This document shows, one piece after another, positions 1 to 64,000 of a stretch of 64,000 nucleotides of DNA. Position numbers and translations under genes: made by a program. The first letter of the stretch is position 1. Every line of letters begins with the position of its first letter. Source of the stretch: a bacterium. GTDB taxonomy: Bacteria; UBA8248. The DNA is taken from positions 416,001 to 480,000 of the forward strand of contig OZ241996.1 of assembly GCA_965204535.1 (NCBI GenBank), in the 5' to 3' direction. The notes below the pieces were generated by a model. It was not told where the DNA came from. It saw nothing but the letters and a program-made list of their open reading frames with translations, and did not search any database.

Positions 1-895
1 TTCGGACGCAAATCTGGCGGCTGTTTGTGACTTGGTTCCCAGCCGCGCCCAAGAACTGGCCGACAGATATGGTGCGGAGGCGTTCTCCGATCCCGCTGAC
101 CTGATCGGTCTGGTAGATGCGGTTACCATCGCCGTACCCACCTTGCAGCATTTTGCGGTGTCGCGGATCTTCCTTGAGAACGGCATCCATGTTCTGGTGG
201 AAAAGCCCATTTGTACTACGATGGAAGATGCCTGGAAATTGTTCGACCTGGCCACCGAAAGCAATCTGGTTCTTCACATCGGCCACGTGGAGCGGTTCAA
301 CGGAGCTGTTCAGGAATTGGGCAACATCGTTGATGCGCCCACCCTGGTGGAATGCCGCAGGCTGGGGCCCTTCTCGCCGAGAGTGAGAGAAGACGGCGTC
401 GTGCTCGACTTGATGATTCATGATCTGGACATCGTTTTGCGGCTCGTGGATGAGGAAATTGATTTGCTCTCGGCTACCGGGTCGAGTGTTCTGTCCGATC
501 GGGACGACGTGGCGAATGTGCAGATTTGCTTTGAGGGCGGGTGCGTGGCGAATCTGACCGCAAGCCGTGTGACGCAGAACAAGATCAGGACGCTTTCCGT
601 ATCGCAACCGGACGCGTTCATCACACTCGATTATGCGGACCAGGAACTGAGGATTCATCGACAGGCCGTAAGCGAGCACCAATTGACCCGGGAGGAGCTC
701 AAATACCGCGAGCAATTCCAGGTGGAGAGGGTTTTCGTCCACAAAGGCAATCCGCTCCAGTTGGAGTTGCGGCATTTCTTGCAATCGGTACGACTCCGGG
801 ATGTTGTTTCCGATCCGGAGAAAGAATTGCGGTCTTTGGAGATTGCCCTGCGTATCGTAGAGATGCTGAAAAACACCATGCCCTCAACTCACTAA
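1..895 (+). CDS. Gfo/Idh/MocA oxidoreductase, GnnA-like (5'-truncated by window edge)
   Basis: Frame open from position 2 (SDANLAAVCDLVP...); HVLVEKP, GHVERFN and DLMIHDLD motifs; sits directly upstream of lpxI-lpxB. Confidence 0.85.
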   Translation, partial: SDANLAAVCDLVPSRAQELADRYGAEAFSDPADLIGLVDAVTIAVPTLQHFAVSRIFLENGIHVLVEKPICTTMEDAWKLFDLATESNLVLHIGHVERFNGAVQELGNIVDAPTLVECRRLGPFSPRVREDGVVLDLMIHDLDIVLRLVDEEIDLLSATGSSVLSDRDDVANVQICFEGGCVANLTASRVTQNKIRTLSVSQPDAFITLDYADQELRIHRQAVSEHQLTREELKYREQFQVERVFVHKGNPLQLELRHFLQSVRLRDVVSDPEKELRSLEIALRIVEMLKNTMPSTH

Positions 896-903
896 AATTC
901 CCC

Positions 904-1734
904 ATGCCGGATTCCCTGGAAAGAATAGGCCTCGTTGCAGGTTCGGGCAGGTTGCCGTCCGAGTTTGTATCCAGTGCGAAAAAGCGGGGCAAGCGCGTAT
1001 CCGTGGTGGCTTTGTCCGCAGAAATCGAGGCGACGCTGTCAGGAGAGGCGGATTCCATCGTCCACATCCCTCCCACCCAGCCAAATAAAATCATCCGGTT
1101 CTTCAGCGATGAGAATGTTGGAGAAATAGGGCTCGTGGGGAAGGTGGAGAAAAGTGTCTTGTTCCAATCTTTGCGCTTCGATTTGACGGTTCTGCGCTTC
1201 ATGAAGAATGCCAGGAATACGGCCGATACAACGGTCATGGATGCCGTTATCGAGTTTGTGGAAGAGAACGGGATGAAAGTCGTGCCCCAAACGAAATATC
1301 TCGAGCATCTCATGACCCCGCGTGGGGGCATCACGAAAAAGAAGTTGCCCCGGAATCAGCGAAAAGGGGCGGAATATGCGTTCCGGATGGCCCGGAGCGT
1401 CGCGGCCTTGGACATCGGCCAGACTGTGGTGGTTCACAAGGGGACGGTAGTCGCAGTGGAGGGTATCGAGGGTACGAACGAGGCGATCCGAAGGGGATGC
1501 GCTCTCGCCGGGAAAGGGGCTGTTGTCTGCAAGGTGGCCCGTCCCGAGCAGGACATGCGCTACGATGTGCCTACGGTGGGACCCGAGACCTTGCAGGTGA
1601 TGCGCGAAGGCGGCGCTTCGGGGTTGATCCTGGAAGCTGAGCGAACTTTTCTCATCGATCGCGAGCGCTTGATACGGGAAGCCGACGCGAATGGAATCTG
1701 CGTAGTCGGCTGGTCGGAAAATGAGATCGGATGA
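904..1734 (+). CDS. lpxI: UDP-2,3-diacylglucosamine diphosphatase LpxI
   Basis: Starts MPDSLERIGLVAGSGRLP at ATG 904; LDIGQTVVV, AVEGIEGT and QDMRYDVPTVG motifs. Confidence 0.9.
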   Translation: MPDSLERIGLVAGSGRLPSEFVSSAKKRGKRVSVVALSAEIEATLSGEADSIVHIPPTQPNKIIRFFSDENVGEIGLVGKVEKSVLFQSLRFDLTVLRFMKNARNTADTTVMDAVIEFVEENGMKVVPQTKYLEHLMTPRGGITKKKLPRNQRKGAEYAFRMARSVAALDIGQTVVVHKGTVVAVEGIEGTNEAIRRGCALAGKGAVVCKVARPEQDMRYDVPTVGPETLQVMREGGASGLILEAERTFLIDRERLIREADANGICVVGWSENEIG

Positions 1735-2899
1735 GCGCTCGGCGAACGACGTCGTAGTGCTCGCCGGAGAGCCGTCCGGAGACGTTCACGCTGCGAATCT
1801 GGTGAAAGCGCTTGCCGCCAGGATACCCGACCTCCAGTTATCCGGGATGGGTGGGCAATTGATGGCCGAGGCGGGAGTCGATTTGATTCACGACATCGGC
1901 GACATATCCATCGTTGGTTTCGCAGGCATCCCCCGCATTTATCCCAAGCTGAGAAAGATCAAAAAAGATTTCTTGAGGAGGATCGCGGATCACAAGCCGA
2001 AGGCGGTGATTTTTGTGGATTATCCGGGCTTTAACCTTTCGTGCGCGCGCGCGGTGCGCAAACTGCCGCAACCGCCCAAATGTATATATTTCATCACGCC
2101 CCAGGTGTGGGCCTGGTGGAAAGGCCGCGCCCGCATCATTGCGGATGTTTTTGAGCTGGCCTTGAACATATTTCCGTTCGAGCCTCGGATTTTTAACGAA
2201 TTGGGCGGAAAAGCCGTGTTCATCGGCAATCCCGTCGCCTATGAACTTCGAGATGCGCCTTCCAGGGAGAGCGCCCGGTGCTCACTGGGCTTATCGATGA
2301 GCGACAAGGTGATTTCGCTTCTTCCGGGCAGTCGCCTCAAGGAAATCGATTCTCACGTGGATGCCATGGTGGATGCGCTGGAGATTATCCATGCGCAGAC
2401 GCCGGGGGTGCGCTTTTTGATTTCAGAGGCGATTTCGTTGCCGGAGGGGTACGTTGCGAACCGCTTGAAGTCGTCCGGCGTCGAGGTAAGGGTCGTGAGG
2501 GGTGATGCGAAACAAGTGATTCGCGCGGCCGACGCCGTAGTCGTGGCGAGCGGCACGGCATCTCTCGAGACGGCTCTGCTGGGTGTGCCGATGGTCGTTC
2601 TCTATGCCGCGGATATCTTCTCGTATGCGCTGGTCAAGTATTTTTTGCTTCAAGTGGATTTCATCAGCCTTGTGAATTTGTTATCCGGCCATGAGGCGGT
2701 TCCCGAGTTGTGGCAGAAGCAGGTGCGCGCGCAACCCATTGCAAATGCCTTGAGGGAAGTGCTGTTCGATGACGACGTGAGAGCCGGACAGGTCAGGGCA
2801 TTCGAGAGGATTCAAAACGCCCTGGAAGGGGTAAACCCCTATGAATGCGCCGCGGCGCACATCGCGGCGGAACTCGGTGTTGAAGCGCAGGACGCGTAG
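1721..2899 (+). CDS. lpxB: Lipid-A-disaccharide synthase
   Basis: AGEPSGDVH, VDYPGFN, PQVWAW, LLPGSR and SGTASLE motifs. Confidence 0.95.
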   Translation: MRSDERSANDVVVLAGEPSGDVHAANLVKALAARIPDLQLSGMGGQLMAEAGVDLIHDIGDISIVGFAGIPRIYPKLRKIKKDFLRRIADHKPKAVIFVDYPGFNLSCARAVRKLPQPPKCIYFITPQVWAWWKGRARIIADVFELALNIFPFEPRIFNELGGKAVFIGNPVAYELRDAPSRESARCSLGLSMSDKVISLLPGSRLKEIDSHVDAMVDALEIIHAQTPGVRFLISEAISLPEGYVANRLKSSGVEVRVVRGDAKQVIRAADAVVVASGTASLETALLGVPMVVLYAADIFSYALVKYFLLQVDFISLVNLLSGHEAVPELWQKQVRAQPIANALREVLFDDDVRAGQVRAFERIQNALEGVNPYECAAAHIAAELGVEAQDA

Positions 2900-2900
2900 C

Positions 2901-3632
2901 ATGAATGGAGATTCCATCGCCTATGATGAATGGGGCCGGAATCCCGATGCGCCGCTTTCGGCGCGGCTGGGAGGCTTGGTCATCGCGGGTTACCTGAAAG
3001 CGGTCTATGCCACTTCGTCGATGATCGTGCCGAAAACGGAATCGAATGAAAAAATGGGCCGCAAGCGTGATGAACAATTTATCTGGGCGCTCTGGCATCG
3101 TCATTTGGGGCTGCCCTGCTTCTTTAATGCGTATCATTCTCACCGCACATGTATGGCGAGCAGAAGCCGGGACGGAGAACTACTCGCTCAGGTGATGGCC
3201 CGGCTCGATACCCATTGCGTGAGAGGCTCTTCCTCTGTGTTGGACGGGAGCGATAAAGGCGGAACCTCTGCGGTTCGGCAGATGGTCAGGGTGGCGAAAC
3301 AAGGGAAGCATCAACTCGTCATCACGCCGGATGGTCCAAAGGGCCCGCCTCAGAAGGTAAAAATGGGCGTCATCACTTTGGCGAGCCTCACGGGATATCG
3401 AATTTGCCCGGTCGCTTTTGCGGCATCGCGCTTTTTCACCATCCCCACTTGGGACAAGACGATTTTGCCCCTGCCGTTCGGGAGAATCGCCTTTTGTTGC
3501 GGGGAACCTCTGGAAGTACCGCGAACCCGGGACAAGGGGGTGTTGGAGGCGAAGCGGGCAGAAGTCGAAAGGCGGCTCATTCATGCGAATGAAGAGGCGC
3601 AGCACCACCTGAAGAACACGGCGGGGAAGTGA
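2901..3632 (+). CDS. DUF374 lysophospholipid acyltransferase family (LpxJ-like)
   Basis: ALWH, ASRSRDGE, VRGSS, ITPDGPKGP and WDKTILPLPF motifs; lies between lpxB and waaA. Confidence 0.8.
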   Translation: MNGDSIAYDEWGRNPDAPLSARLGGLVIAGYLKAVYATSSMIVPKTESNEKMGRKRDEQFIWALWHRHLGLPCFFNAYHSHRTCMASRSRDGELLAQVMARLDTHCVRGSSSVLDGSDKGGTSAVRQMVRVAKQGKHQLVITPDGPKGPPQKVKMGVITLASLTGYRICPVAFAASRFFTIPTWDKTILPLPFGRIAFCCGEPLEVPRTRDKGVLEAKRAEVERRLIHANEEAQHHLKNTAGK

Positions 3633-3639
3633 GCCGCTC

Positions 3640-4911
3640 ATGTTGTTTCTCTACAACCTCGTTCTTCTTCTCGTCTCGCCCGTATTGCTCGTTTATTTTC
3701 TGGTTCGCCTGTGGCTTCGGGGGTTCGACTTGCGAGCCGTTCGTGAAAGGTTCGGGTTTCCGCCCGGGTTGCCCGATGCGGAGGGGGGGCGTCTTTGGCT
3801 GCACGCCGTCTCCGTGGGGGAAGTGGGCGTGGCGGCTATTTTGATACCCGTGCTTTTGAAAAAGAAACCGGAACTCAAAATCGTTCTTTCCACGGTGACG
3901 CGAACGGGAAGAAAAGAGGCCGGAAAAATATCGGGAGTCGAGCAGCTCATCTACCTCCCCCTGGATTTTCCTGTGATTGTCCGTTCCGCCTTGAAGCGCA
4001 TCCGGCCGTCCATGGTCGCGCTCATCGAGACGGAGATATGGCCGAATCTCGTGGCGGAGGCGGCAAGGCGGAATATCCCCGTATCCATCGTCAACGGGAG
4101 GCTTTCCGAGCGTTCGTATCGTCGATACAAGCGCTTTCGATTTTTCTTCTCTTCAGTCCTCAAGCGCTTCAGAGACGTACTGGTGCGCGGGGAAGGGGAC
4201 GCCGGGCGGTTCTCGGATTTGGGCGCGCCTTCCGTGCGGGTCTCCGGGAACGTCAAGTTCGACGCGCCCGCGCCGCTTCAGGATCCCCCGCATGGAGCGT
4301 ATGGCTTGGGCGCGTGCCGGCACGTCATCGTAGCCGGCAGCACGCACCCGGGAGAAGAGAAACTGATTGGAGAGGTATTGTCGTCGGTTTACCGGAAAAC
4401 GCCGGGAGTGGGCCTGCTCGTCGCGCCTCGGCACCTGGAAAGAGTGGCTCAGGTGGAGGTAGACCTGCAGAATGCGGGAATTTCTCCCGTACGCTGGAGC
4501 CGGATGAAAGATACGGGCGGTGATCATCAGGCAGTCATCCTGGACGTGATGGGCGAACTGGCGGATGCGTACGGATGGGCAACGATGGCGATCATCGGTG
4601 GAAGTTTTATTCCCCATGGCGGCCAGAACCCGATAGAAGCGGCGCGCTGGGCGGTGCCGTGCCTGTGCGGCCCCCACATGGAGAATTTCGCCGAGGTGAC
4701 GCGTGAGATGGTGAAGCAAGGCGGCGCGATTCAACTGAGCGGGCGTGAGAATTTGGAGACGGCCGTCATGAAATGGCTGGACGACACGCAGTCTCGGAAT
4801 CGAGCAGGTGAAGCGGCCCGCCGGGTAGTGCAGAACAACCAGGGTGCTTGCGAGCGAACCGCGGAATATATCGTTCAAGTCCTGGCGGAATCGAATGAGG
4901 GCGCCGCATGA
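3640..4911 (+). CDS. waaA: Kdo transferase
   Basis: WLHAVSVGE, ETEIWPN, AGSTHPGEE, APRHLER and GGQNPIEAA motifs. Confidence 0.95.
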   Translation: MLFLYNLVLLLVSPVLLVYFLVRLWLRGFDLRAVRERFGFPPGLPDAEGGRLWLHAVSVGEVGVAAILIPVLLKKKPELKIVLSTVTRTGRKEAGKISGVEQLIYLPLDFPVIVRSALKRIRPSMVALIETEIWPNLVAEAARRNIPVSIVNGRLSERSYRRYKRFRFFFSSVLKRFRDVLVRGEGDAGRFSDLGAPSVRVSGNVKFDAPAPLQDPPHGAYGLGACRHVIVAGSTHPGEEKLIGEVLSSVYRKTPGVGLLVAPRHLERVAQVEVDLQNAGISPVRWSRMKDTGGDHQAVILDVMGELADAYGWATMAIIGGSFIPHGGQNPIEAARWAVPCLCGPHMENFAEVTREMVKQGGAIQLSGRENLETAVMKWLDDTQSRNRAGEAARRVVQNNQGACERTAEYIVQVLAESNEGAA

Positions 4912-5993
4912 GTTTTCGGCGCGCAGTCCTGCAGGCCTGGGAGGGCAATCCCTCGGCCCCGGCCTGGTCCCGCATGTTGGCGAAGAGCCTCGGCCCCCTG
5001 GGAAGTCTCTATGGCGCTGCGATGGCGAATCGACGCAGGCGTTATGAAGCCGAAAAAGCCAATGTCTCGAAAATTCCCGTACCTGTTGTTTCGATTGGAA
5101 ACCTCGCCCTGGGGGGGACGGGGAAAACGCCCACGGTCGCCTGGCTGGTGGAAAAACTAATCTTGAACGGTCGGAAGCCCGCCGTGGTGAGCAGGGGTTA
5201 TGGCGGAAGACCCAAGGATGTGATGGTTGTGGGCGATGGGAAGGGAAGCCTGATGGCCGCGCCACCGGCCGCGGATGAGGCGGCGATGCTTGCCTGCCGC
5301 TATCCCGACCTCCTCGTGTTGACGGGTGCGGAGCGTTCTTTTGTGGCGAAGAAGGCGGTCGAGGAATTCGGAGCGAACGTTGTCGTGCTCGACGATGGGT
5401 TTCAACACCTTGCGCTTCACCGGGATATGGACGTGGTGGTATTGCGCGGAGACTCTCCTTTTGGAAACGGCAAGGTGGTTCCCGCAGGTGTTCTCCGGGA
5501 GCCGGTTTCGGCCCTCATTTGCGCAGACGCCGTTTTGCTAACGGGCGAATGCGCCGGCCGTACGAGAGAGGAAATTCAGTCTCTTATACCGGATATCCCG
5601 GTGTTCACGGGCCACCTTGAGCCCGATGCGCTCCTGGATTCACGAGGCGAGAATACGGGTTCACCGGATGAATTGAAGGGCACCAGGGTCGTTGCCGTCA
5701 GCGGCCTGGGGAATCCGCATGGTTTCGAGAAAATGCTTGAATCGCTGGATGTCGAGGTGATGGTGCATCACGAATATCCGGATCATGCCCATTATGCTTT
5801 GGCGGATGGCGTGCGGCTCGTTTCGTCCATGCAGAAGACCGGGGCCGATTTCATTCTCACCACGGAGAAGGATGCGGTGAAGCTGTCTCCTCTATTGAGT
5901 AATGCGCCGCATCGCGTCCTTCGCGTGGTGATGAAGATTGATGAAGAGGTGAATTTATCCGCCTTGATTGAGAAAGAGCTATTTTCATCCTGA
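4908..5993 (+). CDS. lpxK: Tetraacyldisaccharide 4'-kinase
   Basis: SIGNLALGGTGKTP, SRGYG, LDDGFQH and TTEKDAVK motifs. Confidence 0.95.
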   Translation: MSFRRAVLQAWEGNPSAPAWSRMLAKSLGPLGSLYGAAMANRRRRYEAEKANVSKIPVPVVSIGNLALGGTGKTPTVAWLVEKLILNGRKPAVVSRGYGGRPKDVMVVGDGKGSLMAAPPAADEAAMLACRYPDLLVLTGAERSFVAKKAVEEFGANVVVLDDGFQHLALHRDMDVVVLRGDSPFGNGKVVPAGVLREPVSALICADAVLLTGECAGRTREEIQSLIPDIPVFTGHLEPDALLDSRGENTGSPDELKGTRVVAVSGLGNPHGFEKMLESLDVEVMVHHEYPDHAHYALADGVRLVSSMQKTGADFILTTEKDAVKLSPLLSNAPHRVLRVVMKIDEEVNLSALIEKELFSS

Positions 5994-6007
5994 AGGGAGT
6001 GGGCGCG

Positions 6008-7096
6008 TTATCCCCTGACGGAGGCGAGAAAATAAGCCCCTCCCGCAAGGAAAATCGCATTCGGCCCCCAGGCCGCCAGGACGGGTGGGAGGCGTCCGGC
6101 ATGTCCGAACGATAGGCTTGCATGGAAAAAAACGAGATAGATGGCGCCGATTCCGATGGCGATGGCGACCCCCAGGGCGACTCCTCCGCTTCTGCTGCTT
6201 CGAATGGAGAAAGGCACACCCACAATCGCCAATACGAAGCTGATGAACGGCGCAGAAATTTTAGCCCACATATCTACGACGTAGCGGGTGGGGTTCGCGC
6301 CGCTTTTGCGCAAGTTTTCGATGTAGCGGCCGAGTTCCTGGTAATTCATTGTCTCCGGGTTTCTGCCGGCTTTTTGGAAATCTTCCGGTTTTTCCGTAAG
6401 CCCCAAAATTTTCTTTTTGAAAGTTTGTTGTTTGATTTTCCCCTCGCCCGCAAAGTCGTGGATCACGCCTTTGTGGAATTCCCAATGTTCTTTTGCGGGA
6501 AGCCAAACCACCTCATCTGCATCAATGCGTTGCGTGAGGCGGTTTTGCCGGTCCATCCGGTACAGGGTAACGCCTCTCATTTTTTCCGAAGATGGATCAT
6601 AGTGCGTGATTTGCCAGATGGTGTTGTTTTCCGAGCGATACCAGATTTTGTTTCTCTGGGCATGCGTGCGTAAGCCGGTTTTTTGGATATTGACCCGCCG
6701 AATGTATTCTCCGCGTTTGTTGGCGAATGGAACGATGTATTCATTCGCCAAGAAGGTAAGGAGGCTGATTCCCAGACTGGCGATGAGAATGGGCGCGATG
6801 ATGCGGTAGAGACTCAGACCCCCTGCGCGCATGGCGAGAACCTCGTTTTCTCTGGAGAAAAGAATCAGCGTGAACGTGCTCGCCATCAGAACGGTGAGCG
6901 GAACGGAGAGGAAAACGAGATGGGGTATTTTGTATAGGAAATACAGGGTTGCGTCGGCCAGGGTCGCGTTCTCTTCGATAAAATCATCGATGCGCTCGAT
7001 AAACTCCGCGGTAAGGAAGAGGGTGATGGCTCCCGACTGACAAAGAAACACCATTCTCAAAAACTGCATCAGGATGTAGCGGCTCAATATGGTCAT
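6008..7096 (-). CDS. lptG: LPS export ABC permease LptG
   Basis: MTILSRYI start, ENEVLAMRAGGLS motif, six TM segments, C-terminal AAWGPN; downstream of lptF. Confidence 0.88.
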   Translation of the reverse strand: MTILSRYILMQFLRMVFLCQSGAITLFLTAEFIERIDDFIEENATLADATLYFLYKIPHLVFLSVPLTVLMASTFTLILFSRENEVLAMRAGGLSLYRIIAPILIASLGISLLTFLANEYIVPFANKRGEYIRRVNIQKTGLRTHAQRNKIWYRSENNTIWQITHYDPSSEKMRGVTLYRMDRQNRLTQRIDADEVVWLPAKEHWEFHKGVIHDFAGEGKIKQQTFKKKILGLTEKPEDFQKAGRNPETMNYQELGRYIENLRKSGANPTRYVVDMWAKISAPFISFVLAIVGVPFSIRSSRSGGVALGVAIAIGIGAIYLVFFHASLSFGHAGRLPPVLAAWGPNAIFLAGGAYFLASVRG

Positions 7097-7105
7097 GGCG
7101 GGAAT

Positions 7106-8323
7106 TTATGATTTGCTTCGGATGAAGGGGGAAAAAGGTTTGAGGAGCAGACCCCAAATGTCGACAGTGTTGCGCAGCCCTGCGGTTCGTATCGTGTATC
7201 CCGCAAGGAGAGCCAATAAGATGTTCGGACTCCAGACAGCGACGGCGGCGCTGATTTGCCCGCTTTCCGCCACGCCCTCGGCAAAGGTGACGAGCAAATA
7301 ATAGAGGATCAGAACCCCCATACTCAGGGCCAAGCCGCCGTGGCGTCCCGAACGTCTGTTCTGTAGGCCGAGCGGCGCTCCCAGCAAAGCCAGAATGAGG
7401 CAGGTCAAGGGCACCGAGAATTTCTTGTGCAACTCCACGAGAACGGCGTTGTACCTGCTCGTTCCGGGCTCGTGTTCTTTTAACCTGTTTCTGAGCTCAT
7501 CAAGAGGAAAAGCTCGCAGGCTTCTGCGAAGCGCTTTCGTTTTACCGATGGTTTTCGTGAGATCGAAATTGAGGTCGTGGCTCTCGAAGCGCGTGATTTG
7601 ATAGTTGTTTCCGGAGAGAGAAGAGCCGTCATTCGCGCTGATTTTCTTGCCGGAGGCCTTCTCCGTGGCGCTGACCGTATGGACGGTTCCCCTGACGAGG
7701 CGCAGCCATACTTTCGAAGATGATGAGGATTTGAACAACATGCCGCGGTCGGCAAAGATGACCCGGTTCGTCCCGGCCTCTGTGGTGTCTGAAATCATGA
7801 TGCCTTTCATCACCTTGCCCGACGATTCGATTTCTCGCACGTAGAACATGATTCCATCGAAACCGTCATGAAAAACCTGCTCTCGAAGATCGAATGTTGC
7901 GACTCGGCTGTGGAGCATCTGTTGGCGGACTTCCAAAGTGGTGTTTTGACTCCAGGGAAGTCCGAACATCATGAGGAATCCGCTCAGGAGAGCGGTGGCT
8001 GCCCCCACCACTCCCACGGGGATGAGCTGAGAGTAGAAGGTCATGCCGGAGGCTGTCATCGCCAGGGATTCGCTATCGCTCGAGAGGCGGCTGAACGCCA
8101 TGATGCTCGCGATAAGGGTGGACATGGGCAGGGTGATGAGGAGCAGGACGGGCAATGCGGCGAAAAGAAATTGCGCCACGATTGAAATTGGCACTCCGCG
8201 GTTCACCACCAAATCTGTGAATTGAAACATTCTGTGCAGCAGGAGCACGAATGTAAGGAAAAACAAAGAGATGAGCAGATAGGACACCAACTCGCCCAGG
8301 ATATATCGGTGCAATGTCTTCAA
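7106..8323 (-). CDS. lptF: LPS export ABC permease LptF
   Basis: MKTLHRYILGE start, RLSSDSE and ELHKKFSVP motifs, C-terminal VWSPN. Confidence 0.88.
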   Translation of the reverse strand: MKTLHRYILGELVSYLLISLFFLTFVLLLHRMFQFTDLVVNRGVPISIVAQFLFAALPVLLLITLPMSTLIASIMAFSRLSSDSESLAMTASGMTFYSQLIPVGVVGAATALLSGFLMMFGLPWSQNTTLEVRQQMLHSRVATFDLREQVFHDGFDGIMFYVREIESSGKVMKGIMISDTTEAGTNRVIFADRGMLFKSSSSSKVWLRLVRGTVHTVSATEKASGKKISANDGSSLSGNNYQITRFESHDLNFDLTKTIGKTKALRRSLRAFPLDELRNRLKEHEPGTSRYNAVLVELHKKFSVPLTCLILALLGAPLGLQNRRSGRHGGLALSMGVLILYYLLVTFAEGVAESGQISAAVAVWSPNILLALLAGYTIRTAGLRNTVDIWGLLLKPFSPFIRSKS

Positions 8324-8481
8324 AGGGAATCCTCTGGAAGTCGAGTGCTTGATACGCTTACATCACACTATATGAGCGTTTACCGGAATGCAAAACGTGT
8401 TTTTCTGCTCATTGACGCCCATCACATCGGTTGATAGCGTTGAAAAAAAGCGGTTTTTGTTGCATTTCCCCGTGACTCAAG

Positions 8482-9564
8482 GTGCGGAGACGCATCGGGG
8501 AGGAATCGAGTTTGTCCGGCGATGCCCATCGGGAGGAGTTGCACCTCGTAGTGACGCCCACATGGATAGGTGACACGGCCATGTCCGCTCCTTTCTTTTC
8601 GTCATTGAGGAGAGTGCATCCACGGGCGAAGCTGATGGCGGCGGCGGGTCCCTGGACTTTTGGGTTGCTCCGCAGTTTTCCCTGGATCGATAGGGTCTTG
8701 CCGCTCGGTGCGGGGAAATGGTCCGGTTTGTTTTCTTTAAGGAGATTGTTAAGGAACCAGACGGTGGATTATGCGTGGATTCTGCCCAACAGCTTTCGTG
8801 CGGCCCTGATGACGAAATGGATAGGAGCAAGGCGGCGAATCGGGTATGGAACCGACAGCCGGGGCTGGTTGTTGAGCGACCGGGTGGCTCCTCCGCGGGA
8901 TATTTCGCATTTGGTGGATCGATATCTCTATCTTCTCGAGGCGCAAGGACATGAAACCCGGGCGCAGGTCGATGATTTCTGCATTACACCGGAAGCGCAA
9001 CAATTCGCGGAGAATCTGCTGAACCCGTATCGCGCGATGAGCAGCACGCCTTCGGTAGGGATTCACCCCGGAGCCTTTTTCGGCGAGTCCAAGACGTGGC
9101 CGCTGGAACATTTCAAAACACTCATTCACCGGCTCGTGGATAGCGGGGTAGCGCAGATCTTCATATTGGGCGGGCCGGATGAGATCGAACTTACCGGGAA
9201 ATTGAACGCGATGTCCGGGAGGCGAGCGGTGAATCTGGCCGGAAAGGATACTCTGGAAACCCTGCCCGCCCTGCTGTCTCGTCTGGACGTGTTCATCTCC
9301 GGCGATACGGGTCCGCTGCATGTGGCCGCGCTCGTAAAAACCCCGACGATTGCGCTGTTCGGACCCACGGACTATCGTCGAACAGGCCCGAGAGGGCCTC
9401 GGAGCAGGGTCATCCACAAGGCTCTCGATTGCAGCCCGTGTTTCGCGAGAACGTGTCCTCTCGGCCATCACGACTGCATGAAACGGATTACGCCCGAGGA
9501 GGTGGCGAGTGAGGTCGTCGAGTTGTTGAACGAAAAATTGAGGATCGCAAAAGATGGAAACTGA
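8482..9564 (+). CDS. waaF: Heptosyltransferase II (GT9); start codon uncertain
   Basis: PTWIGDTAM, LPNSFRAA, HPGAFFGESKTWP, DTGPLHVAA and CSPCFARTCPLGHHDCM motifs. Confidence 0.88.
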   Translation: MRRRIGEESSLSGDAHREELHLVVTPTWIGDTAMSAPFFSSLRRVHPRAKLMAAAGPWTFGLLRSFPWIDRVLPLGAGKWSGLFSLRRLLRNQTVDYAWILPNSFRAALMTKWIGARRRIGYGTDSRGWLLSDRVAPPRDISHLVDRYLYLLEAQGHETRAQVDDFCITPEAQQFAENLLNPYRAMSSTPSVGIHPGAFFGESKTWPLEHFKTLIHRLVDSGVAQIFILGGPDEIELTGKLNAMSGRRAVNLAGKDTLETLPALLSRLDVFISGDTGPLHVAALVKTPTIALFGPTDYRRTGPRGPRSRVIHKALDCSPCFARTCPLGHHDCMKRITPEEVASEVVELLNEKLRIAKDGN

Positions 9565-10156
9565 GGCAGGCGCCGTAAAGAAACCAGCGGTATTTTTCGA
9601 CAGGGACGGAACCCTGAACCGGGACGTGGGCTATGTCACCCACCTCGACGTGTATGAACTGCTTCCCAGGGCGGCGGCGGCCGTGCGCAAGGTGAACGAG
9701 GCGGGGTGGCTCGCCATCCTGATCACGAATCAGGCCGGCGTGGCGCGGGGTTACTTCTCCGAATCCATGATCGAAAAGGTGCATCGCAAGCTCCGGGACG
9801 AACTGGGCGGCAAGGGCGCGCGTCTCGACGCCATCTACTATTGCCCATACGTCCCGAACGGGGACGTCCCCGCGTACGCGCTCGACTCCAAGATGCGGAA
9901 ACCCTATCCCGGCATGATTCTCAAGGCGGCGGAGGAGCACGGCGTCGATTTGGAAAAATCCGTCATGCTGGGGGATAAGTATTCCGATTTGGAGGCGGGC
10001 TGGCGCGCGGGTTGCAGGTCAGGCCTCGTGCTCACGGGGTATGGTCGGGGAGAAAGAGAGCTTCGAGGCGCGCAGTGGCCCCGCCGACCGGATTTCGTGG
10101 CGGAAGACGCCTATCACGCGGTGGAAATCATTTTGAACGAGGGCGGGAATCGCTGA
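9554..10156 (+). CDS. gmhB: D-glycero-D-manno-heptose 1,7-bisphosphate phosphatase
   Basis: FFDRDGTLN, TNQAGVARG, RKPYPGM and GDKYSD HAD motifs. Confidence 0.92.
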   Translation: METEAGAVKKPAVFFDRDGTLNRDVGYVTHLDVYELLPRAAAAVRKVNEAGWLAILITNQAGVARGYFSESMIEKVHRKLRDELGGKGARLDAIYYCPYVPNGDVPAYALDSKMRKPYPGMILKAAEEHGVDLEKSVMLGDKYSDLEAGWRAGCRSGLVLTGYGRGERELRGAQWPRRPDFVAEDAYHAVEIILNEGGNR

Positions 10157-10157
10157 C

Positions 10158-11150
10158 ATGAAGTCTCCACTCAAAGAATATATTAAAAGATTCCCGTCCA
10201 TCCGCATGGCCGTGCTGGGAGATTTCATCGCGGATGAATTCATCCATGGCGTCACCTCGCGCATCAGCCGGGAAGCGCCGGTTCTTGTTCTGGATTTCAT
10301 CCGCCGCGAGATCGCTCCCGGGGGCGGGGGCAATGCGGCGATGAACGCGGCGGCCCTGGGCGGGAAAGTGCGGGCCATCGGCGCGTTGGGGGCGGATGCA
10401 GCGGGCGAAAAACTCCGCCGGGTGATGGAGAGACGCCGAATCGAAACCGGACTTTTGTTGGCGGAGTCCGAGCGCCTCACCCCCACGAAGACGCGCATCA
10501 TGGCGGGGGGGCGAAACACCAAACGCCAGCAGGTGATCAGGGTGGATCACGAAAAGCAGTTGGACTTGGGTGAAAGGCTGGAATCTCAACTCGTTGGTGA
10601 ATTAGAGCGAATGACGGATGACGGTCTGGATGCACTTTTGATCTCGGACTACGGTTTGGGCGTCGTGACGAAAGGCGTGAAAGAGGCGATTCGGAAATTG
10701 CCCGCCGAAATCATCGTTACGGTGGACAGCCGCCATGCGGGGGATTCGTTTCTGGGAGTCACGGCCATCACGCCGAATGAGGAGGAGGTGGCGGGATTGC
10801 TCGGGTATTGGCCCGATGAAGAGCGTCTCGACGAGGCGGGGGCTTCTTTGCTTGAAACAACGGGCGCCCGGGCGGTCTTGCTCACGCGGGGAGACAAGGG
10901 GATGAGTCTCTTTGAGGGAGATTCTCCAAGAACGGATATCCCCATCTACGGGTCGGATCAGGTGCTCGACGTCACCGGGGCGGGGGATACGGTGATCGCC
11001 GCGTTCACGCTCTCACTGGCTGCGGGCGCTTCGATGCGCGAGGCGGCGGAGCTCGCGAATCGCGCGGCAGGCTTGGCGGTAATGAAGGCGGGAACGACGG
11101 TCGTGGAGCCCCATGAACTCCTGGCGGCGTTTGAAGGGGAGAGCGCGTGA
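10158..11150 (+). CDS. hldA: Heptose 7-phosphate kinase (RfaE domain I, standalone)
   Basis: RISREAPV, PGGGGNAA, ISDYGLG and DVTGAGDTV PfkB motifs; no fused adenylyltransferase domain. Confidence 0.88.
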   Translation: MKSPLKEYIKRFPSIRMAVLGDFIADEFIHGVTSRISREAPVLVLDFIRREIAPGGGGNAAMNAAALGGKVRAIGALGADAAGEKLRRVMERRRIETGLLLAESERLTPTKTRIMAGGRNTKRQQVIRVDHEKQLDLGERLESQLVGELERMTDDGLDALLISDYGLGVVTKGVKEAIRKLPAEIIVTVDSRHAGDSFLGVTAITPNEEEVAGLLGYWPDEERLDEAGASLLETTGARAVLLTRGDKGMSLFEGDSPRTDIPIYGSDQVLDVTGAGDTVIAAFTLSLAAGASMREAAELANRAAGLAVMKAGTTVVEPHELLAAFEGESA

Positions 11151-11266
11151 GCATCCAGGAAAAAGACTATCGGCGTAAATGGATGCGAGTGGATTCCCTG
11201 AGTCAGGGTCTGGAGAAATTGCGCGAAGACGGCAAGAACATCGGGAGAGCGGCCCCGGATGGGTGA
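11147..11266 (+). pseudogene. Remnant of heptose 1-phosphate adenylyltransferase (HldC/RfaE2)
   Basis: 39-aa ORF (GTG)SIQEKDYRRKWMRVDSLSQGLEKLREDGKNIGRAAPDG* overlaps the hldA stop and waaC start; resembles the HldC N-terminus up to the point where VFTNGCFD should follow. Confidence 0.55.
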
Positions 11267-12308
11267 GCGATTCCTCATCATCCGCCTGGGAGCGATAGGC
11301 GACGTCGTTCACACCCTCCCCCTGGCCGCCGCCATCAAGGATGCGCGGCCCGATTCCCATATCACCTGGGCGGTCGAGCCGGTCCCTCGAGAAGTGCTTC
11401 TTGGAAATCCCGATATTGATGAAATTTTGACCGTCGATACCAAGGCATGGCGGAAAAATGTGCTCTCCGGCGGTTTCACTGCTCTTAGGCGCGACTTGCT
11501 GGCGGTCAGGAACGTAGACGCCGACGTGGCGCTCGACGCCCAGGGGCTGATCAAGAGCGGCTTTCTTGCATGGGCGTCGGGAGCGCCTCTTCGCATCGGG
11601 TTCGAGCATCGTTTTTGCCGAGAGGGGATGAACGTACTCTTCACGACGCATCACGTACTGCCCCCGGAGAACCCCCACCACGTAGTGGAGAAGAATTTAT
11701 CTCTTCTCGAGCCGTTGGGTTTACCGGTTCCGCCTAAGGAGCAATACCGCTTTCCGCTTCATGAAACGCAAGGAGAGAGGGAGAAGGCGGAAGACTGTTT
11801 GGACAGCCTGGGGCGCCGAGACGGCCGCCCCTTGTTGGTGGTTCATCCTGGGGGCGGTTGGGTGACGAAACGCTGGGACACGGCCCGTTTCGCACAACTC
11901 GCCGATCACTGGCGGGAGAATGACATGGGGGACGCTCTCCTGATATGGGGTCCTGGAGAGGAAAAGATGGTGGATGAGGTGACGGACGCAATGAGAACAC
12001 AGCCTTTTGTCGCACCTGCGACGAGCGTCCGCGAAATGATGGCCTTGATTCGGCGTGGTTCTTGTTTTGTGGGCGGCGACTCGGGTCCCCTTCATCTCGC
12101 CGCCGCCATGGGGGTTAAGTGTCTGGCGATCATGGGACCCACGGAACCCGTGAGAAACGGCCCGTGGGGAGCGGGGAATCTGGTTTTGCACCGTCGTCTC
12201 GCCTGCAGCGGTTGTTACGCGAGAAGATGCCCGGATATCGAGTGTCTCGAGCGCGTGAGGGTCGAAGAAGCGATTGATGCGCTGAACCGGCTTCAGTCGG
12301 CCCCATGA
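11259..12308 (+). CDS. waaC: Heptosyltransferase I (GT9)
   Basis: IIRLGAIGDVVHTLP, DAQGLIKS and GGDSGPLHLAAA motifs. Confidence 0.85.
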   Translation: MGERFLIIRLGAIGDVVHTLPLAAAIKDARPDSHITWAVEPVPREVLLGNPDIDEILTVDTKAWRKNVLSGGFTALRRDLLAVRNVDADVALDAQGLIKSGFLAWASGAPLRIGFEHRFCREGMNVLFTTHHVLPPENPHHVVEKNLSLLEPLGLPVPPKEQYRFPLHETQGEREKAEDCLDSLGRRDGRPLLVVHPGGGWVTKRWDTARFAQLADHWRENDMGDALLIWGPGEEKMVDEVTDAMRTQPFVAPATSVREMMALIRRGSCFVGGDSGPLHLAAAMGVKCLAIMGPTEPVRNGPWGAGNLVLHRRLACSGCYARRCPDIECLERVRVEEAIDALNRLQSAP

Positions 12309-12451
12309 AAAACATGGCGAAATATGCGAAACTAAAAGAGTTTCTCGTGAAAGAAGCGGGCACTGTTTCCGTTTTTGGCGAGATGTGATGAACGACCTGA
12401 TGGTTTCTGGTCAATTTATCGTTTTGACTGAAATTTGGAGATAAGCGGAAG

Positions 12452-12649
12452 ATGAGCGTCGACAAAGAATTGTTGGAGATATTGGCGTGTCCCGTCACCA
12501 AGACCCCCCTTGAGTTGAGCGGGGACGGGAATTATTTGATCGCCCGGGAATCGGGGCTGGTCTATAAAATCGAAGACGGCATCCCCATCATGCTCGTGGA
12601 CGAAGCCATCCCGCTCGATGAGTGGGAGAAAACCCAGGGGAAGGCCTAG
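12452..12649 (+). CDS. Trm112/YcaR family protein
   Basis: LLEILACPVTK...YKIEDGIPIMLVDEA signature. Confidence 0.9.
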   Translation: MSVDKELLEILACPVTKTPLELSGDGNYLIARESGLVYKIEDGIPIMLVDEAIPLDEWEKTQGKA

Positions 12650-12653
12650 AAAA

Positions 12654-13478
12654 ATGTCCGGCTTGGCGGAAGCGTCTGCCGAAGCCGATACGGGAAAGGA
12701 GCCGGTCTCCGAATCGGCAAGGGAACCGATTAGCGTCACGATTATCGCCCACAACGAGGCGGAACGCATCGGCGCGTGTATCGACAGCGTTTCCTGGGCG
12801 GATGAGATTATCGTCGTGGACGCCGGCAGTACGGATGATACGCAGGAAATATGCCGAAAACGCGGCGCACTGGTCATCCGGCATCCCTGGGAAGGATATG
12901 CGGCGCAAAAAAATTTCGCTCTATCGAAAGCGAGCCACTCCTGGATACTGAGTCTGGATGCGGATGAATGCGTAAGTTCTGAACTTGCCGAGGAAATTCT
13001 CTCCGTTTTGTCTGATGATGCTCCTGCAGAGGGGTATCGTGTGCCCCGAAAGAACATATTCTTCGGCCGCTGGCTCCGTCACGGCGACCTTTGGCCGGAT
13101 TACCAGCTTCGGTTGTTCCGGAGTGATGCCGGAGCGTTTAACGAGAAAAGCGTTCACGAATCCGTGGTGGTCGAAGGGCGGGTGGGTATATTTTCGTCTC
13201 CTTTGGAACACTACAGCTATGACTCGCTTTTCAATTTTTTCCAAAGACAGGTGAAATACGCCAGGTTATCGGCGGAGGATTTGTCTTCCAGGGGGGTGCA
13301 ACCCGGAATAGCCGATTTCGTCATCCGACCTCTTTGGCGTTTTTTCAAAAGCTACGTCTTGAAGATGGGCCTTCTGGATGGTGTGAATGGGTTATGGGTA
13401 TCTGCGGGCTCCGCTTATTATGTGTTCATGCGCACCGCCTTTTTGTGGGAGCTGTGTCGAAGACGTGAACGCCCCTAG
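12654..13478 (+). CDS. GT2 LPS core beta-1,4-glucosyltransferase-like (WaaE/LgtF type)
   Basis: IIAHNEA, VDAGSTDDT, LSLDADE, WPDYQLRLF and VHES motifs. Confidence 0.85.
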   Translation: MSGLAEASAEADTGKEPVSESAREPISVTIIAHNEAERIGACIDSVSWADEIIVVDAGSTDDTQEICRKRGALVIRHPWEGYAAQKNFALSKASHSWILSLDADECVSSELAEEILSVLSDDAPAEGYRVPRKNIFFGRWLRHGDLWPDYQLRLFRSDAGAFNEKSVHESVVVEGRVGIFSSPLEHYSYDSLFNFFQRQVKYARLSAEDLSSRGVQPGIADFVIRPLWRFFKSYVLKMGLLDGVNGLWVSAGSAYYVFMRTAFLWELCRRRERP

Positions 13479-13686
13479 CGTTGTTCATACGGAAGCATTC
13501 CCGGGCATGGGCGGACGGGAGAAGGGACTCCTCCCCGAGGCCGCCTCACTTGGTGGGCTCGGGCAAGAGATTCCGCTATTCGGGCGTCCGGACGGCGAAC
13601 CGAGGATCGGGGTGATCCGTGCAGGCGCGCCATTCGAGCTGGTTCAAATGACGCCTCATTCGATTTCACAAGAGAATGCCAGATGA
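13465..13686 (+). pseudogene. Degenerate N-terminal fragment of a GT4 glycosyltransferase
   Basis: SVVHTEAFPGMGGREKGLLPEAASLGGLGQEIPLFGRPDG resembles the GT4 start (xLHTESSxGWGGQExRIL...GHEV); overlaps both neighbouring genes. Confidence 0.45.
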
Positions 13687-15470
13687 GCCGCACCCGGGTA
13701 TATCTCAGACTCCTGAAATACTTGCGTCCCTACCGGTTTCGCTTCGGCGTCGCCGTCGCCTGCACCATCGTTGTGGGCGGTCTGAATGCGTATCCCGCGT
13801 ACCTCGTTCAACATGTCATCAATGATATTTTGATCTCGAAGCGAGCCGACATCGTCCTTTTGATTTGCCTGTCCCTTGTCGTCGTCTATCTGGTGAAGGG
13901 CATCGCCGCTTATTGCCAGAACTATTTCATGCTCTGGGTCGGTCAGCATGTGGTGAAGGACGTCAGAAACGAGCTTCACGGGCATCTCCTGAATTTGCCG
14001 CTTCGGTTTTTCGAGGTGAAGACGACCGGTGAGCTGATGTCGAAAGTCATATACGACATCTCTTTGATGCAGCATGCGGCGACGGAGTCCGTGCGGGAAC
14101 TGCTCCGCCATGGGTTCACCTTCATCGCTTTGCTCGGCGTGGCGATTTACCAGAGCCCCAAAATGGCGCTGATATTCGTCGTACTTATTCCCCTGGTGGC
14201 GATTCTGGTCGTGACGATGGGAGAGAAGATTCGCCGGATCACGCGGAGGAGTCAGGAGCGCATGGGAGATATGAGCAACCTGATGAAGGAAACCTATGCG
14301 GGAGTCCGCGTCGTGAAGGCGTTTGGAACCGAAGTCGAGGAAGAAGGACGTTTCATGCGCGCCACACGTTCTTTTTTCGACACGATTATGCGGGCCATGC
14401 GGGTTCGCTCGCTGGCGCCGCCCATGGTGGAGATCATCGGTGGTCTGATGGGAGCGGGTATTCTGTGGTTCGGCGCCCAGGCGGTTATCTTCGGAAATAT
14501 GGATCCGGGAAAGCTGATAAGTTTCGCCGTCGCCCTCGGCATGGCCTACAACCCGCTGAAATCCTTCACACGGGTGTTTCATAGCCTGGTGGAAGGAATA
14601 GCGGGCGCCCAGTCGGTTTTCGAGGTCCTGGATGAGCATGCACCTGAGGACAAGAATCCCGATGGCGAAGAGATGGGGCGTTTAGCCCGGAATATAAGAT
14701 TCGAGGACGTGCATTTTTCCTATTCGGACGAAGCGACGCTCGAGGATATCAGCGTAGAAGTTCCGGCAGGCTGCACGCTGGCCGTCGTGGGGATGAGCGG
14801 CGCGGGGAAAAGTACGTTGCTGGACTTGATACCGCGTTTTTATCTGCCCGCCAGGGGGAGCATCTCTTTCGACGGGAAAGAGGCGTCGCGGTATTCACTG
14901 AGCAGCCTGCGCGCCCAGATCGGCGTGGTGACCCAGCAGGTGATTCTGTTCAATGATACGGCGGCGAACAACATCGCCTATGGGGAGAAAAGACCCGTCA
15001 GTCGTGACGAAATAATCTCGGCGGCGAAAGCGGCCAACGCCCATGATTTCATTATGGAGCTTGATAATGGGTATGAGACCATGCTGGGTGAGGAGGGAGT
15101 ACGCCTCTCCGGCGGCGAACGCCAGCGCATCGCCATTGCGCGCGCGATTTTGAGGGATCCTTCTATTTTGCTGCTCGATGAAGCCACGAGCGCGCTCGAC
15201 ACGGAGAGTGAGCAGTTGATTCAAGAAGCTCTGGAGCCTTTGATGAAGGGCCGCACCACGTTTGTGGTGGCTCACAGGCTCTCCACGGTCCGAAACGCCG
15301 ACTCGATCATCGTGCTCGACGGGGGGCGGATCGTGGAGAGGGGAACGCACGATGATTTGATGAAGCTGGGCGGCTTGTACCAGAGACTCTACGAAATGCA
15401 GTTTGTGAGCGAGGAATTATCTCTTTCCGAAGAAATCAAAAGCGCAACGAATGGGGAAACCATGTCGTAA
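13683..15470 (+). CDS. msbA: Lipid A flippase ABC transporter
   Basis: TM domain plus NBD; GMSGAGKST, LSGGERQRIAIAR and LLDEATSALD; LPS locus context. Confidence 0.88.
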   Translation: MSRTRVYLRLLKYLRPYRFRFGVAVACTIVVGGLNAYPAYLVQHVINDILISKRADIVLLICLSLVVVYLVKGIAAYCQNYFMLWVGQHVVKDVRNELHGHLLNLPLRFFEVKTTGELMSKVIYDISLMQHAATESVRELLRHGFTFIALLGVAIYQSPKMALIFVVLIPLVAILVVTMGEKIRRITRRSQERMGDMSNLMKETYAGVRVVKAFGTEVEEEGRFMRATRSFFDTIMRAMRVRSLAPPMVEIIGGLMGAGILWFGAQAVIFGNMDPGKLISFAVALGMAYNPLKSFTRVFHSLVEGIAGAQSVFEVLDEHAPEDKNPDGEEMGRLARNIRFEDVHFSYSDEATLEDISVEVPAGCTLAVVGMSGAGKSTLLDLIPRFYLPARGSISFDGKEASRYSLSSLRAQIGVVTQQVILFNDTAANNIAYGEKRPVSRDEIISAAKAANAHDFIMELDNGYETMLGEEGVRLSGGERQRIAIARAILRDPSILLLDEATSALDTESEQLIQEALEPLMKGRTTFVVAHRLSTVRNADSIIVLDGGRIVERGTHDDLMKLGGLYQRLYEMQFVSEELSLSEEIKSATNGETMS

Positions 15471-15770
15471 GATTATTCGCTCGCGTAACAATACGACCGG
15501 ACGAAAAGGTGAATCTCGCGTCCTGAATTTGATGTCGGATAGTTAAGCGAAATCCCGGCGTTATCATACATTCATGGGGTTGAGTTTCCGCTTATTAATC
15601 CCGACTTCATTTTATTATCAGGAAAAAAGCGGAAATTTTCCGGGGATGCCGTCTCGCTGGAGGTATGCTCTCGTGAAGCTTGCCCTGATTCGCTCCACAT
15701 TGATGGATCGTAGACTGCGTTTGGAAAAATCAACCAGGTGCATTCGGCTCTGAGCTGAGAGAACAACTTC

Positions 15771-16991
15771 ATGCAAAAGCTAAGAGTCTATTTCCCGGAA
15801 CTGGGAGAGCGATTCAGGGGGCGTTCACCGGCGTCTCGGGTGGCGTTCGGCGGGCTTCTTGGTTTCGCCGTCACAGCCCCTTTTTCGATATCGCTCGCTC
15901 AAATATGCGTGTTCACCGCCGTGGTGGCTTGGCTGGCTTCCATGACCAAAGCGGCTCCCTTGCTGACCCAGAAATTTCCGTTGTGGATGCCTTGGCTTTT
16001 TTTCGCGCTATTTACACTTGCCAGCGCCTTTCATGCACCCGATTCGCTCAAAAGCCTTATCAAAACGCGAGAATTGACGCAGATCATGATTTTTTATTTG
16101 GCGATGAACGTCATCCAGGACGACCGGGAAGCGATTTGGTTGGTGAAAGTGCTCTTGGCGGCCACGAGCTTTATCGCCTTGTATGCCTTGGGCGTATCGC
16201 TGCCAGGGACATTGTCGCTGGCGAATCGCCCGTCGGGCTTTTTCAGCATATACATGACGCTAGGCGGTTTTCTGCTTGTAGCCGGTCTTTTGGCGTTCTC
16301 GTACCTCATGGTGCCGTCTCGGGAACGCAAGAGCGTATGGGTCTACACGTCGGTCCTCCTCATCCTCTCTGCGTTGATGACGACATTGAGTCGGAGCGCC
16401 TGGATCGGACTTGTCGTCGGGACGGCGGTTGTAGCTGTGGCGAGTGGGCGCAAGAAGGTGGGTTTGTGTTTGGCGCTGGTGGCGGTACTGGTGGTATTCA
16501 TCGCGCCGCATTCCATTCGCCAGCGCGTGAAGAGCATGGTGAACCTCCGGGATAAAACGGCCGTGGAACGGATTTACATGTGGAATAGCGGCTTGCAGAT
16601 GTTCATGGAGAAGAAATTCTTGGGTTTCGGACCTGGGCGAATCCAGGAGAATTACACCCGGTATGCAAACCCCGAAGTGACGCCGAAATCTCCCTCCCAT
16701 TTACATAACAATATGGTTCACTTGGCTGCCGAGCGGGGAATTCTTGCTCTGGGCGCCTGGATTTGGGTCTGGATCGGATATTTCGTCTTGGTTGTTCAGC
16801 GAATTCGGAATACAAGAGACGCGCCTTTTGGGACACGATTTCGCATGGTGGGTGGTTTGGCCGTGGCTGCGGGTTTTTTAAGCGCCGGGATGTTCGAGTA
16901 CAACTTCGGCGATTCCGAGGTGGTGATGCTCGTGTTCATGGCGATCGCCTTGCCTTTTATGGGCAGGGAGAGTGAGATTCAACAAGAGTAG
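15771..16991 (+). CDS. O-antigen ligase family (Wzy_C) membrane protein
   Basis: Polytopic; TLSRSAWIG, ERIYMW, GFGPG and HLHN motifs. Confidence 0.82.
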   Translation: MQKLRVYFPELGERFRGRSPASRVAFGGLLGFAVTAPFSISLAQICVFTAVVAWLASMTKAAPLLTQKFPLWMPWLFFALFTLASAFHAPDSLKSLIKTRELTQIMIFYLAMNVIQDDREAIWLVKVLLAATSFIALYALGVSLPGTLSLANRPSGFFSIYMTLGGFLLVAGLLAFSYLMVPSRERKSVWVYTSVLLILSALMTTLSRSAWIGLVVGTAVVAVASGRKKVGLCLALVAVLVVFIAPHSIRQRVKSMVNLRDKTAVERIYMWNSGLQMFMEKKFLGFGPGRIQENYTRYANPEVTPKSPSHLHNNMVHLAAERGILALGAWIWVWIGYFVLVVQRIRNTRDAPFGTRFRMVGGLAVAAGFLSAGMFEYNFGDSEVVMLVFMAIALPFMGRESEIQQE

Positions 16992-17009
16992 TTGTTTGGA
17001 TACGTGCGT

Positions 17010-18194
17010 TTAGCGGAATCGGAACAAAGATTGGAAAAAACCTAATTTTTTGACCGGTTCAGCGGCCACGAGGTCGGTCCCGCCGATTTTGTTGCCTCCC
17101 AGTTCATACGTGACGCGGCCCACTTTTTGGCCGGCGCGGACGGGTGCGGTTACCTCTTCGGGCAACTCCAGTTTCATGGAGATACGTTTTTCTTCACCCC
17201 TTTTTACCAATGTCTCGACACTTTCCTTGAACTGGATGCGTACCGTCCGTTTCTGGCCCTTCAGCACCTTGATTTGCTGGCGTTTCGGTTTTTTCGTCTT
17301 GCCCAAATCGATCCAGCGGTATTGGTTGAAACCCCATGCGAGCAGACGCTTGGCCTCTTTGAATCGGCGTCTGGAGTGGCTCGACCCCATTACGACGGCG
17401 ATGAGTCTTAGGTTTTTGCGTTTGGCTGTGGCGGCGATGCTGAATCCCGCTTTGCGGTGATAGCCTGTTTTGAGGCCATCGACCCCGCGAAACCGCCCGA
17501 GGAGAGTGTTCGTGTTCGTAAGGATGAAGCTCCCCTTCCTGAAAGGAGCGTTCTTGGTGGCGCTCCACTTCATGATGAGCGGATATTTTATCAACTCGCG
17601 GGCAAGAATGCCGGCGTCGCGCGCGCTCATTTGATTGGTCGGTTTTTTTCCGCCCGGCGGAAGCCCGTTGACGTTAACGAAACGGGTGTTCGTCATGCCG
17701 AGTTCCTTGGCGCGCTGGTTCATCATATCGACGAAGGCTTCGGCGTCTCCGGCAATGTGTTCCGCCACGGCGTAGGATGAATCGTTTGCAGAACTGATGA
17801 TGATGGATTTCATCAAATCCCTCAGGGTAAATTTTTCCCCTTGCTTCAAATACACTTGCTGGCCCCCGATCCGGGAGGCGCTTCTGCTGGTTGTGATGAT
17901 ATCGTCGAGGTGGATGATGTTTCTTCTAATTTGTTCCATGGCGATTAACGCCGTCATCATTTTCACGATGGAAGCGGGCTTTGTAGGAAGCCGTTCATTG
18001 CGTGCTTTCAGGACCCGTCCCGTGTTCGCTTCAATCAGCAGGATCGAGCGATAGGGAATGGGTTTTTTGCGGGAACGTTTTCGGCGCGCGGAAGCCGAAT
18101 CGACGCCGAGAATTAGAGAAAATGTGAACAAGAAGACGCAGGCTGTGATGACGGTTAAACGGGATCGCCGATGGTGACCCAAAGCGAATAACAT
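17010..18194 (-). CDS. D-alanyl-D-alanine carboxypeptidase (peptidase S11)
   Basis: SxxK (ASIVK), SxN (SAND) and KTG motifs; PBP5 C-terminal domain; signal peptide. Confidence 0.92.
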   Translation of the reverse strand: MLFALGHHRRSRLTVITACVFLFTFSLILGVDSASARRKRSRKKPIPYRSILLIEANTGRVLKARNERLPTKPASIVKMMTALIAMEQIRRNIIHLDDIITTSRSASRIGGQQVYLKQGEKFTLRDLMKSIIISSANDSSYAVAEHIAGDAEAFVDMMNQRAKELGMTNTRFVNVNGLPPGGKKPTNQMSARDAGILARELIKYPLIMKWSATKNAPFRKGSFILTNTNTLLGRFRGVDGLKTGYHRKAGFSIAATAKRKNLRLIAVVMGSSHSRRRFKEAKRLLAWGFNQYRWIDLGKTKKPKRQQIKVLKGQKRTVRIQFKESVETLVKRGEEKRISMKLELPEEVTAPVRAGQKVGRVTYELGGNKIGGTDLVAAEPVKKLGFFQSLFRFR

Positions 18195-18441
18195 GCGCTT
18201 TCCTTAAATTGCTGTCGATACGGGCGGGTGGGCGAAGGAGCCAAGCGGATTATCTGTTCCCCTTGTACTTGAACCAATTAAAGACTTTTTCCATGTGCTT
18301 GTCAAAGCGGAAAATAATGGGTCGGTAGGAGCCCGCTCGTATGCTCATATCCCTACTTGTGACGGCGAGAAACTCTGTCTGCGCGACATCCTTAATTTCC
18401 ATTTCTTGCGTCTGCTTGGTTGCTCTGATAGGATTTGCGCT

Positions 18442-18473
18442 ACCAAAGGGGTATTGACCAAAGGGGTATTGAC
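18442..18473. repeat. Perfect 15-bp tandem duplication upstream of dapA
   Basis: ACCAAAGGGGTATTG twice (18442-18456 and 18457-18471), each followed by AC. Confidence 0.9.
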
Positions 18474-18578
18474 GAAATTTCTGTACACAAAGGTGACGCA
18501 CGTCAAGCGTGCCCTGTCTGAAAATGGGGTATGACATTCTTTTTTGCCGCATGGGCGGAAGGAGAAGGAGGTCTTCTC

Positions 18579-19472
18579 ATGTTTAAGGGTTCTTATGTCG
18601 CGATGGTCACTCCGTTCCGCGACGGAAAGCTCGACGAAGAGGGCGTTCGCTCTCTGGTGGAATTTCATGTTGAAAATGGAACGCACGGGATTGTGGCGTG
18701 TGGGACCACGGGAGAGTCCGCCACGCTGAGCCATGAAGAACACGACCGGGTCGTGGAGTTGGTCATCGAGCAGGTGAATGGGAGGATTCCGGTCATCGCC
18801 GGCTCGGGTTCGAACAGCACCGCAGAGGCCGTTCAGCGCACCCAGTACGCCATGCGGGCCGGTGCGGATGGGGCGCTCCTGGTGGCGCCTTACTACAACA
18901 AGCCTACGCAGGAAGGCCTGTATCAACATTTCCGCGCAATCGCGGAATCAGCCGATATCCCGATCGTTCTCTACAACGTGCCGGGCCGCACGGTGGTGCA
19001 GATAGCCCCCGACACGGTGGCGCGCCTCTCGGAGATTCCCAACATTGTGGGCATCAAGGAGGCGACCGGGGATCTGGCGAATTGCTGCGACATCGTATCC
19101 CGCGTGCCGGACGATTTCATCGTGCTTTCGGGAGATGATTTCGTCACGCTGCCCATGATGGCGATGGGCGGTGTGGGCACGATTTCGGTGACGGCGAACG
19201 TGGCGCCTGCGGACGTGGCCCGGATGTGCCAGGCCCAACTCGATGGAGATACCGCCACGGCGAAAGCGCTGCATTACAAGATGTGGGAACTCAATCACAT
19301 GATGTTCTGCGAAACGAACCCGATTCCGGCGAAAGCGACTCTGGCGATTATGGGGCGCATCGCGCTGGAATACAGGCTGCCGCTTTGCGCGCCGTCTGAC
19401 GCCAATATGGCAAAGCTGGAAGCATTCGCCCGAGAATACGGTTTGGTCGAAGAAGCGGTGGCGGCATCGTAA
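18579..19472 (+). CDS. dapA: 4-hydroxy-tetrahydrodipicolinate synthase
   Basis: AGGAGG RBS; MFKGSYVAMVTPF, GTTGES, YNVPGRT, GIKEA and ETNPIPAK motifs. Confidence 0.96.
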   Translation: MFKGSYVAMVTPFRDGKLDEEGVRSLVEFHVENGTHGIVACGTTGESATLSHEEHDRVVELVIEQVNGRIPVIAGSGSNSTAEAVQRTQYAMRAGADGALLVAPYYNKPTQEGLYQHFRAIAESADIPIVLYNVPGRTVVQIAPDTVARLSEIPNIVGIKEATGDLANCCDIVSRVPDDFIVLSGDDFVTLPMMAMGGVGTISVTANVAPADVARMCQAQLDGDTATAKALHYKMWELNHMMFCETNPIPAKATLAIMGRIALEYRLPLCAPSDANMAKLEAFAREYGLVEEAVAAS

Positions 19473-19503
19473 ACATACGCTGAGCAGAGAATCAGAAAGA
19501 AAG

Positions 19504-19533
19504 AGCGGGAGCGATCAAAGCTCCCGCTTTTTT
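19504..19533. terminator. Rho-independent, probably bidirectional terminator
   Basis: AGCGGGAGC-loop-GCTCCCGCT followed by a T run and preceded by an A-rich tract, between convergent genes. Confidence 0.85.
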
Positions 19534-19546
19534 CGTTTTCTGATGA

Positions 19547-20425
19547 TTATTCTTCCAGTCCCAGGACCTTGAGAGCGTTTCCACCGAACCAAAGTTCTTT
19601 CACGTCATCTTTCAGTGGGAAATTATCGAATTCGACCAGACTTTCCTTGGGGCTGATCATCGGCCAGTTCGATGCCCAGAGAATTTTCTTCTTGAGCACC
19701 GAGTTCCCGTAGCGTGTCAATGGCTCCCAACCGGTGTCGGGCGTGGCGATGTATTTGGGCATCGTTCCGCTGACTTCGATGTACAGATTGGGGTGCCGCC
19801 AGCTCACGGCGATCATCTCGAGTATCCACGGCCAGCCTCCGTGCACCGCCACGATGCGTAGCTCGGGAAAATCTCTCGCCACCTCGTCCAGGTATATCGG
19901 GCGCCCGTAATCGAGCAGGTTCGAACTCGAGAGGTTCATCGAAGTGTGGAGCAAAACAGGTATCCCTAGTTCCACGCATTTGGCGTAAACGGGATAGAAC
20001 TTCTTGTCGTTCGCATGAAGCCCGAGCTCCCATGGTCCCATGTTGACGCCCCGCAGGCCGTATTCTTTCACGTCGCGCTCCAGATCGCGCAGCGCATCCA
20101 TGCCGCGGAAAGGATCGCACCCGGCCGTTCCGATGAGGCGGTCCGGGTAGTCCTTGATGTATTCGTGCAAAACGTCGGCGGGAAATTTCGTGCCCGAGAT
20201 CGTCGTCATGTCGGAAGTCTTGATAACGGCCTTGTCCACCCCTTGTTCATCCAAAAAGGCGACGAACTCCTCCGGCTTCATGTAGCGGTGCTCTTCCGTA
20301 TTGCCGAAAACCCTGTCCCCGTAATGTTTGGCGTAATCCGCTAAGCGGCCCGTCGGTTTCAGGTATCTGTCCAGACCCTCGGGAATCGGGCATGAGACCC
20401 TGAAGTCAATAATGGGTGTCGGCAT
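19547..20425 (-). CDS. Amidohydrolase family 2 protein
   Basis: YPVYAKCVELGIPVLLH, DFPELRIVAVHGGWPW and ILWASNWP motifs. Confidence 0.85.
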   Translation of the reverse strand: MPTPIIDFRVSCPIPEGLDRYLKPTGRLADYAKHYGDRVFGNTEEHRYMKPEEFVAFLDEQGVDKAVIKTSDMTTISGTKFPADVLHEYIKDYPDRLIGTAGCDPFRGMDALRDLERDVKEYGLRGVNMGPWELGLHANDKKFYPVYAKCVELGIPVLLHTSMNLSSSNLLDYGRPIYLDEVARDFPELRIVAVHGGWPWILEMIAVSWRHPNLYIEVSGTMPKYIATPDTGWEPLTRYGNSVLKKKILWASNWPMISPKESLVEFDNFPLKDDVKELWFGGNALKVLGLEE

Positions 20426-20575
20426 CCGTAAACTCCGTGGAATTGGAATCTATTATGAACGCAGATTACATCAGGATGCTCGTTGCCGGATAGTCAGCGC
20501 AAGAAAATGCCCGCTTCCTCGCCAGAGAGCATCGAATCCATTATCCTCTTTTTCATTTTGAGGTCGGGGGATTTC

Positions 20576-21829
20576 ATGACGAAGCGCGGCGGGGCGTCAA
20601 CTCATTGGCTTTGGGCGATTTGCGCGGCCCAGGTGCCGATGATGTTCGTCTATGCGAATTATGTGGCGGCGCTTCCGCTGTTCAAGGCGGAATGGAACCT
20701 CACGAACGTGCAGGCCGGCACGATTTATACGGCGTTTTACGTGGGCTACATTCTCGCCGCGGCCGTGCTGGCGACCGCAACGGACTACATGAGCGCGAAA
20801 AAGATATATCTGGCCTCGAGCCTTTGGCTGACGCTCCTGAATTTCATGTTCCCGCTTCTTGCTGATGGCTTCATCAGCGCTTCGGTGTTTCGAGGTCTCA
20901 CTGGCGTAGGACTGGCCGGCACCTATGCGCCTGCGCTTCGGCTGGTGGCGGAGTACGCCCCGGAAGGGAGACGCGCCCGCATGGTGGGAATTTACACGTT
21001 TTTTTACACCGTGGGTGTCGCCACATCGATTTATGTGACGGGTGTGCTTGTCGCGAATTTCGAATGGCGCACGGCGTTCGCGTTGACGTCTCTGGGTCCC
21101 GCAATCGGTTTTCTTGCCATGATGTTTTTTCTCCCGCCTCTGCCCTCACCGAGAGGGGATGGAGACGCCGGGTTTGAGTTCCCCAGGCTGCCGGCTCCGG
21201 TGTGGGTGCTCATGGGCGTTGTGGGCGCGCACAGGTGGGAGGTATTCGCGTTCAGGGGCTGGATAGTCACCTTCCTGGCGGCTTCCCTTGTAATGTCGGG
21301 AGCGGAGACGCGCGAGAGCGCCCTGCAAGTCGCGTCCTCATCCGCCGCCATGATCATCGGGCTGAGCGCCGTCTCGAAGCTCATTGGCGGCTGGTTCGCC
21401 GACCGCATCGGCAGGCCGCCCACGATTACCGCGAGTCTTTTTCTGAGCGGCCTCATTTCGGTTTCCATCGGGCTCGCATTCGGAGCGCCTTTCTCCATAT
21501 TGCAGATTCTGTGCCTGGTCTGGGTGATCGTGATGCACGTGGACGCTCCCGTGCTGGTGGTGTTGACCACGGAACTCACGCCCAGACGCCACCTCGGCTC
21601 CGCATTGGGAATCCAGTCGGGCTTGGGCTTTCTGCTCGGCTCCCTCTCGCCCATGGTGGTGGGGAAATTCCTGGACATGAGCAACGACTCGGGCGATGGG
21701 GCACTTCCCGTGAATTGGGACTGGGCGTTCATCGGGCCGGGAGTCGCGGCGATCCTGGGAGGGATCGCCACCATTTTTGTCGCCCGGCGTTTTATCGCCA
21801 GAGGTAAACTTCAAGAGGGCGAAGCATAG
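20576..21829 (+). CDS. MFS transporter
   Basis: About 12 TM helices; GWFADRIGR motif A. Confidence 0.85.
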   Translation: MTKRGGASTHWLWAICAAQVPMMFVYANYVAALPLFKAEWNLTNVQAGTIYTAFYVGYILAAAVLATATDYMSAKKIYLASSLWLTLLNFMFPLLADGFISASVFRGLTGVGLAGTYAPALRLVAEYAPEGRRARMVGIYTFFYTVGVATSIYVTGVLVANFEWRTAFALTSLGPAIGFLAMMFFLPPLPSPRGDGDAGFEFPRLPAPVWVLMGVVGAHRWEVFAFRGWIVTFLAASLVMSGAETRESALQVASSSAAMIIGLSAVSKLIGGWFADRIGRPPTITASLFLSGLISVSIGLAFGAPFSILQILCLVWVIVMHVDAPVLVVLTTELTPRRHLGSALGIQSGLGFLLGSLSPMVVGKFLDMSNDSGDGALPVNWDWAFIGPGVAAILGGIATIFVARRFIARGKLQEGEA

Positions 21830-21894
21830 GTTTCACAGACATGAATATCTCCAAGCGTTCTTTATGTGAAGCTCCAGGGCGCAATTGCGTCTGC

Positions 21895-21922
21895 TTGACG
21901 ATACGTGCAGTTTTGATATGAT
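21895..21922 (+). promoter_or_regulatory. Sigma70-type promoter of the ABC operon
   Basis: TTGACG-16 bp-TATGAT with extended TG. Confidence 0.55.
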
Positions 21923-22044
21923 TCGCCTTACCTTTTGAGACATCTTACATTTTAGCTTGTGGGTAGACAGAACGTACTCTGAAGATTCTTGAAATTGAGA
22001 CTCTTCGCACTCTTTTGGACTGCTAATTCAAAAAGCAGAGGAGA

Positions 22045-23064
22045 ATGAAAATGCTAAAAGGAATCATTGCTGGTCTGTTGGCGGTGGCTCTTCTGAGTGC
22101 ACCGGCGTTCGCCGCGGATGATGCGACCATGCGCGCTGCCAAGAAAGAGGGGAAAGTAACTTGGTATTCCTCTATCACGCTGAATATCGCGCAGCATATA
22201 TGCAACAACTTCAACAAGAAAAAGATGGGCGTTCAGTGCGTTCTTCACCGCGACGGCTCGGGCAAACTCTACCGTCGTTATCTGCAGGAGCGCAAAGGCG
22301 GAATTTACGTCGCCGACGTAGTGCACACGTCGAACCTGGGGCACTTCCTGAACCTGAAAGCCAAGAAGATCATCACGCCCTACAAGCCGGCCGGAACGGA
22401 CAACTTCAACGAGAAGTTTGTCACCAAGGACAATTACTGGACGATTCTCCGCGCGGGCGTGTTGATGCCTTTCTACAACACCAAGAAAATCAGCGCGAAG
22501 GATGCGCCGAAAACGTACAAGGATTTTCTCGACCCCAAATGGAAGGGCAAAATCGTTCACTCGCATCCGAGCTACAGCGGATTCGTCACGAACGGCATGA
22601 TCAACATCGTGAACAAATTCGGTTGGGATTATTATAAGGCAATGGCCAAGCAAAAGCCCAAAATCGTGCAATCGGCGGCCGGCGGCATTCCTCTCGTAGC
22701 GCGCGGGGAATCTTGGCTGGGAGCGGGCACGACATCATATTCGCTGCTCAAGCTGATCCAGAAAGGCGAGCCGCTCAAGCCCATCGTTCCGCCTGCGGGT
22801 CTGGCTTTGGTGACTTCGCCGAACGGCGTTTTCACGAAAGCGCCGAACCCCAACGCCGCGCGCGTGTTTACCGATTACCTGTTCACCTTGGAGAACATGC
22901 AGCTTCTGGCGGACTACTTCCTCTACGTGGGCAATCCCGATGTGAAGTATCCAAAGGCGTTGCCGGCGCTCAAGGACATCAACCTGATGGCCATCGGCGG
23001 TGCGGAACTGAAGAAGAAAAACAAGCCGACGCGCAAGATGTTCAAGAAGCTCTTCGGCGTGTAA
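22045..23064 (+). CDS. ABC substrate-binding protein (Fe3+/thiamine/polyamine-like class)
   Basis: Signal peptide; AKKEGKVTWYSS, DPKWKGK and APNPNAARVFTDY motifs. Confidence 0.85.
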   Translation: MKMLKGIIAGLLAVALLSAPAFAADDATMRAAKKEGKVTWYSSITLNIAQHICNNFNKKKMGVQCVLHRDGSGKLYRRYLQERKGGIYVADVVHTSNLGHFLNLKAKKIITPYKPAGTDNFNEKFVTKDNYWTILRAGVLMPFYNTKKISAKDAPKTYKDFLDPKWKGKIVHSHPSYSGFVTNGMINIVNKFGWDYYKAMAKQKPKIVQSAAGGIPLVARGESWLGAGTTSYSLLKLIQKGEPLKPIVPPAGLALVTSPNGVFTKAPNPNAARVFTDYLFTLENMQLLADYFLYVGNPDVKYPKALPALKDINLMAIGGAELKKKNKPTRKMFKKLFGV

Positions 23065-23075
23065 ATCAAGTATGA

Positions 23076-23117
23076 GCGGGAGCGGTTTCTTGCGTAATAT
23101 CGAGAAACCGCTCCCGT
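23076..23117 (+). promoter_or_regulatory. Intercistronic stem-loop between SBP and permease genes
   Basis: GCGGGAGCGGTTTCT-loop-AGAAACCGCTCCCGT; typical of SBP mRNA stabilisation or partial termination. Confidence 0.65.
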
Positions 23118-23181
23118 TTCGTTGCTTTGATGGTTGTATTGCTCTGAGAATCACTTAGCGCCTGGAAGGATACGTGCCCAT

Positions 23182-24927
23182 ATGACGCAAGATGCGCAAC
23201 AGCTTCCCGGAACGATATCGGGAGGCGAGCCCTCGGCCACCAGGAAATTCGACTATACCGTAATCGTCTGGGTAGTACTGCTTATCCTGCTAATTATCCT
23301 GGTGGCGAATCCCATCTTCCAGCTTTTTAAGGAAAGTTTCTTCGTTTCTGAAGATGAGGCCGGCGGTTTCACCTTCCAGAATTATATCGACGCTTTCGAG
23401 ACCGATGAATACTACAAGCCGATGTACATCACGATGATGCTCGCCGTCTCCGTGGGTAGCATATCCCTGGTGGTGGGAGCCGTGATGGCCTGGGTGGTCA
23501 GCCGAACGGACATCCCTTGTCCGAATCTGATCAGGAACGGCATCCTGGCTTCTTTTGTGACGCCTCCCTTCCTGGGCGCCATTGCCTGGATATTCCTGGC
23601 GGGGCAAAACGAGGGGTGGCTGAATAAATGGATTCGCGGGTTATTCGGCTTGAGTGATGAGTTTTACCTGTTCGACATCTTCACGATGAAGGGCGTCATA
23701 TTCGCCATGTCGCTCTACACGTTTCCACTCGTCTTTATCGTCGTTTTAGCGGGCCTGAACAATATCTCATCAGACGTCGAAGACGCGGCCAACGTGGCAG
23801 GCGGCGGCACGTTCCACACCATGTTCAGCATCACTTTGCCGCTCGTGGCGCCCTCTCTGTTCGCGGGTTTCATACTGGCGGCGCTCGAAGCGATGATTCT
23901 TTTCGGCATCCCGGCGGTATTGGCGATTCCGGCCGGCCAGCACACGATGACGACCCAGCTTCGTGCTTTCATGGTGTCGGAAGACGATCTGCTCGGATTG
24001 GCCTCGGCCTACGCAATGCCCATGCTGATTCTGGCGATCGGCATGGTCTGGACGCGGGGCATCGTATTGGGCCGCAGAGGCTACGCCACCGTCGGCGGCA
24101 AGGGAGGGCAGAGGCGGCCGCAAAAGCTGGGCGTTTGGCGGATCCCGATATTCATACTCTGCATGATTCCGCTCGTATGCGCGATTGTGCTGCCCGCTAT
24201 GGCTTTGCTGACCACGTCGTTCATGAAGAACCTGGGTGGCGGACTGGTATGGTCAAACCTCACCTTATGGAATTATCATTTCATCCTGACGAACGATGCG
24301 GTGAGAGTGTCGATATACAATACGATTCTCCTGGCCATCATGGCGGCGACCGGGGCCACGATCGTGGCTGCGATTTCCGCTTTCATCGCACAGCGCAAGC
24401 TCATCAAGGGCCATCAATATATGGGATTCATGGCGACCGCGCCCATCGGGATTCCCGGCATTGTCCTGGCGGTAGGTCTTTTCGCGGCTTATACCAAGCA
24501 GCCTTTTGTTCTGTATGGGACGCTTTGGATCATGTTCCTGGCGTATCTCACCAAGTACCTGCCCCTTGCGTATCAGACGTCGAACGCGGGTCTCTCGAGC
24601 ATTCATCCCGAACTCGAGGAGAGTTGCCGCATCATGGGGGCGAATCGGCTTCAGGTTTTCAAGGACGTGACGGTGCCGCTGTTCAAGACGGCCGTCATCG
24701 CCTCATGGATATTGGTGTTCATGCCCTCGCTCAGGGAATTGAGCGCCTCGGTTCTGCTTTGGACGACGAACACGAAGGTCATCTCGGTGGTCATCGTCGA
24801 TTTTTATGAAGAAACGCTGTTGGGGCCCATTTCGGCTTTAGGCGTTTTGCTCCTGCTCATCACTTTGGTGGCGATTGCCGTCGGTTTCCGTTTGGTGGGC
24901 AGGGACTTCATGCGTTCCGCGGGATAG
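23182..24927 (+). CDS. ABC permease, duplicated FbpB/ThiP type
   Basis: Two EAA loops (VEDAANVAGG and LEESCRIMGA). Confidence 0.88.
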   Translation: MTQDAQQLPGTISGGEPSATRKFDYTVIVWVVLLILLIILVANPIFQLFKESFFVSEDEAGGFTFQNYIDAFETDEYYKPMYITMMLAVSVGSISLVVGAVMAWVVSRTDIPCPNLIRNGILASFVTPPFLGAIAWIFLAGQNEGWLNKWIRGLFGLSDEFYLFDIFTMKGVIFAMSLYTFPLVFIVVLAGLNNISSDVEDAANVAGGGTFHTMFSITLPLVAPSLFAGFILAALEAMILFGIPAVLAIPAGQHTMTTQLRAFMVSEDDLLGLASAYAMPMLILAIGMVWTRGIVLGRRGYATVGGKGGQRRPQKLGVWRIPIFILCMIPLVCAIVLPAMALLTTSFMKNLGGGLVWSNLTLWNYHFILTNDAVRVSIYNTILLAIMAATGATIVAAISAFIAQRKLIKGHQYMGFMATAPIGIPGIVLAVGLFAAYTKQPFVLYGTLWIMFLAYLTKYLPLAYQTSNAGLSSIHPELEESCRIMGANRLQVFKDVTVPLFKTAVIASWILVFMPSLRELSASVLLWTTNTKVISVVIVDFYEETLLGPISALGVLLLLITLVAIAVGFRLVGRDFMRSAG

Positions 24928-24943
24928 AGAAGGGAGATTTGCG

Positions 24944-26023
<1,080 letters not shown>

Positions 26024-26033
26024 AGCCTCATCG

Positions 26034-26996
26034 ATGCAAATCGTTATTCCAGACGATTGCTTCCGCTTGTTTGAAGACTCCGAAGCCCTCGGGCGCCTGC
26101 GCACCTTGGGCGACGTGCATTACTACACCGAGAATGCTGAGAGCGAAGTATCGCTCCGCGAGCGCCTGAAAGAAGCGGAAATCATCCTCACGACCAGGTA
26201 CCAGACTGACTTCAAGACAACCGATTTACTGGATCACATTCCTCATCTCAAGATGATTTCCGTGATGGGCACGCGCCCGCGCATGATCGACATGGCTCGC
26301 GCGAACGAGCGCGGGATTGTGGTGAGCACCACGCCTGCCGCAAGCGCCTTTTCGGTGGCCGAGCACACGATGATGCTGATCCTGGCGTTGGCGAAAAGAA
26401 TGCCGCTCATGTTCCCCGCCATGAAGGGGGGTGGCTGGCCGCAGGATCCAGGAGTCGAACTTGCCGGGAAGACGCTGGGACTCATCGGTTTCGGTCACAT
26501 AGCTCGTCTGGTTTGCCGCATGGCCTTGGGTTTCGGTATGCGGGTTATCACATGTTCTCCTTCGATGACGCCGGAGCGCGCGCAGGCGGAGGGGGCGGAA
26601 GCGGCAACTGTGGAGGAATGCCTCGCGTCTGATGTGGTATCGCTCCAACTTCATTTGCCGGCGGGCGCAGCACCCTTCATGACGCGAGAGAAATTCGCCC
26701 GGATGAAAAAGACGGCGTTTTTCGTCAACACGGCGCGCGCTCAGTATGTGGATGAGGATGCGCTGCTGGATGCCCTGCAAAACAGACGCATCGCAGGAGC
26801 CGGTCTCGACGTTTTCGAGCCTTTCGAGCCGTTGCCGGAAGAATCTGTATATCGAACTCTCGATAACGTCGTCATCACGCCGCATTCGGCCTGGATTACC
26901 GATGGCACGTATGCGAGGTTCCGCGACGTGCCGGTAGCGAACATCGAAGCGTTCTTGAGGGGTGCACCCGTAAACGTTGTCAGAGAAGACGCGTAA
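26034..26996 (+). CDS. D-2-hydroxyacid dehydrogenase family
   Basis: SVAEH, GLIGFGHIA, NTARA, GLDVF and ITPHSA motifs. Confidence 0.88.
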   Translation: MQIVIPDDCFRLFEDSEALGRLRTLGDVHYYTENAESEVSLRERLKEAEIILTTRYQTDFKTTDLLDHIPHLKMISVMGTRPRMIDMARANERGIVVSTTPAASAFSVAEHTMMLILALAKRMPLMFPAMKGGGWPQDPGVELAGKTLGLIGFGHIARLVCRMALGFGMRVITCSPSMTPERAQAEGAEAATVEECLASDVVSLQLHLPAGAAPFMTREKFARMKKTAFFVNTARAQYVDEDALLDALQNRRIAGAGLDVFEPFEPLPEESVYRTLDNVVITPHSAWITDGTYARFRDVPVANIEAFLRGAPVNVVREDA

Positions 26997-27010
26997 GAAA
27001 CCAGACGCAC

Positions 27011-27047
27011 CCGCCCCGGCAGTTGATAAGTGCCGGGGCGGTTTTTT
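27011..27047 (+). terminator. Rho-independent terminator
   Basis: CCGCCCCGGCA-loop-TGCCGGGGCGG followed by TTTTTT. Confidence 0.85.
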
Positions 27048-27051
27048 CTTT

Positions 27052-27732
27052 TTACTCTTTTTTGATCAATATGTTGTTGTAAACCAGCGCCGCCGCCACG
27101 CCGCCGATGATCGGCCCTATCCAGTAGACGAGGTGATTGATGCCGTCGAAGCCGCCTCCGGCCAGTGCGGGACCGAACGTGCGGGCCGGATTCATGGATG
27201 CGCCCGTGAGTGGGCCACCCATCAAAATGTCTGCGGCGATGGTGAGGCCGATCGCGAAACCGCCCACGTCGGGGTGTCTGTCGTCCACGGCGGAGCCCCA
27301 GATAGCGGTGACAAGGAAGAACGTGAGGATGATTTCGATCAGAATCCCCATGCCGAAGCTCACGTCACTTGCCAGCGTCGGTGTTCCCAGGTTCACCTTT
27401 TGCCAGACGTCGGCGGCAAAGATGATTCTCAACAGGATGCCGGCCACGGTTCCGCCCACGAGTTGGCTGATGATGTAGGAGATACCCGTGCCGCTGTCTG
27501 TTTTTTTGGTCACCATGAAGCCGATCGTGACTGCAGGATTGAAATGACCGCCCGAGACGTGCCCCATGGCGGAAATCATGACCGAGAGGATCAAACCATG
27601 GGCCAAGGCGATGCCGATTAAACCTACGGCTCCGCCCGTTTTCTGATTCAAGATGATGGAGCCCGCGCCGATGAAGCACAGTGCAAACGTGCCGATGGCT
27701 TCTGCTACGCAGGCCCTTCCTGTAGGACTCAT
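27052..27732 (-). CDS. Aquaporin (MIP family)
   Basis: SGGHFNPAVT and SMNPARTFGP NPA boxes; AAGGAG RBS before ATG 27732. Confidence 0.95.
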   Translation of the reverse strand: MSPTGRACVAEAIGTFALCFIGAGSIILNQKTGGAVGLIGIALAHGLILSVMISAMGHVSGGHFNPAVTIGFMVTKKTDSGTGISYIISQLVGGTVAGILLRIIFAADVWQKVNLGTPTLASDVSFGMGILIEIILTFFLVTAIWGSAVDDRHPDVGGFAIGLTIAADILMGGPLTGASMNPARTFGPALAGGGFDGINHLVYWIGPIIGGVAAALVYNNILIKKE

Positions 27733-27849
27733 TTTTTTCTCCTTGACCATTCGGGCGAAAAATTGAAGGAATCTTCATGCCGCTATTGACACAAGCAGAT
27801 GGTCTCCGGGTAAAGAAAATGGCCTATTCCAAAGTCTCATTATAGCAAA

Positions 27850-28809
27850 TCATGATGAATGCACCACGTTTTGCGGGTTGCCCGAGAGTGCGGCGGCAAT
27901 GTTTTCCACCGACATCAAAAGTCCCGCTTCGGTAACCTCAGGTGTGATGCCTGCATTGTGCGGGGAGAGAACCACGTTTTTCAGTTTCCCGATCGGATGG
28001 TTCGGGGGCAGAGGCTCCTGATCGAATACGTCAAGACCTGCCGCAGCCAAGGCCCCGCTTTCCAATGCCGCTATGAGCGCTTCTTCATCCACGATAGGCC
28101 CCCGCGCGGTGTTCACCAAAATGGTATCCGGCCCCATGCGGGAGAATGCCTCGGCGCCGATCATGCCGATGGTGTCCGCCGATTGCCGTACGTGAATCGA
28201 GACGACGTCGGCCTGCTCATACAAAGTGTTCAAATCGACGAACTCCAGCCCTGCTTCTGCGGCGAAATCATCGTCCGGATGAAACGTCCAGGCGATGAGC
28301 TTCATTCCGACCCCGGCGGCGATGCGGGCCGTCTGGCGGCCGATGGCGCCAAGGCCGATGAGGCCGAGCGTTTTTCCGTGCAATTGCGTCATCTGTCCCC
28401 GTGGCCACTCGCCCGTCCGTATGGCGGAATCATTGACGGGTATCTGGCGCGCGGCCGCCATCATCAGGGCCAGGGTGTGTTCCGCCACGGAAACGGCGGC
28501 CACTCCAGGTGTGTTCGATACGATGACGCCTGCGCTCTCGGCTGCCTTCAAATCGACGTGATCCGTGCCCGTGCCCCAGATCGAAAGTACCTTGAGACCG
28601 CCGCAATTCGAGAAAAAATCCGCGTCGAACTTGCAAAAAGCCCGGATGTTGATGATGCCATCCGCCCCGGTGACGCGTTTTAGCAGTTCTTCTGACGTCT
28701 GTGGGTTGGAGGTATGGATTTCCGCATCCCCGATCTCCCGCAGACGGGTCTCTGCGGAACTGCCGGTGAAAACGGAAGGGTAGTCATCCGGTACGACGAT
28801 TCGGTTCAC
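27850..28809 (-). CDS. D-2-hydroxyacid/phosphoglycerate dehydrogenase family
   Basis: GTG start (NRIVVPDDY); GTGTDHVD, GLGAIG, NTARGPIVDE and LSPHNA motifs; the 563-aa ORF extension is the OsmC antisense strand. Confidence 0.88.
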   Translation of the reverse strand: MNRIVVPDDYPSVFTGSSAETRLREIGDAEIHTSNPQTSEELLKRVTGADGIINIRAFCKFDADFFSNCGGLKVLSIWGTGTDHVDLKAAESAGVIVSNTPGVAAVSVAEHTLALMMAAARQIPVNDSAIRTGEWPRGQMTQLHGKTLGLIGLGAIGRQTARIAAGVGMKLIAWTFHPDDDFAAEAGLEFVDLNTLYEQADVVSIHVRQSADTIGMIGAEAFSRMGPDTILVNTARGPIVDEEALIAALESGALAAAGLDVFDQEPLPPNHPIGKLKNVVLSPHNAGITPEVTEAGLLMSVENIAAALSGNPQNVVHSS

Positions 28810-28926
28810 GAAATAGCCCCTTATACGAAAGAAAATGTAAGCTTTGGAGGTTCTCTTACGTCGCCCTTGCGTGCATAATAACGTTTTTCTGCTGCCATTC
28901 TTATGACACCGAAGGAGACAAGACAA

Positions 28927-29481
28927 GTGGAACCTCTCGATCCGCGTAAAGACAGCGCTGTTCCCGGTGAACGCGCCATCGACAAGCCCGAACTTCCCAC
29001 CCAGGGCTATGCTTTCACCATGTCCGCCGACACCGAAACGATAGAGGGTAAGGGCCAGCTCAAACTGGGGACACACAGACACTTCGAAGTGTATTGCGAT
29101 GAACCGCCCCGCATCGGCGGGGAAGACTCCTACCCCCAACCGCTTTGCTACATTGCCATGGGGGTGGGGTTCTGACTGCTCACCCAGCTTGCGCGGTACG
29201 CGCATATGATGAAAGTGTCCTTCACGCGCGCCAAGGTGCACGTGGATTTCGATTATTTCTTGCAGGGTTCCGTTCTCAAGGGAACGGTGAATGCCGGATG
29301 CAACGAGGTGCGTACGCACTTTGAAGTGGAATCCGATGAACCGGCGGAGAAAATACTGGCAGTCATCAAAAATGCGAAGCAGGGATGTTTCGCCGAGCAA
29401 ATGGTGACGGACGCCGTTCCTCTGAAAAGCACGATGAGCCTGAACGGCGAATCGATCTCTATGAGTGGTATTACGGCGTAA
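28927..29481 (+). CDS. OsmC-like redox protein, probable selenoprotein (in-frame TGA at 29173-29175)
   Basis: Both ORF halves are in one frame; DEPPRIGGEDSYPQP...MGVGF-UGA-LLTQLARYA places UGA at the conserved OsmC Cys; second Cys in QGCFAE; AAGGAG RBS. Confidence 0.82.
29173..29204 (+). promoter_or_regulatory. Candidate bacterial SECIS element
   Basis: TGCGC-GGTAC-GCGCA hairpin (29190-29204) with a G-leading loop about 20 nt after the UGA. Confidence 0.6.
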
Positions 29482-29585
29482 AGCGCCTTGCTCATAACTT
29501 GAAACAGGCCGCAACCGCCGGGGTTTCTCGTCGCCCGTCACTTGAGCCGGGAGAGGAGCGCCTCGTCCCTTAAAGACAGGAAGAT

Positions 29586-31094
29586 TTACGCGGTGTCCGC
29601 GTTCGCCTCGGCGGCGCGCTGACCCGCTGCGGTGCCCGCCAGCCGACCGTATACGGAGCCCAGGGTCAGCCCTGCGCCTCCCGGGTAGTTGAAGTAGTAG
29701 ACGCCGCCCACGAGTTCGCCCGCGGCGAAGAGCCCGGGGATGATCTCGTTTTCGGTGTTCATGACCTCCGCTTTGGGTGTTACGCGGATACCGCCGAAGG
29801 TGAACGTGATGCCCGTGGTAACGGCGAAGCCGAGATAGGGCGGCTCATCGATGGGAAGCGCCCAGTTCGATTTCGGGGGATCGATACCCTGTGTGCATTT
29901 GCCGTCTTTGATCGTCGGGTTGTATTCGCCCGACTGAACGGCGGCGTTGTATTCCTGAACGGTTTTAACGAACTCATCGACATCGATCTCGAGTTGTCCG
30001 GCAAGTTCTTCCAGCGTGTCGGCTTCGGCCTTGGTGACTTCACGGATGCGATATTCGTCGCGCAGCATGTGAACCGTTTTCTGGTCGAAAATCTGAAAAG
30101 CGGCCCGCTGGGGCTGCTGGAGGATGTTTCGGCCGTATTTTGCGTAGGTATAGTTTCTGAAATCGGCCCCCTCATCCACGAAGCGTTTTCCCTCGATATT
30201 CACGATGATGCCGAACGGATAGGAGTGCTTCTGGTAGGACTCTCCTACCGTGAGATCACCGAAGGGCGGGGCGTTCAAATCCCAAGCGACCGCGTGACAG
30301 CCGCTCCAGTTGCCGTAAGGCTGCGCTCCGATATCGAGCGCCATCTTGATGCCGTCGCCCGTGTTGTAGGGAGTGCCGCGCACTTTTGCGAGCTCCCAGC
30401 CCGGCCCCAGGTAGCGGCAGCGCATCTCGGCGTTCGCCTCGAAACCACCCGACGCCAGCACCACACCGTGCGTCTCGATTTCGTAAGGCCCATCGGGGCC
30501 TTTTACTTCGACGCCCGTCACGCCGCCCATCGGGTCCGTGAGCAGGCGCATCGCCTTCGATGCGTAGCGAATCTCGACTCCGGCCTCGTTCGCAGAATCA
30601 AGCAGGGAATCGATGAGACCGCGTCCGCCGCCCACGATCTCGAGAACCAGACCGCCCCAGAAGCGCATCTTGCCGTCCACCTTGAATGCCTGCCGGCCGC
30701 TTGCGAGGATGAGCCGCAAGCCCTTTGATTGCATCCATTTCAGGGTCGGAAACGACTCGTGGATGAGGACGGAGGCAAGGTCGCCGTCAGTCTGGTATTC
30801 GGTCAACAGGGCGAGGTCTTCAAAGAATTTTTCCGATGTGTAGGGGTCGATCTCGATATTTTCTTTCTCGGCGTCGGAAAGGTCCGGTACGAGCGAGTAG
30901 ATGTCCTCGATGCTGTTAAAGGCGAACCGAAACAAGCCTCCCGAGAAAGCCGAATTGCCGCCGCGCCATGCCTCGGGCGCTTTTTCGAGCACCAATACCT
31001 TCGCGCCCTGGTCTCGCGCCGCAAGCGATGCGCAAAGTGCGGCATTGCCGCAACCCACGACGACGACGTCGTATTTCTCTGTAGCATTCGGCAT
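29586..31094 (-). CDS. tcuA: FAD-dependent tricarballylate dehydrogenase TcuA-like
   Basis: VVGCGNAALCA, RGGNSAFSGG, GNWSGCHAVAWD, DEGADFRNYTYAKYG and NYPGGAGL motifs. Confidence 0.78.
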   Translation of the reverse strand: MPNATEKYDVVVVGCGNAALCASLAARDQGAKVLVLEKAPEAWRGGNSAFSGGLFRFAFNSIEDIYSLVPDLSDAEKENIEIDPYTSEKFFEDLALLTEYQTDGDLASVLIHESFPTLKWMQSKGLRLILASGRQAFKVDGKMRFWGGLVLEIVGGGRGLIDSLLDSANEAGVEIRYASKAMRLLTDPMGGVTGVEVKGPDGPYEIETHGVVLASGGFEANAEMRCRYLGPGWELAKVRGTPYNTGDGIKMALDIGAQPYGNWSGCHAVAWDLNAPPFGDLTVGESYQKHSYPFGIIVNIEGKRFVDEGADFRNYTYAKYGRNILQQPQRAAFQIFDQKTVHMLRDEYRIREVTKAEADTLEELAGQLEIDVDEFVKTVQEYNAAVQSGEYNPTIKDGKCTQGIDPPKSNWALPIDEPPYLGFAVTTGITFTFGGIRVTPKAEVMNTENEIIPGLFAAGELVGGVYYFNYPGGAGLTLGSVYGRLAGTAAGQRAAEANADTA

Positions 31095-31316
31095 TTTTCA
31101 AAACCTCCTCGAAGCTTTCCGTAAAAAGCAAATCATGTTTGCGCGGATGCAGGGATGAGACCGTTTCCATGAGGGTTTTCCGTCACTCAGGGAGTCAGGA
31201 AAACTGGCTCCTAACTAACATATTGGCGGAGCCGGGTCAAAAACTCCCGAGATGAGACGACTACTCAAGACATGACGCTATCTCAAGCAGCGTGGCACCA
31301 TCCATTATCTGTTTGC

Positions 31317-31345
31317 TTGACCACGCCGGTCGGCTCCCATAAAAT
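31317..31345 (+). promoter_or_regulatory. Sigma70-type promoter
   Basis: TTGACC-17 bp-TAAAAT upstream of the Fe-S oxidoreductase. Confidence 0.6.
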
Positions 31346-31379
31346 TTCTGCTCAGTTTCCATCCTCATGAAGGAACGTC

Positions 31380-32696
31380 ATGGAAGCGACTGCCTACCGG
31401 AGTTTCATGGAAGAGCGAATCGCCCGAATTACCGAAGCCTGTACGCATTGCGGAAAATGTTACGAGGTCTGCCCGATGGTTTCGTATTCGGGAGCGAAAG
31501 GCGCAGACCCAGAGAGGGTGACGAAATCCGTGCTCAACATCATCAACGATCGTCCGCATGAACCGGAAGGGGCATTGTGGGCCAAGGCTTGCCAAAAAAG
31601 CGGAGTTTGCATCGAGGCCTGTCCGGAAGACGTCAATCCGCGGGAAATGCTCACCTACGCCAAGCTGAAGCTGCAGAATATCGAATCAGAGAAAGCGGAC
31701 ATCCAGGAAGTCGGCAGGTCTTATTTTCAGGACTTGAGCCGGAAGATTCGTTTCATGGCCGCTTTGCAATTAGAACCCGAGCAATTCAGACGCCTCACCG
31801 CCGTGCGGGGCTCGGAGGCGAACACAGTAGATGCGGTGTTTTACTTTGGATGCAATATCCTCCAGACGCCTCACATCCTGCTCTCCTGCATCGATGTTTT
31901 CGACCGGCTGGGACTGGACTATGAGGTGGCCGGCGGCGTGGGCCATTGCTGCGGCATCAACCACATCAGGCGCGGAGATCTGGAGGCGGGGGCGGCGATG
32001 GGCGCGCGCTCCCTGGATCATTTCAAGTCATATCAGCCGGAAAAGGTCATTACGTTTTGCCCGACTTGCCAGATGCAATACTCCGAATATCAACACCTCT
32101 ACACCGGGAAGCCGCTTCTCCCCATGGCGGGAGGTACGAAACATAGCGAGGAGGAAATCCTGCCCTTCGTCCACATCACACAATATCTGGTGGATAATCT
32201 GGAGACTTTGCGGGGAGAATTCACGCAAAAGGTCGAGAAGCGCGTGGCCGTGCACCTGCACGGGGGCAGCGATGGCGTCGAGGAAAACGTGGTGAAAATC
32301 CTCCGAGCGGTTCCCGGGCTCGAATTCGTCGAGATTGAACAACTCTCCGATCATGCCTATCAGTGCCCCACGCTCGTCATTCCTGAGGCGAAAGCGGCGA
32401 TGCGCGAGAAACTTTTCGACTCGGCGCGCCGCGCCAGGGTGGATTCGCTGCTCACCGTTTATCATAGCTGCCATCGTGAACTATGCGGTCTGGAAAAGGG
32501 TGAGCCCTTTGAAATCGAGAATTTCATGACGATTCTCGGCCAGGCGATGGGGTTCGAGTATCCGGACTACACCAAGACGTACAAAATCTATGAGGATATC
32601 GCTCGGGTCATCGAAGAGGCGGGCGAGGCGCTGCGCGCTTTTGGAATGACGCCCGAGAAAATGCGGGAGCAGCTTCAAGCGGCCCTCTACGGCTGA
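31380..32696 (+). CDS. Fe-S oxidoreductase (4Fe-4S dicluster plus CCG domain; GlpC/HdrD-like)
   Basis: CTHCGKCYEVCP, CQKSGVCIEACP, YFGC, HCCG and FCPTC motifs. Confidence 0.82.
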   Translation: MEATAYRSFMEERIARITEACTHCGKCYEVCPMVSYSGAKGADPERVTKSVLNIINDRPHEPEGALWAKACQKSGVCIEACPEDVNPREMLTYAKLKLQNIESEKADIQEVGRSYFQDLSRKIRFMAALQLEPEQFRRLTAVRGSEANTVDAVFYFGCNILQTPHILLSCIDVFDRLGLDYEVAGGVGHCCGINHIRRGDLEAGAAMGARSLDHFKSYQPEKVITFCPTCQMQYSEYQHLYTGKPLLPMAGGTKHSEEEILPFVHITQYLVDNLETLRGEFTQKVEKRVAVHLHGGSDGVEENVVKILRAVPGLEFVEIEQLSDHAYQCPTLVIPEAKAAMREKLFDSARRARVDSLLTVYHSCHRELCGLEKGEPFEIENFMTILGQAMGFEYPDYTKTYKIYEDIARVIEEAGEALRAFGMTPEKMREQLQAALYG

Positions 32697-32737
32697 GAGC
32701 GGGGCATTTCAAGGCATTGAAAACTTAGCGATTTTCC

Positions 32738-33424
32738 TCATTTCCGCACCAGAACGATATTGAAATTTCCCAACTCAAACGTTTTTCCCAGGGAAACTTT
32801 CTTGAGCGGGATGATCAAAGAGGGTCTCGCTCTTTCATGGTCACCCAGTCTCGGGTCGCCCCGAAAATACAGTTGTGTCACCAGGGGCCGGTAATCAGGG
32901 TGGCGGATGTAAAAATGAATGTGTGACGGTCTCGCCCAGAATCCGAATCCGTATCGCCCCGGATGCACGGTTTCGAACTGGTACAGCCCTCTCCTTGTGG
33001 AGCGCATACGCGCCCTGTAGAGATAATTCTCCTTCTCGTCCATGCCGTGGTAGCTGCCGCTGTCATCCGCCTGCCAGACGTCGATAATCGCGCCCTCGAG
33101 CGTTTTCTGGGTGTCATGTCCATAGACGCGGCCGCGGATGAGCATGGGCGTTCCCGCCGCGTCCCGGGGCATCAGGCGGCCACGGAAAGGAGCCCCTTCC
33201 TTGTAATAGGGTCCCATGGAGTCCGAGTGAGTCGGCATTCGCGCCTGGGGCGGAGCCTCATCCGGCTTTTCGCCTTGCGCGAGCAGAAATTTTCCGTATT
33301 CCCCCAAGTCTCCATAAGCGGGCGTGGGAGCGAGGGTTTTCCGAAGCGCGAATGCGCCTGTGCCGAGCACGGTCAGGCCGAGCAGGGAGTTTTTCAGCAG
33401 CTCTCGTCTGTTCCATTTCTCCAT
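32738..33424 (-). CDS. Tat-exported intradiol ring-cleavage dioxygenase-like protein
   Basis: NRRELLK signal; GPYY, DVWQADDSGSY, PGRY and RPSHIHF motifs. Confidence 0.82.
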   Translation of the reverse strand: MEKWNRRELLKNSLLGLTVLGTGAFALRKTLAPTPAYGDLGEYGKFLLAQGEKPDEAPPQARMPTHSDSMGPYYKEGAPFRGRLMPRDAAGTPMLIRGRVYGHDTQKTLEGAIIDVWQADDSGSYHGMDEKENYLYRARMRSTRRGLYQFETVHPGRYGFGFWARPSHIHFYIRHPDYRPLVTQLYFRGDPRLGDHERARPSLIIPLKKVSLGKTFELGNFNIVLVRK

Positions 33425-33615
33425 GACGAAATCCCCGGCGGCGGGATACGTTTCTCTGGGAAGATTACCACTTCTGAGCGCGCATACGCCAGTTCCCGAA
33501 ATTCACCCCTGTCGCATCGGCGGACAATCTCTTCGGCATCGCCTGAGAGTGAATGAAAACAATACCATGCCGGCATGAGCGTCCCTGCGGATTGATGTCG
33601 TCCGAAGTGAAGAAA

Positions 33616-34002
33616 TCAGCCGCGCTGGGCCATCTCGATGCTGATGTTGTCAGGCCCCTTGATGAAGGCGATCTTCACACCCGGCCGAATCTCCCAGGGC
33701 TCGCAAATCCACTCCGCGCCCTTTTCGGTCAGCTCTTTTTGCGCCTCGTCCATGTCGTCGACCCGGAGTCCGAAATGATCCAGCCCGTAGCGGGGCTCGG
33801 AACCCGTGCGCACGGGGTCTTCTCCCTCCGCCCGGCCCGAGACGAGGAACACCATGCCGTTCAGCTCCATGTTGAACGACGGCGCGCGCCCCAGCTTCCG
33901 CTCCTCCACGACGGTGGCGCCGAACATGTCGATCCAGAAATCGCGGGCGGCGTGCGGGTCTTCGCTCCTGAAGTGAAGGTGGTCGTATGAGTATTCGGCC
34001 AT
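33616..34002 (-). CDS. VOC/glyoxalase family protein
   Basis: YDHLH, GLDHFGLRVDD and FIKGPDNISIE motifs; GAGGGG RBS. Confidence 0.88.
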   Translation of the reverse strand: MAEYSYDHLHFRSEDPHAARDFWIDMFGATVVEERKLGRAPSFNMELNGMVFLVSGRAEGEDPVRTGSEPRYGLDHFGLRVDDMDEAQKELTEKGAEWICEPWEIRPGVKIAFIKGPDNISIEMAQRG

Positions 34003-34127
34003 GCGGGATTCCCCTCTCGATGAGCTGTAAACCTCTGATTTGATGAGGTGTCCGGTTGTCTTTCGGCTTGGTGAGCCTTGGATTGTAAGGATAGCGGCCG
34101 GGAGTGGCAAGGGGCGTGAAGCCGGGT

Positions 34128-34769
34128 CTAGCCGGGTCCGCCCTCTTCTTCCTGTATGAGTTTCTCGGCCTCGGCCATCTCGTGGAAGAGCTCGCAGGTA
34201 GCCGAGAAATCCCTTTCCAGCTTGTCGAAAAGCTCCCTGATTCGCGCGGGCGAAATGACGCTGCAGAGTTGGTTATATACCGCCTGCCAGGCGAGCGTTC
34301 CGTGCTCGCCGCGCTGGAAATCAACCTCCTCGCTCGCCGTGATGGCGTCGTATCTCTCGTGTTCGTGCTCGAGAATGTCTCTGAGCACCGGCTCGTAGTT
34401 CGGGTCGTTCGAGTTCATGTAGCGCATGAGGTAATGCCTGAATTGGGGTTCTTTTTCCACCGGCTGCGGGTCGGACATCTCGCGCAGAACCTGGCAGGTG
34501 GCGGCGAAATCCTTCTCCAGCCGCTCGAAGAGCTGCTCAATGTGGAACGGGGTGAGAATGTCCGTAAGTTCCGTAAAAACAACGTGCCACATGTGGGGAA
34601 GCCGCTCTCCGCGGGTCGACTCGGCCCCCTCGCCGACGGTGCTCTCGTCATACACCTCGTGTTCGTGATCGAGCAAATCCATGAGCACCGGCTCGTAGTT
34701 CGGGTCGGCCGAATGGAGGTAGCGCATGAGATAGGGCTTGTATTTCCGTACCTTATGGCGTCTGGGCAT
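34128..34769 (-). CDS. Hypothetical protein made of two tandem ~100-aa repeats
   Basis: GAGG RBS; YLMRY..DPNYEPVL..HEHE.YD..LE.DF.ATC occurs twice, 300 bp apart. Confidence 0.75.
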   Translation of the reverse strand: MPRRHKVRKYKPYLMRYLHSADPNYEPVLMDLLDHEHEVYDESTVGEGAESTRGERLPHMWHVVFTELTDILTPFHIEQLFERLEKDFAATCQVLREMSDPQPVEKEPQFRHYLMRYMNSNDPNYEPVLRDILEHEHERYDAITASEEVDFQRGEHGTLAWQAVYNQLCSVISPARIRELFDKLERDFSATCELFHEMAEAEKLIQEEEGGPG

Positions 34770-35257
34770 CGCGGTTTCCTCTTAGGAAATGACTCCCGGA
34801 TATGGTGACCCCATTATATCACCAAACCGGGCCGCCTCGCTATGGACTGTTTCCCGGCGACGGAATCCGGCCTCCTAAACTATTGAATTACAAGGAGATA
34901 CCACTTATAAAAAAAATGAAAGACGATTTTGATCGCCCGGGAGTCGACCGGAGCGGTGCGGGTGCGAAAATCCCCGCAAATCCGCGCATTTGCCGTCATG
35001 GCAAGCGTAGCGATCCGTGGCAGGATTCCCCTGCGCCCGGATTCCGCGGCGTCATTTCCCGAGAAAAAAATTGTCAGCTATTTATCGAAAAACCCCGTGA
35101 ATTTATCGGTATTTATCGAATTTTTCGGAAATTCCTTATCTTCGAGCGAAGCGACCGGCTTCGCCATGATACCCGTGTTCTCCTCTTCTCCCGTCCCCGC
35201 AAATGCGGGCAAATGCGGCGGCCGCCCCAGACCGGGACGCGCCCTTGCCCCCCTTGC

Positions 35258-35477
35258 GGGGGGTGTTGAAAAACCCCCTGAGAGGGTAATGGCAACCCCC
35301 TTGAAAGGGAAACTTCATAAAGGCAACCCCCCCTACCCCCCCTTGACGGGGGGGTATAAAAAGGCGATGCGCTCTCGCCGGGCTGAGGGGGTTTTGCTTT
35401 TTCTTGCCCCCCTGTCAAGGGGGGGTAGGGGGGGTTGGTTTTCAGGGCGAGGTAGGGACAGGTCGCGACCTGTCCCT
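35258..35477. mobile_element. MITE-like element A (left end plus REP-like doublet plus GTAG REP; right end not found)
   Basis: GGGTGTTGAAAAA; CCCCCTACCCCCCCTTGACGGGGGG with an inverted copy; GTAGGGACAGGTCGCGACCTGTCCCT. Confidence 0.65.
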
Positions 35478-35680
35478 GTCGTAAACGGCGCCGAACTCGG
35501 GAAGGCGTCATTTCCCCCCGCGTTCACCGATGCCGCCGCTCTCTTGAGGATCAAACCCGACCCGCTAGGAACCGCGCCCCGAAATGTGCGATATTCCCTT
35601 CCCATGAGGACCCGTAAGGAAGCATCGCATCGCCACCTATCCCTTATCGCCGCACGGCGCGGCTCCGTCTGAGGCCGGGC

Positions 35681-38485
35681 GTGCGCCTCTCCTGGAACGA
35701 GATGCGCGTGCGCGCGGCGGGGTTCGCCCGCGAGTGGGCGGGCGCTGCGTACGAAAAAGGCGAGACGCAGAGTTTCTACAACGAGTTCTTCGAGATTTTC
35801 GGCGTCCGGCGCCGCTCCGTCGCGCGCTTCGAAGAACACGTGAGGCGCCTCGACAACACCCACGGCTACATCGACCTCTTCTGGCCGCGCGTCCTGCTCG
35901 TCGAGCAGAAAAGCGAGGGCCGCGACCTGGAGCGCGCCTACGGGCAGGCGGGGGAATACTTCGACGCCCTGCCCGAAAGAGAAAAACCCGGCCACATCCT
36001 GGTGAGTGATTTCCAGACCTTCGAGCTTTACGACCTGGACGAGCGCGAGCGCACCGCCTTCTCCCTCGCCGACCTGCCCGCCAACGTCGAGAAATTCGGC
36101 TTCATCCTGGGCGTGCGCCGCCGCGCCTTTCGCGATCAGGACCCCGCCAACATCAAGGCCGCCGAACTCGCGGGGAACCTGCACGACGCCCTCGCCGAGG
36201 CGGGCTATACGGGGGACGATCTCGAACGCTTCCTGGTGCGCGTCGTCTTCTGCCTCTTCGCCGACGACACGGGCATCTTCGAGCCGCGCGACATCTTTTT
36301 GAACTACGTCGAAGAGCGCACGAGCGAGGACGGCTCGGACACCGGGGCGCGGCTGGCCGAACTGTTCCAGGTGCTGGATACGCCTGAGGATGCGCGCCAG
36401 AGGACGCTGGATGAGGATTTGGCGCGCTTCCCTTACGTGAACGGCGATTTGTTCCGGGATGCCCTGCGCATTCCTTCCTTCAACGCCGCCATGCGGAACG
36501 CCCTGCTCGAAACCTGCCGCTTCGACTGGTCGAACATCTCGCCCGCCATCTTCGGCGCGCTCTTTCAATCCGTGATGAACCCGGCGGAGCGCCGCGCGCA
36601 GGGGGCGCACTACACGACCGAGAAGAACATCCTGAAAGTCATCGAGCCGCTCTTTCTGGATGACTTGCGCGCGGAGTTCGAGCGCCTGAAAGCCCGCAGG
36701 GACAGCCGCCGCTCGGCGGAACTCAGGCGGTTTCAGGAAAAACTTGGCCGTATGAATTTCTTCGACCCGGCTTGCGGGTGCGGAAATTTCTTGATCATCG
36801 CCTACCGCGAACTGCGCGAACTGGAGATGGAAGTGATCCGCGAACTGCGCTCCGACGAGATACAGCGCGAACTCGACGTGGCCGGGCTTTCCCAAATCAC
36901 CGTGGATCAGTTCTACGGGATCGAACTCGGCGAGTTTCCGGCGCGCATCGCCGAGACGGCGCTCTGGATGATGGACCACATCATGAACAACCGCCTGAGC
37001 CTCGAATTCGGCCAGACCTACACGCGCATTCCGCTCACGACCTCCCCGCACATCCTCTGCGCCGACGCGCTCGAAACCGACTGGGCGGAGCTTCTCCCGC
37101 CTCAGGATTGTTCTTATGTTTTCGGCAATCCGCCTTTCGTGGGGCATCAATGGCGCACGAGAGATCAACAGGCCGGCATGGCGCGCATTTGGGGTACGGA
37201 AGGGCAATTCAATCGGCTCGATTATGTGACTTGCTGGTTCAATAAGGCCATGCGCTACGCGGAAAAAAAGGAATCGATCGAGATCGCCTTCGTTGCGACA
37301 AATTCCATCGTACAAGGAGAGCAAGCTGGCGTTCTATGGCCGGTGTTGTTTGCCGGTGGCTTGTCTATACGTTTCGCGCATCGCACGTTTCAGTGGAATA
37401 GTGAAGCCCGAGGCTCAGCGGCAGTGCACTGCGTCATCATCGGGATGACCTTCGCCAAGGACGGAAAAAAGACGATCTATGATTACGATCATTTGCGCGG
37501 AGAGCCCCACGAGTCTGAAGTGAAGCGAATCAATGGGTATTTGATCGACGGGCCGCAGTATACGGTCCCTGCGCGCTCAAGAACGCCGATTGGTCGCCTG
37601 AAAATGCACAAGGGGAGCCAGCCGACCGATGGCGCTCGTCTCAAGAAGCCGGAAGGCGGATACATCACCTTCAGCAATCTAATCCTGAATGAAGAAGATA
37701 AGGCGGAACTTCTCGTGGCTGAGCCGGAATGCGAAAAATGGCTGAAACCTTTTGTTGGTGGTGAAGAACTAATCTCTGGGAAGTGGCGATGGTGTTTTTG
37801 GCTCAAGAACGCTGAACCGTCGGAATTGCGCGCGTCAAGGGCGATTAAGGAACGGCTTGAGCGAGTACGCGAAGGACGATTGCAAAGCCCGACGGCAAGT
37901 GTGCGCGAATATGCGAAATTTCCGACGCTGTTCACGCAGGATCGGCAACCGACGACGCCTTATCTCGCGGTTCCCGCAGTATCGTCTGAGACGCGCGAAT
38001 ATATACCGATAGCGATATAGCCGCCTACTGTTATTGCATCTGACCAAGTAAGGATTATTCCGGGAGCAGGGCTGCTTTATTTCGGTGTTCTTACTTCTGC
38101 GATGCACATGGCGTGGATGCGTACGGTCGCTGGCCGATTGAAAAGTGATTACAGGTATTCCCCGGCCATCTACAATTCGTTCGCTTGGCCAGAAATGGTG
38201 GATGACCAAGAAGCGAAAATCGTCGATTTGGCTCAGGTCGTTCTGGACGCCCGCGCGGCGTACCCCGAAGCGACGCTGGCCGACCTCTACGACCCGGACC
38301 TCATGCCGCCCGATCTTCGCCGCGCCCACCAATCCCTCGACCGCGCCGTGGATCGTCTCTACCGCCGCTCCGGCTTCGCCTCCGAGCGCGAGCGCGTGGA
38401 GCACCTCTTCGCCTTGTACGAGAAAATGCGCGCGCCGCTTGAGGTGGGGGTGAGGGGGAGGAGACGACGGCGGAGAAGGGGGTGA
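35681..38485 (+). pseudogene. MmeI-family (type IIL/IIG) fused endonuclease-methyltransferase interrupted by an in-frame TAG at 38018-38020
   Basis: GYIDLFWP..VEQKS nuclease motif, FDPACGCGNF motif I, GNPPF motif IV; same frame continues after TAG to MHMAWMRTVAGRLKSDYRYS and TLADLYDP. Confidence 0.85.
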
Positions 38486-38604
38486 AAGGATACGGCCCCT
38501 CTCAGAATGCTTGATGAAGCCCTATGTTTTTCTAATATGGTAATTTGGAATCATGGCTTTTATTTCCCAAGAAACTAAAATGGACGAGTTGAGGAGAATT
38601 ACCA

Positions 38605-39468
38605 TTGGGTGCGAATCGTCCGAAGCGGCATCATTATATCCCTGAGATGCTACTTAAGAATTTCTGCGATGATAGTGGTTTCTTGTGGGTAGGAGATCAA
38701 AAACGCAGAAAACATTATCAAGCAAATCCCACGAATGTGTTCGTAAAGAGTAATCTATATGCGAGGCACGATTTCTCCCGAGCAACTGAAAGTTATGAAT
38801 ATGAAGATTCACTATCTAAAATCGAAAGTAAAGCTGAACCTGCGATATCGAGCCTCATTGAACAAGTCCGATGTGGGCGCTATCCTCGGCTTGACCCGGC
38901 ACTCGATGACCATCTCAAAAAGTTTGTGATAGCTCTAGCTCGCCGGACGCCTGAATCCCAAGAGCGTGTCGCATCGGCCAAAGACCGTGATGTCTTTTAT
39001 GAAGTATCGAAGGCTCTGGCCGATAAACAAAACTACGATCTCCCTGCTCCAGAAATTCTTTACCAGGATCCTCGCATTCGAAAACTCAAGCAACGCATAG
39101 AATCAAATGCCAATGCTAGTTTTGCTGCTGGGGATAGACCGAATGAAAAAAATGAAGCTGAGCGTTTTTCTCGTGAAATAGGTTGGGGCATCGCACGAAT
39201 TTGCCTGCCGAAGAGGAGTTTTGTCATTGGAAGCCACGGCCTTACCTTTGTTGAGCGAGACGGGCCAATAAAGGGGAGTTGGCTACCTGCTGCTTACGAT
39301 GTCGCTGTCCAGTTCACAGCTTTTCCTGACAGAGGCTTCATGCTTGTACTTGATCGTAACAATGAGTCGATCATCAATGTGATTAATCGAGCCACCGCTG
39401 CGCAAAGCAGAATTATCGCTGGGCGTTCGGAAACTCTTGTACGTTCATTGATGCGGAAACGAACTTGA
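38605..39468 (+). CDS. DUF4238 domain protein
   Basis: GAGGAG RBS with TTG start; RHHYIPEMLLKNF, NLY, LSKIES and RRTP motifs; AT-rich codon usage. Confidence 0.7.
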   Translation: MGANRPKRHHYIPEMLLKNFCDDSGFLWVGDQKRRKHYQANPTNVFVKSNLYARHDFSRATESYEYEDSLSKIESKAEPAISSLIEQVRCGRYPRLDPALDDHLKKFVIALARRTPESQERVASAKDRDVFYEVSKALADKQNYDLPAPEILYQDPRIRKLKQRIESNANASFAAGDRPNEKNEAERFSREIGWGIARICLPKRSFVIGSHGLTFVERDGPIKGSWLPAAYDVAVQFTAFPDRGFMLVLDRNNESIINVINRATAAQSRIIAGRSETLVRSLMRKRT

Positions 39469-39678
39469 AAAGATTGACACGAGATTCAAAAGCGATGCCA
39501 CGGAAATCTGGTTTTTTCCGGTCGGTCCGGGAGTCGGACTACTCGGCATAATTGTTTCACATATCTGATCTGGAGAGTCCTTTCGGGTAAAGTCCGGGTT
39601 GCGCGACAACCTTTCGGCCAAAGACGCTTGAACATGAACACGGAACATTCCGAAGCCCGATTCAAGAATGTCTCCAAC

Positions 39679-39717
39679 TTGCGTTGCCGGCTTCCGTATG
39701 TTATATTTATATATAAC
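39679..39717 (+). promoter_or_regulatory. TA promoter with palindromic operator
   Basis: TTGCGT-17 bp-TATATT with extended TG, overlapped by GTTATAT-TTAT-ATATAAC. Confidence 0.75.
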
Positions 39718-39729
39718 TTGGAGGGTGTC

Positions 39730-39987
39730 ATGCATACGACAAATCTGCGCAAAGTCGGTGGTTCCATCATGCTGGCCGTTCCCCCCGCCCTTCTCGACCT
39801 CCTGAAACTCGGGGTCGGCGCGAAGGTGGAAATAGACGTGGAGGACGGTCGCCTGATCGTCGAGCCCAAAGCACGTCCCGTCTATTCACTCGATGAGCTC
39901 CTCGCGCAATGCGAAGAAACCCCTGCGCAGCCCGCCGAGGACCGCGCCTGGATGGAGGCCAGACCGGTTGGCAACGAGTTGTTGTAG
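39730..39987 (+). CDS. pemI: PemI/MazE (AbrB-fold) antitoxin
   Basis: MHTTNLRKVGGSIMLAVPPALL...YSLDELLAQC; GGAGG RBS. Confidence 0.9.
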   Translation: MHTTNLRKVGGSIMLAVPPALLDLLKLGVGAKVEIDVEDGRLIVEPKARPVYSLDELLAQCEETPAQPAEDRAWMEARPVGNELL

Positions 39988-40319
39988 TGAAGCGGGGTGA
40001 AATCTGGCTCGTCAGCCTCGACCCCACCGCAGGCCATGAACAACAGGGTACCCGTCCGGTACTGATCGTATCCCCGGACCCGTTCAATAGACTCACCGGG
40101 ACGCCCGTGGTCTTGCCGATCACATCGGGCGGCGACTTTGCGCGCAGGGCAGGCTTCGCAGTTTCTCTCTCGGACGCGGGTACCCGAACAACCGGTGTCG
40201 TCCGTTGCGACCAGCCGAGGTCCCTTGATCTCGCTGCCCGCAACGGGGCGCGTCTCGAAACCGTTCCTGAACTTATTATGGACGAAGTGCTTGCCCGGCT
40301 CGCCACCATCCTCGAATAA
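39987..40319 (+). CDS. pemK: PemK/MazF endoribonuclease toxin
   Basis: GTG overlaps the antitoxin stop; RGEIWLVSLDPTAGHEQQGTRPVLIVS and CDQPR motifs. Confidence 0.92.
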   Translation: MKRGEIWLVSLDPTAGHEQQGTRPVLIVSPDPFNRLTGTPVVLPITSGGDFARRAGFAVSLSDAGTRTTGVVRCDQPRSLDLAARNGARLETVPELIMDEVLARLATILE

Positions 40320-40633
40320 AAAGTGATTGTTCGTCTTCAATGCCGGACCGCACCCATCAGTGATTTCCCGTTTCGGGTCCCAGTTCCTGTGAATGACGCT
40401 AATTCGCCGATGCAATAGAGGGAGCGGCGCCGATTGGCTTAATCGGTCCTGGTTCTGGAGCGGATTCGAATACCGTCATTCGCTTCTCTCCAGTTTATCT
40501 CGTGGAGTAGCCCGTCCAGTCTCGCCCGGAACGGAGGACAAGTCAAAGCGATTCGTACCGGGAGGAGGGGAGTTTGTTCCGTCAATTCATCCGCGGCCAT
40601 GCAATCGGCAGAACCGGAAATTTCAGGCGGGGT

Positions 40634-41218
40634 TCAGGGGCCGTACACCCGGATGGCGGAGGGCTGCGTCGGGCAGAAATACTCGCAGACGCCGCACCCG
40701 ATACACCCTTTCTCGACCACGGGGCCGCGGACGCCTCCTGCGCGCTCGAGGCGGATGGCCTCTGAACCGAGCGGGCACCTGTCCACGCAATAATCACACC
40801 CCGGGTCCGTCCCGCTCCACGCGAGGCAGCGATCGGGGCTCACCTGCGCGAGCCCGATGCGTATCTCCTCGCGGGATACCAGGGTGAGCGCGCCGCTCGG
40901 GCAGGCCTTCATGCAGGCGAGGTCCTCACAGACGATGCAGGCGGCCTCCTGGGGGACGATGACCGGATGGAGGGTGTCCGAGTCGTCCGCTCCGGGGACC
41001 AGCCGGATGGCGTCGGCCGGGCAGACCTCCGCGCACGCGCCGACGCCGCAGCAAAGCTCCAGGAATTCCTCCTCGGGCGCCGCGCCCGGGGGCCGGAGCG
41101 GCGGCCGGGGCGTGTCGCCGCCATCGGCGGAAGAGCCTGCAAGAACCGCCTGGATAAAGGCGAAGGGTCCCTTCTGGAGGAAGGCGCGCCGGTCGAATTC
41201 AATCGGCTTCATCGTCAT
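40634..41218 (-). CDS. MauM/NapF-like polyferredoxin
   Basis: LRPPGA; four Cys clusters; RRAFL motif with only a weak h-region. Confidence 0.78.
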   Translation of the reverse strand: MTMKPIEFDRRAFLQKGPFAFIQAVLAGSSADGGDTPRPPLRPPGAAPEEEFLELCCGVGACAEVCPADAIRLVPGADDSDTLHPVIVPQEAACIVCEDLACMKACPSGALTLVSREEIRIGLAQVSPDRCLAWSGTDPGCDYCVDRCPLGSEAIRLERAGGVRGPVVEKGCIGCGVCEYFCPTQPSAIRVYGP

Positions 41219-41248
41219 CCCCAGACCAGCCTGCGAGCCGGGATTGTC

Positions 41249-42766
41249 TTACGCGCCGGATGCCGCATGGGTCTTCTTCCGGCGGGCCGCGCGGGAGCGC
41301 CTCCGGTGGAGAAACAGGAGCAGGATGAAGAGCGCGACGCCGCCCGATGCCGCATACGGCATCCAGGAGACGCTGTCGCCCTGGACGTCGACAGAGACGG
41401 ACCCCTGGAACCCCTCGGCGGCGAGCCTCAGGTCATAAAGCCCCGTTCCCGGCACCGACTGGCGGACCCGGTACACGGCTTCTTCGAAAGGCCGGTCGTG
41501 CCGGAAGACCGCAAGCCGCGTCTTCCCCCGGCGCACCTCGATGGTCAGGGGACCCGTGTAGCTTTGGCCGGTCCTGGAGTCCGTGAGGCTGACGTAGAAC
41601 TGCACGTCGTCCGGCGTGTCCGAAGTCTGCCGGCGCAGCCCCTCGAAGAAATAGCTCACCACGGTGATGTCGTAACTGCCGACCCGGACGCGCGTTTCGC
41701 GCGTGGGGATCTGGGGGTAGTTCTCGGCATAGCCGTAATGGGGCTTTCCCCGCATGTGGTGGCCGGAGGCGGTGAGCGGGATGAGAAGCAGGACCAGCCC
41801 CAACCCCAGGGAGACGCCCTTTTTCAGGCGCGAGAGAAGCCTGGCCGGAAAGCGCTTGGGTGCGAGTCCCAACGTCAGGAGGTCGTCGGGGCACGCGGTC
41901 GTACAGACCCCGCAGTTGTAGCATTCGGCCAGGGAGAACGACTTCGCCGGGTTGACCCCCATCGGGCAGGCTCTCGCGCAGGCCGTGCAGCCCTCGATGC
42001 AGGGACTCTCGGTCTTACGCACCCGGAAGGGGGCCAGCGAGCCGAAGAAGCCCAGCAGCGCGCCGGTCGGGCAGAGGGAGCGGCACCACGCCCGGCGAGA
42101 GAGGAGCAGTTCCGCCAGGATGACGCCCGAGAAGATCAGGACGCCGCCGTTGGTGACGCCGAACACCATCAGGGAGAACACGTCCCGCCCGATCTGAACG
42201 TGGGGAAGGAGGTTCGCCCACAGGGCGACGTTGAAGACGACCGCCGCGGCCAGACCTATGAGGAGCAGCGCCCACTTGGCCCACCGGGGGACTTTGAGGT
42301 CCGGCGGACGGACCCCGATCTTCGGCAGCGCGCGCTGCCGCAGGAGGTCGAATCCCTCCAGGAGCGTGTTCACCGGGCAGACCCACCCGCAGAAGACCCG
42401 CCCGAGGGCGACGGCCAGGAGAACCGGGAGCGCGGCCCCCGCCAGGAGTGCCGGCCAGGCGGCCGGCGTGCGGAAGGCGGTCTCCGCCGCGACCACCGGA
42501 TCGAGAATCGGGAACCCGAACACCGAGAACGACCCGAAATTGCCCACCCAGTCCATCGACCGGACGGCGGGGTCCGGCAGGCGGCCCACCGTGATCGAAA
42601 ACAGGTGGTAGAGCCATTGCTCGAAGACGGTTCCAGTGAGGGATATCTTGTGGTAGCCGTTCTTGCCGTATTGCTGGTAGAGGATCCCCCCGTAATTGAG
42701 GGCGGGCACGGCCAGGAGAAGACCGAGCGCCCCCAGCTGAATCCCCCTTCTCAGCCGGCGAGCCAT
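41249..42766 (-). CDS. napH: NapH-like membrane ferredoxin fused to an extra C-terminal extracytoplasmic domain
   Basis: GRVFCGWVCP, AWCRSLCPTG and two CxxCxxCxxxCP; then a signal-like helix, a soluble domain and a C-terminal TM. Confidence 0.78.
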   Translation of the reverse strand: MARRLRRGIQLGALGLLLAVPALNYGGILYQQYGKNGYHKISLTGTVFEQWLYHLFSITVGRLPDPAVRSMDWVGNFGSFSVFGFPILDPVVAAETAFRTPAAWPALLAGAALPVLLAVALGRVFCGWVCPVNTLLEGFDLLRQRALPKIGVRPPDLKVPRWAKWALLLIGLAAAVVFNVALWANLLPHVQIGRDVFSLMVFGVTNGGVLIFSGVILAELLLSRRAWCRSLCPTGALLGFFGSLAPFRVRKTESPCIEGCTACARACPMGVNPAKSFSLAECYNCGVCTTACPDDLLTLGLAPKRFPARLLSRLKKGVSLGLGLVLLLIPLTASGHHMRGKPHYGYAENYPQIPTRETRVRVGSYDITVVSYFFEGLRRQTSDTPDDVQFYVSLTDSRTGQSYTGPLTIEVRRGKTRLAVFRHDRPFEEAVYRVRQSVPGTGLYDLRLAAEGFQGSVSVDVQGDSVSWMPYAASGGVALFILLLFLHRRRSRAARRKKTHAASGA

Positions 42767-42770
42767 GGTA

Positions 42771-43361
42771 TCAGGACTCCACCGGGACGATGCGGATCGC
42801 CTGGGGGACGTGGATGCAGGCGCGCTCGCAGAGCCCGCAGCCCACGCAGGCGTCCGTCACGATGGGCTGCTCGTACATCCCTGTCTTCATGGCCACCCCG
42901 GGGAAGGGGCAGGCGCGAATGCACACCCCGCAGGTACGCCCCTGGTAGGAGAAGCACATGGATCGATCCACCACCGCGCGACCCATCTTGACCTGGGTGA
43001 GGACGGCTTCGTCGTCTGCGGCGATTCGGGTCAGCGCCCCCGTCGGGCAGACTTCGGTGCACTTCATGCAGAGCATGCAGGCCTGTTCGCGGGGGACGAT
43101 GTAGGGCGTGTTGAGGTTTCTCAGGCCCTGCCCGAACCCGGTCATCTGGATGGCGGTGTTCGGACAGACGGCGGCGCACCTCGCGCAGCGGATGCACCGT
43201 TCGAGGAAGTCCTGCTCGCTCAGCGCGCCGGGCGGGCGGAGGAATCGGCGAAAGCGCGTAGCGGCTCTCGCGAAACTCCTCCGTCCGGTCGCTAGCAAGG
43301 ATGCGACGCCTGTGAGCGCCGCCGCCCCTGCGAGGAGGAACATCCGTCTGTTCAGGCCCAC
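42771..43361 (-). CDS. napG: NapG-like Tat ferredoxin
   Basis: NRRMFLL Tat signal; LRPPGA, CIRCARCAAVCP and three further Cys clusters; GGAGG RBS with GTG start. Confidence 0.82.
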   Translation of the reverse strand: MGLNRRMFLLAGAAALTGVASLLATGRRSFARAATRFRRFLRPPGALSEQDFLERCIRCARCAAVCPNTAIQMTGFGQGLRNLNTPYIVPREQACMLCMKCTEVCPTGALTRIAADDEAVLTQVKMGRAVVDRSMCFSYQGRTCGVCIRACPFPGVAMKTGMYEQPIVTDACVGCGLCERACIHVPQAIRIVPVES

Positions 43362-43441
43362 TCTACCACCTCCATGTCTCCAGCCCGGCGAGACGGGGAA
43401 GACGGGAAACCTCTCCCCGTCCCGCTCGCTGCATCAAGTAT

Positions 43442-46081
43442 TCAAATCTTCTCGATCCTTGCCTTTACGTGCTTGAAGTCCGCCTGGCCCGATACCGGAT
43501 CGAAAGCCCGGTGCGTGACCGCATTGACGAGCCAGCGGTTCTTCTTCGGGTCGGCGCTGTCCGCCACGGAGAGGTTCCACGGGGAGAACACCTGCCCCGG
43601 CATGACCTTGTTGCGCGCGGGCTTGACCTTGCTCTTCGTGCCGATGCTGGCCCGCGCCTCGTAGCTGCCCCGGGGCGTCACGACCCGGACCCATTCCCCG
43701 TCCTCGATTCCGAGCTTCCGGGCGTCGCGGGGGTTCATTTCGAGATACTGCTCCGGCACCAGCCGCCGGGTGGTGGCCGCCCGGATCGTCTTGGTGGTGT
43801 GGAAGTGCTCGAAGACGACCCCCAGGTTCAGCCAGAACGGGTACTTGTCGGCTTTCTTGATCTCCGCCATGGTCTTTCCGTAGTAGTCGAAATCGGGAAG
43901 TTCCGGCGTCAACCCGTCGTCGCGCATCTGGATAAGCACGTCGTAATGGTCCACGGCGTAGAAATCCGGGTCCTTGCCCGCTTTCGCGAAGATGTCCGTC
44001 AGCTCCTTGGCGCGTGAATAGTCCTGCTCGGTGAGCTTGAACTTCGCCCTGCCGTCCTTGCGGCGGAAGGCGCTGTAGGGCTTGTCCTTCCAGCCCTTCT
44101 CCTGCGCCATGTACTTGCGCGGGATTCCTCCCCCTTTGGCGATCTCATACGTGGGGGCGGGATAAAAGATTCCCTTGCGCTTCCGAAGCTGCTCGTAGGG
44201 AGAGAGTTTGTCCCGCTTTTCCACCTCCAGCATTCCCGTCAAATCCGCATCCGAACCCTTGCTGGCCCGTATGATGTCCCGGTAGACCTCCTCGGGGTCA
44301 TAGTAGCCGTCCGCCTTCCTCTGGTAGGGGAATATCTTCTCCGCGTCCAGGCCGAGCTTCGCGGCGATGGACTTGCCCTCGTCGATGATGACGTCCAGAT
44401 CGGGCCTGCAGTTTTCGGGCGGCTCCATGGCCTTGTCCGTGACGTACATCTTCCGCTCGCTGTTCTGGTACACGCCCCATTTCTCCCCGTGGGTGGCGGC
44501 GGGGAAGATGACGTCGCCGTAGAGCAGGTTCGGGGCGTGCCGGTAGGCCTCCACCATGTAGGTGAACGTCTTGGTGATGGCGGGGCGGATGAGGGTGTCC
44601 ACCTCCGGCAGGTCCACGTGGGTGGCGTAGGCGAACTGCATTATCTTGATGTCGCCCTTCATGGCGCGCTCGAACATGCCGATGGTCATGCCCTTGTTCG
44701 GGGCGGCGGCGGTGACGTCGAGCCGTCCGGGAGGCAGGCCCCAGGCCTCGTTGATCTTCTTGCGGTGCGCGGCGTTCTTGATGCCCTCGTTGAACGGGAG
44801 CCGCCCGGTCAGGCCGCCCATCAGGCGTTCGCTCATGGCGTTGGGCTGCCCCGTCATGGAGAACGGCCCCGCGCCCGGCCTCCCGATGTTTCCGGTCAGC
44901 AGGTGGAGGTTGATGATGTTGATGTTGCGGTGCTGTCCATGTAGGGACTGGTTGTACCCGATCCCCCAGAAGGAGAGGACGCCGCCTTTCTTGCGCCGCT
45001 TCCCCTTCAGGGTGGCGTCCGCCCAGATCGAGGCTATCCGCCGGACCACCGAGGGGGCGATCCCCGTCCGGTCGATGACCTGCTCCGGGCTGTAGCGGGC
45101 CATGATGCCTTCGCGGTAATCGTCGAAACCGTCCGTGTGCTGCCGGATGAAGGCCTCGTCCACGGCCTGGGGGAACTCCTTCATCAGGACGTGGGCGATG
45201 GCGTTCTGAAGAGAAAGATCGCCGTTGGGGCGGATGGTGATCGAGAGGCTGTTGTTGGGGTTGATCTGGGCGTAGCCGTCCATGGTGCCGGTGTAGCGCG
45301 GGTCGACCACCATGGTCGGGATGTTCCGCTTTTCCTTGGTGGCCGCCACGCGCCAGAACAGGACGGGGTGCGACCCGCGCGCGTTGTGGCCCCAGTGATT
45401 GATGAAGTCGGCGTCTTCGATGTCGGAATAGTTCCCCGGCGGGTGGTCGCTCCCGAGGCTGTGGATGTAGCCCGTCACGGCCGAGGTCATGCACATCCGG
45501 GCGTTGGCCTCGATGCTGTTCGACTGGAGGACGCCCTTGTAGAAGATGTTGTCCAGCCATTGCTCCTCCATGGTCAACTGGCCGGACTGGTAGATCCCCA
45601 CGGAGTTCCCCCCGTGCTTCTTCACGACGCCGACGACCATGTTCGAGACGATGTCCATGCCTTCTTCCCACGTGCCGACGCGGAAGACGTCTTTATCGAA
45701 GCGCCCTTTCGTCTTCGAGACGTGGCCGGTAAGCGGGTTGGACATGTCCTTGCGGATCAGCACCTCCTCCAGCCGGTCGACGTAGAGGGACTCCGCGGCC
45801 GTGAGACCCTTGATGCACTGAAGCCCCAGGTTGACGGGGGAGTCCTTGTCCGGGATGCACGCCACGATCTTTTCATTCTCGACGACGTAATAGGTGTGGC
45901 ATCCCACGCCGCAGTAGGGGCATTGTGTGGGCACCAGCTTCCGCGTGTCCTGGGCGCCTTCCGCCTCTCCGACGAGCTGGAATAACTCCTTGTCGCGGGT
46001 CAGGGCCCCGCCCATGGCGAGCCCGGTGGCCAGCGCGGTGGACGATTGCAGAAACGCACGGCGATTGAATTTCGGCATCAC
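43442..46081 (-). CDS. napA: Tat-exported molybdopterin oxidoreductase of the nitrate reductase (NapA/NasA) family
   Basis: NRRAFLQ Tat; CPYCGVGC...CIKG 4Fe-4S; NARMCMTSA Mo-Cys motif; TGQPNA; EHFHT; C-terminal DPVSGQADFK. Confidence 0.75.
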   Translation of the reverse strand: MMPKFNRRAFLQSSTALATGLAMGGALTRDKELFQLVGEAEGAQDTRKLVPTQCPYCGVGCHTYYVVENEKIVACIPDKDSPVNLGLQCIKGLTAAESLYVDRLEEVLIRKDMSNPLTGHVSKTKGRFDKDVFRVGTWEEGMDIVSNMVVGVVKKHGGNSVGIYQSGQLTMEEQWLDNIFYKGVLQSNSIEANARMCMTSAVTGYIHSLGSDHPPGNYSDIEDADFINHWGHNARGSHPVLFWRVAATKEKRNIPTMVVDPRYTGTMDGYAQINPNNSLSITIRPNGDLSLQNAIAHVLMKEFPQAVDEAFIRQHTDGFDDYREGIMARYSPEQVIDRTGIAPSVVRRIASIWADATLKGKRRKKGGVLSFWGIGYNQSLHGQHRNINIINLHLLTGNIGRPGAGPFSMTGQPNAMSERLMGGLTGRLPFNEGIKNAAHRKKINEAWGLPPGRLDVTAAAPNKGMTIGMFERAMKGDIKIMQFAYATHVDLPEVDTLIRPAITKTFTYMVEAYRHAPNLLYGDVIFPAATHGEKWGVYQNSERKMYVTDKAMEPPENCRPDLDVIIDEGKSIAAKLGLDAEKIFPYQRKADGYYDPEEVYRDIIRASKGSDADLTGMLEVEKRDKLSPYEQLRKRKGIFYPAPTYEIAKGGGIPRKYMAQEKGWKDKPYSAFRRKDGRAKFKLTEQDYSRAKELTDIFAKAGKDPDFYAVDHYDVLIQMRDDGLTPELPDFDYYGKTMAEIKKADKYPFWLNLGVVFEHFHTTKTIRAATTRRLVPEQYLEMNPRDARKLGIEDGEWVRVVTPRGSYEARASIGTKSKVKPARNKVMPGQVFSPWNLSVADSADPKKNRWLVNAVTHRAFDPVSGQADFKHVKARIEKI

Positions 46082-46818
46082 TTGTCCCTCCAGGGGTCTA
46101 CGGGTCCCGAATCGCGTTTTTCCCAGGTGCGGATGTAGGCGACGATGTCGTTAATCTCTTCTTCGGTCAGTTCCACCATGCCCTGCTTGCCCTTGAGGTA
46201 GGCCCCCATCGGCGTACCGACCCGGCCCTGCATCATCGTCGCCTTGATGTAGCCGTCGGTGGCGGATTTCAGAAAACCCTGGTTGTTCAGGGCGGGTCCG
46301 GCGTAGCCCGCCATGGCGTTTGTCACGTGGCCTCCACCCACCTGGGGGCCGCCGAGGCCGTCCCGCCCATGACAGCCGGAGCACATCCCGTCGAAGAACT
46401 CCTTTCCGCGGGATACGGAACCCGCCACGCGCTTTTGATCGATCCCGGCGTAGTCGCGCAGCTGCCAGCTTCGCACATAGGTCGCGATGGCTTCGATGTC
46501 TTCTTTTTTCAGGAAAGTCCCGTACGGGATCATCTGGCGCGGCAACCGCCCGTAGAAGATGGAGCGGCGGATGTACCCTTCGGGGGCAACGGACAGGAAG
46601 CTTTGCAGGTTCAGGGGGAGACCCACGCCTCCTTTGCCGTTTTTGCCGTGGCAGGCCGCGCAGTGAATCAGGTAGAGCCGGCTGCCCTTCGAATAGACGG
46701 AATCCCATTTGGAATCGCGATCGAAGGCGTTGGCTCCGGTGGGGGGAAGGAGCGTGGCGATCAGCAAGAAAGAGAAGAGAAAACCGACGAGAACCGGGAA
46801 TGGGCGCCACTGTTTCAT
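46078..46818 (-). CDS. Dihaem class I c-type cytochrome
   Basis: Sec signal; CAACH and CSGCH, each followed by a distal Met (RQMIPY, TPMGAY); GGAGGAG RBS. Confidence 0.88.
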   Translation of the reverse strand: MKQWRPFPVLVGFLFSFLLIATLLPPTGANAFDRDSKWDSVYSKGSRLYLIHCAACHGKNGKGGVGLPLNLQSFLSVAPEGYIRRSIFYGRLPRQMIPYGTFLKKEDIEAIATYVRSWQLRDYAGIDQKRVAGSVSRGKEFFDGMCSGCHGRDGLGGPQVGGGHVTNAMAGYAGPALNNQGFLKSATDGYIKATMMQGRVGTPMGAYLKGKQGMVELTEEEINDIVAYIRTWEKRDSGPVDPWRDK

Positions 46819-46953
46819 AATTGTTCTCCTCCCGAACAGCCTTAGCTCCTATGTTGGTGGGCCGAGCCTTGCTTGAACTCCTTTCTCTTATCCCCCGAAC
46901 GGGGGTCGAACTCGTGTGTCAGGTGGTGCGCTTCACTCACGCCTATATAATTA

Positions 46954-46982
46954 AAAATAGGTTCGAAGGGTCGAATTGTCAA
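46954..46982 (-). promoter_or_regulatory. Sigma70 promoter of the Nap-like operon
   Basis: Minus-strand TTGACA-17 bp-TATTTT; the spacer holds the palindrome TTCGA-CCCT-TCGAA. Confidence 0.6.
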
Positions 46983-47120
46983 TAAATCCTTTCGGTTCGC
47001 ATGGATGCGGCTGAAAGAAACTCGCGCCGCCGCATCAGGCGTCATAGAAGCGGCGGATGCGGTCGGAATCATCCGCCGTCCCGGCGGGTTCAAGGCGAAG
47101 CAATGCGGCGCAGCCTTTGC

Positions 47121-47323
47121 TCATGGGATTTGTTGAAAAAGCCCGTCTGCGACTCCCGCAAACCGCCAACGCCTCTTTCCTCACCCTGAGTAACCGCCGT
47201 AGGCGGCGTATCGAAGGGCGAAGGGAGCCAGACGTCTCGCGCCGGGCGAGAGGGCATCCTTCGATACGCGGTTTCACCGCTACTCAGGATGAAGCGGAGA
47301 GGGATTTTGCAACAGCCCCTCAT
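47121..47323. mobile_element. MITE-like element B
   Basis: TGTTGAAAAA ... TTTTGCAACAGCCCC ends with TCAT on both sides; inverted cargo pair TCACCCTGAGTA..TATCGAAGG / CCTTCGATA..TACTCAGGATGA. Confidence 0.7.
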
Positions 47324-47503
47324 GGCGGAGGTGGAATCGTCCGTCGGTGGGGGGAGATCGAGGCCGGGGCGGATCGGCGCCGCCGTTTTGTTGTATGATG
47401 GCGAAGAGTTCACCACGACCCCCCGCATCGTTCATGGCGGGCCGTGGGTTGGGTAAGGCCGTCTACAGCGTTACCGGAACAAATCATTACGGGAGAGAGA
47501 ACC

Positions 47504-48625
47504 ATGGAAGATGTGCGCGTGGAGCGGATGGCGGAGATCATCACGGGGTATTCCTCAAAAATAAAGCGGGGCGATCTCGTCGGCATCCGGGGCAGCACGG
47601 CCGCCGCGCCGCTGATTCGCGCGCTCTACGCCGAGTGCGTCCGGCGCGGCGCTTACGTCTCCGCCGAGGTGTCGCTGCCGGGGCTGGAAGAGATTTTCTA
47701 CGAACACGCCACCCGCAGGCAGCTGGAGTTCCTCTCGCCGGTGCGGAAGTTCGAGATCGAAAATCTGGACGTCGTCATCTCCATACTCTCCGAGACGAAC
47801 ACCCGGCGGCTCTCGGGCGCGGACCCCAAGAAACAGGCGCTCGCCTCCAAAGCCAGACAGCCCGTCATGGAGACGTTCATGAAGCGCGCCGCAGAGCACG
47901 AGAAGAAGGGGAAGGGGGGCTTACGGTGGACGCTCACCCTGTTCCCCACCGAAGCCTACGCCCAGGATGCCGAGATGGGCATCCGCGAATACGAGGATTT
48001 CGTATTCAGCGCGTGTTTCGCGAATGAAGCGGGCGGCATCAGGCGCTGGCGGGCGCAGGACAGGCACCAGGCGCGCGTCATCCGTTATCTCAAGGGCCGT
48101 AAAGTCGTGGAAATCGGGGCGCCGGGCACCGACCTTAGGGTCGGCATCGCGGGGCGTCCGTTCATGAACTGCTCGGGGCACAACAATTTCCCGGATGGGG
48201 AAGTCTTCACCGGTCCGCAGGAGAACAGGATCGACGGAAAAATCCGCTATTCCTTCCCCGCCTGCATCCAGGGGCGTGAGGTGGAGGGCGTGGCGCTCGA
48301 ATTCGAGAAAGGGGAAGTCGTCAAGGCGTCGGCGGAGAAGAACGAGGCGTTCCTGAAATCCATGATCGGCATGGACGACGGCGCCAAACGGGTGGGGGAG
48401 TTCGCCTTCGGTCTCAACGCCGGCATCCAGCGCTTCACCAAGAACACGCTGTTCGACGAGAAGATCGGCGGCACGCTGCACCTGGCGCTCGGCAAGGGCT
48501 ACCCCCAGAGCGGGTCGAAGAACAACTCCGCCCTGCACTGGGACATGGTGTGCGATTTGAGGGAGGGCGGCGAGGTCTACGTGGACGGAAAGCTCTTCTC
48601 GAAGGACGGGGAACTCCAGATTTAG
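47504..48625 (+). CDS. Aminopeptidase, M29 (AmpS/AmpT) family
   Basis: NFPDGEVFT, GEFAFG, LFDEKIGGTLHLALG and SALHWDMV motifs. Confidence 0.92.
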   Translation: MEDVRVERMAEIITGYSSKIKRGDLVGIRGSTAAAPLIRALYAECVRRGAYVSAEVSLPGLEEIFYEHATRRQLEFLSPVRKFEIENLDVVISILSETNTRRLSGADPKKQALASKARQPVMETFMKRAAEHEKKGKGGLRWTLTLFPTEAYAQDAEMGIREYEDFVFSACFANEAGGIRRWRAQDRHQARVIRYLKGRKVVEIGAPGTDLRVGIAGRPFMNCSGHNNFPDGEVFTGPQENRIDGKIRYSFPACIQGREVEGVALEFEKGEVVKASAEKNEAFLKSMIGMDDGAKRVGEFAFGLNAGIQRFTKNTLFDEKIGGTLHLALGKGYPQSGSKNNSALHWDMVCDLREGGEVYVDGKLFSKDGELQI

Positions 48626-48723
48626 CCGCGTTCCAAAACCCGATTCGCATCGGCTCCGGGGGTTGGTCGCCGGACACGCAAAATGCTATTCTCCACGCGC
48701 CGTTTCTGAACGGAGGCCCACAC

Positions 48724-48799
48724 GGGCGGGTAGCTCAGCTGGCAGAGCGGCGCCCTTACAAGGCGTAGGCCGGAGGTTCGAACCCTCTCCCGCCCACCA
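48724..48799 (+). tRNA. tRNA-Val(TAC)
   Basis: GGGCGGG/CCCGCCC acceptor stem, D arm TAGCTCAGCTGGCAGAGC, anticodon loop CT-TAC-AA, TTCGAAC T loop, encoded CCA; 76 nt. Confidence 0.96.
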
Positions 48800-48858
48800 A
48801 GGAAAGTCTGGTTGCAGGCAGGTGATTACGCCGAGTTCCTGTATCTTCGACCGTTCCA

Positions 48859-49224
48859 TCAGGGGCTGCTGAAAAACCCCTCGTCGCTCGGAATTGACCG
48901 CTGTCGTCATTCCGGCGAAAGCCGGAATCCATTTACTTCGTCTTTGTTTTTTCTGAAGAGCGGTTGCCCTTTTGCAGGATGGTTCGAATCGGGACAGGCA
49001 CGAAGGCCTGTCCTTACGGAGCGGCACCTCTTCGTTCGGTTTGATTGCTCTCTTGCCTGCATGAAAACCAACCCCCCCCTACCCCCCCTTGACAGGGGGG
49101 TATAAAAAGGCGACCCCCGCCGCCGGTAGAAGGGCTTTTGTTTTTTCTTGCCCCCTGACAAGGGGGGGTAGGGGGGGGTTGCCTTTGTCCTCTGACAAGG
49201 GGGTCTTTTTCAACAACGCCCTCA
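48859..49224. mobile_element. MITE-like element C (composite cargo)
   Basis: TCA-GGGGCTGCTGAAAAA ... TTTTTCAACAACGCCC-TCA; carries GTCATTCCGGCGAAAGCCGGAATCC, GGGACAGGC..GCCTGTCC and the CCCCCTAC doublet. Confidence 0.75.
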
Positions 49225-49281
49225 AGGGGGAGTGCTTTTGGAATTCTGCTCGGAGGGGAGCGATCTCCGTGAGGGCTGTAC

Positions 49282-49313
49282 ACCGGGGGTGGGGAATTCT
49301 CCCCACCCCCGGT
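49282..49313. terminator. Perfect 14-bp hairpin downstream of the CocE-like gene
   Basis: ACCGGGGGTGGGGA-ATTC-TCCCCACCCCCGGT; no clear U tract. Confidence 0.5.
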
Positions 49314-49363
49314 TAAGTCTCAGCCTGTGCGGCTATTGCTGAACCAGTGCCGCTTGTAGCGCC

Positions 49364-51091
49364 TTACCTCGCCACTGCGCCGGGCCGACGTTTGGGGATG
49401 ATCGGCACGAGCAGGTAGGACTGGTGGTTCGGGCCGGTGTGCAGCGTGGTGCGCCCGCCGAAGACTTCCTTGCAGCGATCGACGGGGTGATCGTGCAGGA
49501 ACGGTCCCGAGCCGCGTGAGGGCACGTAGGCCTGCACCGCGGGTCCGGGGCGGTCGAAGTCCTGTCCGGCGATGTTGATGGAGAGCTGAAACCCTTTCGG
49601 CAGCACGATGCACTGGGGCCAGATTTCCACGTCGAGCTCGTAGATCCTGTCCGGCGTGAGCGGCATCTTGTCGTCGTGCGTATGGTAGGGCCGCCAGGGT
49701 TCGGAGAGTTCCTCGTCCAGCTTTCGGTGCGAGGCGCGCAGCCAGCCCTGTGCGAGCGGCGTCTTGGGGTCGACCGTGCCCTGGAAGTAGACTTCGCGGT
49801 TTTTGGGCGAGAACGCCTGGACGGTGACGAACAGGTCCGCATCCACCGTGGAGGAGGAGATGAAAAGCTTGGCCGACATGGGGCCGGTGATCTCGGTCTC
49901 TTCCTTGAGCGGCGCCGTCCGGAGCGTGATGCCGCGCGTGAGCGCCCGGAAGGTCCTGGAGCGTTTCGCCTTGGGCGGGTTAAAGTCGAGCTTGCCTTTG
50001 CCGCCCGCGTGGAGGTAGAGCTTCGTCCACTTGGTGCCCTTGAGCGGCCACTCGTGCTCCTTGCGCAGTTCCACCTCGTCGGTGAACGGACGGCGGATGT
50101 TCAGCCACACGCGGGGCTCTTTCTCCCAGCCGTTCTGCTCGCCCTTGAGATAGTAGTCGAAGAAGCGCTTCTGGAGTTCCATGCCGTATTCGAGATAAAA
50201 CCACTCCTCGTGCCTGCCCGGATGGCCTTCGAGCCATTTTTCTTCGGACGCCGCCTGCGTGTAGGCCTCGAAGTTCCCGCGCGGGTGGAGGCCGAAGCCC
50301 GCCCAGCTTCCCGCGCTCAGGAAGGGCACCTTCACCTTCGACCAGTCGGGCGAGCGGGAGCGGTACCAGTCGTCATCCATCTCGCGCGCGAGGAAGTTCG
50401 CGAGCGTGTCGGCGCGGTTGTCCTTGAGTTCTTCCTTGGAAAGCGTCGCCGGGCCCGTCGAGCGCGTCTCCATCCAGTGGTCGCGCGGGCCGTCGGGGTT
50501 GCCGTGCTGGACCGCCTCGACCTGGCGCGGATACCAGATTTCCATGAATTTGTTGGAGAGGATGCCCCCGTGGCGCGCCCAGTCGCGGTAGTGGTCGGCC
50601 GCGCCCTCCCAGGGGATCATGGCTGTTAAGTGCTTGGGCTGAAGCTCCGCGACCTGCCACTGGTTGATGGCGTAATAGGAGACACCGTTCAGGCCCACCT
50701 TGCCGTTCGACCATTTCTGCTGCCCCGCCCATTCGATGGCGTTGGCGAAGTCCCTGGTCTCGCGCGGGGAGAAGATATCGAGATAGCCGGGCGAGCGGCC
50801 GGCGCCGCGCGAATCGACCCGCACGCAGGCGTAGCCCCAGGGCACCCATATCTCGGGGTCCACCGTCTCCCAGGTGAGCCAGCGGTGCTGGGAGCCTTCC
50901 AGGATGTCGGGGTGCATCTTCACCAGTGAATCCCAGAGCGGCTTGTAGTGTTCCTGATATTTGACGCCCTTGCCGTAGGGGCCGCCCGCCAGCACGACGG
51001 GCACCTTCGCCTTGGTGTCGGGCCGGAATACGTCGACCCGCAGCACCACCCCGTCATCCATCTCGACGGGCAGATCACGTTCGATAATCAT
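49364..51091 (-). CDS. CocE/NonD family serine hydrolase (peptidase S15)
   Basis: GGAGG RBS; DSRGAGRSPG, WSNGKVGLNGVSY nucleophile motif and GWLRASHR. Confidence 0.9.
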   Translation of the reverse strand: MIIERDLPVEMDDGVVLRVDVFRPDTKAKVPVVLAGGPYGKGVKYQEHYKPLWDSLVKMHPDILEGSQHRWLTWETVDPEIWVPWGYACVRVDSRGAGRSPGYLDIFSPRETRDFANAIEWAGQQKWSNGKVGLNGVSYYAINQWQVAELQPKHLTAMIPWEGAADHYRDWARHGGILSNKFMEIWYPRQVEAVQHGNPDGPRDHWMETRSTGPATLSKEELKDNRADTLANFLAREMDDDWYRSRSPDWSKVKVPFLSAGSWAGFGLHPRGNFEAYTQAASEEKWLEGHPGRHEEWFYLEYGMELQKRFFDYYLKGEQNGWEKEPRVWLNIRRPFTDEVELRKEHEWPLKGTKWTKLYLHAGGKGKLDFNPPKAKRSRTFRALTRGITLRTAPLKEETEITGPMSAKLFISSSTVDADLFVTVQAFSPKNREVYFQGTVDPKTPLAQGWLRASHRKLDEELSEPWRPYHTHDDKMPLTPDRIYELDVEIWPQCIVLPKGFQLSINIAGQDFDRPGPAVQAYVPSRGSGPFLHDHPVDRCKEVFGGRTTLHTGPNHQSYLLVPIIPKRRPGAVAR

Positions 51092-51276
51092 ACGCACCTC
51101 CTGAGTTTGAGAATGAGGCCGCGGCTCCCGAGACGGGGCCGCCCGCTCTTTCCGCGTTTCCGCATGAGTAGAATGTGAGGAAATTATGCGCGAACGCCGC
51201 GCGTTTTTCAATTTGCGGAATTGATGGCTTTTGCGTTTTCTCTCTCCGGGAGTTTGGTGAAGGGGAGGGGAGAAAC

Positions 51277-51514
51277 AGGGTTGTTGAAAAGCCTCTCGCC
51301 GGTCGATTTGATTGCCCTTTCACCTGCATGAAAACCAACCCCCCCTACCCCCCTTGTCAGGGGTCAAAACCGACCGAAGAGGGAGGTTTTGCAAGACGAT
51401 GTGTTTCTCGTCAATGGCTTATGCAAACGCTCGTTCATCACTCGCGTTTGACCCCTGACAAGGGGGGTAGGGGGGGGTGCCTTTATCCCCCGACGAGGCT
51501 TTTTCAACAATCGC
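51277..51514. mobile_element. MITE-like element F
   Basis: GGGTTGTTGAAAAG ... CTTTTTCAACAA ends; inverted CCCCCTACCCCCCTTGTCAGGGG pair. Confidence 0.7.
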
Positions 51515-51628
51515 AAAACGTCTCGCCCGGAAGATTTCGAGACTTGCGTCCATTTCCCCGCGAGCGATAAGCGGCTATATTCGGTGAAGCAGTTGCGCTC
51601 CAAAGCCCGCCGCCGGGACGGAGTTCCC

Positions 51629-52081
51629 TTGATCACATACATCGACGAAATCGATCGCCACATCTCGGGCTGGATGAACCGCTACGGGCGGCTGTTCCTG
51701 CGAATCTCGCTCGCCGTCGTCTTCATCTGGTTCGGGGCACTGAAACCCCTTGGGATGAGCGCTGCCGCCGAGCTCGTGCGCCGCACGGTCTACTGGCTGC
51801 CGCCCGATTTCTTCATCCCCCTGCTCGGCTGGTGGGAGGTGGCGATAGGGGTGGGGCTGCTCTTCCGCCCGCTCATCCGCGTCGCGCTCTTTCTGCTCTT
51901 CCTGCAGATGCCGGGGACGATTCTGCCGCTCTTCCTGCTGCCCGAAGTCTGCTTCACGCAGATTCCCTTCGCGCCGACGCTGGAGGGGCAATACATCATC
52001 AAGAACCTCATTCTCTTGAGCGCGGCCATCGCCGTGGGCGGCACGGTGCGACGGGAGGAGGATGCGGGTTCGCGGATTTAA
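51629..52081 (+). CDS. DoxX/YkgB-like membrane protein
   Basis: LRISLAVVFIWFGALK and PTLEGQYIIKNLILL motifs; four TM; TTG start uncertain. Confidence 0.75.
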   Translation: MITYIDEIDRHISGWMNRYGRLFLRISLAVVFIWFGALKPLGMSAAAELVRRTVYWLPPDFFIPLLGWWEVAIGVGLLFRPLIRVALFLLFLQMPGTILPLFLLPEVCFTQIPFAPTLEGQYIIKNLILLSAAIAVGGTVRREEDAGSRI

Positions 52082-52141
52082 GAAGTGAATATCCCTGTGC
52101 GCGGGGGCAAATCCCACAGTACAGGATAGGTACCTGGTTTT

Positions 52142-52320
52142 GTAGGGACAGGTCGCGACCTGTCCCTACGACTTCGTTCGTCATTCCGGCAATCCCTCCC
52201 TCACCGGGTGGAATTGATTGTAGGGGCCGCATATATGCGGCCCGTCGTTGGAAGGCGAAAAGGCAGAGTCGCGTATACGTCGGACATATATGTCCGACCT
52301 ACACAGCCCCCTCAAGGGGG
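52142..52320. repeat. Cluster of GTAG-family REP palindromes plus an orphan MITE right end
   Basis: GTAGGGACAGGTCGCGACCTGTCCCTAC; GTAG-GGGCCGCATATATGCGGCCC; GTCGGACATATATGTCCGAC-CTAC; ACAGCCCCCTCAAGGGGG. Confidence 0.75.
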
Positions 52321-52450
52321 GAGTAATTCCCAAACTCGCATTCGCCATTTTCGCTCCTCACTCTCTCTTTACTCTGCCGCTGGAATAATTCAAGACTTAC
52401 AGTATCCGGCAATATGCCGTACATTACAGGAAGACCAAGGAGGCGAGACC

Positions 52451-52675
52451 ATGCAGAATTTCCCTAACCATAACGACGCCATCGACGAGGCGACTTTCAT
52501 GACCGGCACAGCTTTAGAGCGCGCCCGGCTCACGATTGCCGATCATGAGCGCACGCTCCTCAGGGCTGATGACCGCGCCGTGGTTCTCGCCGCCCTCGAT
52601 GCGCCCCAAGAGCCGACCGAAGCCTTGCGCGAGGCGATGGCCCTGCACGAAGCGCGGGTGGCGCGTGACAGCTGA
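52451..52675 (+). pseudogene. DUF1778 (TacA-type) antitoxin with internal deletion
   Basis: AGGAGG RBS; C-terminal HERTLL..D..V.AALDAP.EPTEALREAM; RHH segment appears missing. Confidence 0.6.
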
Positions 52676-52826
52676 GGACATATCAGTTCCACAAAGCATA
52701 TCCATAGAACCGATCAACTCGAAAAAACGCCTTGCGTTCTACGCCGCCATGGGATTTCAGCCCTTGCCGTCGCGTCCCCTGAGAATGTTCATCAGCATCG
52801 AAACGATTCACAGGGCACTGGCCTGA
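52665..52826 (+). pseudogene. GNAT (TacT-type) toxin remnant
   Basis: N-terminal ISIEPINSKK joined directly to C-terminal LAFYAAMGFQPLPSRPLRMFISIETI. Confidence 0.6.
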
Positions 52827-52884
52827 AGCGCGTTTCAGGCGGGCGGGTCTGGCGCGTCCGCTCTCCAGACCTTAAAGTGTCCCC

Positions 52885-53742
52885 ATGACATTCCTTGCCC
52901 TCTCGCTGGTGCTGACCGCCGCTTTTTGTCACGCCACCTGGAACCTGCTGGTCAAGCGCATCAACGGCGGACCGGAACTCGTCTGGCTGTTTTCCGTTTT
53001 CTCGGTGTTGATCTACCTGCCGGTCGTCGTGGTCGTTTATCTGATGGAGCGCCCCCTCATGGAGTGGCGCGAGATCGGGTTCTACGTCGGCAGCGCCGCA
53101 CTGCACATGGCCTATTTCCTGCTTCTCCAGCAGGGCTACCGCAGGGGCGATTTGTCCCTGGTCTACCCGGTTGCGCGGGCTACCGGGCCGTTCCTCTCGA
53201 CCCTGTTCGCCGTCTCCGTTCTGGGTGAGAATCTGACCGTCCAGATCGCCGTCGGCGGCCTGGCGATCATCGTCGGCATCGTGTTCCTGACGGGCGGCTT
53301 CGACTGGTCTTCCGCGCGGCGCACGAGTTCGCTCTTGTTCGGGGTTTCCACAGGCGTGCTCATCGGCAGCTATACAATCTGGGACGCCTATGCGGTCAGC
53401 GCGCTCGCCATACCGCCGTTGCTGCTCGATTACGCGTCGAACTTCGCGCGCGCCACGTTTCTGATGCCCTACGCCTTCACGCGCAGGAAGCTCATCGTGA
53501 AGCATTGGCGCGAACACAAGCTCGCCGTGCTCGGGATCGCCGTGTTCACCCCGCTTGCGTATATGCTGGTGCTGACGGCGCTCGTCTTCACGCCGATCGT
53601 CTACGTCGCGCCCGCACGCGAGGTCAGCGTCCTGATCACCGTGGCGATGGGGTCGATCCTGCTGGGCGAGGGCGAGTTGCGCAGGCGCATGGGTTGGGCC
53701 TGTCTGATCCTCCTGGGCATGGTGATGCTGGTGCTGGGCTAG
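52885..53742 (+). CDS. EamA/DMT family transporter
   Basis: HATWNLLVK, GDLSLVYPVARATGP and VAPAREVSV motifs; about 10 TM. Confidence 0.88.
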   Translation: MTFLALSLVLTAAFCHATWNLLVKRINGGPELVWLFSVFSVLIYLPVVVVVYLMERPLMEWREIGFYVGSAALHMAYFLLLQQGYRRGDLSLVYPVARATGPFLSTLFAVSVLGENLTVQIAVGGLAIIVGIVFLTGGFDWSSARRTSSLLFGVSTGVLIGSYTIWDAYAVSALAIPPLLLDYASNFARATFLMPYAFTRRKLIVKHWREHKLAVLGIAVFTPLAYMLVLTALVFTPIVYVAPAREVSVLITVAMGSILLGEGELRRRMGWACLILLGMVMLVLG

Positions 53743-53765
53743 CGGCGGATGGTGTGTTCAGGCGC

Positions 53766-54068
53766 TTGAGGGGGGTTGTTGAAAAACCCCTCTTTGCTCG
53801 GAATTGACCACCGCCGTCATTCCGGCGAAAGCCGGAATCCATTCTAAAGCAGAATGACGATACAAAGGCTTTTTATCTCCTTGTCATTGGCGAGAACCAA
53901 CCAAAAATAAAAAATAAAGGCAAAACAAATGGATTCCGGCTTTCGCCGGAATGACGAACCAAATCGAGAACCGCAAGTTTCTGTAGGGGTCGTTCGCGAA
54001 CGACCCCTACTTCATCATCGGTCGCGACAAACACTCATTTATCAGGACTTTTTCAACAGCCCCCTTGA
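53766..54068. mobile_element. MITE-like element D
   Basis: TTGA-GGGGGGTTGTTGAAAAA ... TTTTTCAACAGCCCCC-TTGA; inverted GTCATTCCGGCGAAAGCCGGAATCCATT pair and GTAGGGGTCGTTCGCGAACGACCCCTAC. Confidence 0.78.
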
Positions 54069-54227
54069 GGGGAGCTTGCGGAGCGGGTGAGATTCTCCAC
54101 GTTGCTGAAGGCCATCTCGACGCGCCGCCGAATACGCCCCAAGCCGCTGGCCGGTGCGTTGAAAAATGCTATAGTGGCTTTCCCGGAAACGTCATCATAC
54201 TCAACATTTCTCATACAGGAGTGAACC

Positions 54228-54620
54228 ATGAGCGAGCCGCAAATCAGTGCGCAGGACGTCCTGAACGCCAGCGCCGGCTGTCTGCAGAAGCAGATGTACG
54301 TCTACTTCACGAAACCGGCGAACGGTCTGGGACCCGTGATGGAGAATCTCGAAGATCACTTGAAGTTTCAGGTCGAACTCGAACAAAAGGGGATCATGTT
54401 CGGCGCGGGGCCTTTCTGGACGGAGGATGAGCAGCGCTGGGAGGGGGAGGGGATGATCATCATCCGGGCCGAATCCCTTGCCGAGGCGCGGAAGATCGCC
54501 GAATCGGACCCCATGCACGCGAGCGGCGCGCGCACGTTCACCATACGCCCCTGGCTGCTGAACGAGGGGATGGTCACAATGAAGGTGACCTACTCGGACG
54601 GCGGGCGGGAAGTCATATGA
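54228..54620 (+). CDS. YciI-like protein
   Basis: HLKFQVELEQKGIMFGAGP, GMIIIRAES and DPMH motifs. Confidence 0.8.
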   Translation: MSEPQISAQDVLNASAGCLQKQMYVYFTKPANGLGPVMENLEDHLKFQVELEQKGIMFGAGPFWTEDEQRWEGEGMIIIRAESLAEARKIAESDPMHASGARTFTIRPWLLNEGMVTMKVTYSDGGREVI

Positions 54621-55477
54621 ACTGGACGCCGAGACGAGAGAGATTCCGCGCCCTGCTCGCGGGCGAGAGGTGCGTGCATCCCGGTTCGGTCTACGACCCA
54701 CTCACCGCGCGCATGGCGGAGGACCTGGACTTCGAGGTCGGGATGTTCGCAGGCTCCACCGCCTCGCTCACCGTGCTGGGCGCGCCGGACATCATCTTGT
54801 TGACGCTCACGGAATTCGCCGCCCAGGCGCTGCGCATCAACCGCGCGGCCGGGATGCCCCTGCTGGTGGATGCGGATCACGGCTACGGAAACGCGCTGAA
54901 CGTGAAGCGCACCGTCGAGGAACTCGAAACCGCCGGCGTGGCGGCCCTCTCGATTGAGGACACGGTGCTGCCCCAGCCATTCGGCGCGGATGGTGCGCAG
55001 CTCACTTCGATTGAAGAGGGCGCCGGCAAGATGCGCGCGGCGCTGGAGGGGCGCCAGGACCCGAATCTGGTGATCGCAGGCCGGACGAGCGCGCCGCGCG
55101 TCACGGGTACGGAAGACGCCATCGCGCGCGTGACGGCCTATGAGGCGGCGGGGGTGGACGCCATCTTCGTGGTGGGCGTCCAGAGCCGCGCTCAACTGGA
55201 GGCCATCTCGGCTGCGGTGAACCTCCCCATCATCCTGGGCGGTAGCGCAAAAGAGGTGCGGGGTCTGGATTATCTCGGCGGTCTGGGCGTGCGGGTCGCG
55301 CTCCAGGGCCATCAGCCCATCATGGCGGCGGCGGGGGCGGCCTATTCCACGCTGAAGGCGCTCAAAGACGGCGCGCAACCAGAAGACCTCGAAAGCGTGC
55401 CCTCAAACAATTTCATGAAGAAATACATGAACGACGCGGACTACCGACGGCAGATAGAGTCGTTTCTGGAGGAATGA
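54617..55477 (+). CDS. Oxaloacetate decarboxylase-like (ICL/PEP mutase family)
   Basis: FAGSTAS, DADHGYGNALNV and SIEDTVLPQPFG (lacks the KxCGH loop of PrpB/ICL). Confidence 0.8.
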   Translation: MNWTPRRERFRALLAGERCVHPGSVYDPLTARMAEDLDFEVGMFAGSTASLTVLGAPDIILLTLTEFAAQALRINRAAGMPLLVDADHGYGNALNVKRTVEELETAGVAALSIEDTVLPQPFGADGAQLTSIEEGAGKMRAALEGRQDPNLVIAGRTSAPRVTGTEDAIARVTAYEAAGVDAIFVVGVQSRAQLEAISAAVNLPIILGGSAKEVRGLDYLGGLGVRVALQGHQPIMAAAGAAYSTLKALKDGAQPEDLESVPSNNFMKKYMNDADYRRQIESFLEE

Positions 55478-55577
55478 AGTCCGCGCGCGAATCGCCGATC
55501 TCATGTGACGAAAGCGCTTTTCAGGATATATACTGGCTCCTCCATTAAGGACAGTTCATCCACCCGGGGAGAGCCTC

Positions 55578-56720
55578 ATGGCCATAGAACTTGCATGGTA
55601 TATGTCGTGTGACGGCGACAGCGCCTACATCGGCCGGAAATTCGCCGATCATCCCCCGAGCTATGAGACGTTCACCCGCATCGCGCAAAACGCGGAGAGA
55701 AGCGGCTTCACCACCATCCTGGTGCCCACCTCCCAGGTGAGCGGCCACTACGGGCCGCAGGCCCCGACGTGGGACAGCATGGTGAACGCCGCGGTGGTCG
55801 GCCCGGCGACCAAGACGATAAAGCTGCTCTTGGCCGTTCGCGTGGGGATCATCGACCCGGCCATCTGCGCGCGGATGATGGCCTCGCTCGACGAACTCAC
55901 CGGCGGGCGCATCCTCTACAACATCGTCACGGGAGGCGGCGCGCTCGCGAGCTACGGCGAGACGCTGGATCACGACACGCGCTATGAGCGCACGGATGAA
56001 TTTCTGGAAATCCTGGAGGGTCTCTGGACTCAGGAGAAATACTCCTTCGAGGGCAGGTTCTACAACCTGCAAGACGCCACCGTGTATCCCCGGCCGGTGC
56101 AGAAGCCGAGGATTCCCTTCTTCATGGCCGGGGCGTCCGAGATAGCACAGGACATCGCGATCCGCCGGGCGGAGTATTCGGTGTTCTGGGGAGAGACGCC
56201 CGGGCAGGTGGCCGAGCGCGTCGATTACATGAACGGGAAATGCGAGCGCGCGGGAAGGGCGCGCCCGCTCAAGTACGTGACGCGGTTTCAGATATTCGCG
56301 CGCCAGACGGAAGAGGAAGCCTTCGAGGCGGCGGAGGAAGTGATGAGCCGGGTCGACCCCGAGGTGCTCGCGCATCGCGGAAAGGTCATCTCCTCGTTCG
56401 AGAGCAAGGGCACGAAGGACCAGCAGGCCCGCACGCGCGAGGAGATGGTGGGCCCCAACCTCTGGGCCGGCATGGGCCGGATTCGCTCGGGCTCGGCCGT
56501 CGCCATCGTGGGTTCGTATGAACAGTGTGCGCAGAAGATCATCGAGATCGAACAGGCAGGCATCGACTTGCTCATCCTTTCGGGTTTCCCCCTGCATGAG
56601 GAATGCGTGAACGTCGGCAGGCACGTAATCCCGCTCGTGCGCGAGATGGAGCGGGAACTCGACCTCGTGCATGAAGGGGATGAGGCGTTCTTGCCCCTGA
56701 GCCAGGGGGTCACCGTCTAG
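55578..56720 (+). CDS. Luciferase-like (LLM) flavin monooxygenase, SsuD-like
   Basis: LLAVRVG, GGRILYNIVTG, HDTRYERTDEF and NLWAGMG..RSG...AIVGS motifs. Confidence 0.85.
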   Translation: MAIELAWYMSCDGDSAYIGRKFADHPPSYETFTRIAQNAERSGFTTILVPTSQVSGHYGPQAPTWDSMVNAAVVGPATKTIKLLLAVRVGIIDPAICARMMASLDELTGGRILYNIVTGGGALASYGETLDHDTRYERTDEFLEILEGLWTQEKYSFEGRFYNLQDATVYPRPVQKPRIPFFMAGASEIAQDIAIRRAEYSVFWGETPGQVAERVDYMNGKCERAGRARPLKYVTRFQIFARQTEEEAFEAAEEVMSRVDPEVLAHRGKVISSFESKGTKDQQARTREEMVGPNLWAGMGRIRSGSAVAIVGSYEQCAQKIIEIEQAGIDLLILSGFPLHEECVNVGRHVIPLVREMERELDLVHEGDEAFLPLSQGVTV

Positions 56721-56796
56721 CTTTTCAAGAGTATCGGCATATTTCGGCGGACTTGGAATAGAGTCCGATTTCTTTCACCGATGAGGGCGAATCTAC

Positions 56797-57972
56797 ATGG
56801 ATTTCGATTTGAACGAAGAACAAAAGGCGTGGCGCGATAAAGCGAGAAAATTCGCCGAAGAGGAAGTCGCGCCCATATCGCTGGAGCGGGACATGATATC
56901 CGACCCGAGGGAGACCTTCGACTGGGAGATCATCAAGAAGGGCTCCAGGCTCGGTTTCCGCACCGCCGTCGTGCCCAAGGATCGCGGGGGCCACGGGATC
57001 GATTTCGTCACCCAGGCGCTGGTGATGGAGGAGATCGCGCGCGGCGACAGCGCGATATCCAAAACCTTCAGCCAGTGCTGGAAGTGGAGCCACCTCATCG
57101 CCGCCTCCTGCACGGATGACCAGAAAGACAGGTTCCTGAAGCCCTTCCTTGAGGACGATACCTATCTGCTTGGCAAAGGCGGAACCGAGGAATCGGCGGG
57201 TTCTGACAACCGCATGCCTTCCGACGATCCCCGGACGGGCTGGAAGCTTAAGGCGGTGCGCGAGGGCGATGAGTGGGTGCTGAACGGCCGCAAGCGCTAC
57301 ATCGCCAACGGGAGCGTGGGCAAGCTCTTCTTCATCGACGGCAGGACCGACCCCGACGTTCCCATCACGCAGGGCACCACGCTCTTCCTCGTACCTTCGG
57401 ATACGCCGGGATTCCGCGTGGGCAAGGTGTACGACAAGATCGGCTGGCGCTTTTACCAGAACGCGGAACTCATCTTCGAGGACGCCCGCGTGCCGCACGC
57501 CAACGTGGTGGGCGAGGTGAACCGGGGGGTTCAGGCGCGAAAGGGCGATACGTCGGAGTTCGGCGATCTCGAACTCTCCGCCAACGGGCTGGGCGTGTGC
57601 CAGGCGGCGGTCGACCAGGCGATGCACCAGGCCAGGACGCGCTGGCAGGGCGGTAAATACATCATCGAGCACCAGGCGATACAGCTCAAACTCGCCGAGA
57701 TGCACATGCTCACCGAGGCGCTTCGCGCTTACGTCATGCGCACCGCGTGCGACCTGGAAAAGGGTGCGGACCGCGACATGAAGCACACCATCCTGCTCAT
57801 GAACTTCGCGACGGACGTCATACAGCGCGTCACCCACCTGAACATGGACATCCACGGTGGCGCCGGCGTCATGAAGGACGTGGGCGTGGAAAAACTCGTA
57901 CGCGACGCGATTGTCTGGACGCACCTCGCAGGCGACGCCGTACAGCGGATCAAGGTCATCAAGCACCTCTAG
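56797..57972 (+). CDS. Acyl-CoA dehydrogenase family protein
   Basis: TEESAGSD, WVLNGRKRYIANG, QAIQLKLAEM and IHGGAG motifs. Confidence 0.88.
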   Translation: MDFDLNEEQKAWRDKARKFAEEEVAPISLERDMISDPRETFDWEIIKKGSRLGFRTAVVPKDRGGHGIDFVTQALVMEEIARGDSAISKTFSQCWKWSHLIAASCTDDQKDRFLKPFLEDDTYLLGKGGTEESAGSDNRMPSDDPRTGWKLKAVREGDEWVLNGRKRYIANGSVGKLFFIDGRTDPDVPITQGTTLFLVPSDTPGFRVGKVYDKIGWRFYQNAELIFEDARVPHANVVGEVNRGVQARKGDTSEFGDLELSANGLGVCQAAVDQAMHQARTRWQGGKYIIEHQAIQLKLAEMHMLTEALRAYVMRTACDLEKGADRDMKHTILLMNFATDVIQRVTHLNMDIHGGAGVMKDVGVEKLVRDAIVWTHLAGDAVQRIKVIKHL

Positions 57973-57985
57973 GCGGGGGAATCCC

Positions 57986-59065
57986 ATGAGCGGAAAAACG
58001 GTTTCCCTGGCCGTCATCCTGGGCGACGGCGTGGGCCACGACGTGCTGCCCGTGGCGACGGAGGTGATACAGACTGCATCGGGCGCGATAGGAGTGAATG
58101 TCGAGCCGGAAATCTATGACTACGGCGCGCTCCATTATCTCGAACACGGAACCCCGCTGCCCGAGGACGTGGACGGCCTGGTGCGCGGCCTGGCGGAAAA
58201 ACACGACGCCATCCTGTTCGGAAGCGCAGGATTAGACCCCAGAATCCCCGAAGACGTGAACTGCCGCGATCTCCTGCGCGCGCTTCGCTTCGAACTCGAC
58301 CTGTACGTGAACCTGCGGCCGGCGCCGCTCCTGCATCCGGATTTTTCTCCCCTGAAACGGGACGCCGAAATCGACCTTGTCGTCGTGCGCGAGAACACCG
58401 AAGGGTTGAACGTGCGCGTGGGCGGCAACTTCAAGAAGGGGACGCCGGATGAGGTCGCTATCCAGGAGGACGTCAACACCTATAAGGGCGTCTCGCGCAT
58501 CTGCCGCTACGCCTTCGAGTACGCGCGAAAACACGGCTATCCCAAGGTGACCATGGCGGACAAGCACGGCTCCATCATCCACGCGCACGGCCTGTGGCAG
58601 CGCGTATTCTGGCAGACGTCGGAGGAATTCCCGGACGTGGAAGGGGAGCACTACTTCATCGACACCCTGTGCCAGGACCTCTTGTTCAAGCCGGAGGATT
58701 TCGGCGTCATCGTCACCAACAACATGTTCGGCGACATCCTGAGCGATCTGTGCGCAGGGCTGGTCGGAGGCGTGGGTCTGGCGGCGTCGGGCTGCATTCA
58801 CCCGGGCCGCGTGTGCATGTTCGAGCCCGTGCACGGCACCGCACCCGACATCGCCCTCAAGGGAATCGCGAACCCCTTCGCCGTCTGCCTCACGGGAAGA
58901 ATCCTGCTGAGCACGCTGGGCATGGAAAAGGCGGCGGACCTGATCTGGGAGGCGATTCGCTCCGCCGTCCGCGAGAAAAAGACCACGGCCGATCTCGGCG
59001 GTTCGCTGAATACACAAGAAGTGGGCGATTACCTCTGCGCGCACATCGAGAAATCGGGTGTGTAA
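57986..59065 (+). CDS. Isocitrate/isopropylmalate/tartrate dehydrogenase family
   Basis: GDGVG, YVNLRP, RENTEG, NMFGDILSD and FEPVHGTAPDIA motifs. Confidence 0.88.
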   Translation: MSGKTVSLAVILGDGVGHDVLPVATEVIQTASGAIGVNVEPEIYDYGALHYLEHGTPLPEDVDGLVRGLAEKHDAILFGSAGLDPRIPEDVNCRDLLRALRFELDLYVNLRPAPLLHPDFSPLKRDAEIDLVVVRENTEGLNVRVGGNFKKGTPDEVAIQEDVNTYKGVSRICRYAFEYARKHGYPKVTMADKHGSIIHAHGLWQRVFWQTSEEFPDVEGEHYFIDTLCQDLLFKPEDFGVIVTNNMFGDILSDLCAGLVGGVGLAASGCIHPGRVCMFEPVHGTAPDIALKGIANPFAVCLTGRILLSTLGMEKAADLIWEAIRSAVREKKTTADLGGSLNTQEVGDYLCAHIEKSGV

Positions 59066-59217
59066 ATTTTGAAGATTTTCCGGTTACGGATATTTGATTC
59101 GCTAGATGAAAGCCGCCAGGAAATACGCCATGATTGGCAGCGAGCGATGGGCTTACTTGTCAACGCTCATTGGGGCCGCTACCATGGCGAAAGGACGATG
59201 AAAGAGAGGACTTTGGA

Positions 59218-59592
59218 ATGACGGAATTCGAAATGGCGACGCTGGCTGTGCAGAAAATGGGCGTATTGGTCGCGGCCCTGGTCGGGTTTTCGCAGTGCGC
59301 CCTCATCGGCGGGGGTCTTTTCATGATGCGCCGCGCGGCGATCATGCGAGACAAGGCGCTCGACGAACTCATCAAGGGCGGGAGAACGAACCACGAAGAA
59401 GTCATGAAGAACCACGAGCAATTCATGGCGAATCATAGGGAAACCATGGAAAAGCACGAAGAAACCATGGCGGAGATCCGGGCGAACCGCGAACAAAGTA
59501 TGGAGAATCACAGGGAAGCCATGGCGAAGCACGAGGAGAGCATGGCGGCGCTTCATGAACTCATCAGGCGTACGAGCAAGGCGGAGGAATGA
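59218..59592 (+). CDS. Small membrane-anchored protein with His/Met heptad repeats
   Basis: GAGG RBS; N-terminal hydrophobic helix, then NHEEVMK-NHEQFMA-NHRETME-KHEETMA... Confidence 0.7.
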   Translation: MTEFEMATLAVQKMGVLVAALVGFSQCALIGGGLFMMRRAAIMRDKALDELIKGGRTNHEEVMKNHEQFMANHRETMEKHEETMAEIRANREQSMENHREAMAKHEESMAALHELIRRTSKAEE

Positions 59593-59665
59593 GTAAGACC
59601 TCCCTATTAGATCGACAAATTCCGACAACCTTTCATCATTCCTTTTAGCGTTTGGAAGGCCAAAT

Positions 59666-61351
59666 ATGCCTTTTGAAGTCGGCGCGCCCGCGCATGCGGG
59701 CCAGATTGTCGTAGACGCGCTCGTCAGGGAAAACGTCAGGAGGCTCTATTGCCTTCCCGGCTCCCATCTTCTCCAGTTCTACGATGCGCTGAGAGTTGCC
59801 CCTTCCATCGGCCTCGTCACCTGCAAGCAGGAGCCGAACGCCTCCCTGATGGCCGACGCCTACGGGCGGCTCACCGGGGAGCCCGGCGTGTGCCTGCTCA
59901 CGGCGGGGCCGGGCGGCGCGAACTCCATTGCGGGCGTGGCCCAGGCATTCGGGGCGGCGTCGCCGATGGTGCACATCACGGGTTCCGTACCGCTCGATGC
60001 GTCTCGCGAGGCGTTCCACGGGGTGGACGATCCCGACTTTCTGGTCGAGATGTTCCAGAAGGTTACCAAGTGGAGTGTTCGCGTGAAGAGCATCGAGGAG
60101 ATATCGGGCGTCATGGCGAAAGCGTTTCACGTCGCCAGGAGCGGGCGGCCGGGGCCGGTTCACGTCGAGATACCGAGGCTCAGCGACTACAGCCCCCATC
60201 TGTTGCAGGATGCCCCCATCGCGCTGCCCGAATACGAGCCGCAGCCGGCGCAGGTCGTCGCCCCCCATGCGGAGGACGTCGCCCAGTACGCGCGCAGGTT
60301 GCTGGCCGCGGAATACCCCGTCATCTGCGCGGGCAAGGGGGTGATGCGAAAAGGCGCTATGGAAGAACTCTCGCGCCTCGCCGATAAGTTCTCGATTCCC
60401 GTCATCTACCCCCAGGATGCGATGGGCGTCATCGCAGAGGACCACCCCCTGGCGGTGGGGCATTACTTCGCCTTCAGGAACACAGGCTTCATGGACGGCG
60501 TCACCGGGAAGTGCGACCTGATGATGTTCATCGGCCTGAGAGCTGCCACGGCGGAGGTCGAGCACATCGAACCCTATGCGCCAGCAGAGCGGATATTCAT
60601 CGGCTTCGACGATGCGGAGGATGCGCACTACGGCGGTGCGGACGAGATAGTCGCAGACCCCAAAATGTTCCTGAGCGCTCTTGAAGAGCATCTGGCGGAA
60701 GAGAGCGGACGGGCGGGAGACGAAGTGAGGGAGCAGATCGCGGAGGGGAAGGCGGATTTGAGGAGGCAGGCCCTGGAGGTTATCGAGGGCCATGAGAGCG
60801 AGACGCCGATCCATCCGGCGCTCTTGATGGAGGCGCTGAGCCGCCACATCAAGCCGGACGCCATCGTCGTCAGCGACGTGGGGAACTGCCAGATGTTCGC
60901 GCGCTACTACGTGCCGCTCACGAACCAGTTCTCCTTCATGCAGTCGGGCGTGTGGAACGCCATGTCCTTCGCGCTGCCCACGGCCATCGTCGCCAAGATG
61001 GAATACCCCGGGCGCGACGTCATCGGCCTGGTGGGAGACGGCGCGTTCCTGATGACGATCGGCGATTTCGTGACGGCGAGCGAATACGGCGCGAACATCG
61101 TGATGATCGTCCTGAACGACGGCTCCTACGGCCAGATCGACCGCCAGCAGCAAAACCTCTACGGCGCGGCCTACGGCTGCGATTTCAAGAGCCCCAATTT
61201 CGCCGAGATGGCGCGCTCGTTCGACGCGTTCGGCGTGCGGGTGGAAGACCCCGCCGACCTCGACGACGCTATCGAGGCGGCGCTCTCCGCGGGCAAGCCG
61301 GCCATCGTGGAAGTCATGACGCGCGAGCAGCCCCTGCCGAAGATTTCATGA
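59666..61351 (+). CDS. Thiamine pyrophosphate-dependent enzyme (acetolactate synthase-like)
   Basis: MADAYGRLTG, AGPGGAN, RPGPVHVEIP and GDGAF...NDG TPP motif. Confidence 0.88.
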   Translation: MPFEVGAPAHAGQIVVDALVRENVRRLYCLPGSHLLQFYDALRVAPSIGLVTCKQEPNASLMADAYGRLTGEPGVCLLTAGPGGANSIAGVAQAFGAASPMVHITGSVPLDASREAFHGVDDPDFLVEMFQKVTKWSVRVKSIEEISGVMAKAFHVARSGRPGPVHVEIPRLSDYSPHLLQDAPIALPEYEPQPAQVVAPHAEDVAQYARRLLAAEYPVICAGKGVMRKGAMEELSRLADKFSIPVIYPQDAMGVIAEDHPLAVGHYFAFRNTGFMDGVTGKCDLMMFIGLRAATAEVEHIEPYAPAERIFIGFDDAEDAHYGGADEIVADPKMFLSALEEHLAEESGRAGDEVREQIAEGKADLRRQALEVIEGHESETPIHPALLMEALSRHIKPDAIVVSDVGNCQMFARYYVPLTNQFSFMQSGVWNAMSFALPTAIVAKMEYPGRDVIGLVGDGAFLMTIGDFVTASEYGANIVMIVLNDGSYGQIDRQQQNLYGAAYGCDFKSPNFAEMARSFDAFGVRVEDPADLDDAIEAALSAGKPAIVEVMTREQPLPKIS

Positions 61352-61636
61352 GGGGGCTGTTGAAAAAGCCCATGAGAGGGGAATGGCAACCCTCTGAAAG
61401 GGAAACCCCATAAAACCAACCCCCCCTACCCCCCCTTGTCAGGGGGGCAAGAAAAAGCAAAACCCCCTCTACCCGGCGGCTGGTATGAAAAAGCCAAACC
61501 CCTGGCCGGCGGCGGGCGTCGTCTTTTTTCATATCCCCCACTTGCCGGGGCGTCGGCCTTTTTTACCCCCCTGTCAAGGGGGGGTAGGGGGGGCCTTTGT
61601 CCCCCGGCGAGAAGGGCTTTTTCAACAACCCCATAA
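61349..61636. mobile_element. MITE-like element E, inserted at the upstream gene's TGA stop
   Basis: TGA-GGGGGCTGTTGAAAAA ... TTTTTCAACAACCCCA-TAA; left arm shared with element A; CCCCCTAC doublet. Confidence 0.78.
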
Positions 61637-61751
61637 CGGGACAGTTCGGGCGGATTCGCGAATGTATGGGGTTTCCGTGCGCAGTGATAGTTATTGAGCT
61701 GCATCTTGTTTGAGACCAATCATAACCACCCAATCATCGAGGAGTCTTCTC

Positions 61752-62534
61752 ATGGACATTCGTCTGGACGGAAAAAAAGCGCTCATCACGGGCGGCAGCC
61801 GTGGCATGGGCCGGGGCATGGCGCTCAAGTTTTCTGAATCGGGGGCCGAGGTGGCCATCGTCGCGCGGCGGCCCGACGTGCTCGAAGAAACGAGGGCGGA
61901 GATCGAAGCCGCCACCGGGGGCAGGGTGTTCGCCTACTCGTGCGATATGGGCGACGCCGAGGCGATCAAGGCCATGTGGGCCGCGGCGCTCGATGATCTG
62001 GGCCAAATCGATATCCTGGTCAACAACGCGGGCACCTCCACCCGGGGGCCGTTCGAGGAGATAAGCGACGAGATGTGGGAGGAGGATCTGGGCTTGAAAC
62101 TCTTCGGCGCCATCAGGACCTGCCGCCTCGCTTTCCCCGCCATGAAGGAGCGCCGCTGGGGCCGCATCATCAACGTCGTGACCGTGGCGGGAAAAGCGCC
62201 GCCCGCGGCCAGCGCGCCGACTTCCGTCTCGCGCGCCGCGGGCATGGCGATGACCAAGGTGCTGGCGGGCGAGGGAGCTCCCCATAACGTGCTGGTGAAC
62301 GCGCTGTGCACGGGCCGCATCGTGACGGATCAGATCGCGCGGCGCTATGAGCGGGAGGAGCCTGACGTTTCTTTCGAGGAATACGTCGCCGAAGCGGGGC
62401 GCGACATTCCGCTCGGCCGGATGGGAACGGCCGAGGAATACGCCAACATGGCGTGTTTCCTCGCGTCCGACGCCGCCTCCTACATCACCGGGACGGCGGT
62501 GAACATCGACGGGGGATTCTGCCCTGTCGTGTAG
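61752..62534 (+). CDS. Short-chain dehydrogenase/reductase
   Basis: TGGSRGMG, LVNNAG and YITGTAVNIDGG; atypical catalytic motif (TSVSR in place of YxxxK). Confidence 0.88.
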   Translation: MDIRLDGKKALITGGSRGMGRGMALKFSESGAEVAIVARRPDVLEETRAEIEAATGGRVFAYSCDMGDAEAIKAMWAAALDDLGQIDILVNNAGTSTRGPFEEISDEMWEEDLGLKLFGAIRTCRLAFPAMKERRWGRIINVVTVAGKAPPAASAPTSVSRAAGMAMTKVLAGEGAPHNVLVNALCTGRIVTDQIARRYEREEPDVSFEEYVAEAGRDIPLGRMGTAEEYANMACFLASDAASYITGTAVNIDGGFCPVV

Positions 62535-62536
62535 AC

Positions 62537-63256
62537 TCAGGAATACGGACACACAGCCCGTAGCGGACACTCTTCGCATTTGGGCTTCGGGCGGCAGAAG
62601 GTGTGGCCCAGGCGCACGAGGAGGGCGTGGTATTCGTTGAAAAGGGGGGCGTCGCGGGGCAGGTGCGCCGTGAGGCTCTCCTGCAGGGCAAGGTAGTCCT
62701 TATCCCCGTTTTTCGACGCCTCGAAATGGCCGAGCCGGGAGAAGATGCGCTTCGTATAGGCGTCCACCACGAAAACGGGCCTCTCCGCCGCGTAGAGCGT
62801 GATGGAATCGGCCGTCTCGCGCCCCACGCCGTCCAGGCCCATCAGTTCCTCGTGCAACTCTTCCGTCGGCAGGCTTAATAAATTGTCCACGTCTCCCCCA
62901 TAGTGTTTCGAGAGGTAGGCGATGAACCCTTTGATTCTTTTGGCCTTCATGTTGAAAAACCGGGCGGGCCGGATGAGGCGGGCGAGGCGGTCTCCCCGCA
63001 CTTTCTTGAGCGCGTCCTCCGTCAAGAGGCCCTCTTTTTTCAAGTTTTCGATCGCGCGCGCCGCGTTCGCCCACGAGGTGTTCTGGACCAGAATGGCGCC
63101 CAGGCAGATTTCGAGCGTCGTCTCGCCGGGCCACCAGTCCTGCGGGCCGAATCGCTCATAGAGGCGCTCGTAGATATCCATCAGGCGCTTCCGGCTGAGG
63201 CCCGAAACTTGAACTTCTCGTTTTTCCCCGTTCATACTCGCCTCGGCTATCCCCAT
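62537..63256 (-). CDS. Endonuclease III-related HhH-GPD protein
   Basis: WWPGET, GAILVQNTSW, GVGRETAD, VVDAY and C-X6-C-X2-C-X5-C Fe-S motif. Confidence 0.88.
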   Translation of the reverse strand: MGIAEASMNGEKREVQVSGLSRKRLMDIYERLYERFGPQDWWPGETTLEICLGAILVQNTSWANAARAIENLKKEGLLTEDALKKVRGDRLARLIRPARFFNMKAKRIKGFIAYLSKHYGGDVDNLLSLPTEELHEELMGLDGVGRETADSITLYAAERPVFVVDAYTKRIFSRLGHFEASKNGDKDYLALQESLTAHLPRDAPLFNEYHALLVRLGHTFCRPKPKCEECPLRAVCPYS

Positions 63257-63333
63257 GGTGTAGATTCCTACTCTTATATAGCCAGACTGCCTAGCGCAAT
63301 CATGTATTCACAACTCCGTGTAAGGGACGTTCA

Positions 63334-64000
63334 GTGCGAAAAGGCGCGAAAATTCTCGTAGGCGACTGCGCCGGCGTGAAAGAAGGCGAGGACGTGCTCA
63401 TCGTCACAGACGACGAGCGTCTCCCCATCGCGCAGGCGCTTTGCGCTGAGGCGGGAGACTTGGGCGCTCGGGCCACGATGGCCGTATGCCCGCCCCGGAG
63501 CATCGACAACGAGGAGCCTCCGCGCGCCGTGGCCGAGGCGATGCGGGCGTCCGACGTGGTTTTCCTGCCCGTCACCCACGCCTTGGCCCATACGCGGGCG
63601 ACGCGGGAGGCGATAGGCGCGGGCGCGCGCGTGCTCTCGATGACGGCGTTCACGCCCGGCCAGATGGAGTCCGGCGGCCTGATGGCGGATTTCAGGGCGA
63701 GAAAGCCGCTTTGCGACGCTTTGGCGGCGCGCCTGAGCGAGGCGCGCGAGGTGCGCGTCACCAATCCGGCGGGCACCGAACTCACGTTCTCCCTTGAAGG
63801 ACGCGCGGGCAACAGCCACGCCTGCGTGCTCGACGGGCCGGGCTTCACCGCCGTTCCCAACATCGAGGCCAACACATCGCCTCTGGACGGGACGACGAGC
63901 GGCACGCTCGTGGTGGACGGCAGCATCCCCTATTACGGGGTGGGGGTGGTCGAGGAGCCTGTGACTTTCCGGATCGAGGAGGGTTTCGTGCGGGAGATAA
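63334..64000 (+). CDS. M29-like aminopeptidase/NicX-related metalloprotein (3'-truncated by window edge)
   Basis: GTG start; GAKILVGDCAGVKEGEDVLIVTD, EEPP, VTNPAGTEL and GTLVVDGS; frame open to the window end. Confidence 0.75.
   Translation, partial: MRKGAKILVGDCAGVKEGEDVLIVTDDERLPIAQALCAEAGDLGARATMAVCPPRSIDNEEPPRAVAEAMRASDVVFLPVTHALAHTRATREAIGAGARVLSMTAFTPGQMESGGLMADFRARKPLCDALAARLSEAREVRVTNPAGTELTFSLEGRAGNSHACVLDGPGFTAVPNIEANTSPLDGTTSGTLVVDGSIPYYGVGVVEEPVTFRIEEGFVREI

Follow-up and report, generated by a model that had tools for sequence, protein, structure and literature searches.

Within the 64,000-nucleotide stretch of bacterial DNA analysed here (the window, positions 416,001 to 480,000 of contig OZ241996.1), the forward strand carries at 28927–29481 a single reading frame of 185 codons from GTG 28927 to TAA 29481, whose sole internal stop is a TGA at codon 83 in the context MGVGF-U-LLTQLARYA (29173–29175). 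An ORF finder returns the two halves separately, as ORFs of 90 aa (28903–29175) and 91 aa (29206–29481), and the suggestion of an initial annotation that they form one frame split only by this TGA was borne out. The spacing of a Shine-Dalgarno-like AAGGAG fits a start at GTG 28927, for which it would serve as the ribosome site. A scan for promoters and terminators yielded no terminator and a single promoter-like site, located on the strand opposite to the gene, a level expected by chance. The features of the locus are collected in Table 1.

Table 1. Features of the OsmC-related gene (window coordinates)
Feature	Position	Strand	Basis and remarks
Shine-Dalgarno-like AAGGAG	28912–28917	+	seen in sequence, 9 nt before GTG 28927; putative function
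Alternative start, in-frame ATG	28903	+	
OsmC-related selenoprotein gene	28927–29481	+	184 aa if TGA is read as Sec; NF041052, PF02566, AlphaFold2, Foldseek
TGA, codon 83, peroxidatic-Cys column, UxxT motif (U-L-L-T)	29173–29175	+	homologue alignment
Asp58-Glu59 of DEP motif	29098–29103	+	41-sequence alignment; putative role
Cys154 (GCFAE), predicted resolving cysteine	29386–29388	+	homologue and Ohr/OsmC/YhfA alignments
Bacterial SECIS-like element	29185–29208	+	6-bp upper stem 29190–29195/29199–29204, GUA loop, two conserved lower pairs

Reading through the TGA, we obtained a protein that matched the NCBIfam model NF041052 for an OsmC-related (seleno)protein with 182.9 bits (cut-off 95) over model positions 2–144 of 144. 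At E 0.001 this was the only NCBIfam model matched, those for the Ohr and OsmC subfamilies giving no match. Pfam model PF02566 was matched with 47.6 bits over residues 65–167, the TGA lying inside the matched span. An AlphaFold2 model based on a 41-sequence alignment had a mean pLDDT of 94.1 and placed residue 83 within a helix of residues 72–94; the Foldseek matches listed for it were OsmC/Ohr-family or structural-genomics entries (best 2onf, E 1.6e-9), and the best sequence match among solved structures was 3CJE (E 4.9e-9). The protein combines the fold of the PF02566 superfamily with its catalytic Cys pair about 60–70 residues apart, represented here by U83 and C154.

An OsmC-like protein was among 15 new selenoprotein families described in 2005 by Zhang, Fomenko and Gladyshev, with the motif UxxT (Table 3 of that paper) and a predicted SECIS element (PMC1088965), and the relevant passages of the GOS survey (PMC2398784) and of PMC9312934 list the family again. 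PMC1976440 treats it as a known selenoprotein family that was undetected in Olavius symbionts, and the table of a 2026 review classes it as "predicted with high confidence", not as "experimentally verified" (PMC13188914). The literature searched, which lacks most subscription papers, yielded no experimental work on the Sec form. The window protein shares with this family, as outlined in parts of PMC1088965 and PMC2398784 and in NF041052 (OsmC_like_Se), the PF02566 fold, the Sec residue in UxxT (U83-L-L-T86) and a downstream bSECIS; comparison by HMM and motif revealed no family-level difference, and the HMM score, obtained over the full length of the model, is about double the curated cut-off. 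The view that this is an OsmC-like gene of a kind predicted as selenoprotein before is thus confirmed, and the gene adds a member to a family on record since 2005. It is one of three paralogues in this genome that exceed the NF041052 cut-off.

The genome (4.56 Mb in 2 contigs, 95.7% complete, 5.3% contamination) possesses the complete set of genes for selenocysteine insertion, the lack of which had been named beforehand as fatal to the selenoprotein reading. The genes selA (572.8 bits), selB (389 bits) and selD (331.5 bits) each scored over their own cut-offs, selD carrying an in-frame TGA and a G-loop hairpin of its own, and selC was identified by ARAGORN as a 97-nt tRNA-Sec with anticodon TCA, the only TCA tRNA at the default threshold. 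The same data bear on the explanation that the organism decodes TGA as Trp, Gly or Cys throughout its genome, to which the occurrence of Trp in the Sec column of one database homologue and of Gly in two might be taken to point. However, TGA is the commonest stop codon, ending 996 of 2168 long training ORFs, and the RF2 gene prfB is present, so that a genome-wide code change was rejected on stop usage, prfB and the tRNA-Sec. A sequencing error is opposed by the recurrence of the same TGA in a public contig, which is possibly the window's own source, and in dozens of other assemblies. Taken together, we consider an altered code or an error to be extremely improbable.

The TGA was conserved among the family matches covered. 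Matches over the NF041052 cut-off occurred in 31 of 41 genomes, and all 100 among the matches listed contain one TGA. In the fetched loci, the column of residue 83 was TGA in 85 of 85 aligned copies and that of residue 154 was Cys in 84, the remaining copy not being covered there; some genomes were retrieved twice, by different routes, and once duplicates are merged the 85 copies leave 51 distinct 48-nt segments. Identity among TGA copies goes down to 34%, and they span three labelled phylum-level groups, with Betaproteobacteria and Chloroflexota among the labels. The records of close homologues are labelled Nitrospinota, Nitrospinaceae or Tectomicrobia. The homologue-bearing runs with readable labels were mostly sponge metagenomes. 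A contig from a sponge metatranscriptome spans the entire gene (about 93% identity) and one from coral covers 29109–29364, with no difference at the TGA among the matches listed; these contigs come from relatives and such libraries can contain DNA, so they are no proof of transcription. Tandem pairs of TGA-containing family paralogues about 600 nt apart were observed at L064, L069 and L070.

We further compared the distribution of the TGA gene with that of selA, which was found in 29 of the 30 other genomes with a TGA gene (the exception, G017, is 79% complete) and in all 10 checked genomes labelled Betaproteobacteria or Chloroflexota. Five of the 41 genomes had selA without a TGA gene, and five others lacked selA and had no over-cut-off match; since the genomes include non-independent kin, these figures are counts and not tests.

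Homologues with a sense codon at this position mostly have cysteine. Eight full-length database matches contained Cys (6), Trp (P0005) or Ser (P0008) in the Sec column, and the latter two proteins look frameshifted. At the domain level, 199 matches were obtained in 156 database proteins, and the 154 domains with a residue in the Sec column had Cys (113), Ser (30), Ala (4), Gly (3) or one of four others found once each. Ser predominates among the 41 non-Cys residues, and most of the Ser and Ala residues belong to the N-terminal half of tandem proteins of about 400 aa. The expected pattern of Cys or UGA in this column was largely recovered. The tandem proteins (P0026, P0036, P0045, P0049) consist of two OsmC-like domains, of which the first is mostly Cys-less and the second keeps both cysteines, and resemble a fused asymmetric dimer; in P0011 (322 aa), both Cys pairs are retained. 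Twelve short database proteins stop exactly one residue before the Sec position, which, to judge from where they end, is the mark of split genes, as had been foreseen for standard gene callers.

The hairpin with a G-leading loop that the initial annotation had noticed about 20 nt downstream of the TGA, TGCGC-GGTAC-GCGCA, was located at 29190–29204, with the first loop G (29195) 19 nt after the TGA. RNAfold added one G-C pair, resulting in a 6-bp stem with a GUA loop. When five segments of this sequence were compared with 200 shuffles each, the folding energies were unexceptional in all five (z −1.46 to +0.93). Because single-sequence stability is within chance, it was dropped as evidence for a SECIS element, and the case rests on the comparison of homologues by covariation. 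Over the 51 distinct segments, 96.3% of 408 cells were paired, compared to 84.3% in shuffles, and compensatory changes were found in 34 cells, compared to 5.6 in shuffles (none of 500 shuffles as high), affecting five of the six pairs of the upper stem; controls with slid partners gave 7–57% pairing. The number of further pair types across these segments was unexceptional (103 of 500 shuffles as high), and as the sequences are related, all shuffle counts are to be read as counts rather than probabilities. RNAalifold predicted the identical six pairs unprompted.

The codons forming the stem are nearly frozen, Arg90 being CGG in 57 of 58 genes and Tyr91 TAC in 58 of 59. At 36 other 4- or 6-fold sites of the same set (loci L007–L009 and L035–L089), the commonest codon has a share of 0.56 on average and of 0.88 at most. 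Nine metagenome loci with TGC or TGT instead of TGA (five distinct), picked via a Cys-containing pattern, had 2–5 of the six pairs left, and the one with five pairs lacked the loop G. PMC13188914 gives a consensus bSECIS model with a loop of 3–9 nt, a stem of 4–16 bp, a G in the first two loop positions, a distance of 16–37 nt from the UGA and a minimum free energy of at most −7.5 kcal/mol. A check by hand gave a 3-nt GUA (or 5-nt GGUAC) loop, 6 (or 5) bp, 19–20 nt and −8.6 to −9.8 kcal/mol, all within these limits.

The machinery genes, the occupation of the column by TGA or mostly Cys, and a covarying hairpin that fits the bSECIS model agree with the selenoprotein reading, and the internal UGA is very likely recoded as Sec by means of this machinery and the hairpin. 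SelB with Sec-tRNA would bind the G-led loop and insert Sec in competition with RF2. If the TGA were instead a true stop, resulting either from a nonsense mutation or from a split of the gene into subunits of 82 and about 91 residues, the ATG codons at 29206 and 29209 might start the second part, and databases do contain the two halves as separate proteins. Yet such a split would lose residues 83–93 with the conserved LLTQxxRY, would interrupt the protein at the catalytic Cys in the middle of the predicted helix 72–94 and would leave the covarying hairpin purposeless. It would also have to account for a TGA that is fixed in paralogues and in the three labelled phylum-level groups down to the lowest identities, almost always together with selA. 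A true stop is therefore very unlikely in our judgement.

To assign the catalytic residues of the selenoprotein, we used a joint alignment with three annotated Ohr proteins, two OsmC proteins and E. coli YhfA, because the profile had given only weak matches to the single sequences of E. coli OsmC (probability 4%) and E. coli YhfA (23%). U83 fell on the peroxidatic Cys, and the second cysteine noticed earlier in GCFAE, Cys154, fell on the Cys that serves as resolving residue in the Ohr, OsmC and YhfA sequences. Ohr and OsmC have a catalytic Glu (NPEQ/NPEE) ten positions ahead of their peroxidatic Cys; this column holds Leu73 here, and Leu occurs in 134 of the 166 domains with a residue in this column. 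No conserved Arg appeared at the position used by Ohr (β1–β2 loop) or OsmC (β3–α1 loop) in the sequence alignments, in which identity is low, and another Arg, for instance R90, may occupy an equivalent place in space. The proposal of a UGA at the catalytic Cys of an OsmC/Ohr-type enzyme thus holds as far as the column of the peroxidatic Cys is concerned, but two other catalytic residues of Ohr and OsmC, Glu and Arg, are missing.

According to the relevant section of PMC5384416, the Arg/Glu pair marks the Ohr and OsmC subfamilies, and proteins without it are termed Ohr-like; the alignment places the window protein outside both subfamilies and in this Ohr-like (YhfA-type) group. It shares the two Cys columns and the absence of the catalytic Arg/Glu with E. 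coli YhfA, Ta0195 (2ONF), TM0919 (1VLA), Psyc_0566 (2PN2) and Jann_2040 (3CJE), of which PMC5384416 assigns 2PN2, and proteins from the organisms of these structures, to the Ohr-like group. It differs from these proteins in having Sec for the first Cys, about 30 additional residues at the N-terminus and the family-specific motifs DEP, LLTQxxRY and GSV, and it is only 18% identical to E. coli YhfA. Compared to the lipoyl-dependent peroxidases Ohr of P. aeruginosa and X. fastidiosa and OsmC of E. coli, the fold is alike (Foldseek: 1n2f, E 3.6e-7; 1zb9, E 2.1e-6), as are the positions of the peroxidatic and resolving residues, whereas Leu replaces the Glu of NPEQ/NPEE, neither Arg is conserved and identity is only 15–21%.

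Two-Cys chemistry and recycling by lipoyl groups are described in PMC5384416 and PMC8945050. An OsmC-type homodimer is assumed from the family (PMC5384416). The selenolate of Sec83 would attack the hydroperoxide, Cys154 would resolve the oxidised Sec83 by forming a selenenyl-sulfide with it, and re-reduction would come from a dithiol, by analogy that of a lipoylated protein. With the low pKa of selenium, the Arg/Glu pair by which true Ohr and OsmC enzymes activate their Cys would be less needed, and Glu59, invariant across the 41-sequence alignment, may replace the missing acid. We slightly favour the overall reading of one 184-residue OsmC/Ohr-fold protein with a hairpin-recoded UGA that acts as a Sec83/Cys154 hydroperoxide reductase, and the peroxidase chemistry of this residue pair, taken by itself and by analogy, would be a little better than an even guess. 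The earlier label of a Sec/Cys peroxidase therefore stands for the Sec and Cys columns, but its peroxidase part is less sure because the catalytic Glu and Arg are absent and the activity of Ohr-like/YhfA proteins is unsettled; for what is a well-supported selenoprotein gene, the chances of this label are about even.

A genuine selenoprotein without peroxidase function, in which Sec83 and Cys154 form a disulfide, persulfide or selenium oxidoreductase or carrier, is a real possibility, although we rate it below an even chance. Apart from the missing Glu and Arg, it is favoured by the state of knowledge on the group: PMC8945050 leaves the properties of the YhfA class for investigation, and PMC5384416 reports no peroxidase activity for the Ohr-like TvOsmC, which was reported active by another group. 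It is also favoured by the third family paralogue of this genome (designated G000; contigs C1 and C2), located at G000:C2:1924210–1924755 directly upstream of a TGA-bearing TIGR01244-like sulfur-transferase gene, an arrangement for which relatives, G002 and G016 among them, have matching neighbouring coordinates, and by the presence of TGA in five of the eight OsmC-family (PF02566) genes of the genome, suggesting specialised roles. Against it, all OsmC-fold proteins with measured activity in the sections consulted of PMC8945050 and PMC5384416 are peroxidases, the window copy has no sulfur-metabolism neighbour, and a search of the 41 genomes found no Ohr over E 1e-15, so that this role may be free for these proteins to take. 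A more specific variant, in which the Sec form of the Ohr-like subfamily would be a sulfane-sulfur or selenium reductase or carrier with Sec83 and the invariant Glu59 replacing the Arg/Glu pair and, as partner, the uncatalogued Sec-containing TIGR01244-type sulfur transferase whose gene lies just behind one paralogue, appears unlikely.

The gene neighbourhood of the selenoprotein gene offered no link to peroxides. In the flanks (window 26034–31094), two D-2-hydroxyacid dehydrogenases are accompanied by an aquaporin-like MIP gene and by a TcuA-like flavoprotein that scores over its cut-off, in an order kept mainly in the close lineage. The cluster of the divergent 2-hydroxyacid dehydrogenase was present at 29 of 58 loci, each of which is either labelled Nitrospinota/Tectomicrobia or an unlabelled "bacterium", and that of the downstream TcuA-like gene at 23 loci, one of them betaproteobacterial. 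As no neighbour is common to the whole family at these 58 loci, a conserved operon was dropped as a clue to function. Further downstream, the window contains a 213-aa ORF at 34128–34769 (−) that matches no Pfam model and includes two copies of an internal repeat (YLMRY..S.DPNYEPVL.D.LEHEHE), and a 779-aa ORF at 35681–38020 (+) with the motifs FFDPACGCGNF and GNPPF, which we take to resemble an MmeI-type DNA methyltransferase.

The genome appears to be rich in selenoprotein genes. Of 60 candidates picked by hand from a scan for coding score and hairpins, 41 had a Pfam or NCBIfam match across the TGA, one of them (L151) below the family cut-off, and a within-genome search added 8 further paralogues. 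Together with the three NF041052 genes and selD, this amounts to about 53 putative selenoprotein genes, a rough count because the scan filter showed two of four known cases among those listed and the assembly is about 5% contaminated. Frequent types were AhpD/CMD-like, UGSC, DsbA-like, PrdB/GrdB/GrdA and deiodinase-like proteins. The BSepDB paper (PMC13326102) gives 48–54 selenoproteins for UBA8248 genomes, including the record behind L064, so that a high count is already known for this lineage, in which a 78%-identical homologue of the window protein is found.

Several of these candidates deserve separate mention. The OsmC-fold genes L109 (G000:C1:288486, −) and L127 (G000:C2:987571, −) have TGA at the peroxidatic position, score under the NF041052 cut-off and show the motifs AG-U-LTG and AG-U-GLY rather than UxxT; they may represent separate Cys-to-Sec conversions. 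L150 (G000:C2:146781–147533, +; TGA at C2:147084) codes for a subunit A of CoA-transferase fold with the motif EHA-U-ASV and a strong hairpin; in its family, one TGA was found in 23 matches from 22 of the 41 genomes, whereas in paralogues of about 50% identity the codon is TGC and the hairpin is absent. TIGR01244/Blh-type sulfur-transferase-like genes with the motif H-U-xxxGR and a conserved hairpin lie at G000:C2:1923765–1924214 (−; L143, directly behind the third OsmC-like paralogue) and G000:C1:709102–709503 (+), and genes of this type occur in 25 of the 41 genomes, all of one family. The CoA-transferase-fold and TIGR01244-type candidates are absent from Table 1 of PMC13188914, and the BSepDB family list may name them. 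Identical candidate contexts at a constant offset (C1:188759/C2:2961813, C1:191750/C2:2964804 and C1:190948/C2:2964002) on both contigs suggest that several kb near the end of C2 are a duplicated segment or an assembly overlap.

For annotation, the gain lies in genes of this kind that gene callers still halve. The covariation of the hairpin and its decay in the Cys homologues provide a clean example of a bacterial SECIS element under selection, and the family offers natural Sec/Cys pairs for probing the function of Ohr-like/YhfA proteins, which the reviews PMC8945050 and PMC5384416 leave open. If the reading as a sulfane-sulfur or selenium reductase were true, it would provide the first function for YhfA-type proteins.

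Follow-up and report, generated by a model that had tools for sequence, protein, structure and literature searches.

Shells with IS1182-type ends carry exchangeable REP cargo across a bacterial genus

A genus-wide system of short non-coding shells, each enclosed by the 15-bp ends of an IS1182 insertion sequence (IS) and filled with REPIN cargo, exists in the genome studied here (G000; the genomes compared with it are numbered G0xx) and its congeners. Each of its components is of a known kind, and the distinctive property measured is that the cargo is often exchanged while the ends stay where they are. The window, i.e. the whole analysed stretch of 64,000 nucleotides (G000:C1:416001-480000), holds six elements, A to F (Table 1), for which a preliminary description had claimed a common end, closure by the inverted end in five cases, four unrelated palindrome families as cargo, mosaic arms and short flanking direct repeats. 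All six elements and their common end are present, although the ends vary more than had been described, the left ends of Elements B, C and D being GGATTTGTTGAAAAA, GGGGCTGCTGAAAAA and AGGGTTGTTGAAAAG, respectively; an inverted closing end is found in five of the six, Element A being the open one, and the four cargo families are real. The sharing of arms also held up (matches of 90% over 72 nt between positions 48862 and 53772, 81% over 59 nt between 49028 and 51295, and 72% over 109 nt between 35255 and 61349), though the letters that had been used as labels were out of coordinate order. As for the direct repeats, only those of Elements B (TCATG) and E (CTTGAG) are true target duplications; the flanks of Element D match over 4 bp with a one-base shift, and Elements A, C and F have no duplication.

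Table 1. Elements and comparison features in the window (positions counted from its first nucleotide)
Feature	Position	Strand	Remark
Element A, lone left IS1182-type end	35259..35273	+	closing end looked for, none found
Element A, whole extent	35259-35477		left end only
Element A cargo, CCCC-type REPs as inverted doublet (DUF559-flanking family)	35319..35442	.	
GTAG REP after the Element A doublet	35452-35477		
Element B, closed shell, hairpins of CTCATCCTGAG/CCTTCGATA type	47126..47319	.	TCATG 5-bp duplication on both sides
Element C, closed shell with one CGTC REP and a CCCC doublet	48862..49220	.	
Element D, closed shell with a CCCC doublet	51277..51514	.	
REP cluster without IS ends (GTAG, CCCC-type half)	52142..52330	.	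comparison case, not a shell
Element E, closed shell with a CGTC doublet and a GTAG-type palindrome	53772..54063	.	5-6-bp duplication (C)TTGAG
Element F, closed shell with a CCCC doublet	61353..61632	.	

The elements lie among ordinary genes (cytochrome c, peptidases, EamA, TPP enzyme, short-chain dehydrogenase and MmeI-type methyltransferase), and the right end of Element C adjoins half of a CCCC-type REP. Searching Rfam with the window returned a tRNA at 48724-48796 as the sole match and no family for the elements, and the genome-wide searches for IS1182 and Y1 transposases gave no match within the window; for these two families, this agrees with the earlier statement that it holds no transposase.

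Genome-wide, the end motif is strongly over-represented, with 137 occurrences of TGTTGAAAAA on contig C1, where a 5th-order Markov model predicts 12.2, and strict ends 100-600 bp apart form 87 inward-facing versus 4 outward-facing pairs. A relaxed 15-bp pattern yielded 641 ends, versus 10 in the reversed sequence used as control; these make up 383 loci, in which adjacent inward pairs less than 800 bp apart define 158 shells that together occupy 42 kb, i.e. 0.9% of the genome. The ends thus do pair, and the unpaired ends that had been named in advance as speaking against the family were not what was found. Shell lengths begin abruptly at ∼165 bp (shorter: 4 of 153), and the shells fold as long hairpins. 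A REP motif from at least one of the five families scored (GTAG, CGTC, CTCATCCTGAG and two CCCC types) occurs in 150 of the 158 shells, and the remaining eight carry, by eye, degenerate CCCC or GTAG hairpins.

The interiors are highly diverse. By the first 40 bases inside the ends, 175 groups were distinguished, 126 of them singletons, with the recurrent arm groups each running straight into one REP family; 104 arm combinations occur among the 158 pairs. The preliminary description had proposed to cluster the interiors; clustering of whole shells gave 131 clusters, 117 being singletons and the largest having 7 members, while 14 multi-copy clusters (41 of the 158 shells) are 85-99.7% identical between unrelated flanks. 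Target duplications of at least 4 bp flank 49 of the 158 shells, versus 10.2 ± 3.0 when left and right flanks were permuted, and 109 have none. Given this excess, and since Elements B and E are empty in congeners, shell units transpose.

In having terminal inverted repeats in common with an IS, a short length, no transposase, target duplications and empty alleles in relatives, the shells behave as MITEs; a single homogeneous multi-copy sequence was not found (117 of 158 are singletons), nor was the interior borne out as an internally deleted IS, with one short (>60 bp) IS match outside the IS copies. The arm types of the IS itself have 32 (right) and 26 (left) members versus 26 IS copies. Several further candidate properties were rejected: helical phasing of shell lengths (Rayleigh p = 0.32 at 10.5 bp for 153 shells, with none for 36 duplication-bearing shells or 43 shells of G002 either), a 20-bp end as an independent mobile unit (duplications at 55 of 641 single ends versus 47 ± 7 permuted), the end as a covarying hairpin (the stem positions do not covary) and arms that open on a hairpin resembling the target (seen in 20% of arm types, not convincingly above the 13% of the control).

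The autonomous partner that the preliminary description had asked for is a 1.5-kb IS with the same 15-bp ends, present in 24 intact and 2 interrupted copies. A single open frame of 484-486 codons between short terminal inverted repeats encodes an IS1182 transposase (NCBIfam NF033551, 344.7 bits, cut-off 270), and all 24 intact copies score above the cut-off; of the 'IS5/IS1182-like' affiliation given earlier, the IS1182 half is therefore right, while IS5 models stayed below cut-off. A second IS1182 element (14 copies) was rejected as partner because its ends differ. By eye, all 24 intact copies occupy a CCCC-type REP loop (22 of 24 by pattern), and 17 of the 24 are flanked by target duplications of 4-6 bp (15 of 5 bp, one of 4 bp and one of 6 bp), the others consisting of one copy that matches only with a shift and six with unlike flanks. 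Because the end starts with GGGG, a small CCCC-loop-GGGG hairpin is rebuilt at each IS junction. Moreover, 21 of the 24 copies lie within 450 bp of a shell end oriented so as to enclose them, 10 of them on both sides. IS and shells insert into CCCC-type REPs that the shells carry, a reciprocal relation that the preliminary description did not include.

Among 18 congeners the end motif is abundant in 13, and 12 genomes at greater distance lack it almost entirely. Of 22 congeners, 12 gave a match to the transposase; the five that lack the motif gave none, nor did G003, G005 and G016, where ends are present and the assemblies fragmented. Shared ends, shared targets and this co-occurrence across congeners suggest that the IS1182 transposase mobilizes the shells in trans.

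The REP systems that supply the cargo exist independently of the shells, as judged from their own flanked genes and from the small share of motif matches inside shells. RAYT, GIY-YIG and DUF559 genes, which the preliminary description had suggested looking for, are all encoded, each flanked by one of three cargo families. The single DUF559 gene in the genome lies between inverted CCCC-type doublets. The RAYT-like gene (G000:C1:983.5-984.1 kb) has GTAG REPs on either side and scores above the cut-off of PF01797; against NF047646 it reaches 42.8 bits (cut-off 80), an in-frame REP insert splitting the match. The GIY-YIG gene (G000:C2:927.5-927.8 kb) encodes a 104-aa single-domain protein (PF01541, 56.9 bits) and sits between inverted CGTC repeats, which is the architecture published for Ssn and its SRM repeats (PMC11893778); Ssn is reported there to cleave single-stranded DNA near its repeats, and for the protein here such cleavage is predicted. 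The family searches turned up no more than a single DUF559 match, a single RAYT-like match and two for GIY-YIG, the second of these lying in an 873-codon frame, and no cognate gene was found between flanking copies of the CTCATCCTGAG and CACTCCCCCC families. Per family, 18-29% of REP motif matches fall inside shells, the GTAG and CTCATCCTGAG patterns having a background of 118 and 40 matches in reversed sequence, respectively; since most REP copies thus lie outside closed shells, the shells are one vehicle among several. The RAYT, Ssn-like and DUF559 enzymes presumably keep supplying REP doublets, and DUF559 is, from its genomic position, a candidate third REP-associated nuclease, a pairing not found in the literature searched, which included few subscription papers.

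At the orthologous positions of the window elements, both insertion and turnover are visible. Empty alleles, which had been proposed as a check, were found: Element B is empty in G002, where a single near-perfect copy of the duplicated site remains, and Element E in G002, G016, G012 and G011. Element C keeps its left end in G002, with a different cargo and another right end. The ends of Element D lie at the same bases in G000, G002, G012, G016 and G011 with partly or wholly different interiors, and the site is empty in 8 other congeners; Element F has identical junctions in G002, G012, G016 and G011 and is empty in 6 congeners, its spacer being inverted in G012 and G016, while in G011 a CGTC doublet stands in place of the CCCC doublet. 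The differences in the interiors of D and F go as far as complete replacement, in G011. The end-free REP cluster at 52.1 kb also differs among congeners. Contigs from public sequencing (run X2, perhaps of the same origin as the window) confirm the unique flanks; as they break at repeats, they reveal neither excision nor collapse.

The extent of this exchange was counted for one genome pair, comparing 518 outermost ends of G000 with 2.04 of the 4.39 Mb of G002 (the genomes are ∼94-95% identical; mean 94.2% in the aligned blocks of the first 0.84 Mb). An orthologous flank was recovered for 218 of the 518 ends: in 92 cases the alignment stopped short of the junction, while G002 had no end in 33, the same arm in 42 and a different one in 51; hence the interior differs at 51 of the 93 junctions where both genomes have an end, the two ends of one locus not being independent in these junction counts. 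At the different-arm junctions the sequences diverge 0-5 bases inside the end. With one borderline case set aside, and without the REP-flanked sites, at which insertions are likely to have been independent, 45 different-arm junctions remained, and 15 of these have a non-consensus end variant in common between the genomes (permutation mean 1.6, maximum 8 in 5000), while the C/T position agrees in 40 of 45 (20.3 by permutation). Among whole loci, both flanks were found for 51 of 148: 21 did not align to both junctions, 16 keep both ends (interior replaced in 8, partly replaced in 2 and the same in 6), 8 have one or no recognizable end, 5 are empty and 1 is a lone end. Clean empty alleles are thus few, and the near-perfect single copy of a duplication was seen at B only. 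The rare variants and the C/T position in common at junctions with different arms indicate, on the level of sequence comparison, that the ends are passed down at their original site and that what they enclose changes. The preliminary description had proposed that IS-like ends capture REP modules and spread them; spread of units did occur, as the multi-copy clusters attest, but capture followed by spread is not the sole route, much of the cargo diversity arising in place behind fixed ends. No description of IS ends that stay fixed while REP cargo is swapped was found in the literature searched, which did not extend to most subscription papers or ISfinder.

We consider it probable that this exchange in place comes about by insertion into resident cargo followed by deletion. 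In this mechanism, the 15-bp ends of the resident IS1182 enclose non-coding shells whose content is REP doublets from other systems; when a REP in the resident cargo receives a new element, two ends come to face the same way, and the DNA between them would be deleted. Such a collapse would be a RecA-independent deletion between direct repeats of 15-19 bp, aided by the intervening hairpins, and the choice of different end pairs within a nest could generate the mosaic arms. The structure of the loci shows the first step: among same-direction neighbours, the inner end adjoins a CCCC-REP half in 66 of 95 cases, versus 94 of 505 for outermost ends, and fully nested loci with duplications exist. For the second step, at two loci one genome keeps the cargo REP intact, whereas in another an element occupies the loop of that REP and the far end of the element has come to lie at the former outer junction; these pairs of intact and half-collapsed forms were seen in both directions between G002 and G016, and the three-genome polarity was read from contig C22 of G016, from G002 and from 20-kb stretches of G011 and G012. 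By pattern, 10 of the 30 three-end loci in G000 have the half-collapsed form, and in 16 of the 30 the inner end has no recognizable REP half. In addition, end variants were kept at positions 0 to +7 in 11 of 18 cases and at +8 to +10 in 1 of 14, a pattern compatible with a crossover point that lies within the end. In Escherichia coli, deletion between nearby direct repeats is reported to be RecA-independent and raised by an intervening palindrome (PMC7145654). The repeats of that report, at 101 bp, are five times longer than the ends described here.

Between G000 and G002, a nested-to-collapsed relation was recognized at 1 of 50 different-arm junctions, with 4 that looked inverted and 45 that were neither. 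Swapped shells in which neither side has CCCC cargo number 4 of 48, versus 17% expected (p = 0.06; p = 0.16 in a Fisher test versus unchanged ends), so a dependence of swapping on CCCC cargo is only a trend. Besides insertion and collapse, conversion or turnover at the level of the REPINs is needed as well, because spacers are swapped or inverted inside the unchanged arms of D and F and the cluster at 52.1 kb turns over too.

The strongest competitor, which we hold to be rather unlikely as the general explanation, is ectopic gene conversion. After a break in the cargo, e.g. from cleavage by RAYT, Ssn-like or DUF559 enzymes, repair templated by another shell and primed at an end or a REP would overwrite the interior, with no transposition at the locus concerned. 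The REP-bounded spacer replacements and inversions at D and F, the turnover of end-free REP clusters, the retention of resident end variants, the three candidate REP nucleases encoded in the genome and the published cutting by Ssn near such repeats (PMC11893778) would all agree with it. Insertion into cargo does occur, though, as the nested elements with their own duplication and the 10 IS copies enclosed on both sides attest, and the ends offer just 15-19 bp of imperfect homology. This lies below the usual RecA requirement. A one-step conversion from a REP-nested donor would yield an identical product.

An IS1272-like stem-loop replacement, in which the resident shell or hairpin serves as target and the DNA between its arms is replaced in one step, appears improbable: such a step is reported for IS1272 of the same family (PMC5678879), the shells do form long hairpins and at a few places one end follows another after only 24-27 bp, yet insertion of the resident IS, unlike that of IS1272, produces 4-6-bp duplications and spares both arms of the hairpin, and new ends would arrive with each replacement, whereas resident end variants persist. 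Least probable, and largely refuted by the shared end variants, are independent insertions of different MITE types at one hot-spot base with no exchange in place, since the strong site selectivity of the IS and the re-use of identical hairpin targets reported for IS1272/TnSha1 (PMC4923244) account neither for the excess of common variants with REP-flanked sites excluded nor for the partial replacements at D, C and F that retain half the interior.

Several known systems resemble parts of the shells. ISPpu9, an IS110 element, likewise targets REPs and differs from the IS here in being IS110 rather than IS1182; mobile insertion cassettes (MIC) are IS ends that enclose passenger genes, whereas the cargo of the shells (<800 bp) is non-coding. 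IS1272/TnSha1 of staphylococci is an IS1182-family system for which hairpin insertion, variable ends and the movement of passenger DNA by end-like sequences are described (PMC4923244, PMC5678879). According to those papers, the stem-loop is lost when IS1272 inserts and no duplication arises, while here insertion is into the loop, a 4-6-bp duplication arises and the hairpin survives; two specific REP families as targets and hundreds of non-coding, REP-carrying derivatives further set the present system apart. With Correia/NEMIS, RUP, ERIC, Nezha and Chunjie, as described in PMC3184786 and PMC3733652, the shells have in common a length of 100-450 bp, terminal inverted repeats that also bound an IS, target duplications and related genomes with empty alleles; unlike those MITEs as portrayed there, their interior is neither a cut-down IS nor one conserved sequence, and it changes at fixed ends. 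Inverted REP doublets with spacers and GTAG REPs around a RAYT-like gene recall the REPINs with RAYT (PMC3116915); differences from the published outlines of both REPIN/RAYT and SRM/Ssn are that 18-29% of motif matches here lie within the ends of a DDE transposon and that a third family flanks a DUF559 gene. BIME and the Neisseria NIME are mosaic intergenic repeat arrays too, described in PMC3184786 without IS-end boundaries.

The preliminary description knew of no account of this composite, which is true in part: REP dimers inside larger palindromes are in print, though unconnected with any IS. The examples are Halothiobacillus neapolitanus and Anabaena variabilis, whose REP dimers lie regularly inside an outer palindrome, and the H. 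neapolitanus consensus resembles the 15-bp end by eye; one REP family per shell is described, and no IS link, targeting or exchange (PMC3733652).

The shell-plus-REP architecture extends beyond the genus of the window. A breadth scan of species genomes for a CGTC REP next to and inward of the end core gave at least 121 stretches at at least 80 loci, of which the 31 with titles naming a taxon outside Nitrospinota and kin were examined, including Nitrospirota, Chloroflexota, Margulisiibacteriota and delta- and gammaproteobacteria; among the matches listed, 20 of these 31 have a closing end within ∼400 bp.

Taken together, we tentatively propose, as a possibility short of an even chance, that pairs of 15-bp IS1182 ends are long-lived cassette sites that swap the REPINs of RAYT, Ssn GIY-YIG and undescribed DUF559 systems, as a mutualism that recurs in many phyla. 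In this mutualism a DDE transposase would spread REPINs, which in turn would give the safe targets that let the IS persist vertically. For the shells as such, the probable net effect is that REP doublets are copied to new sites, multiplying harmless landing sites for the IS. MITEs are usually seen as fixed sequences that move, whereas here the ends persist and the interior turns over. This bears on how REPs and REPINs disperse, gives a testable route by which REP doublets may spread and recombine without enzymes of their own, points to DUF559 as a further putative REP nuclease, and provides, in the IS1182 transposase, an enzyme whose target is defined and non-genic.

Two genes of the source genome (G000) are tied to the REP families by the sequence in or around them. 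In the RAYT-like gene (L005), the gene's own GTAG-family REPs form an in-frame insert, and its HMM match is split because of this insert. The DUF559 gene (L004) is bordered on both sides by inverted doublets of the CCCC-type REP, into both of which the first IS, the 1.5-kb IS1182 element, has inserted, and the sequence upstream of the gene resembles the commonest shell arm, i.e. the stretch just inside an end of the gene-less units bounded by first-IS ends; its product is a candidate third REP-associated nuclease.

Features located in the source genome (G000; contigs C1 and C2) and in the window
Feature	Coordinates	Remark
RAYT-like gene, L005	G000:C1:983500-984099	
DUF559 gene, L004	G000:C2:1233578-1233967	129 aa
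First-IS copies with unlike flanks, examples	G000 C2:1127386, C2:2806720, C1:782041, C1:1190321	
Second IS1182 element, example sites	G000 C1:743827, C2:1235192, C2:2823392	
tRNA gene	window:48724-48796	just upstream of element C, a closed shell
TacA1-like antitoxin match	window:52208-52675	surrounding region looks decayed
ORF with 21-bp tandem repeats	window:59134-59592	152 aa

A second IS1182 element of about 1.78 kb, with ends unlike those of the first IS, was found at 14 sites of G000; its insertions frequently lie in a recurring GC-rich motif, with a very variable duplication length (about 5-14 bp, by eye), and in two copies of the first-IS transposase gene it occupies one identical site.

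At the ortholog of site A, a lone left end (L009 in the congener G002), about 2.4 kb separate the left end from the CCCC REP and include an ORF that is ankyrin-like by eye; no closing end was seen there for this ORF-bearing stretch. Of the shell at G000:C2:966353, only the left end remains in G002, fused with the far flank through a short stretch of shared sequence; in this way a lone end might be brought up against new DNA and give rise to a new arm type.

Many congeners carry differing DNA at the site behind the tRNA gene of the window, and G003 and G014 have a longer locus at the TacA1-like antitoxin site, likely including the partner toxin gene. The tandem-repeat ORF had no Pfam match, and similar low-complexity ORFs adjoin the REP clusters at C2:1228071 and C2:2831848 of G000.

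Among the matches listed in distant taxa (L154-L226), closed shells measured 130-131, 141-142, 162, 192 and 237-238 bp and frequently lay at TTAA or CTAG. Multiples of about 10.5 bp separate several of the sizes, a spacing not displayed by the G000 shells.

Six of the 24 first-IS copies in G000 have flanks unlike each other, two of them with an identical REP arm on either side, and the flank sequences suggest rearrangements between copies. The identity of the first-IS transposase drops stepwise among congeners, from 92% in G002, G011 and G012 to about 80-84% in G008, G013, G014 and G031 and 77% in G034, a gradation that may reflect long vertical persistence of the first IS.
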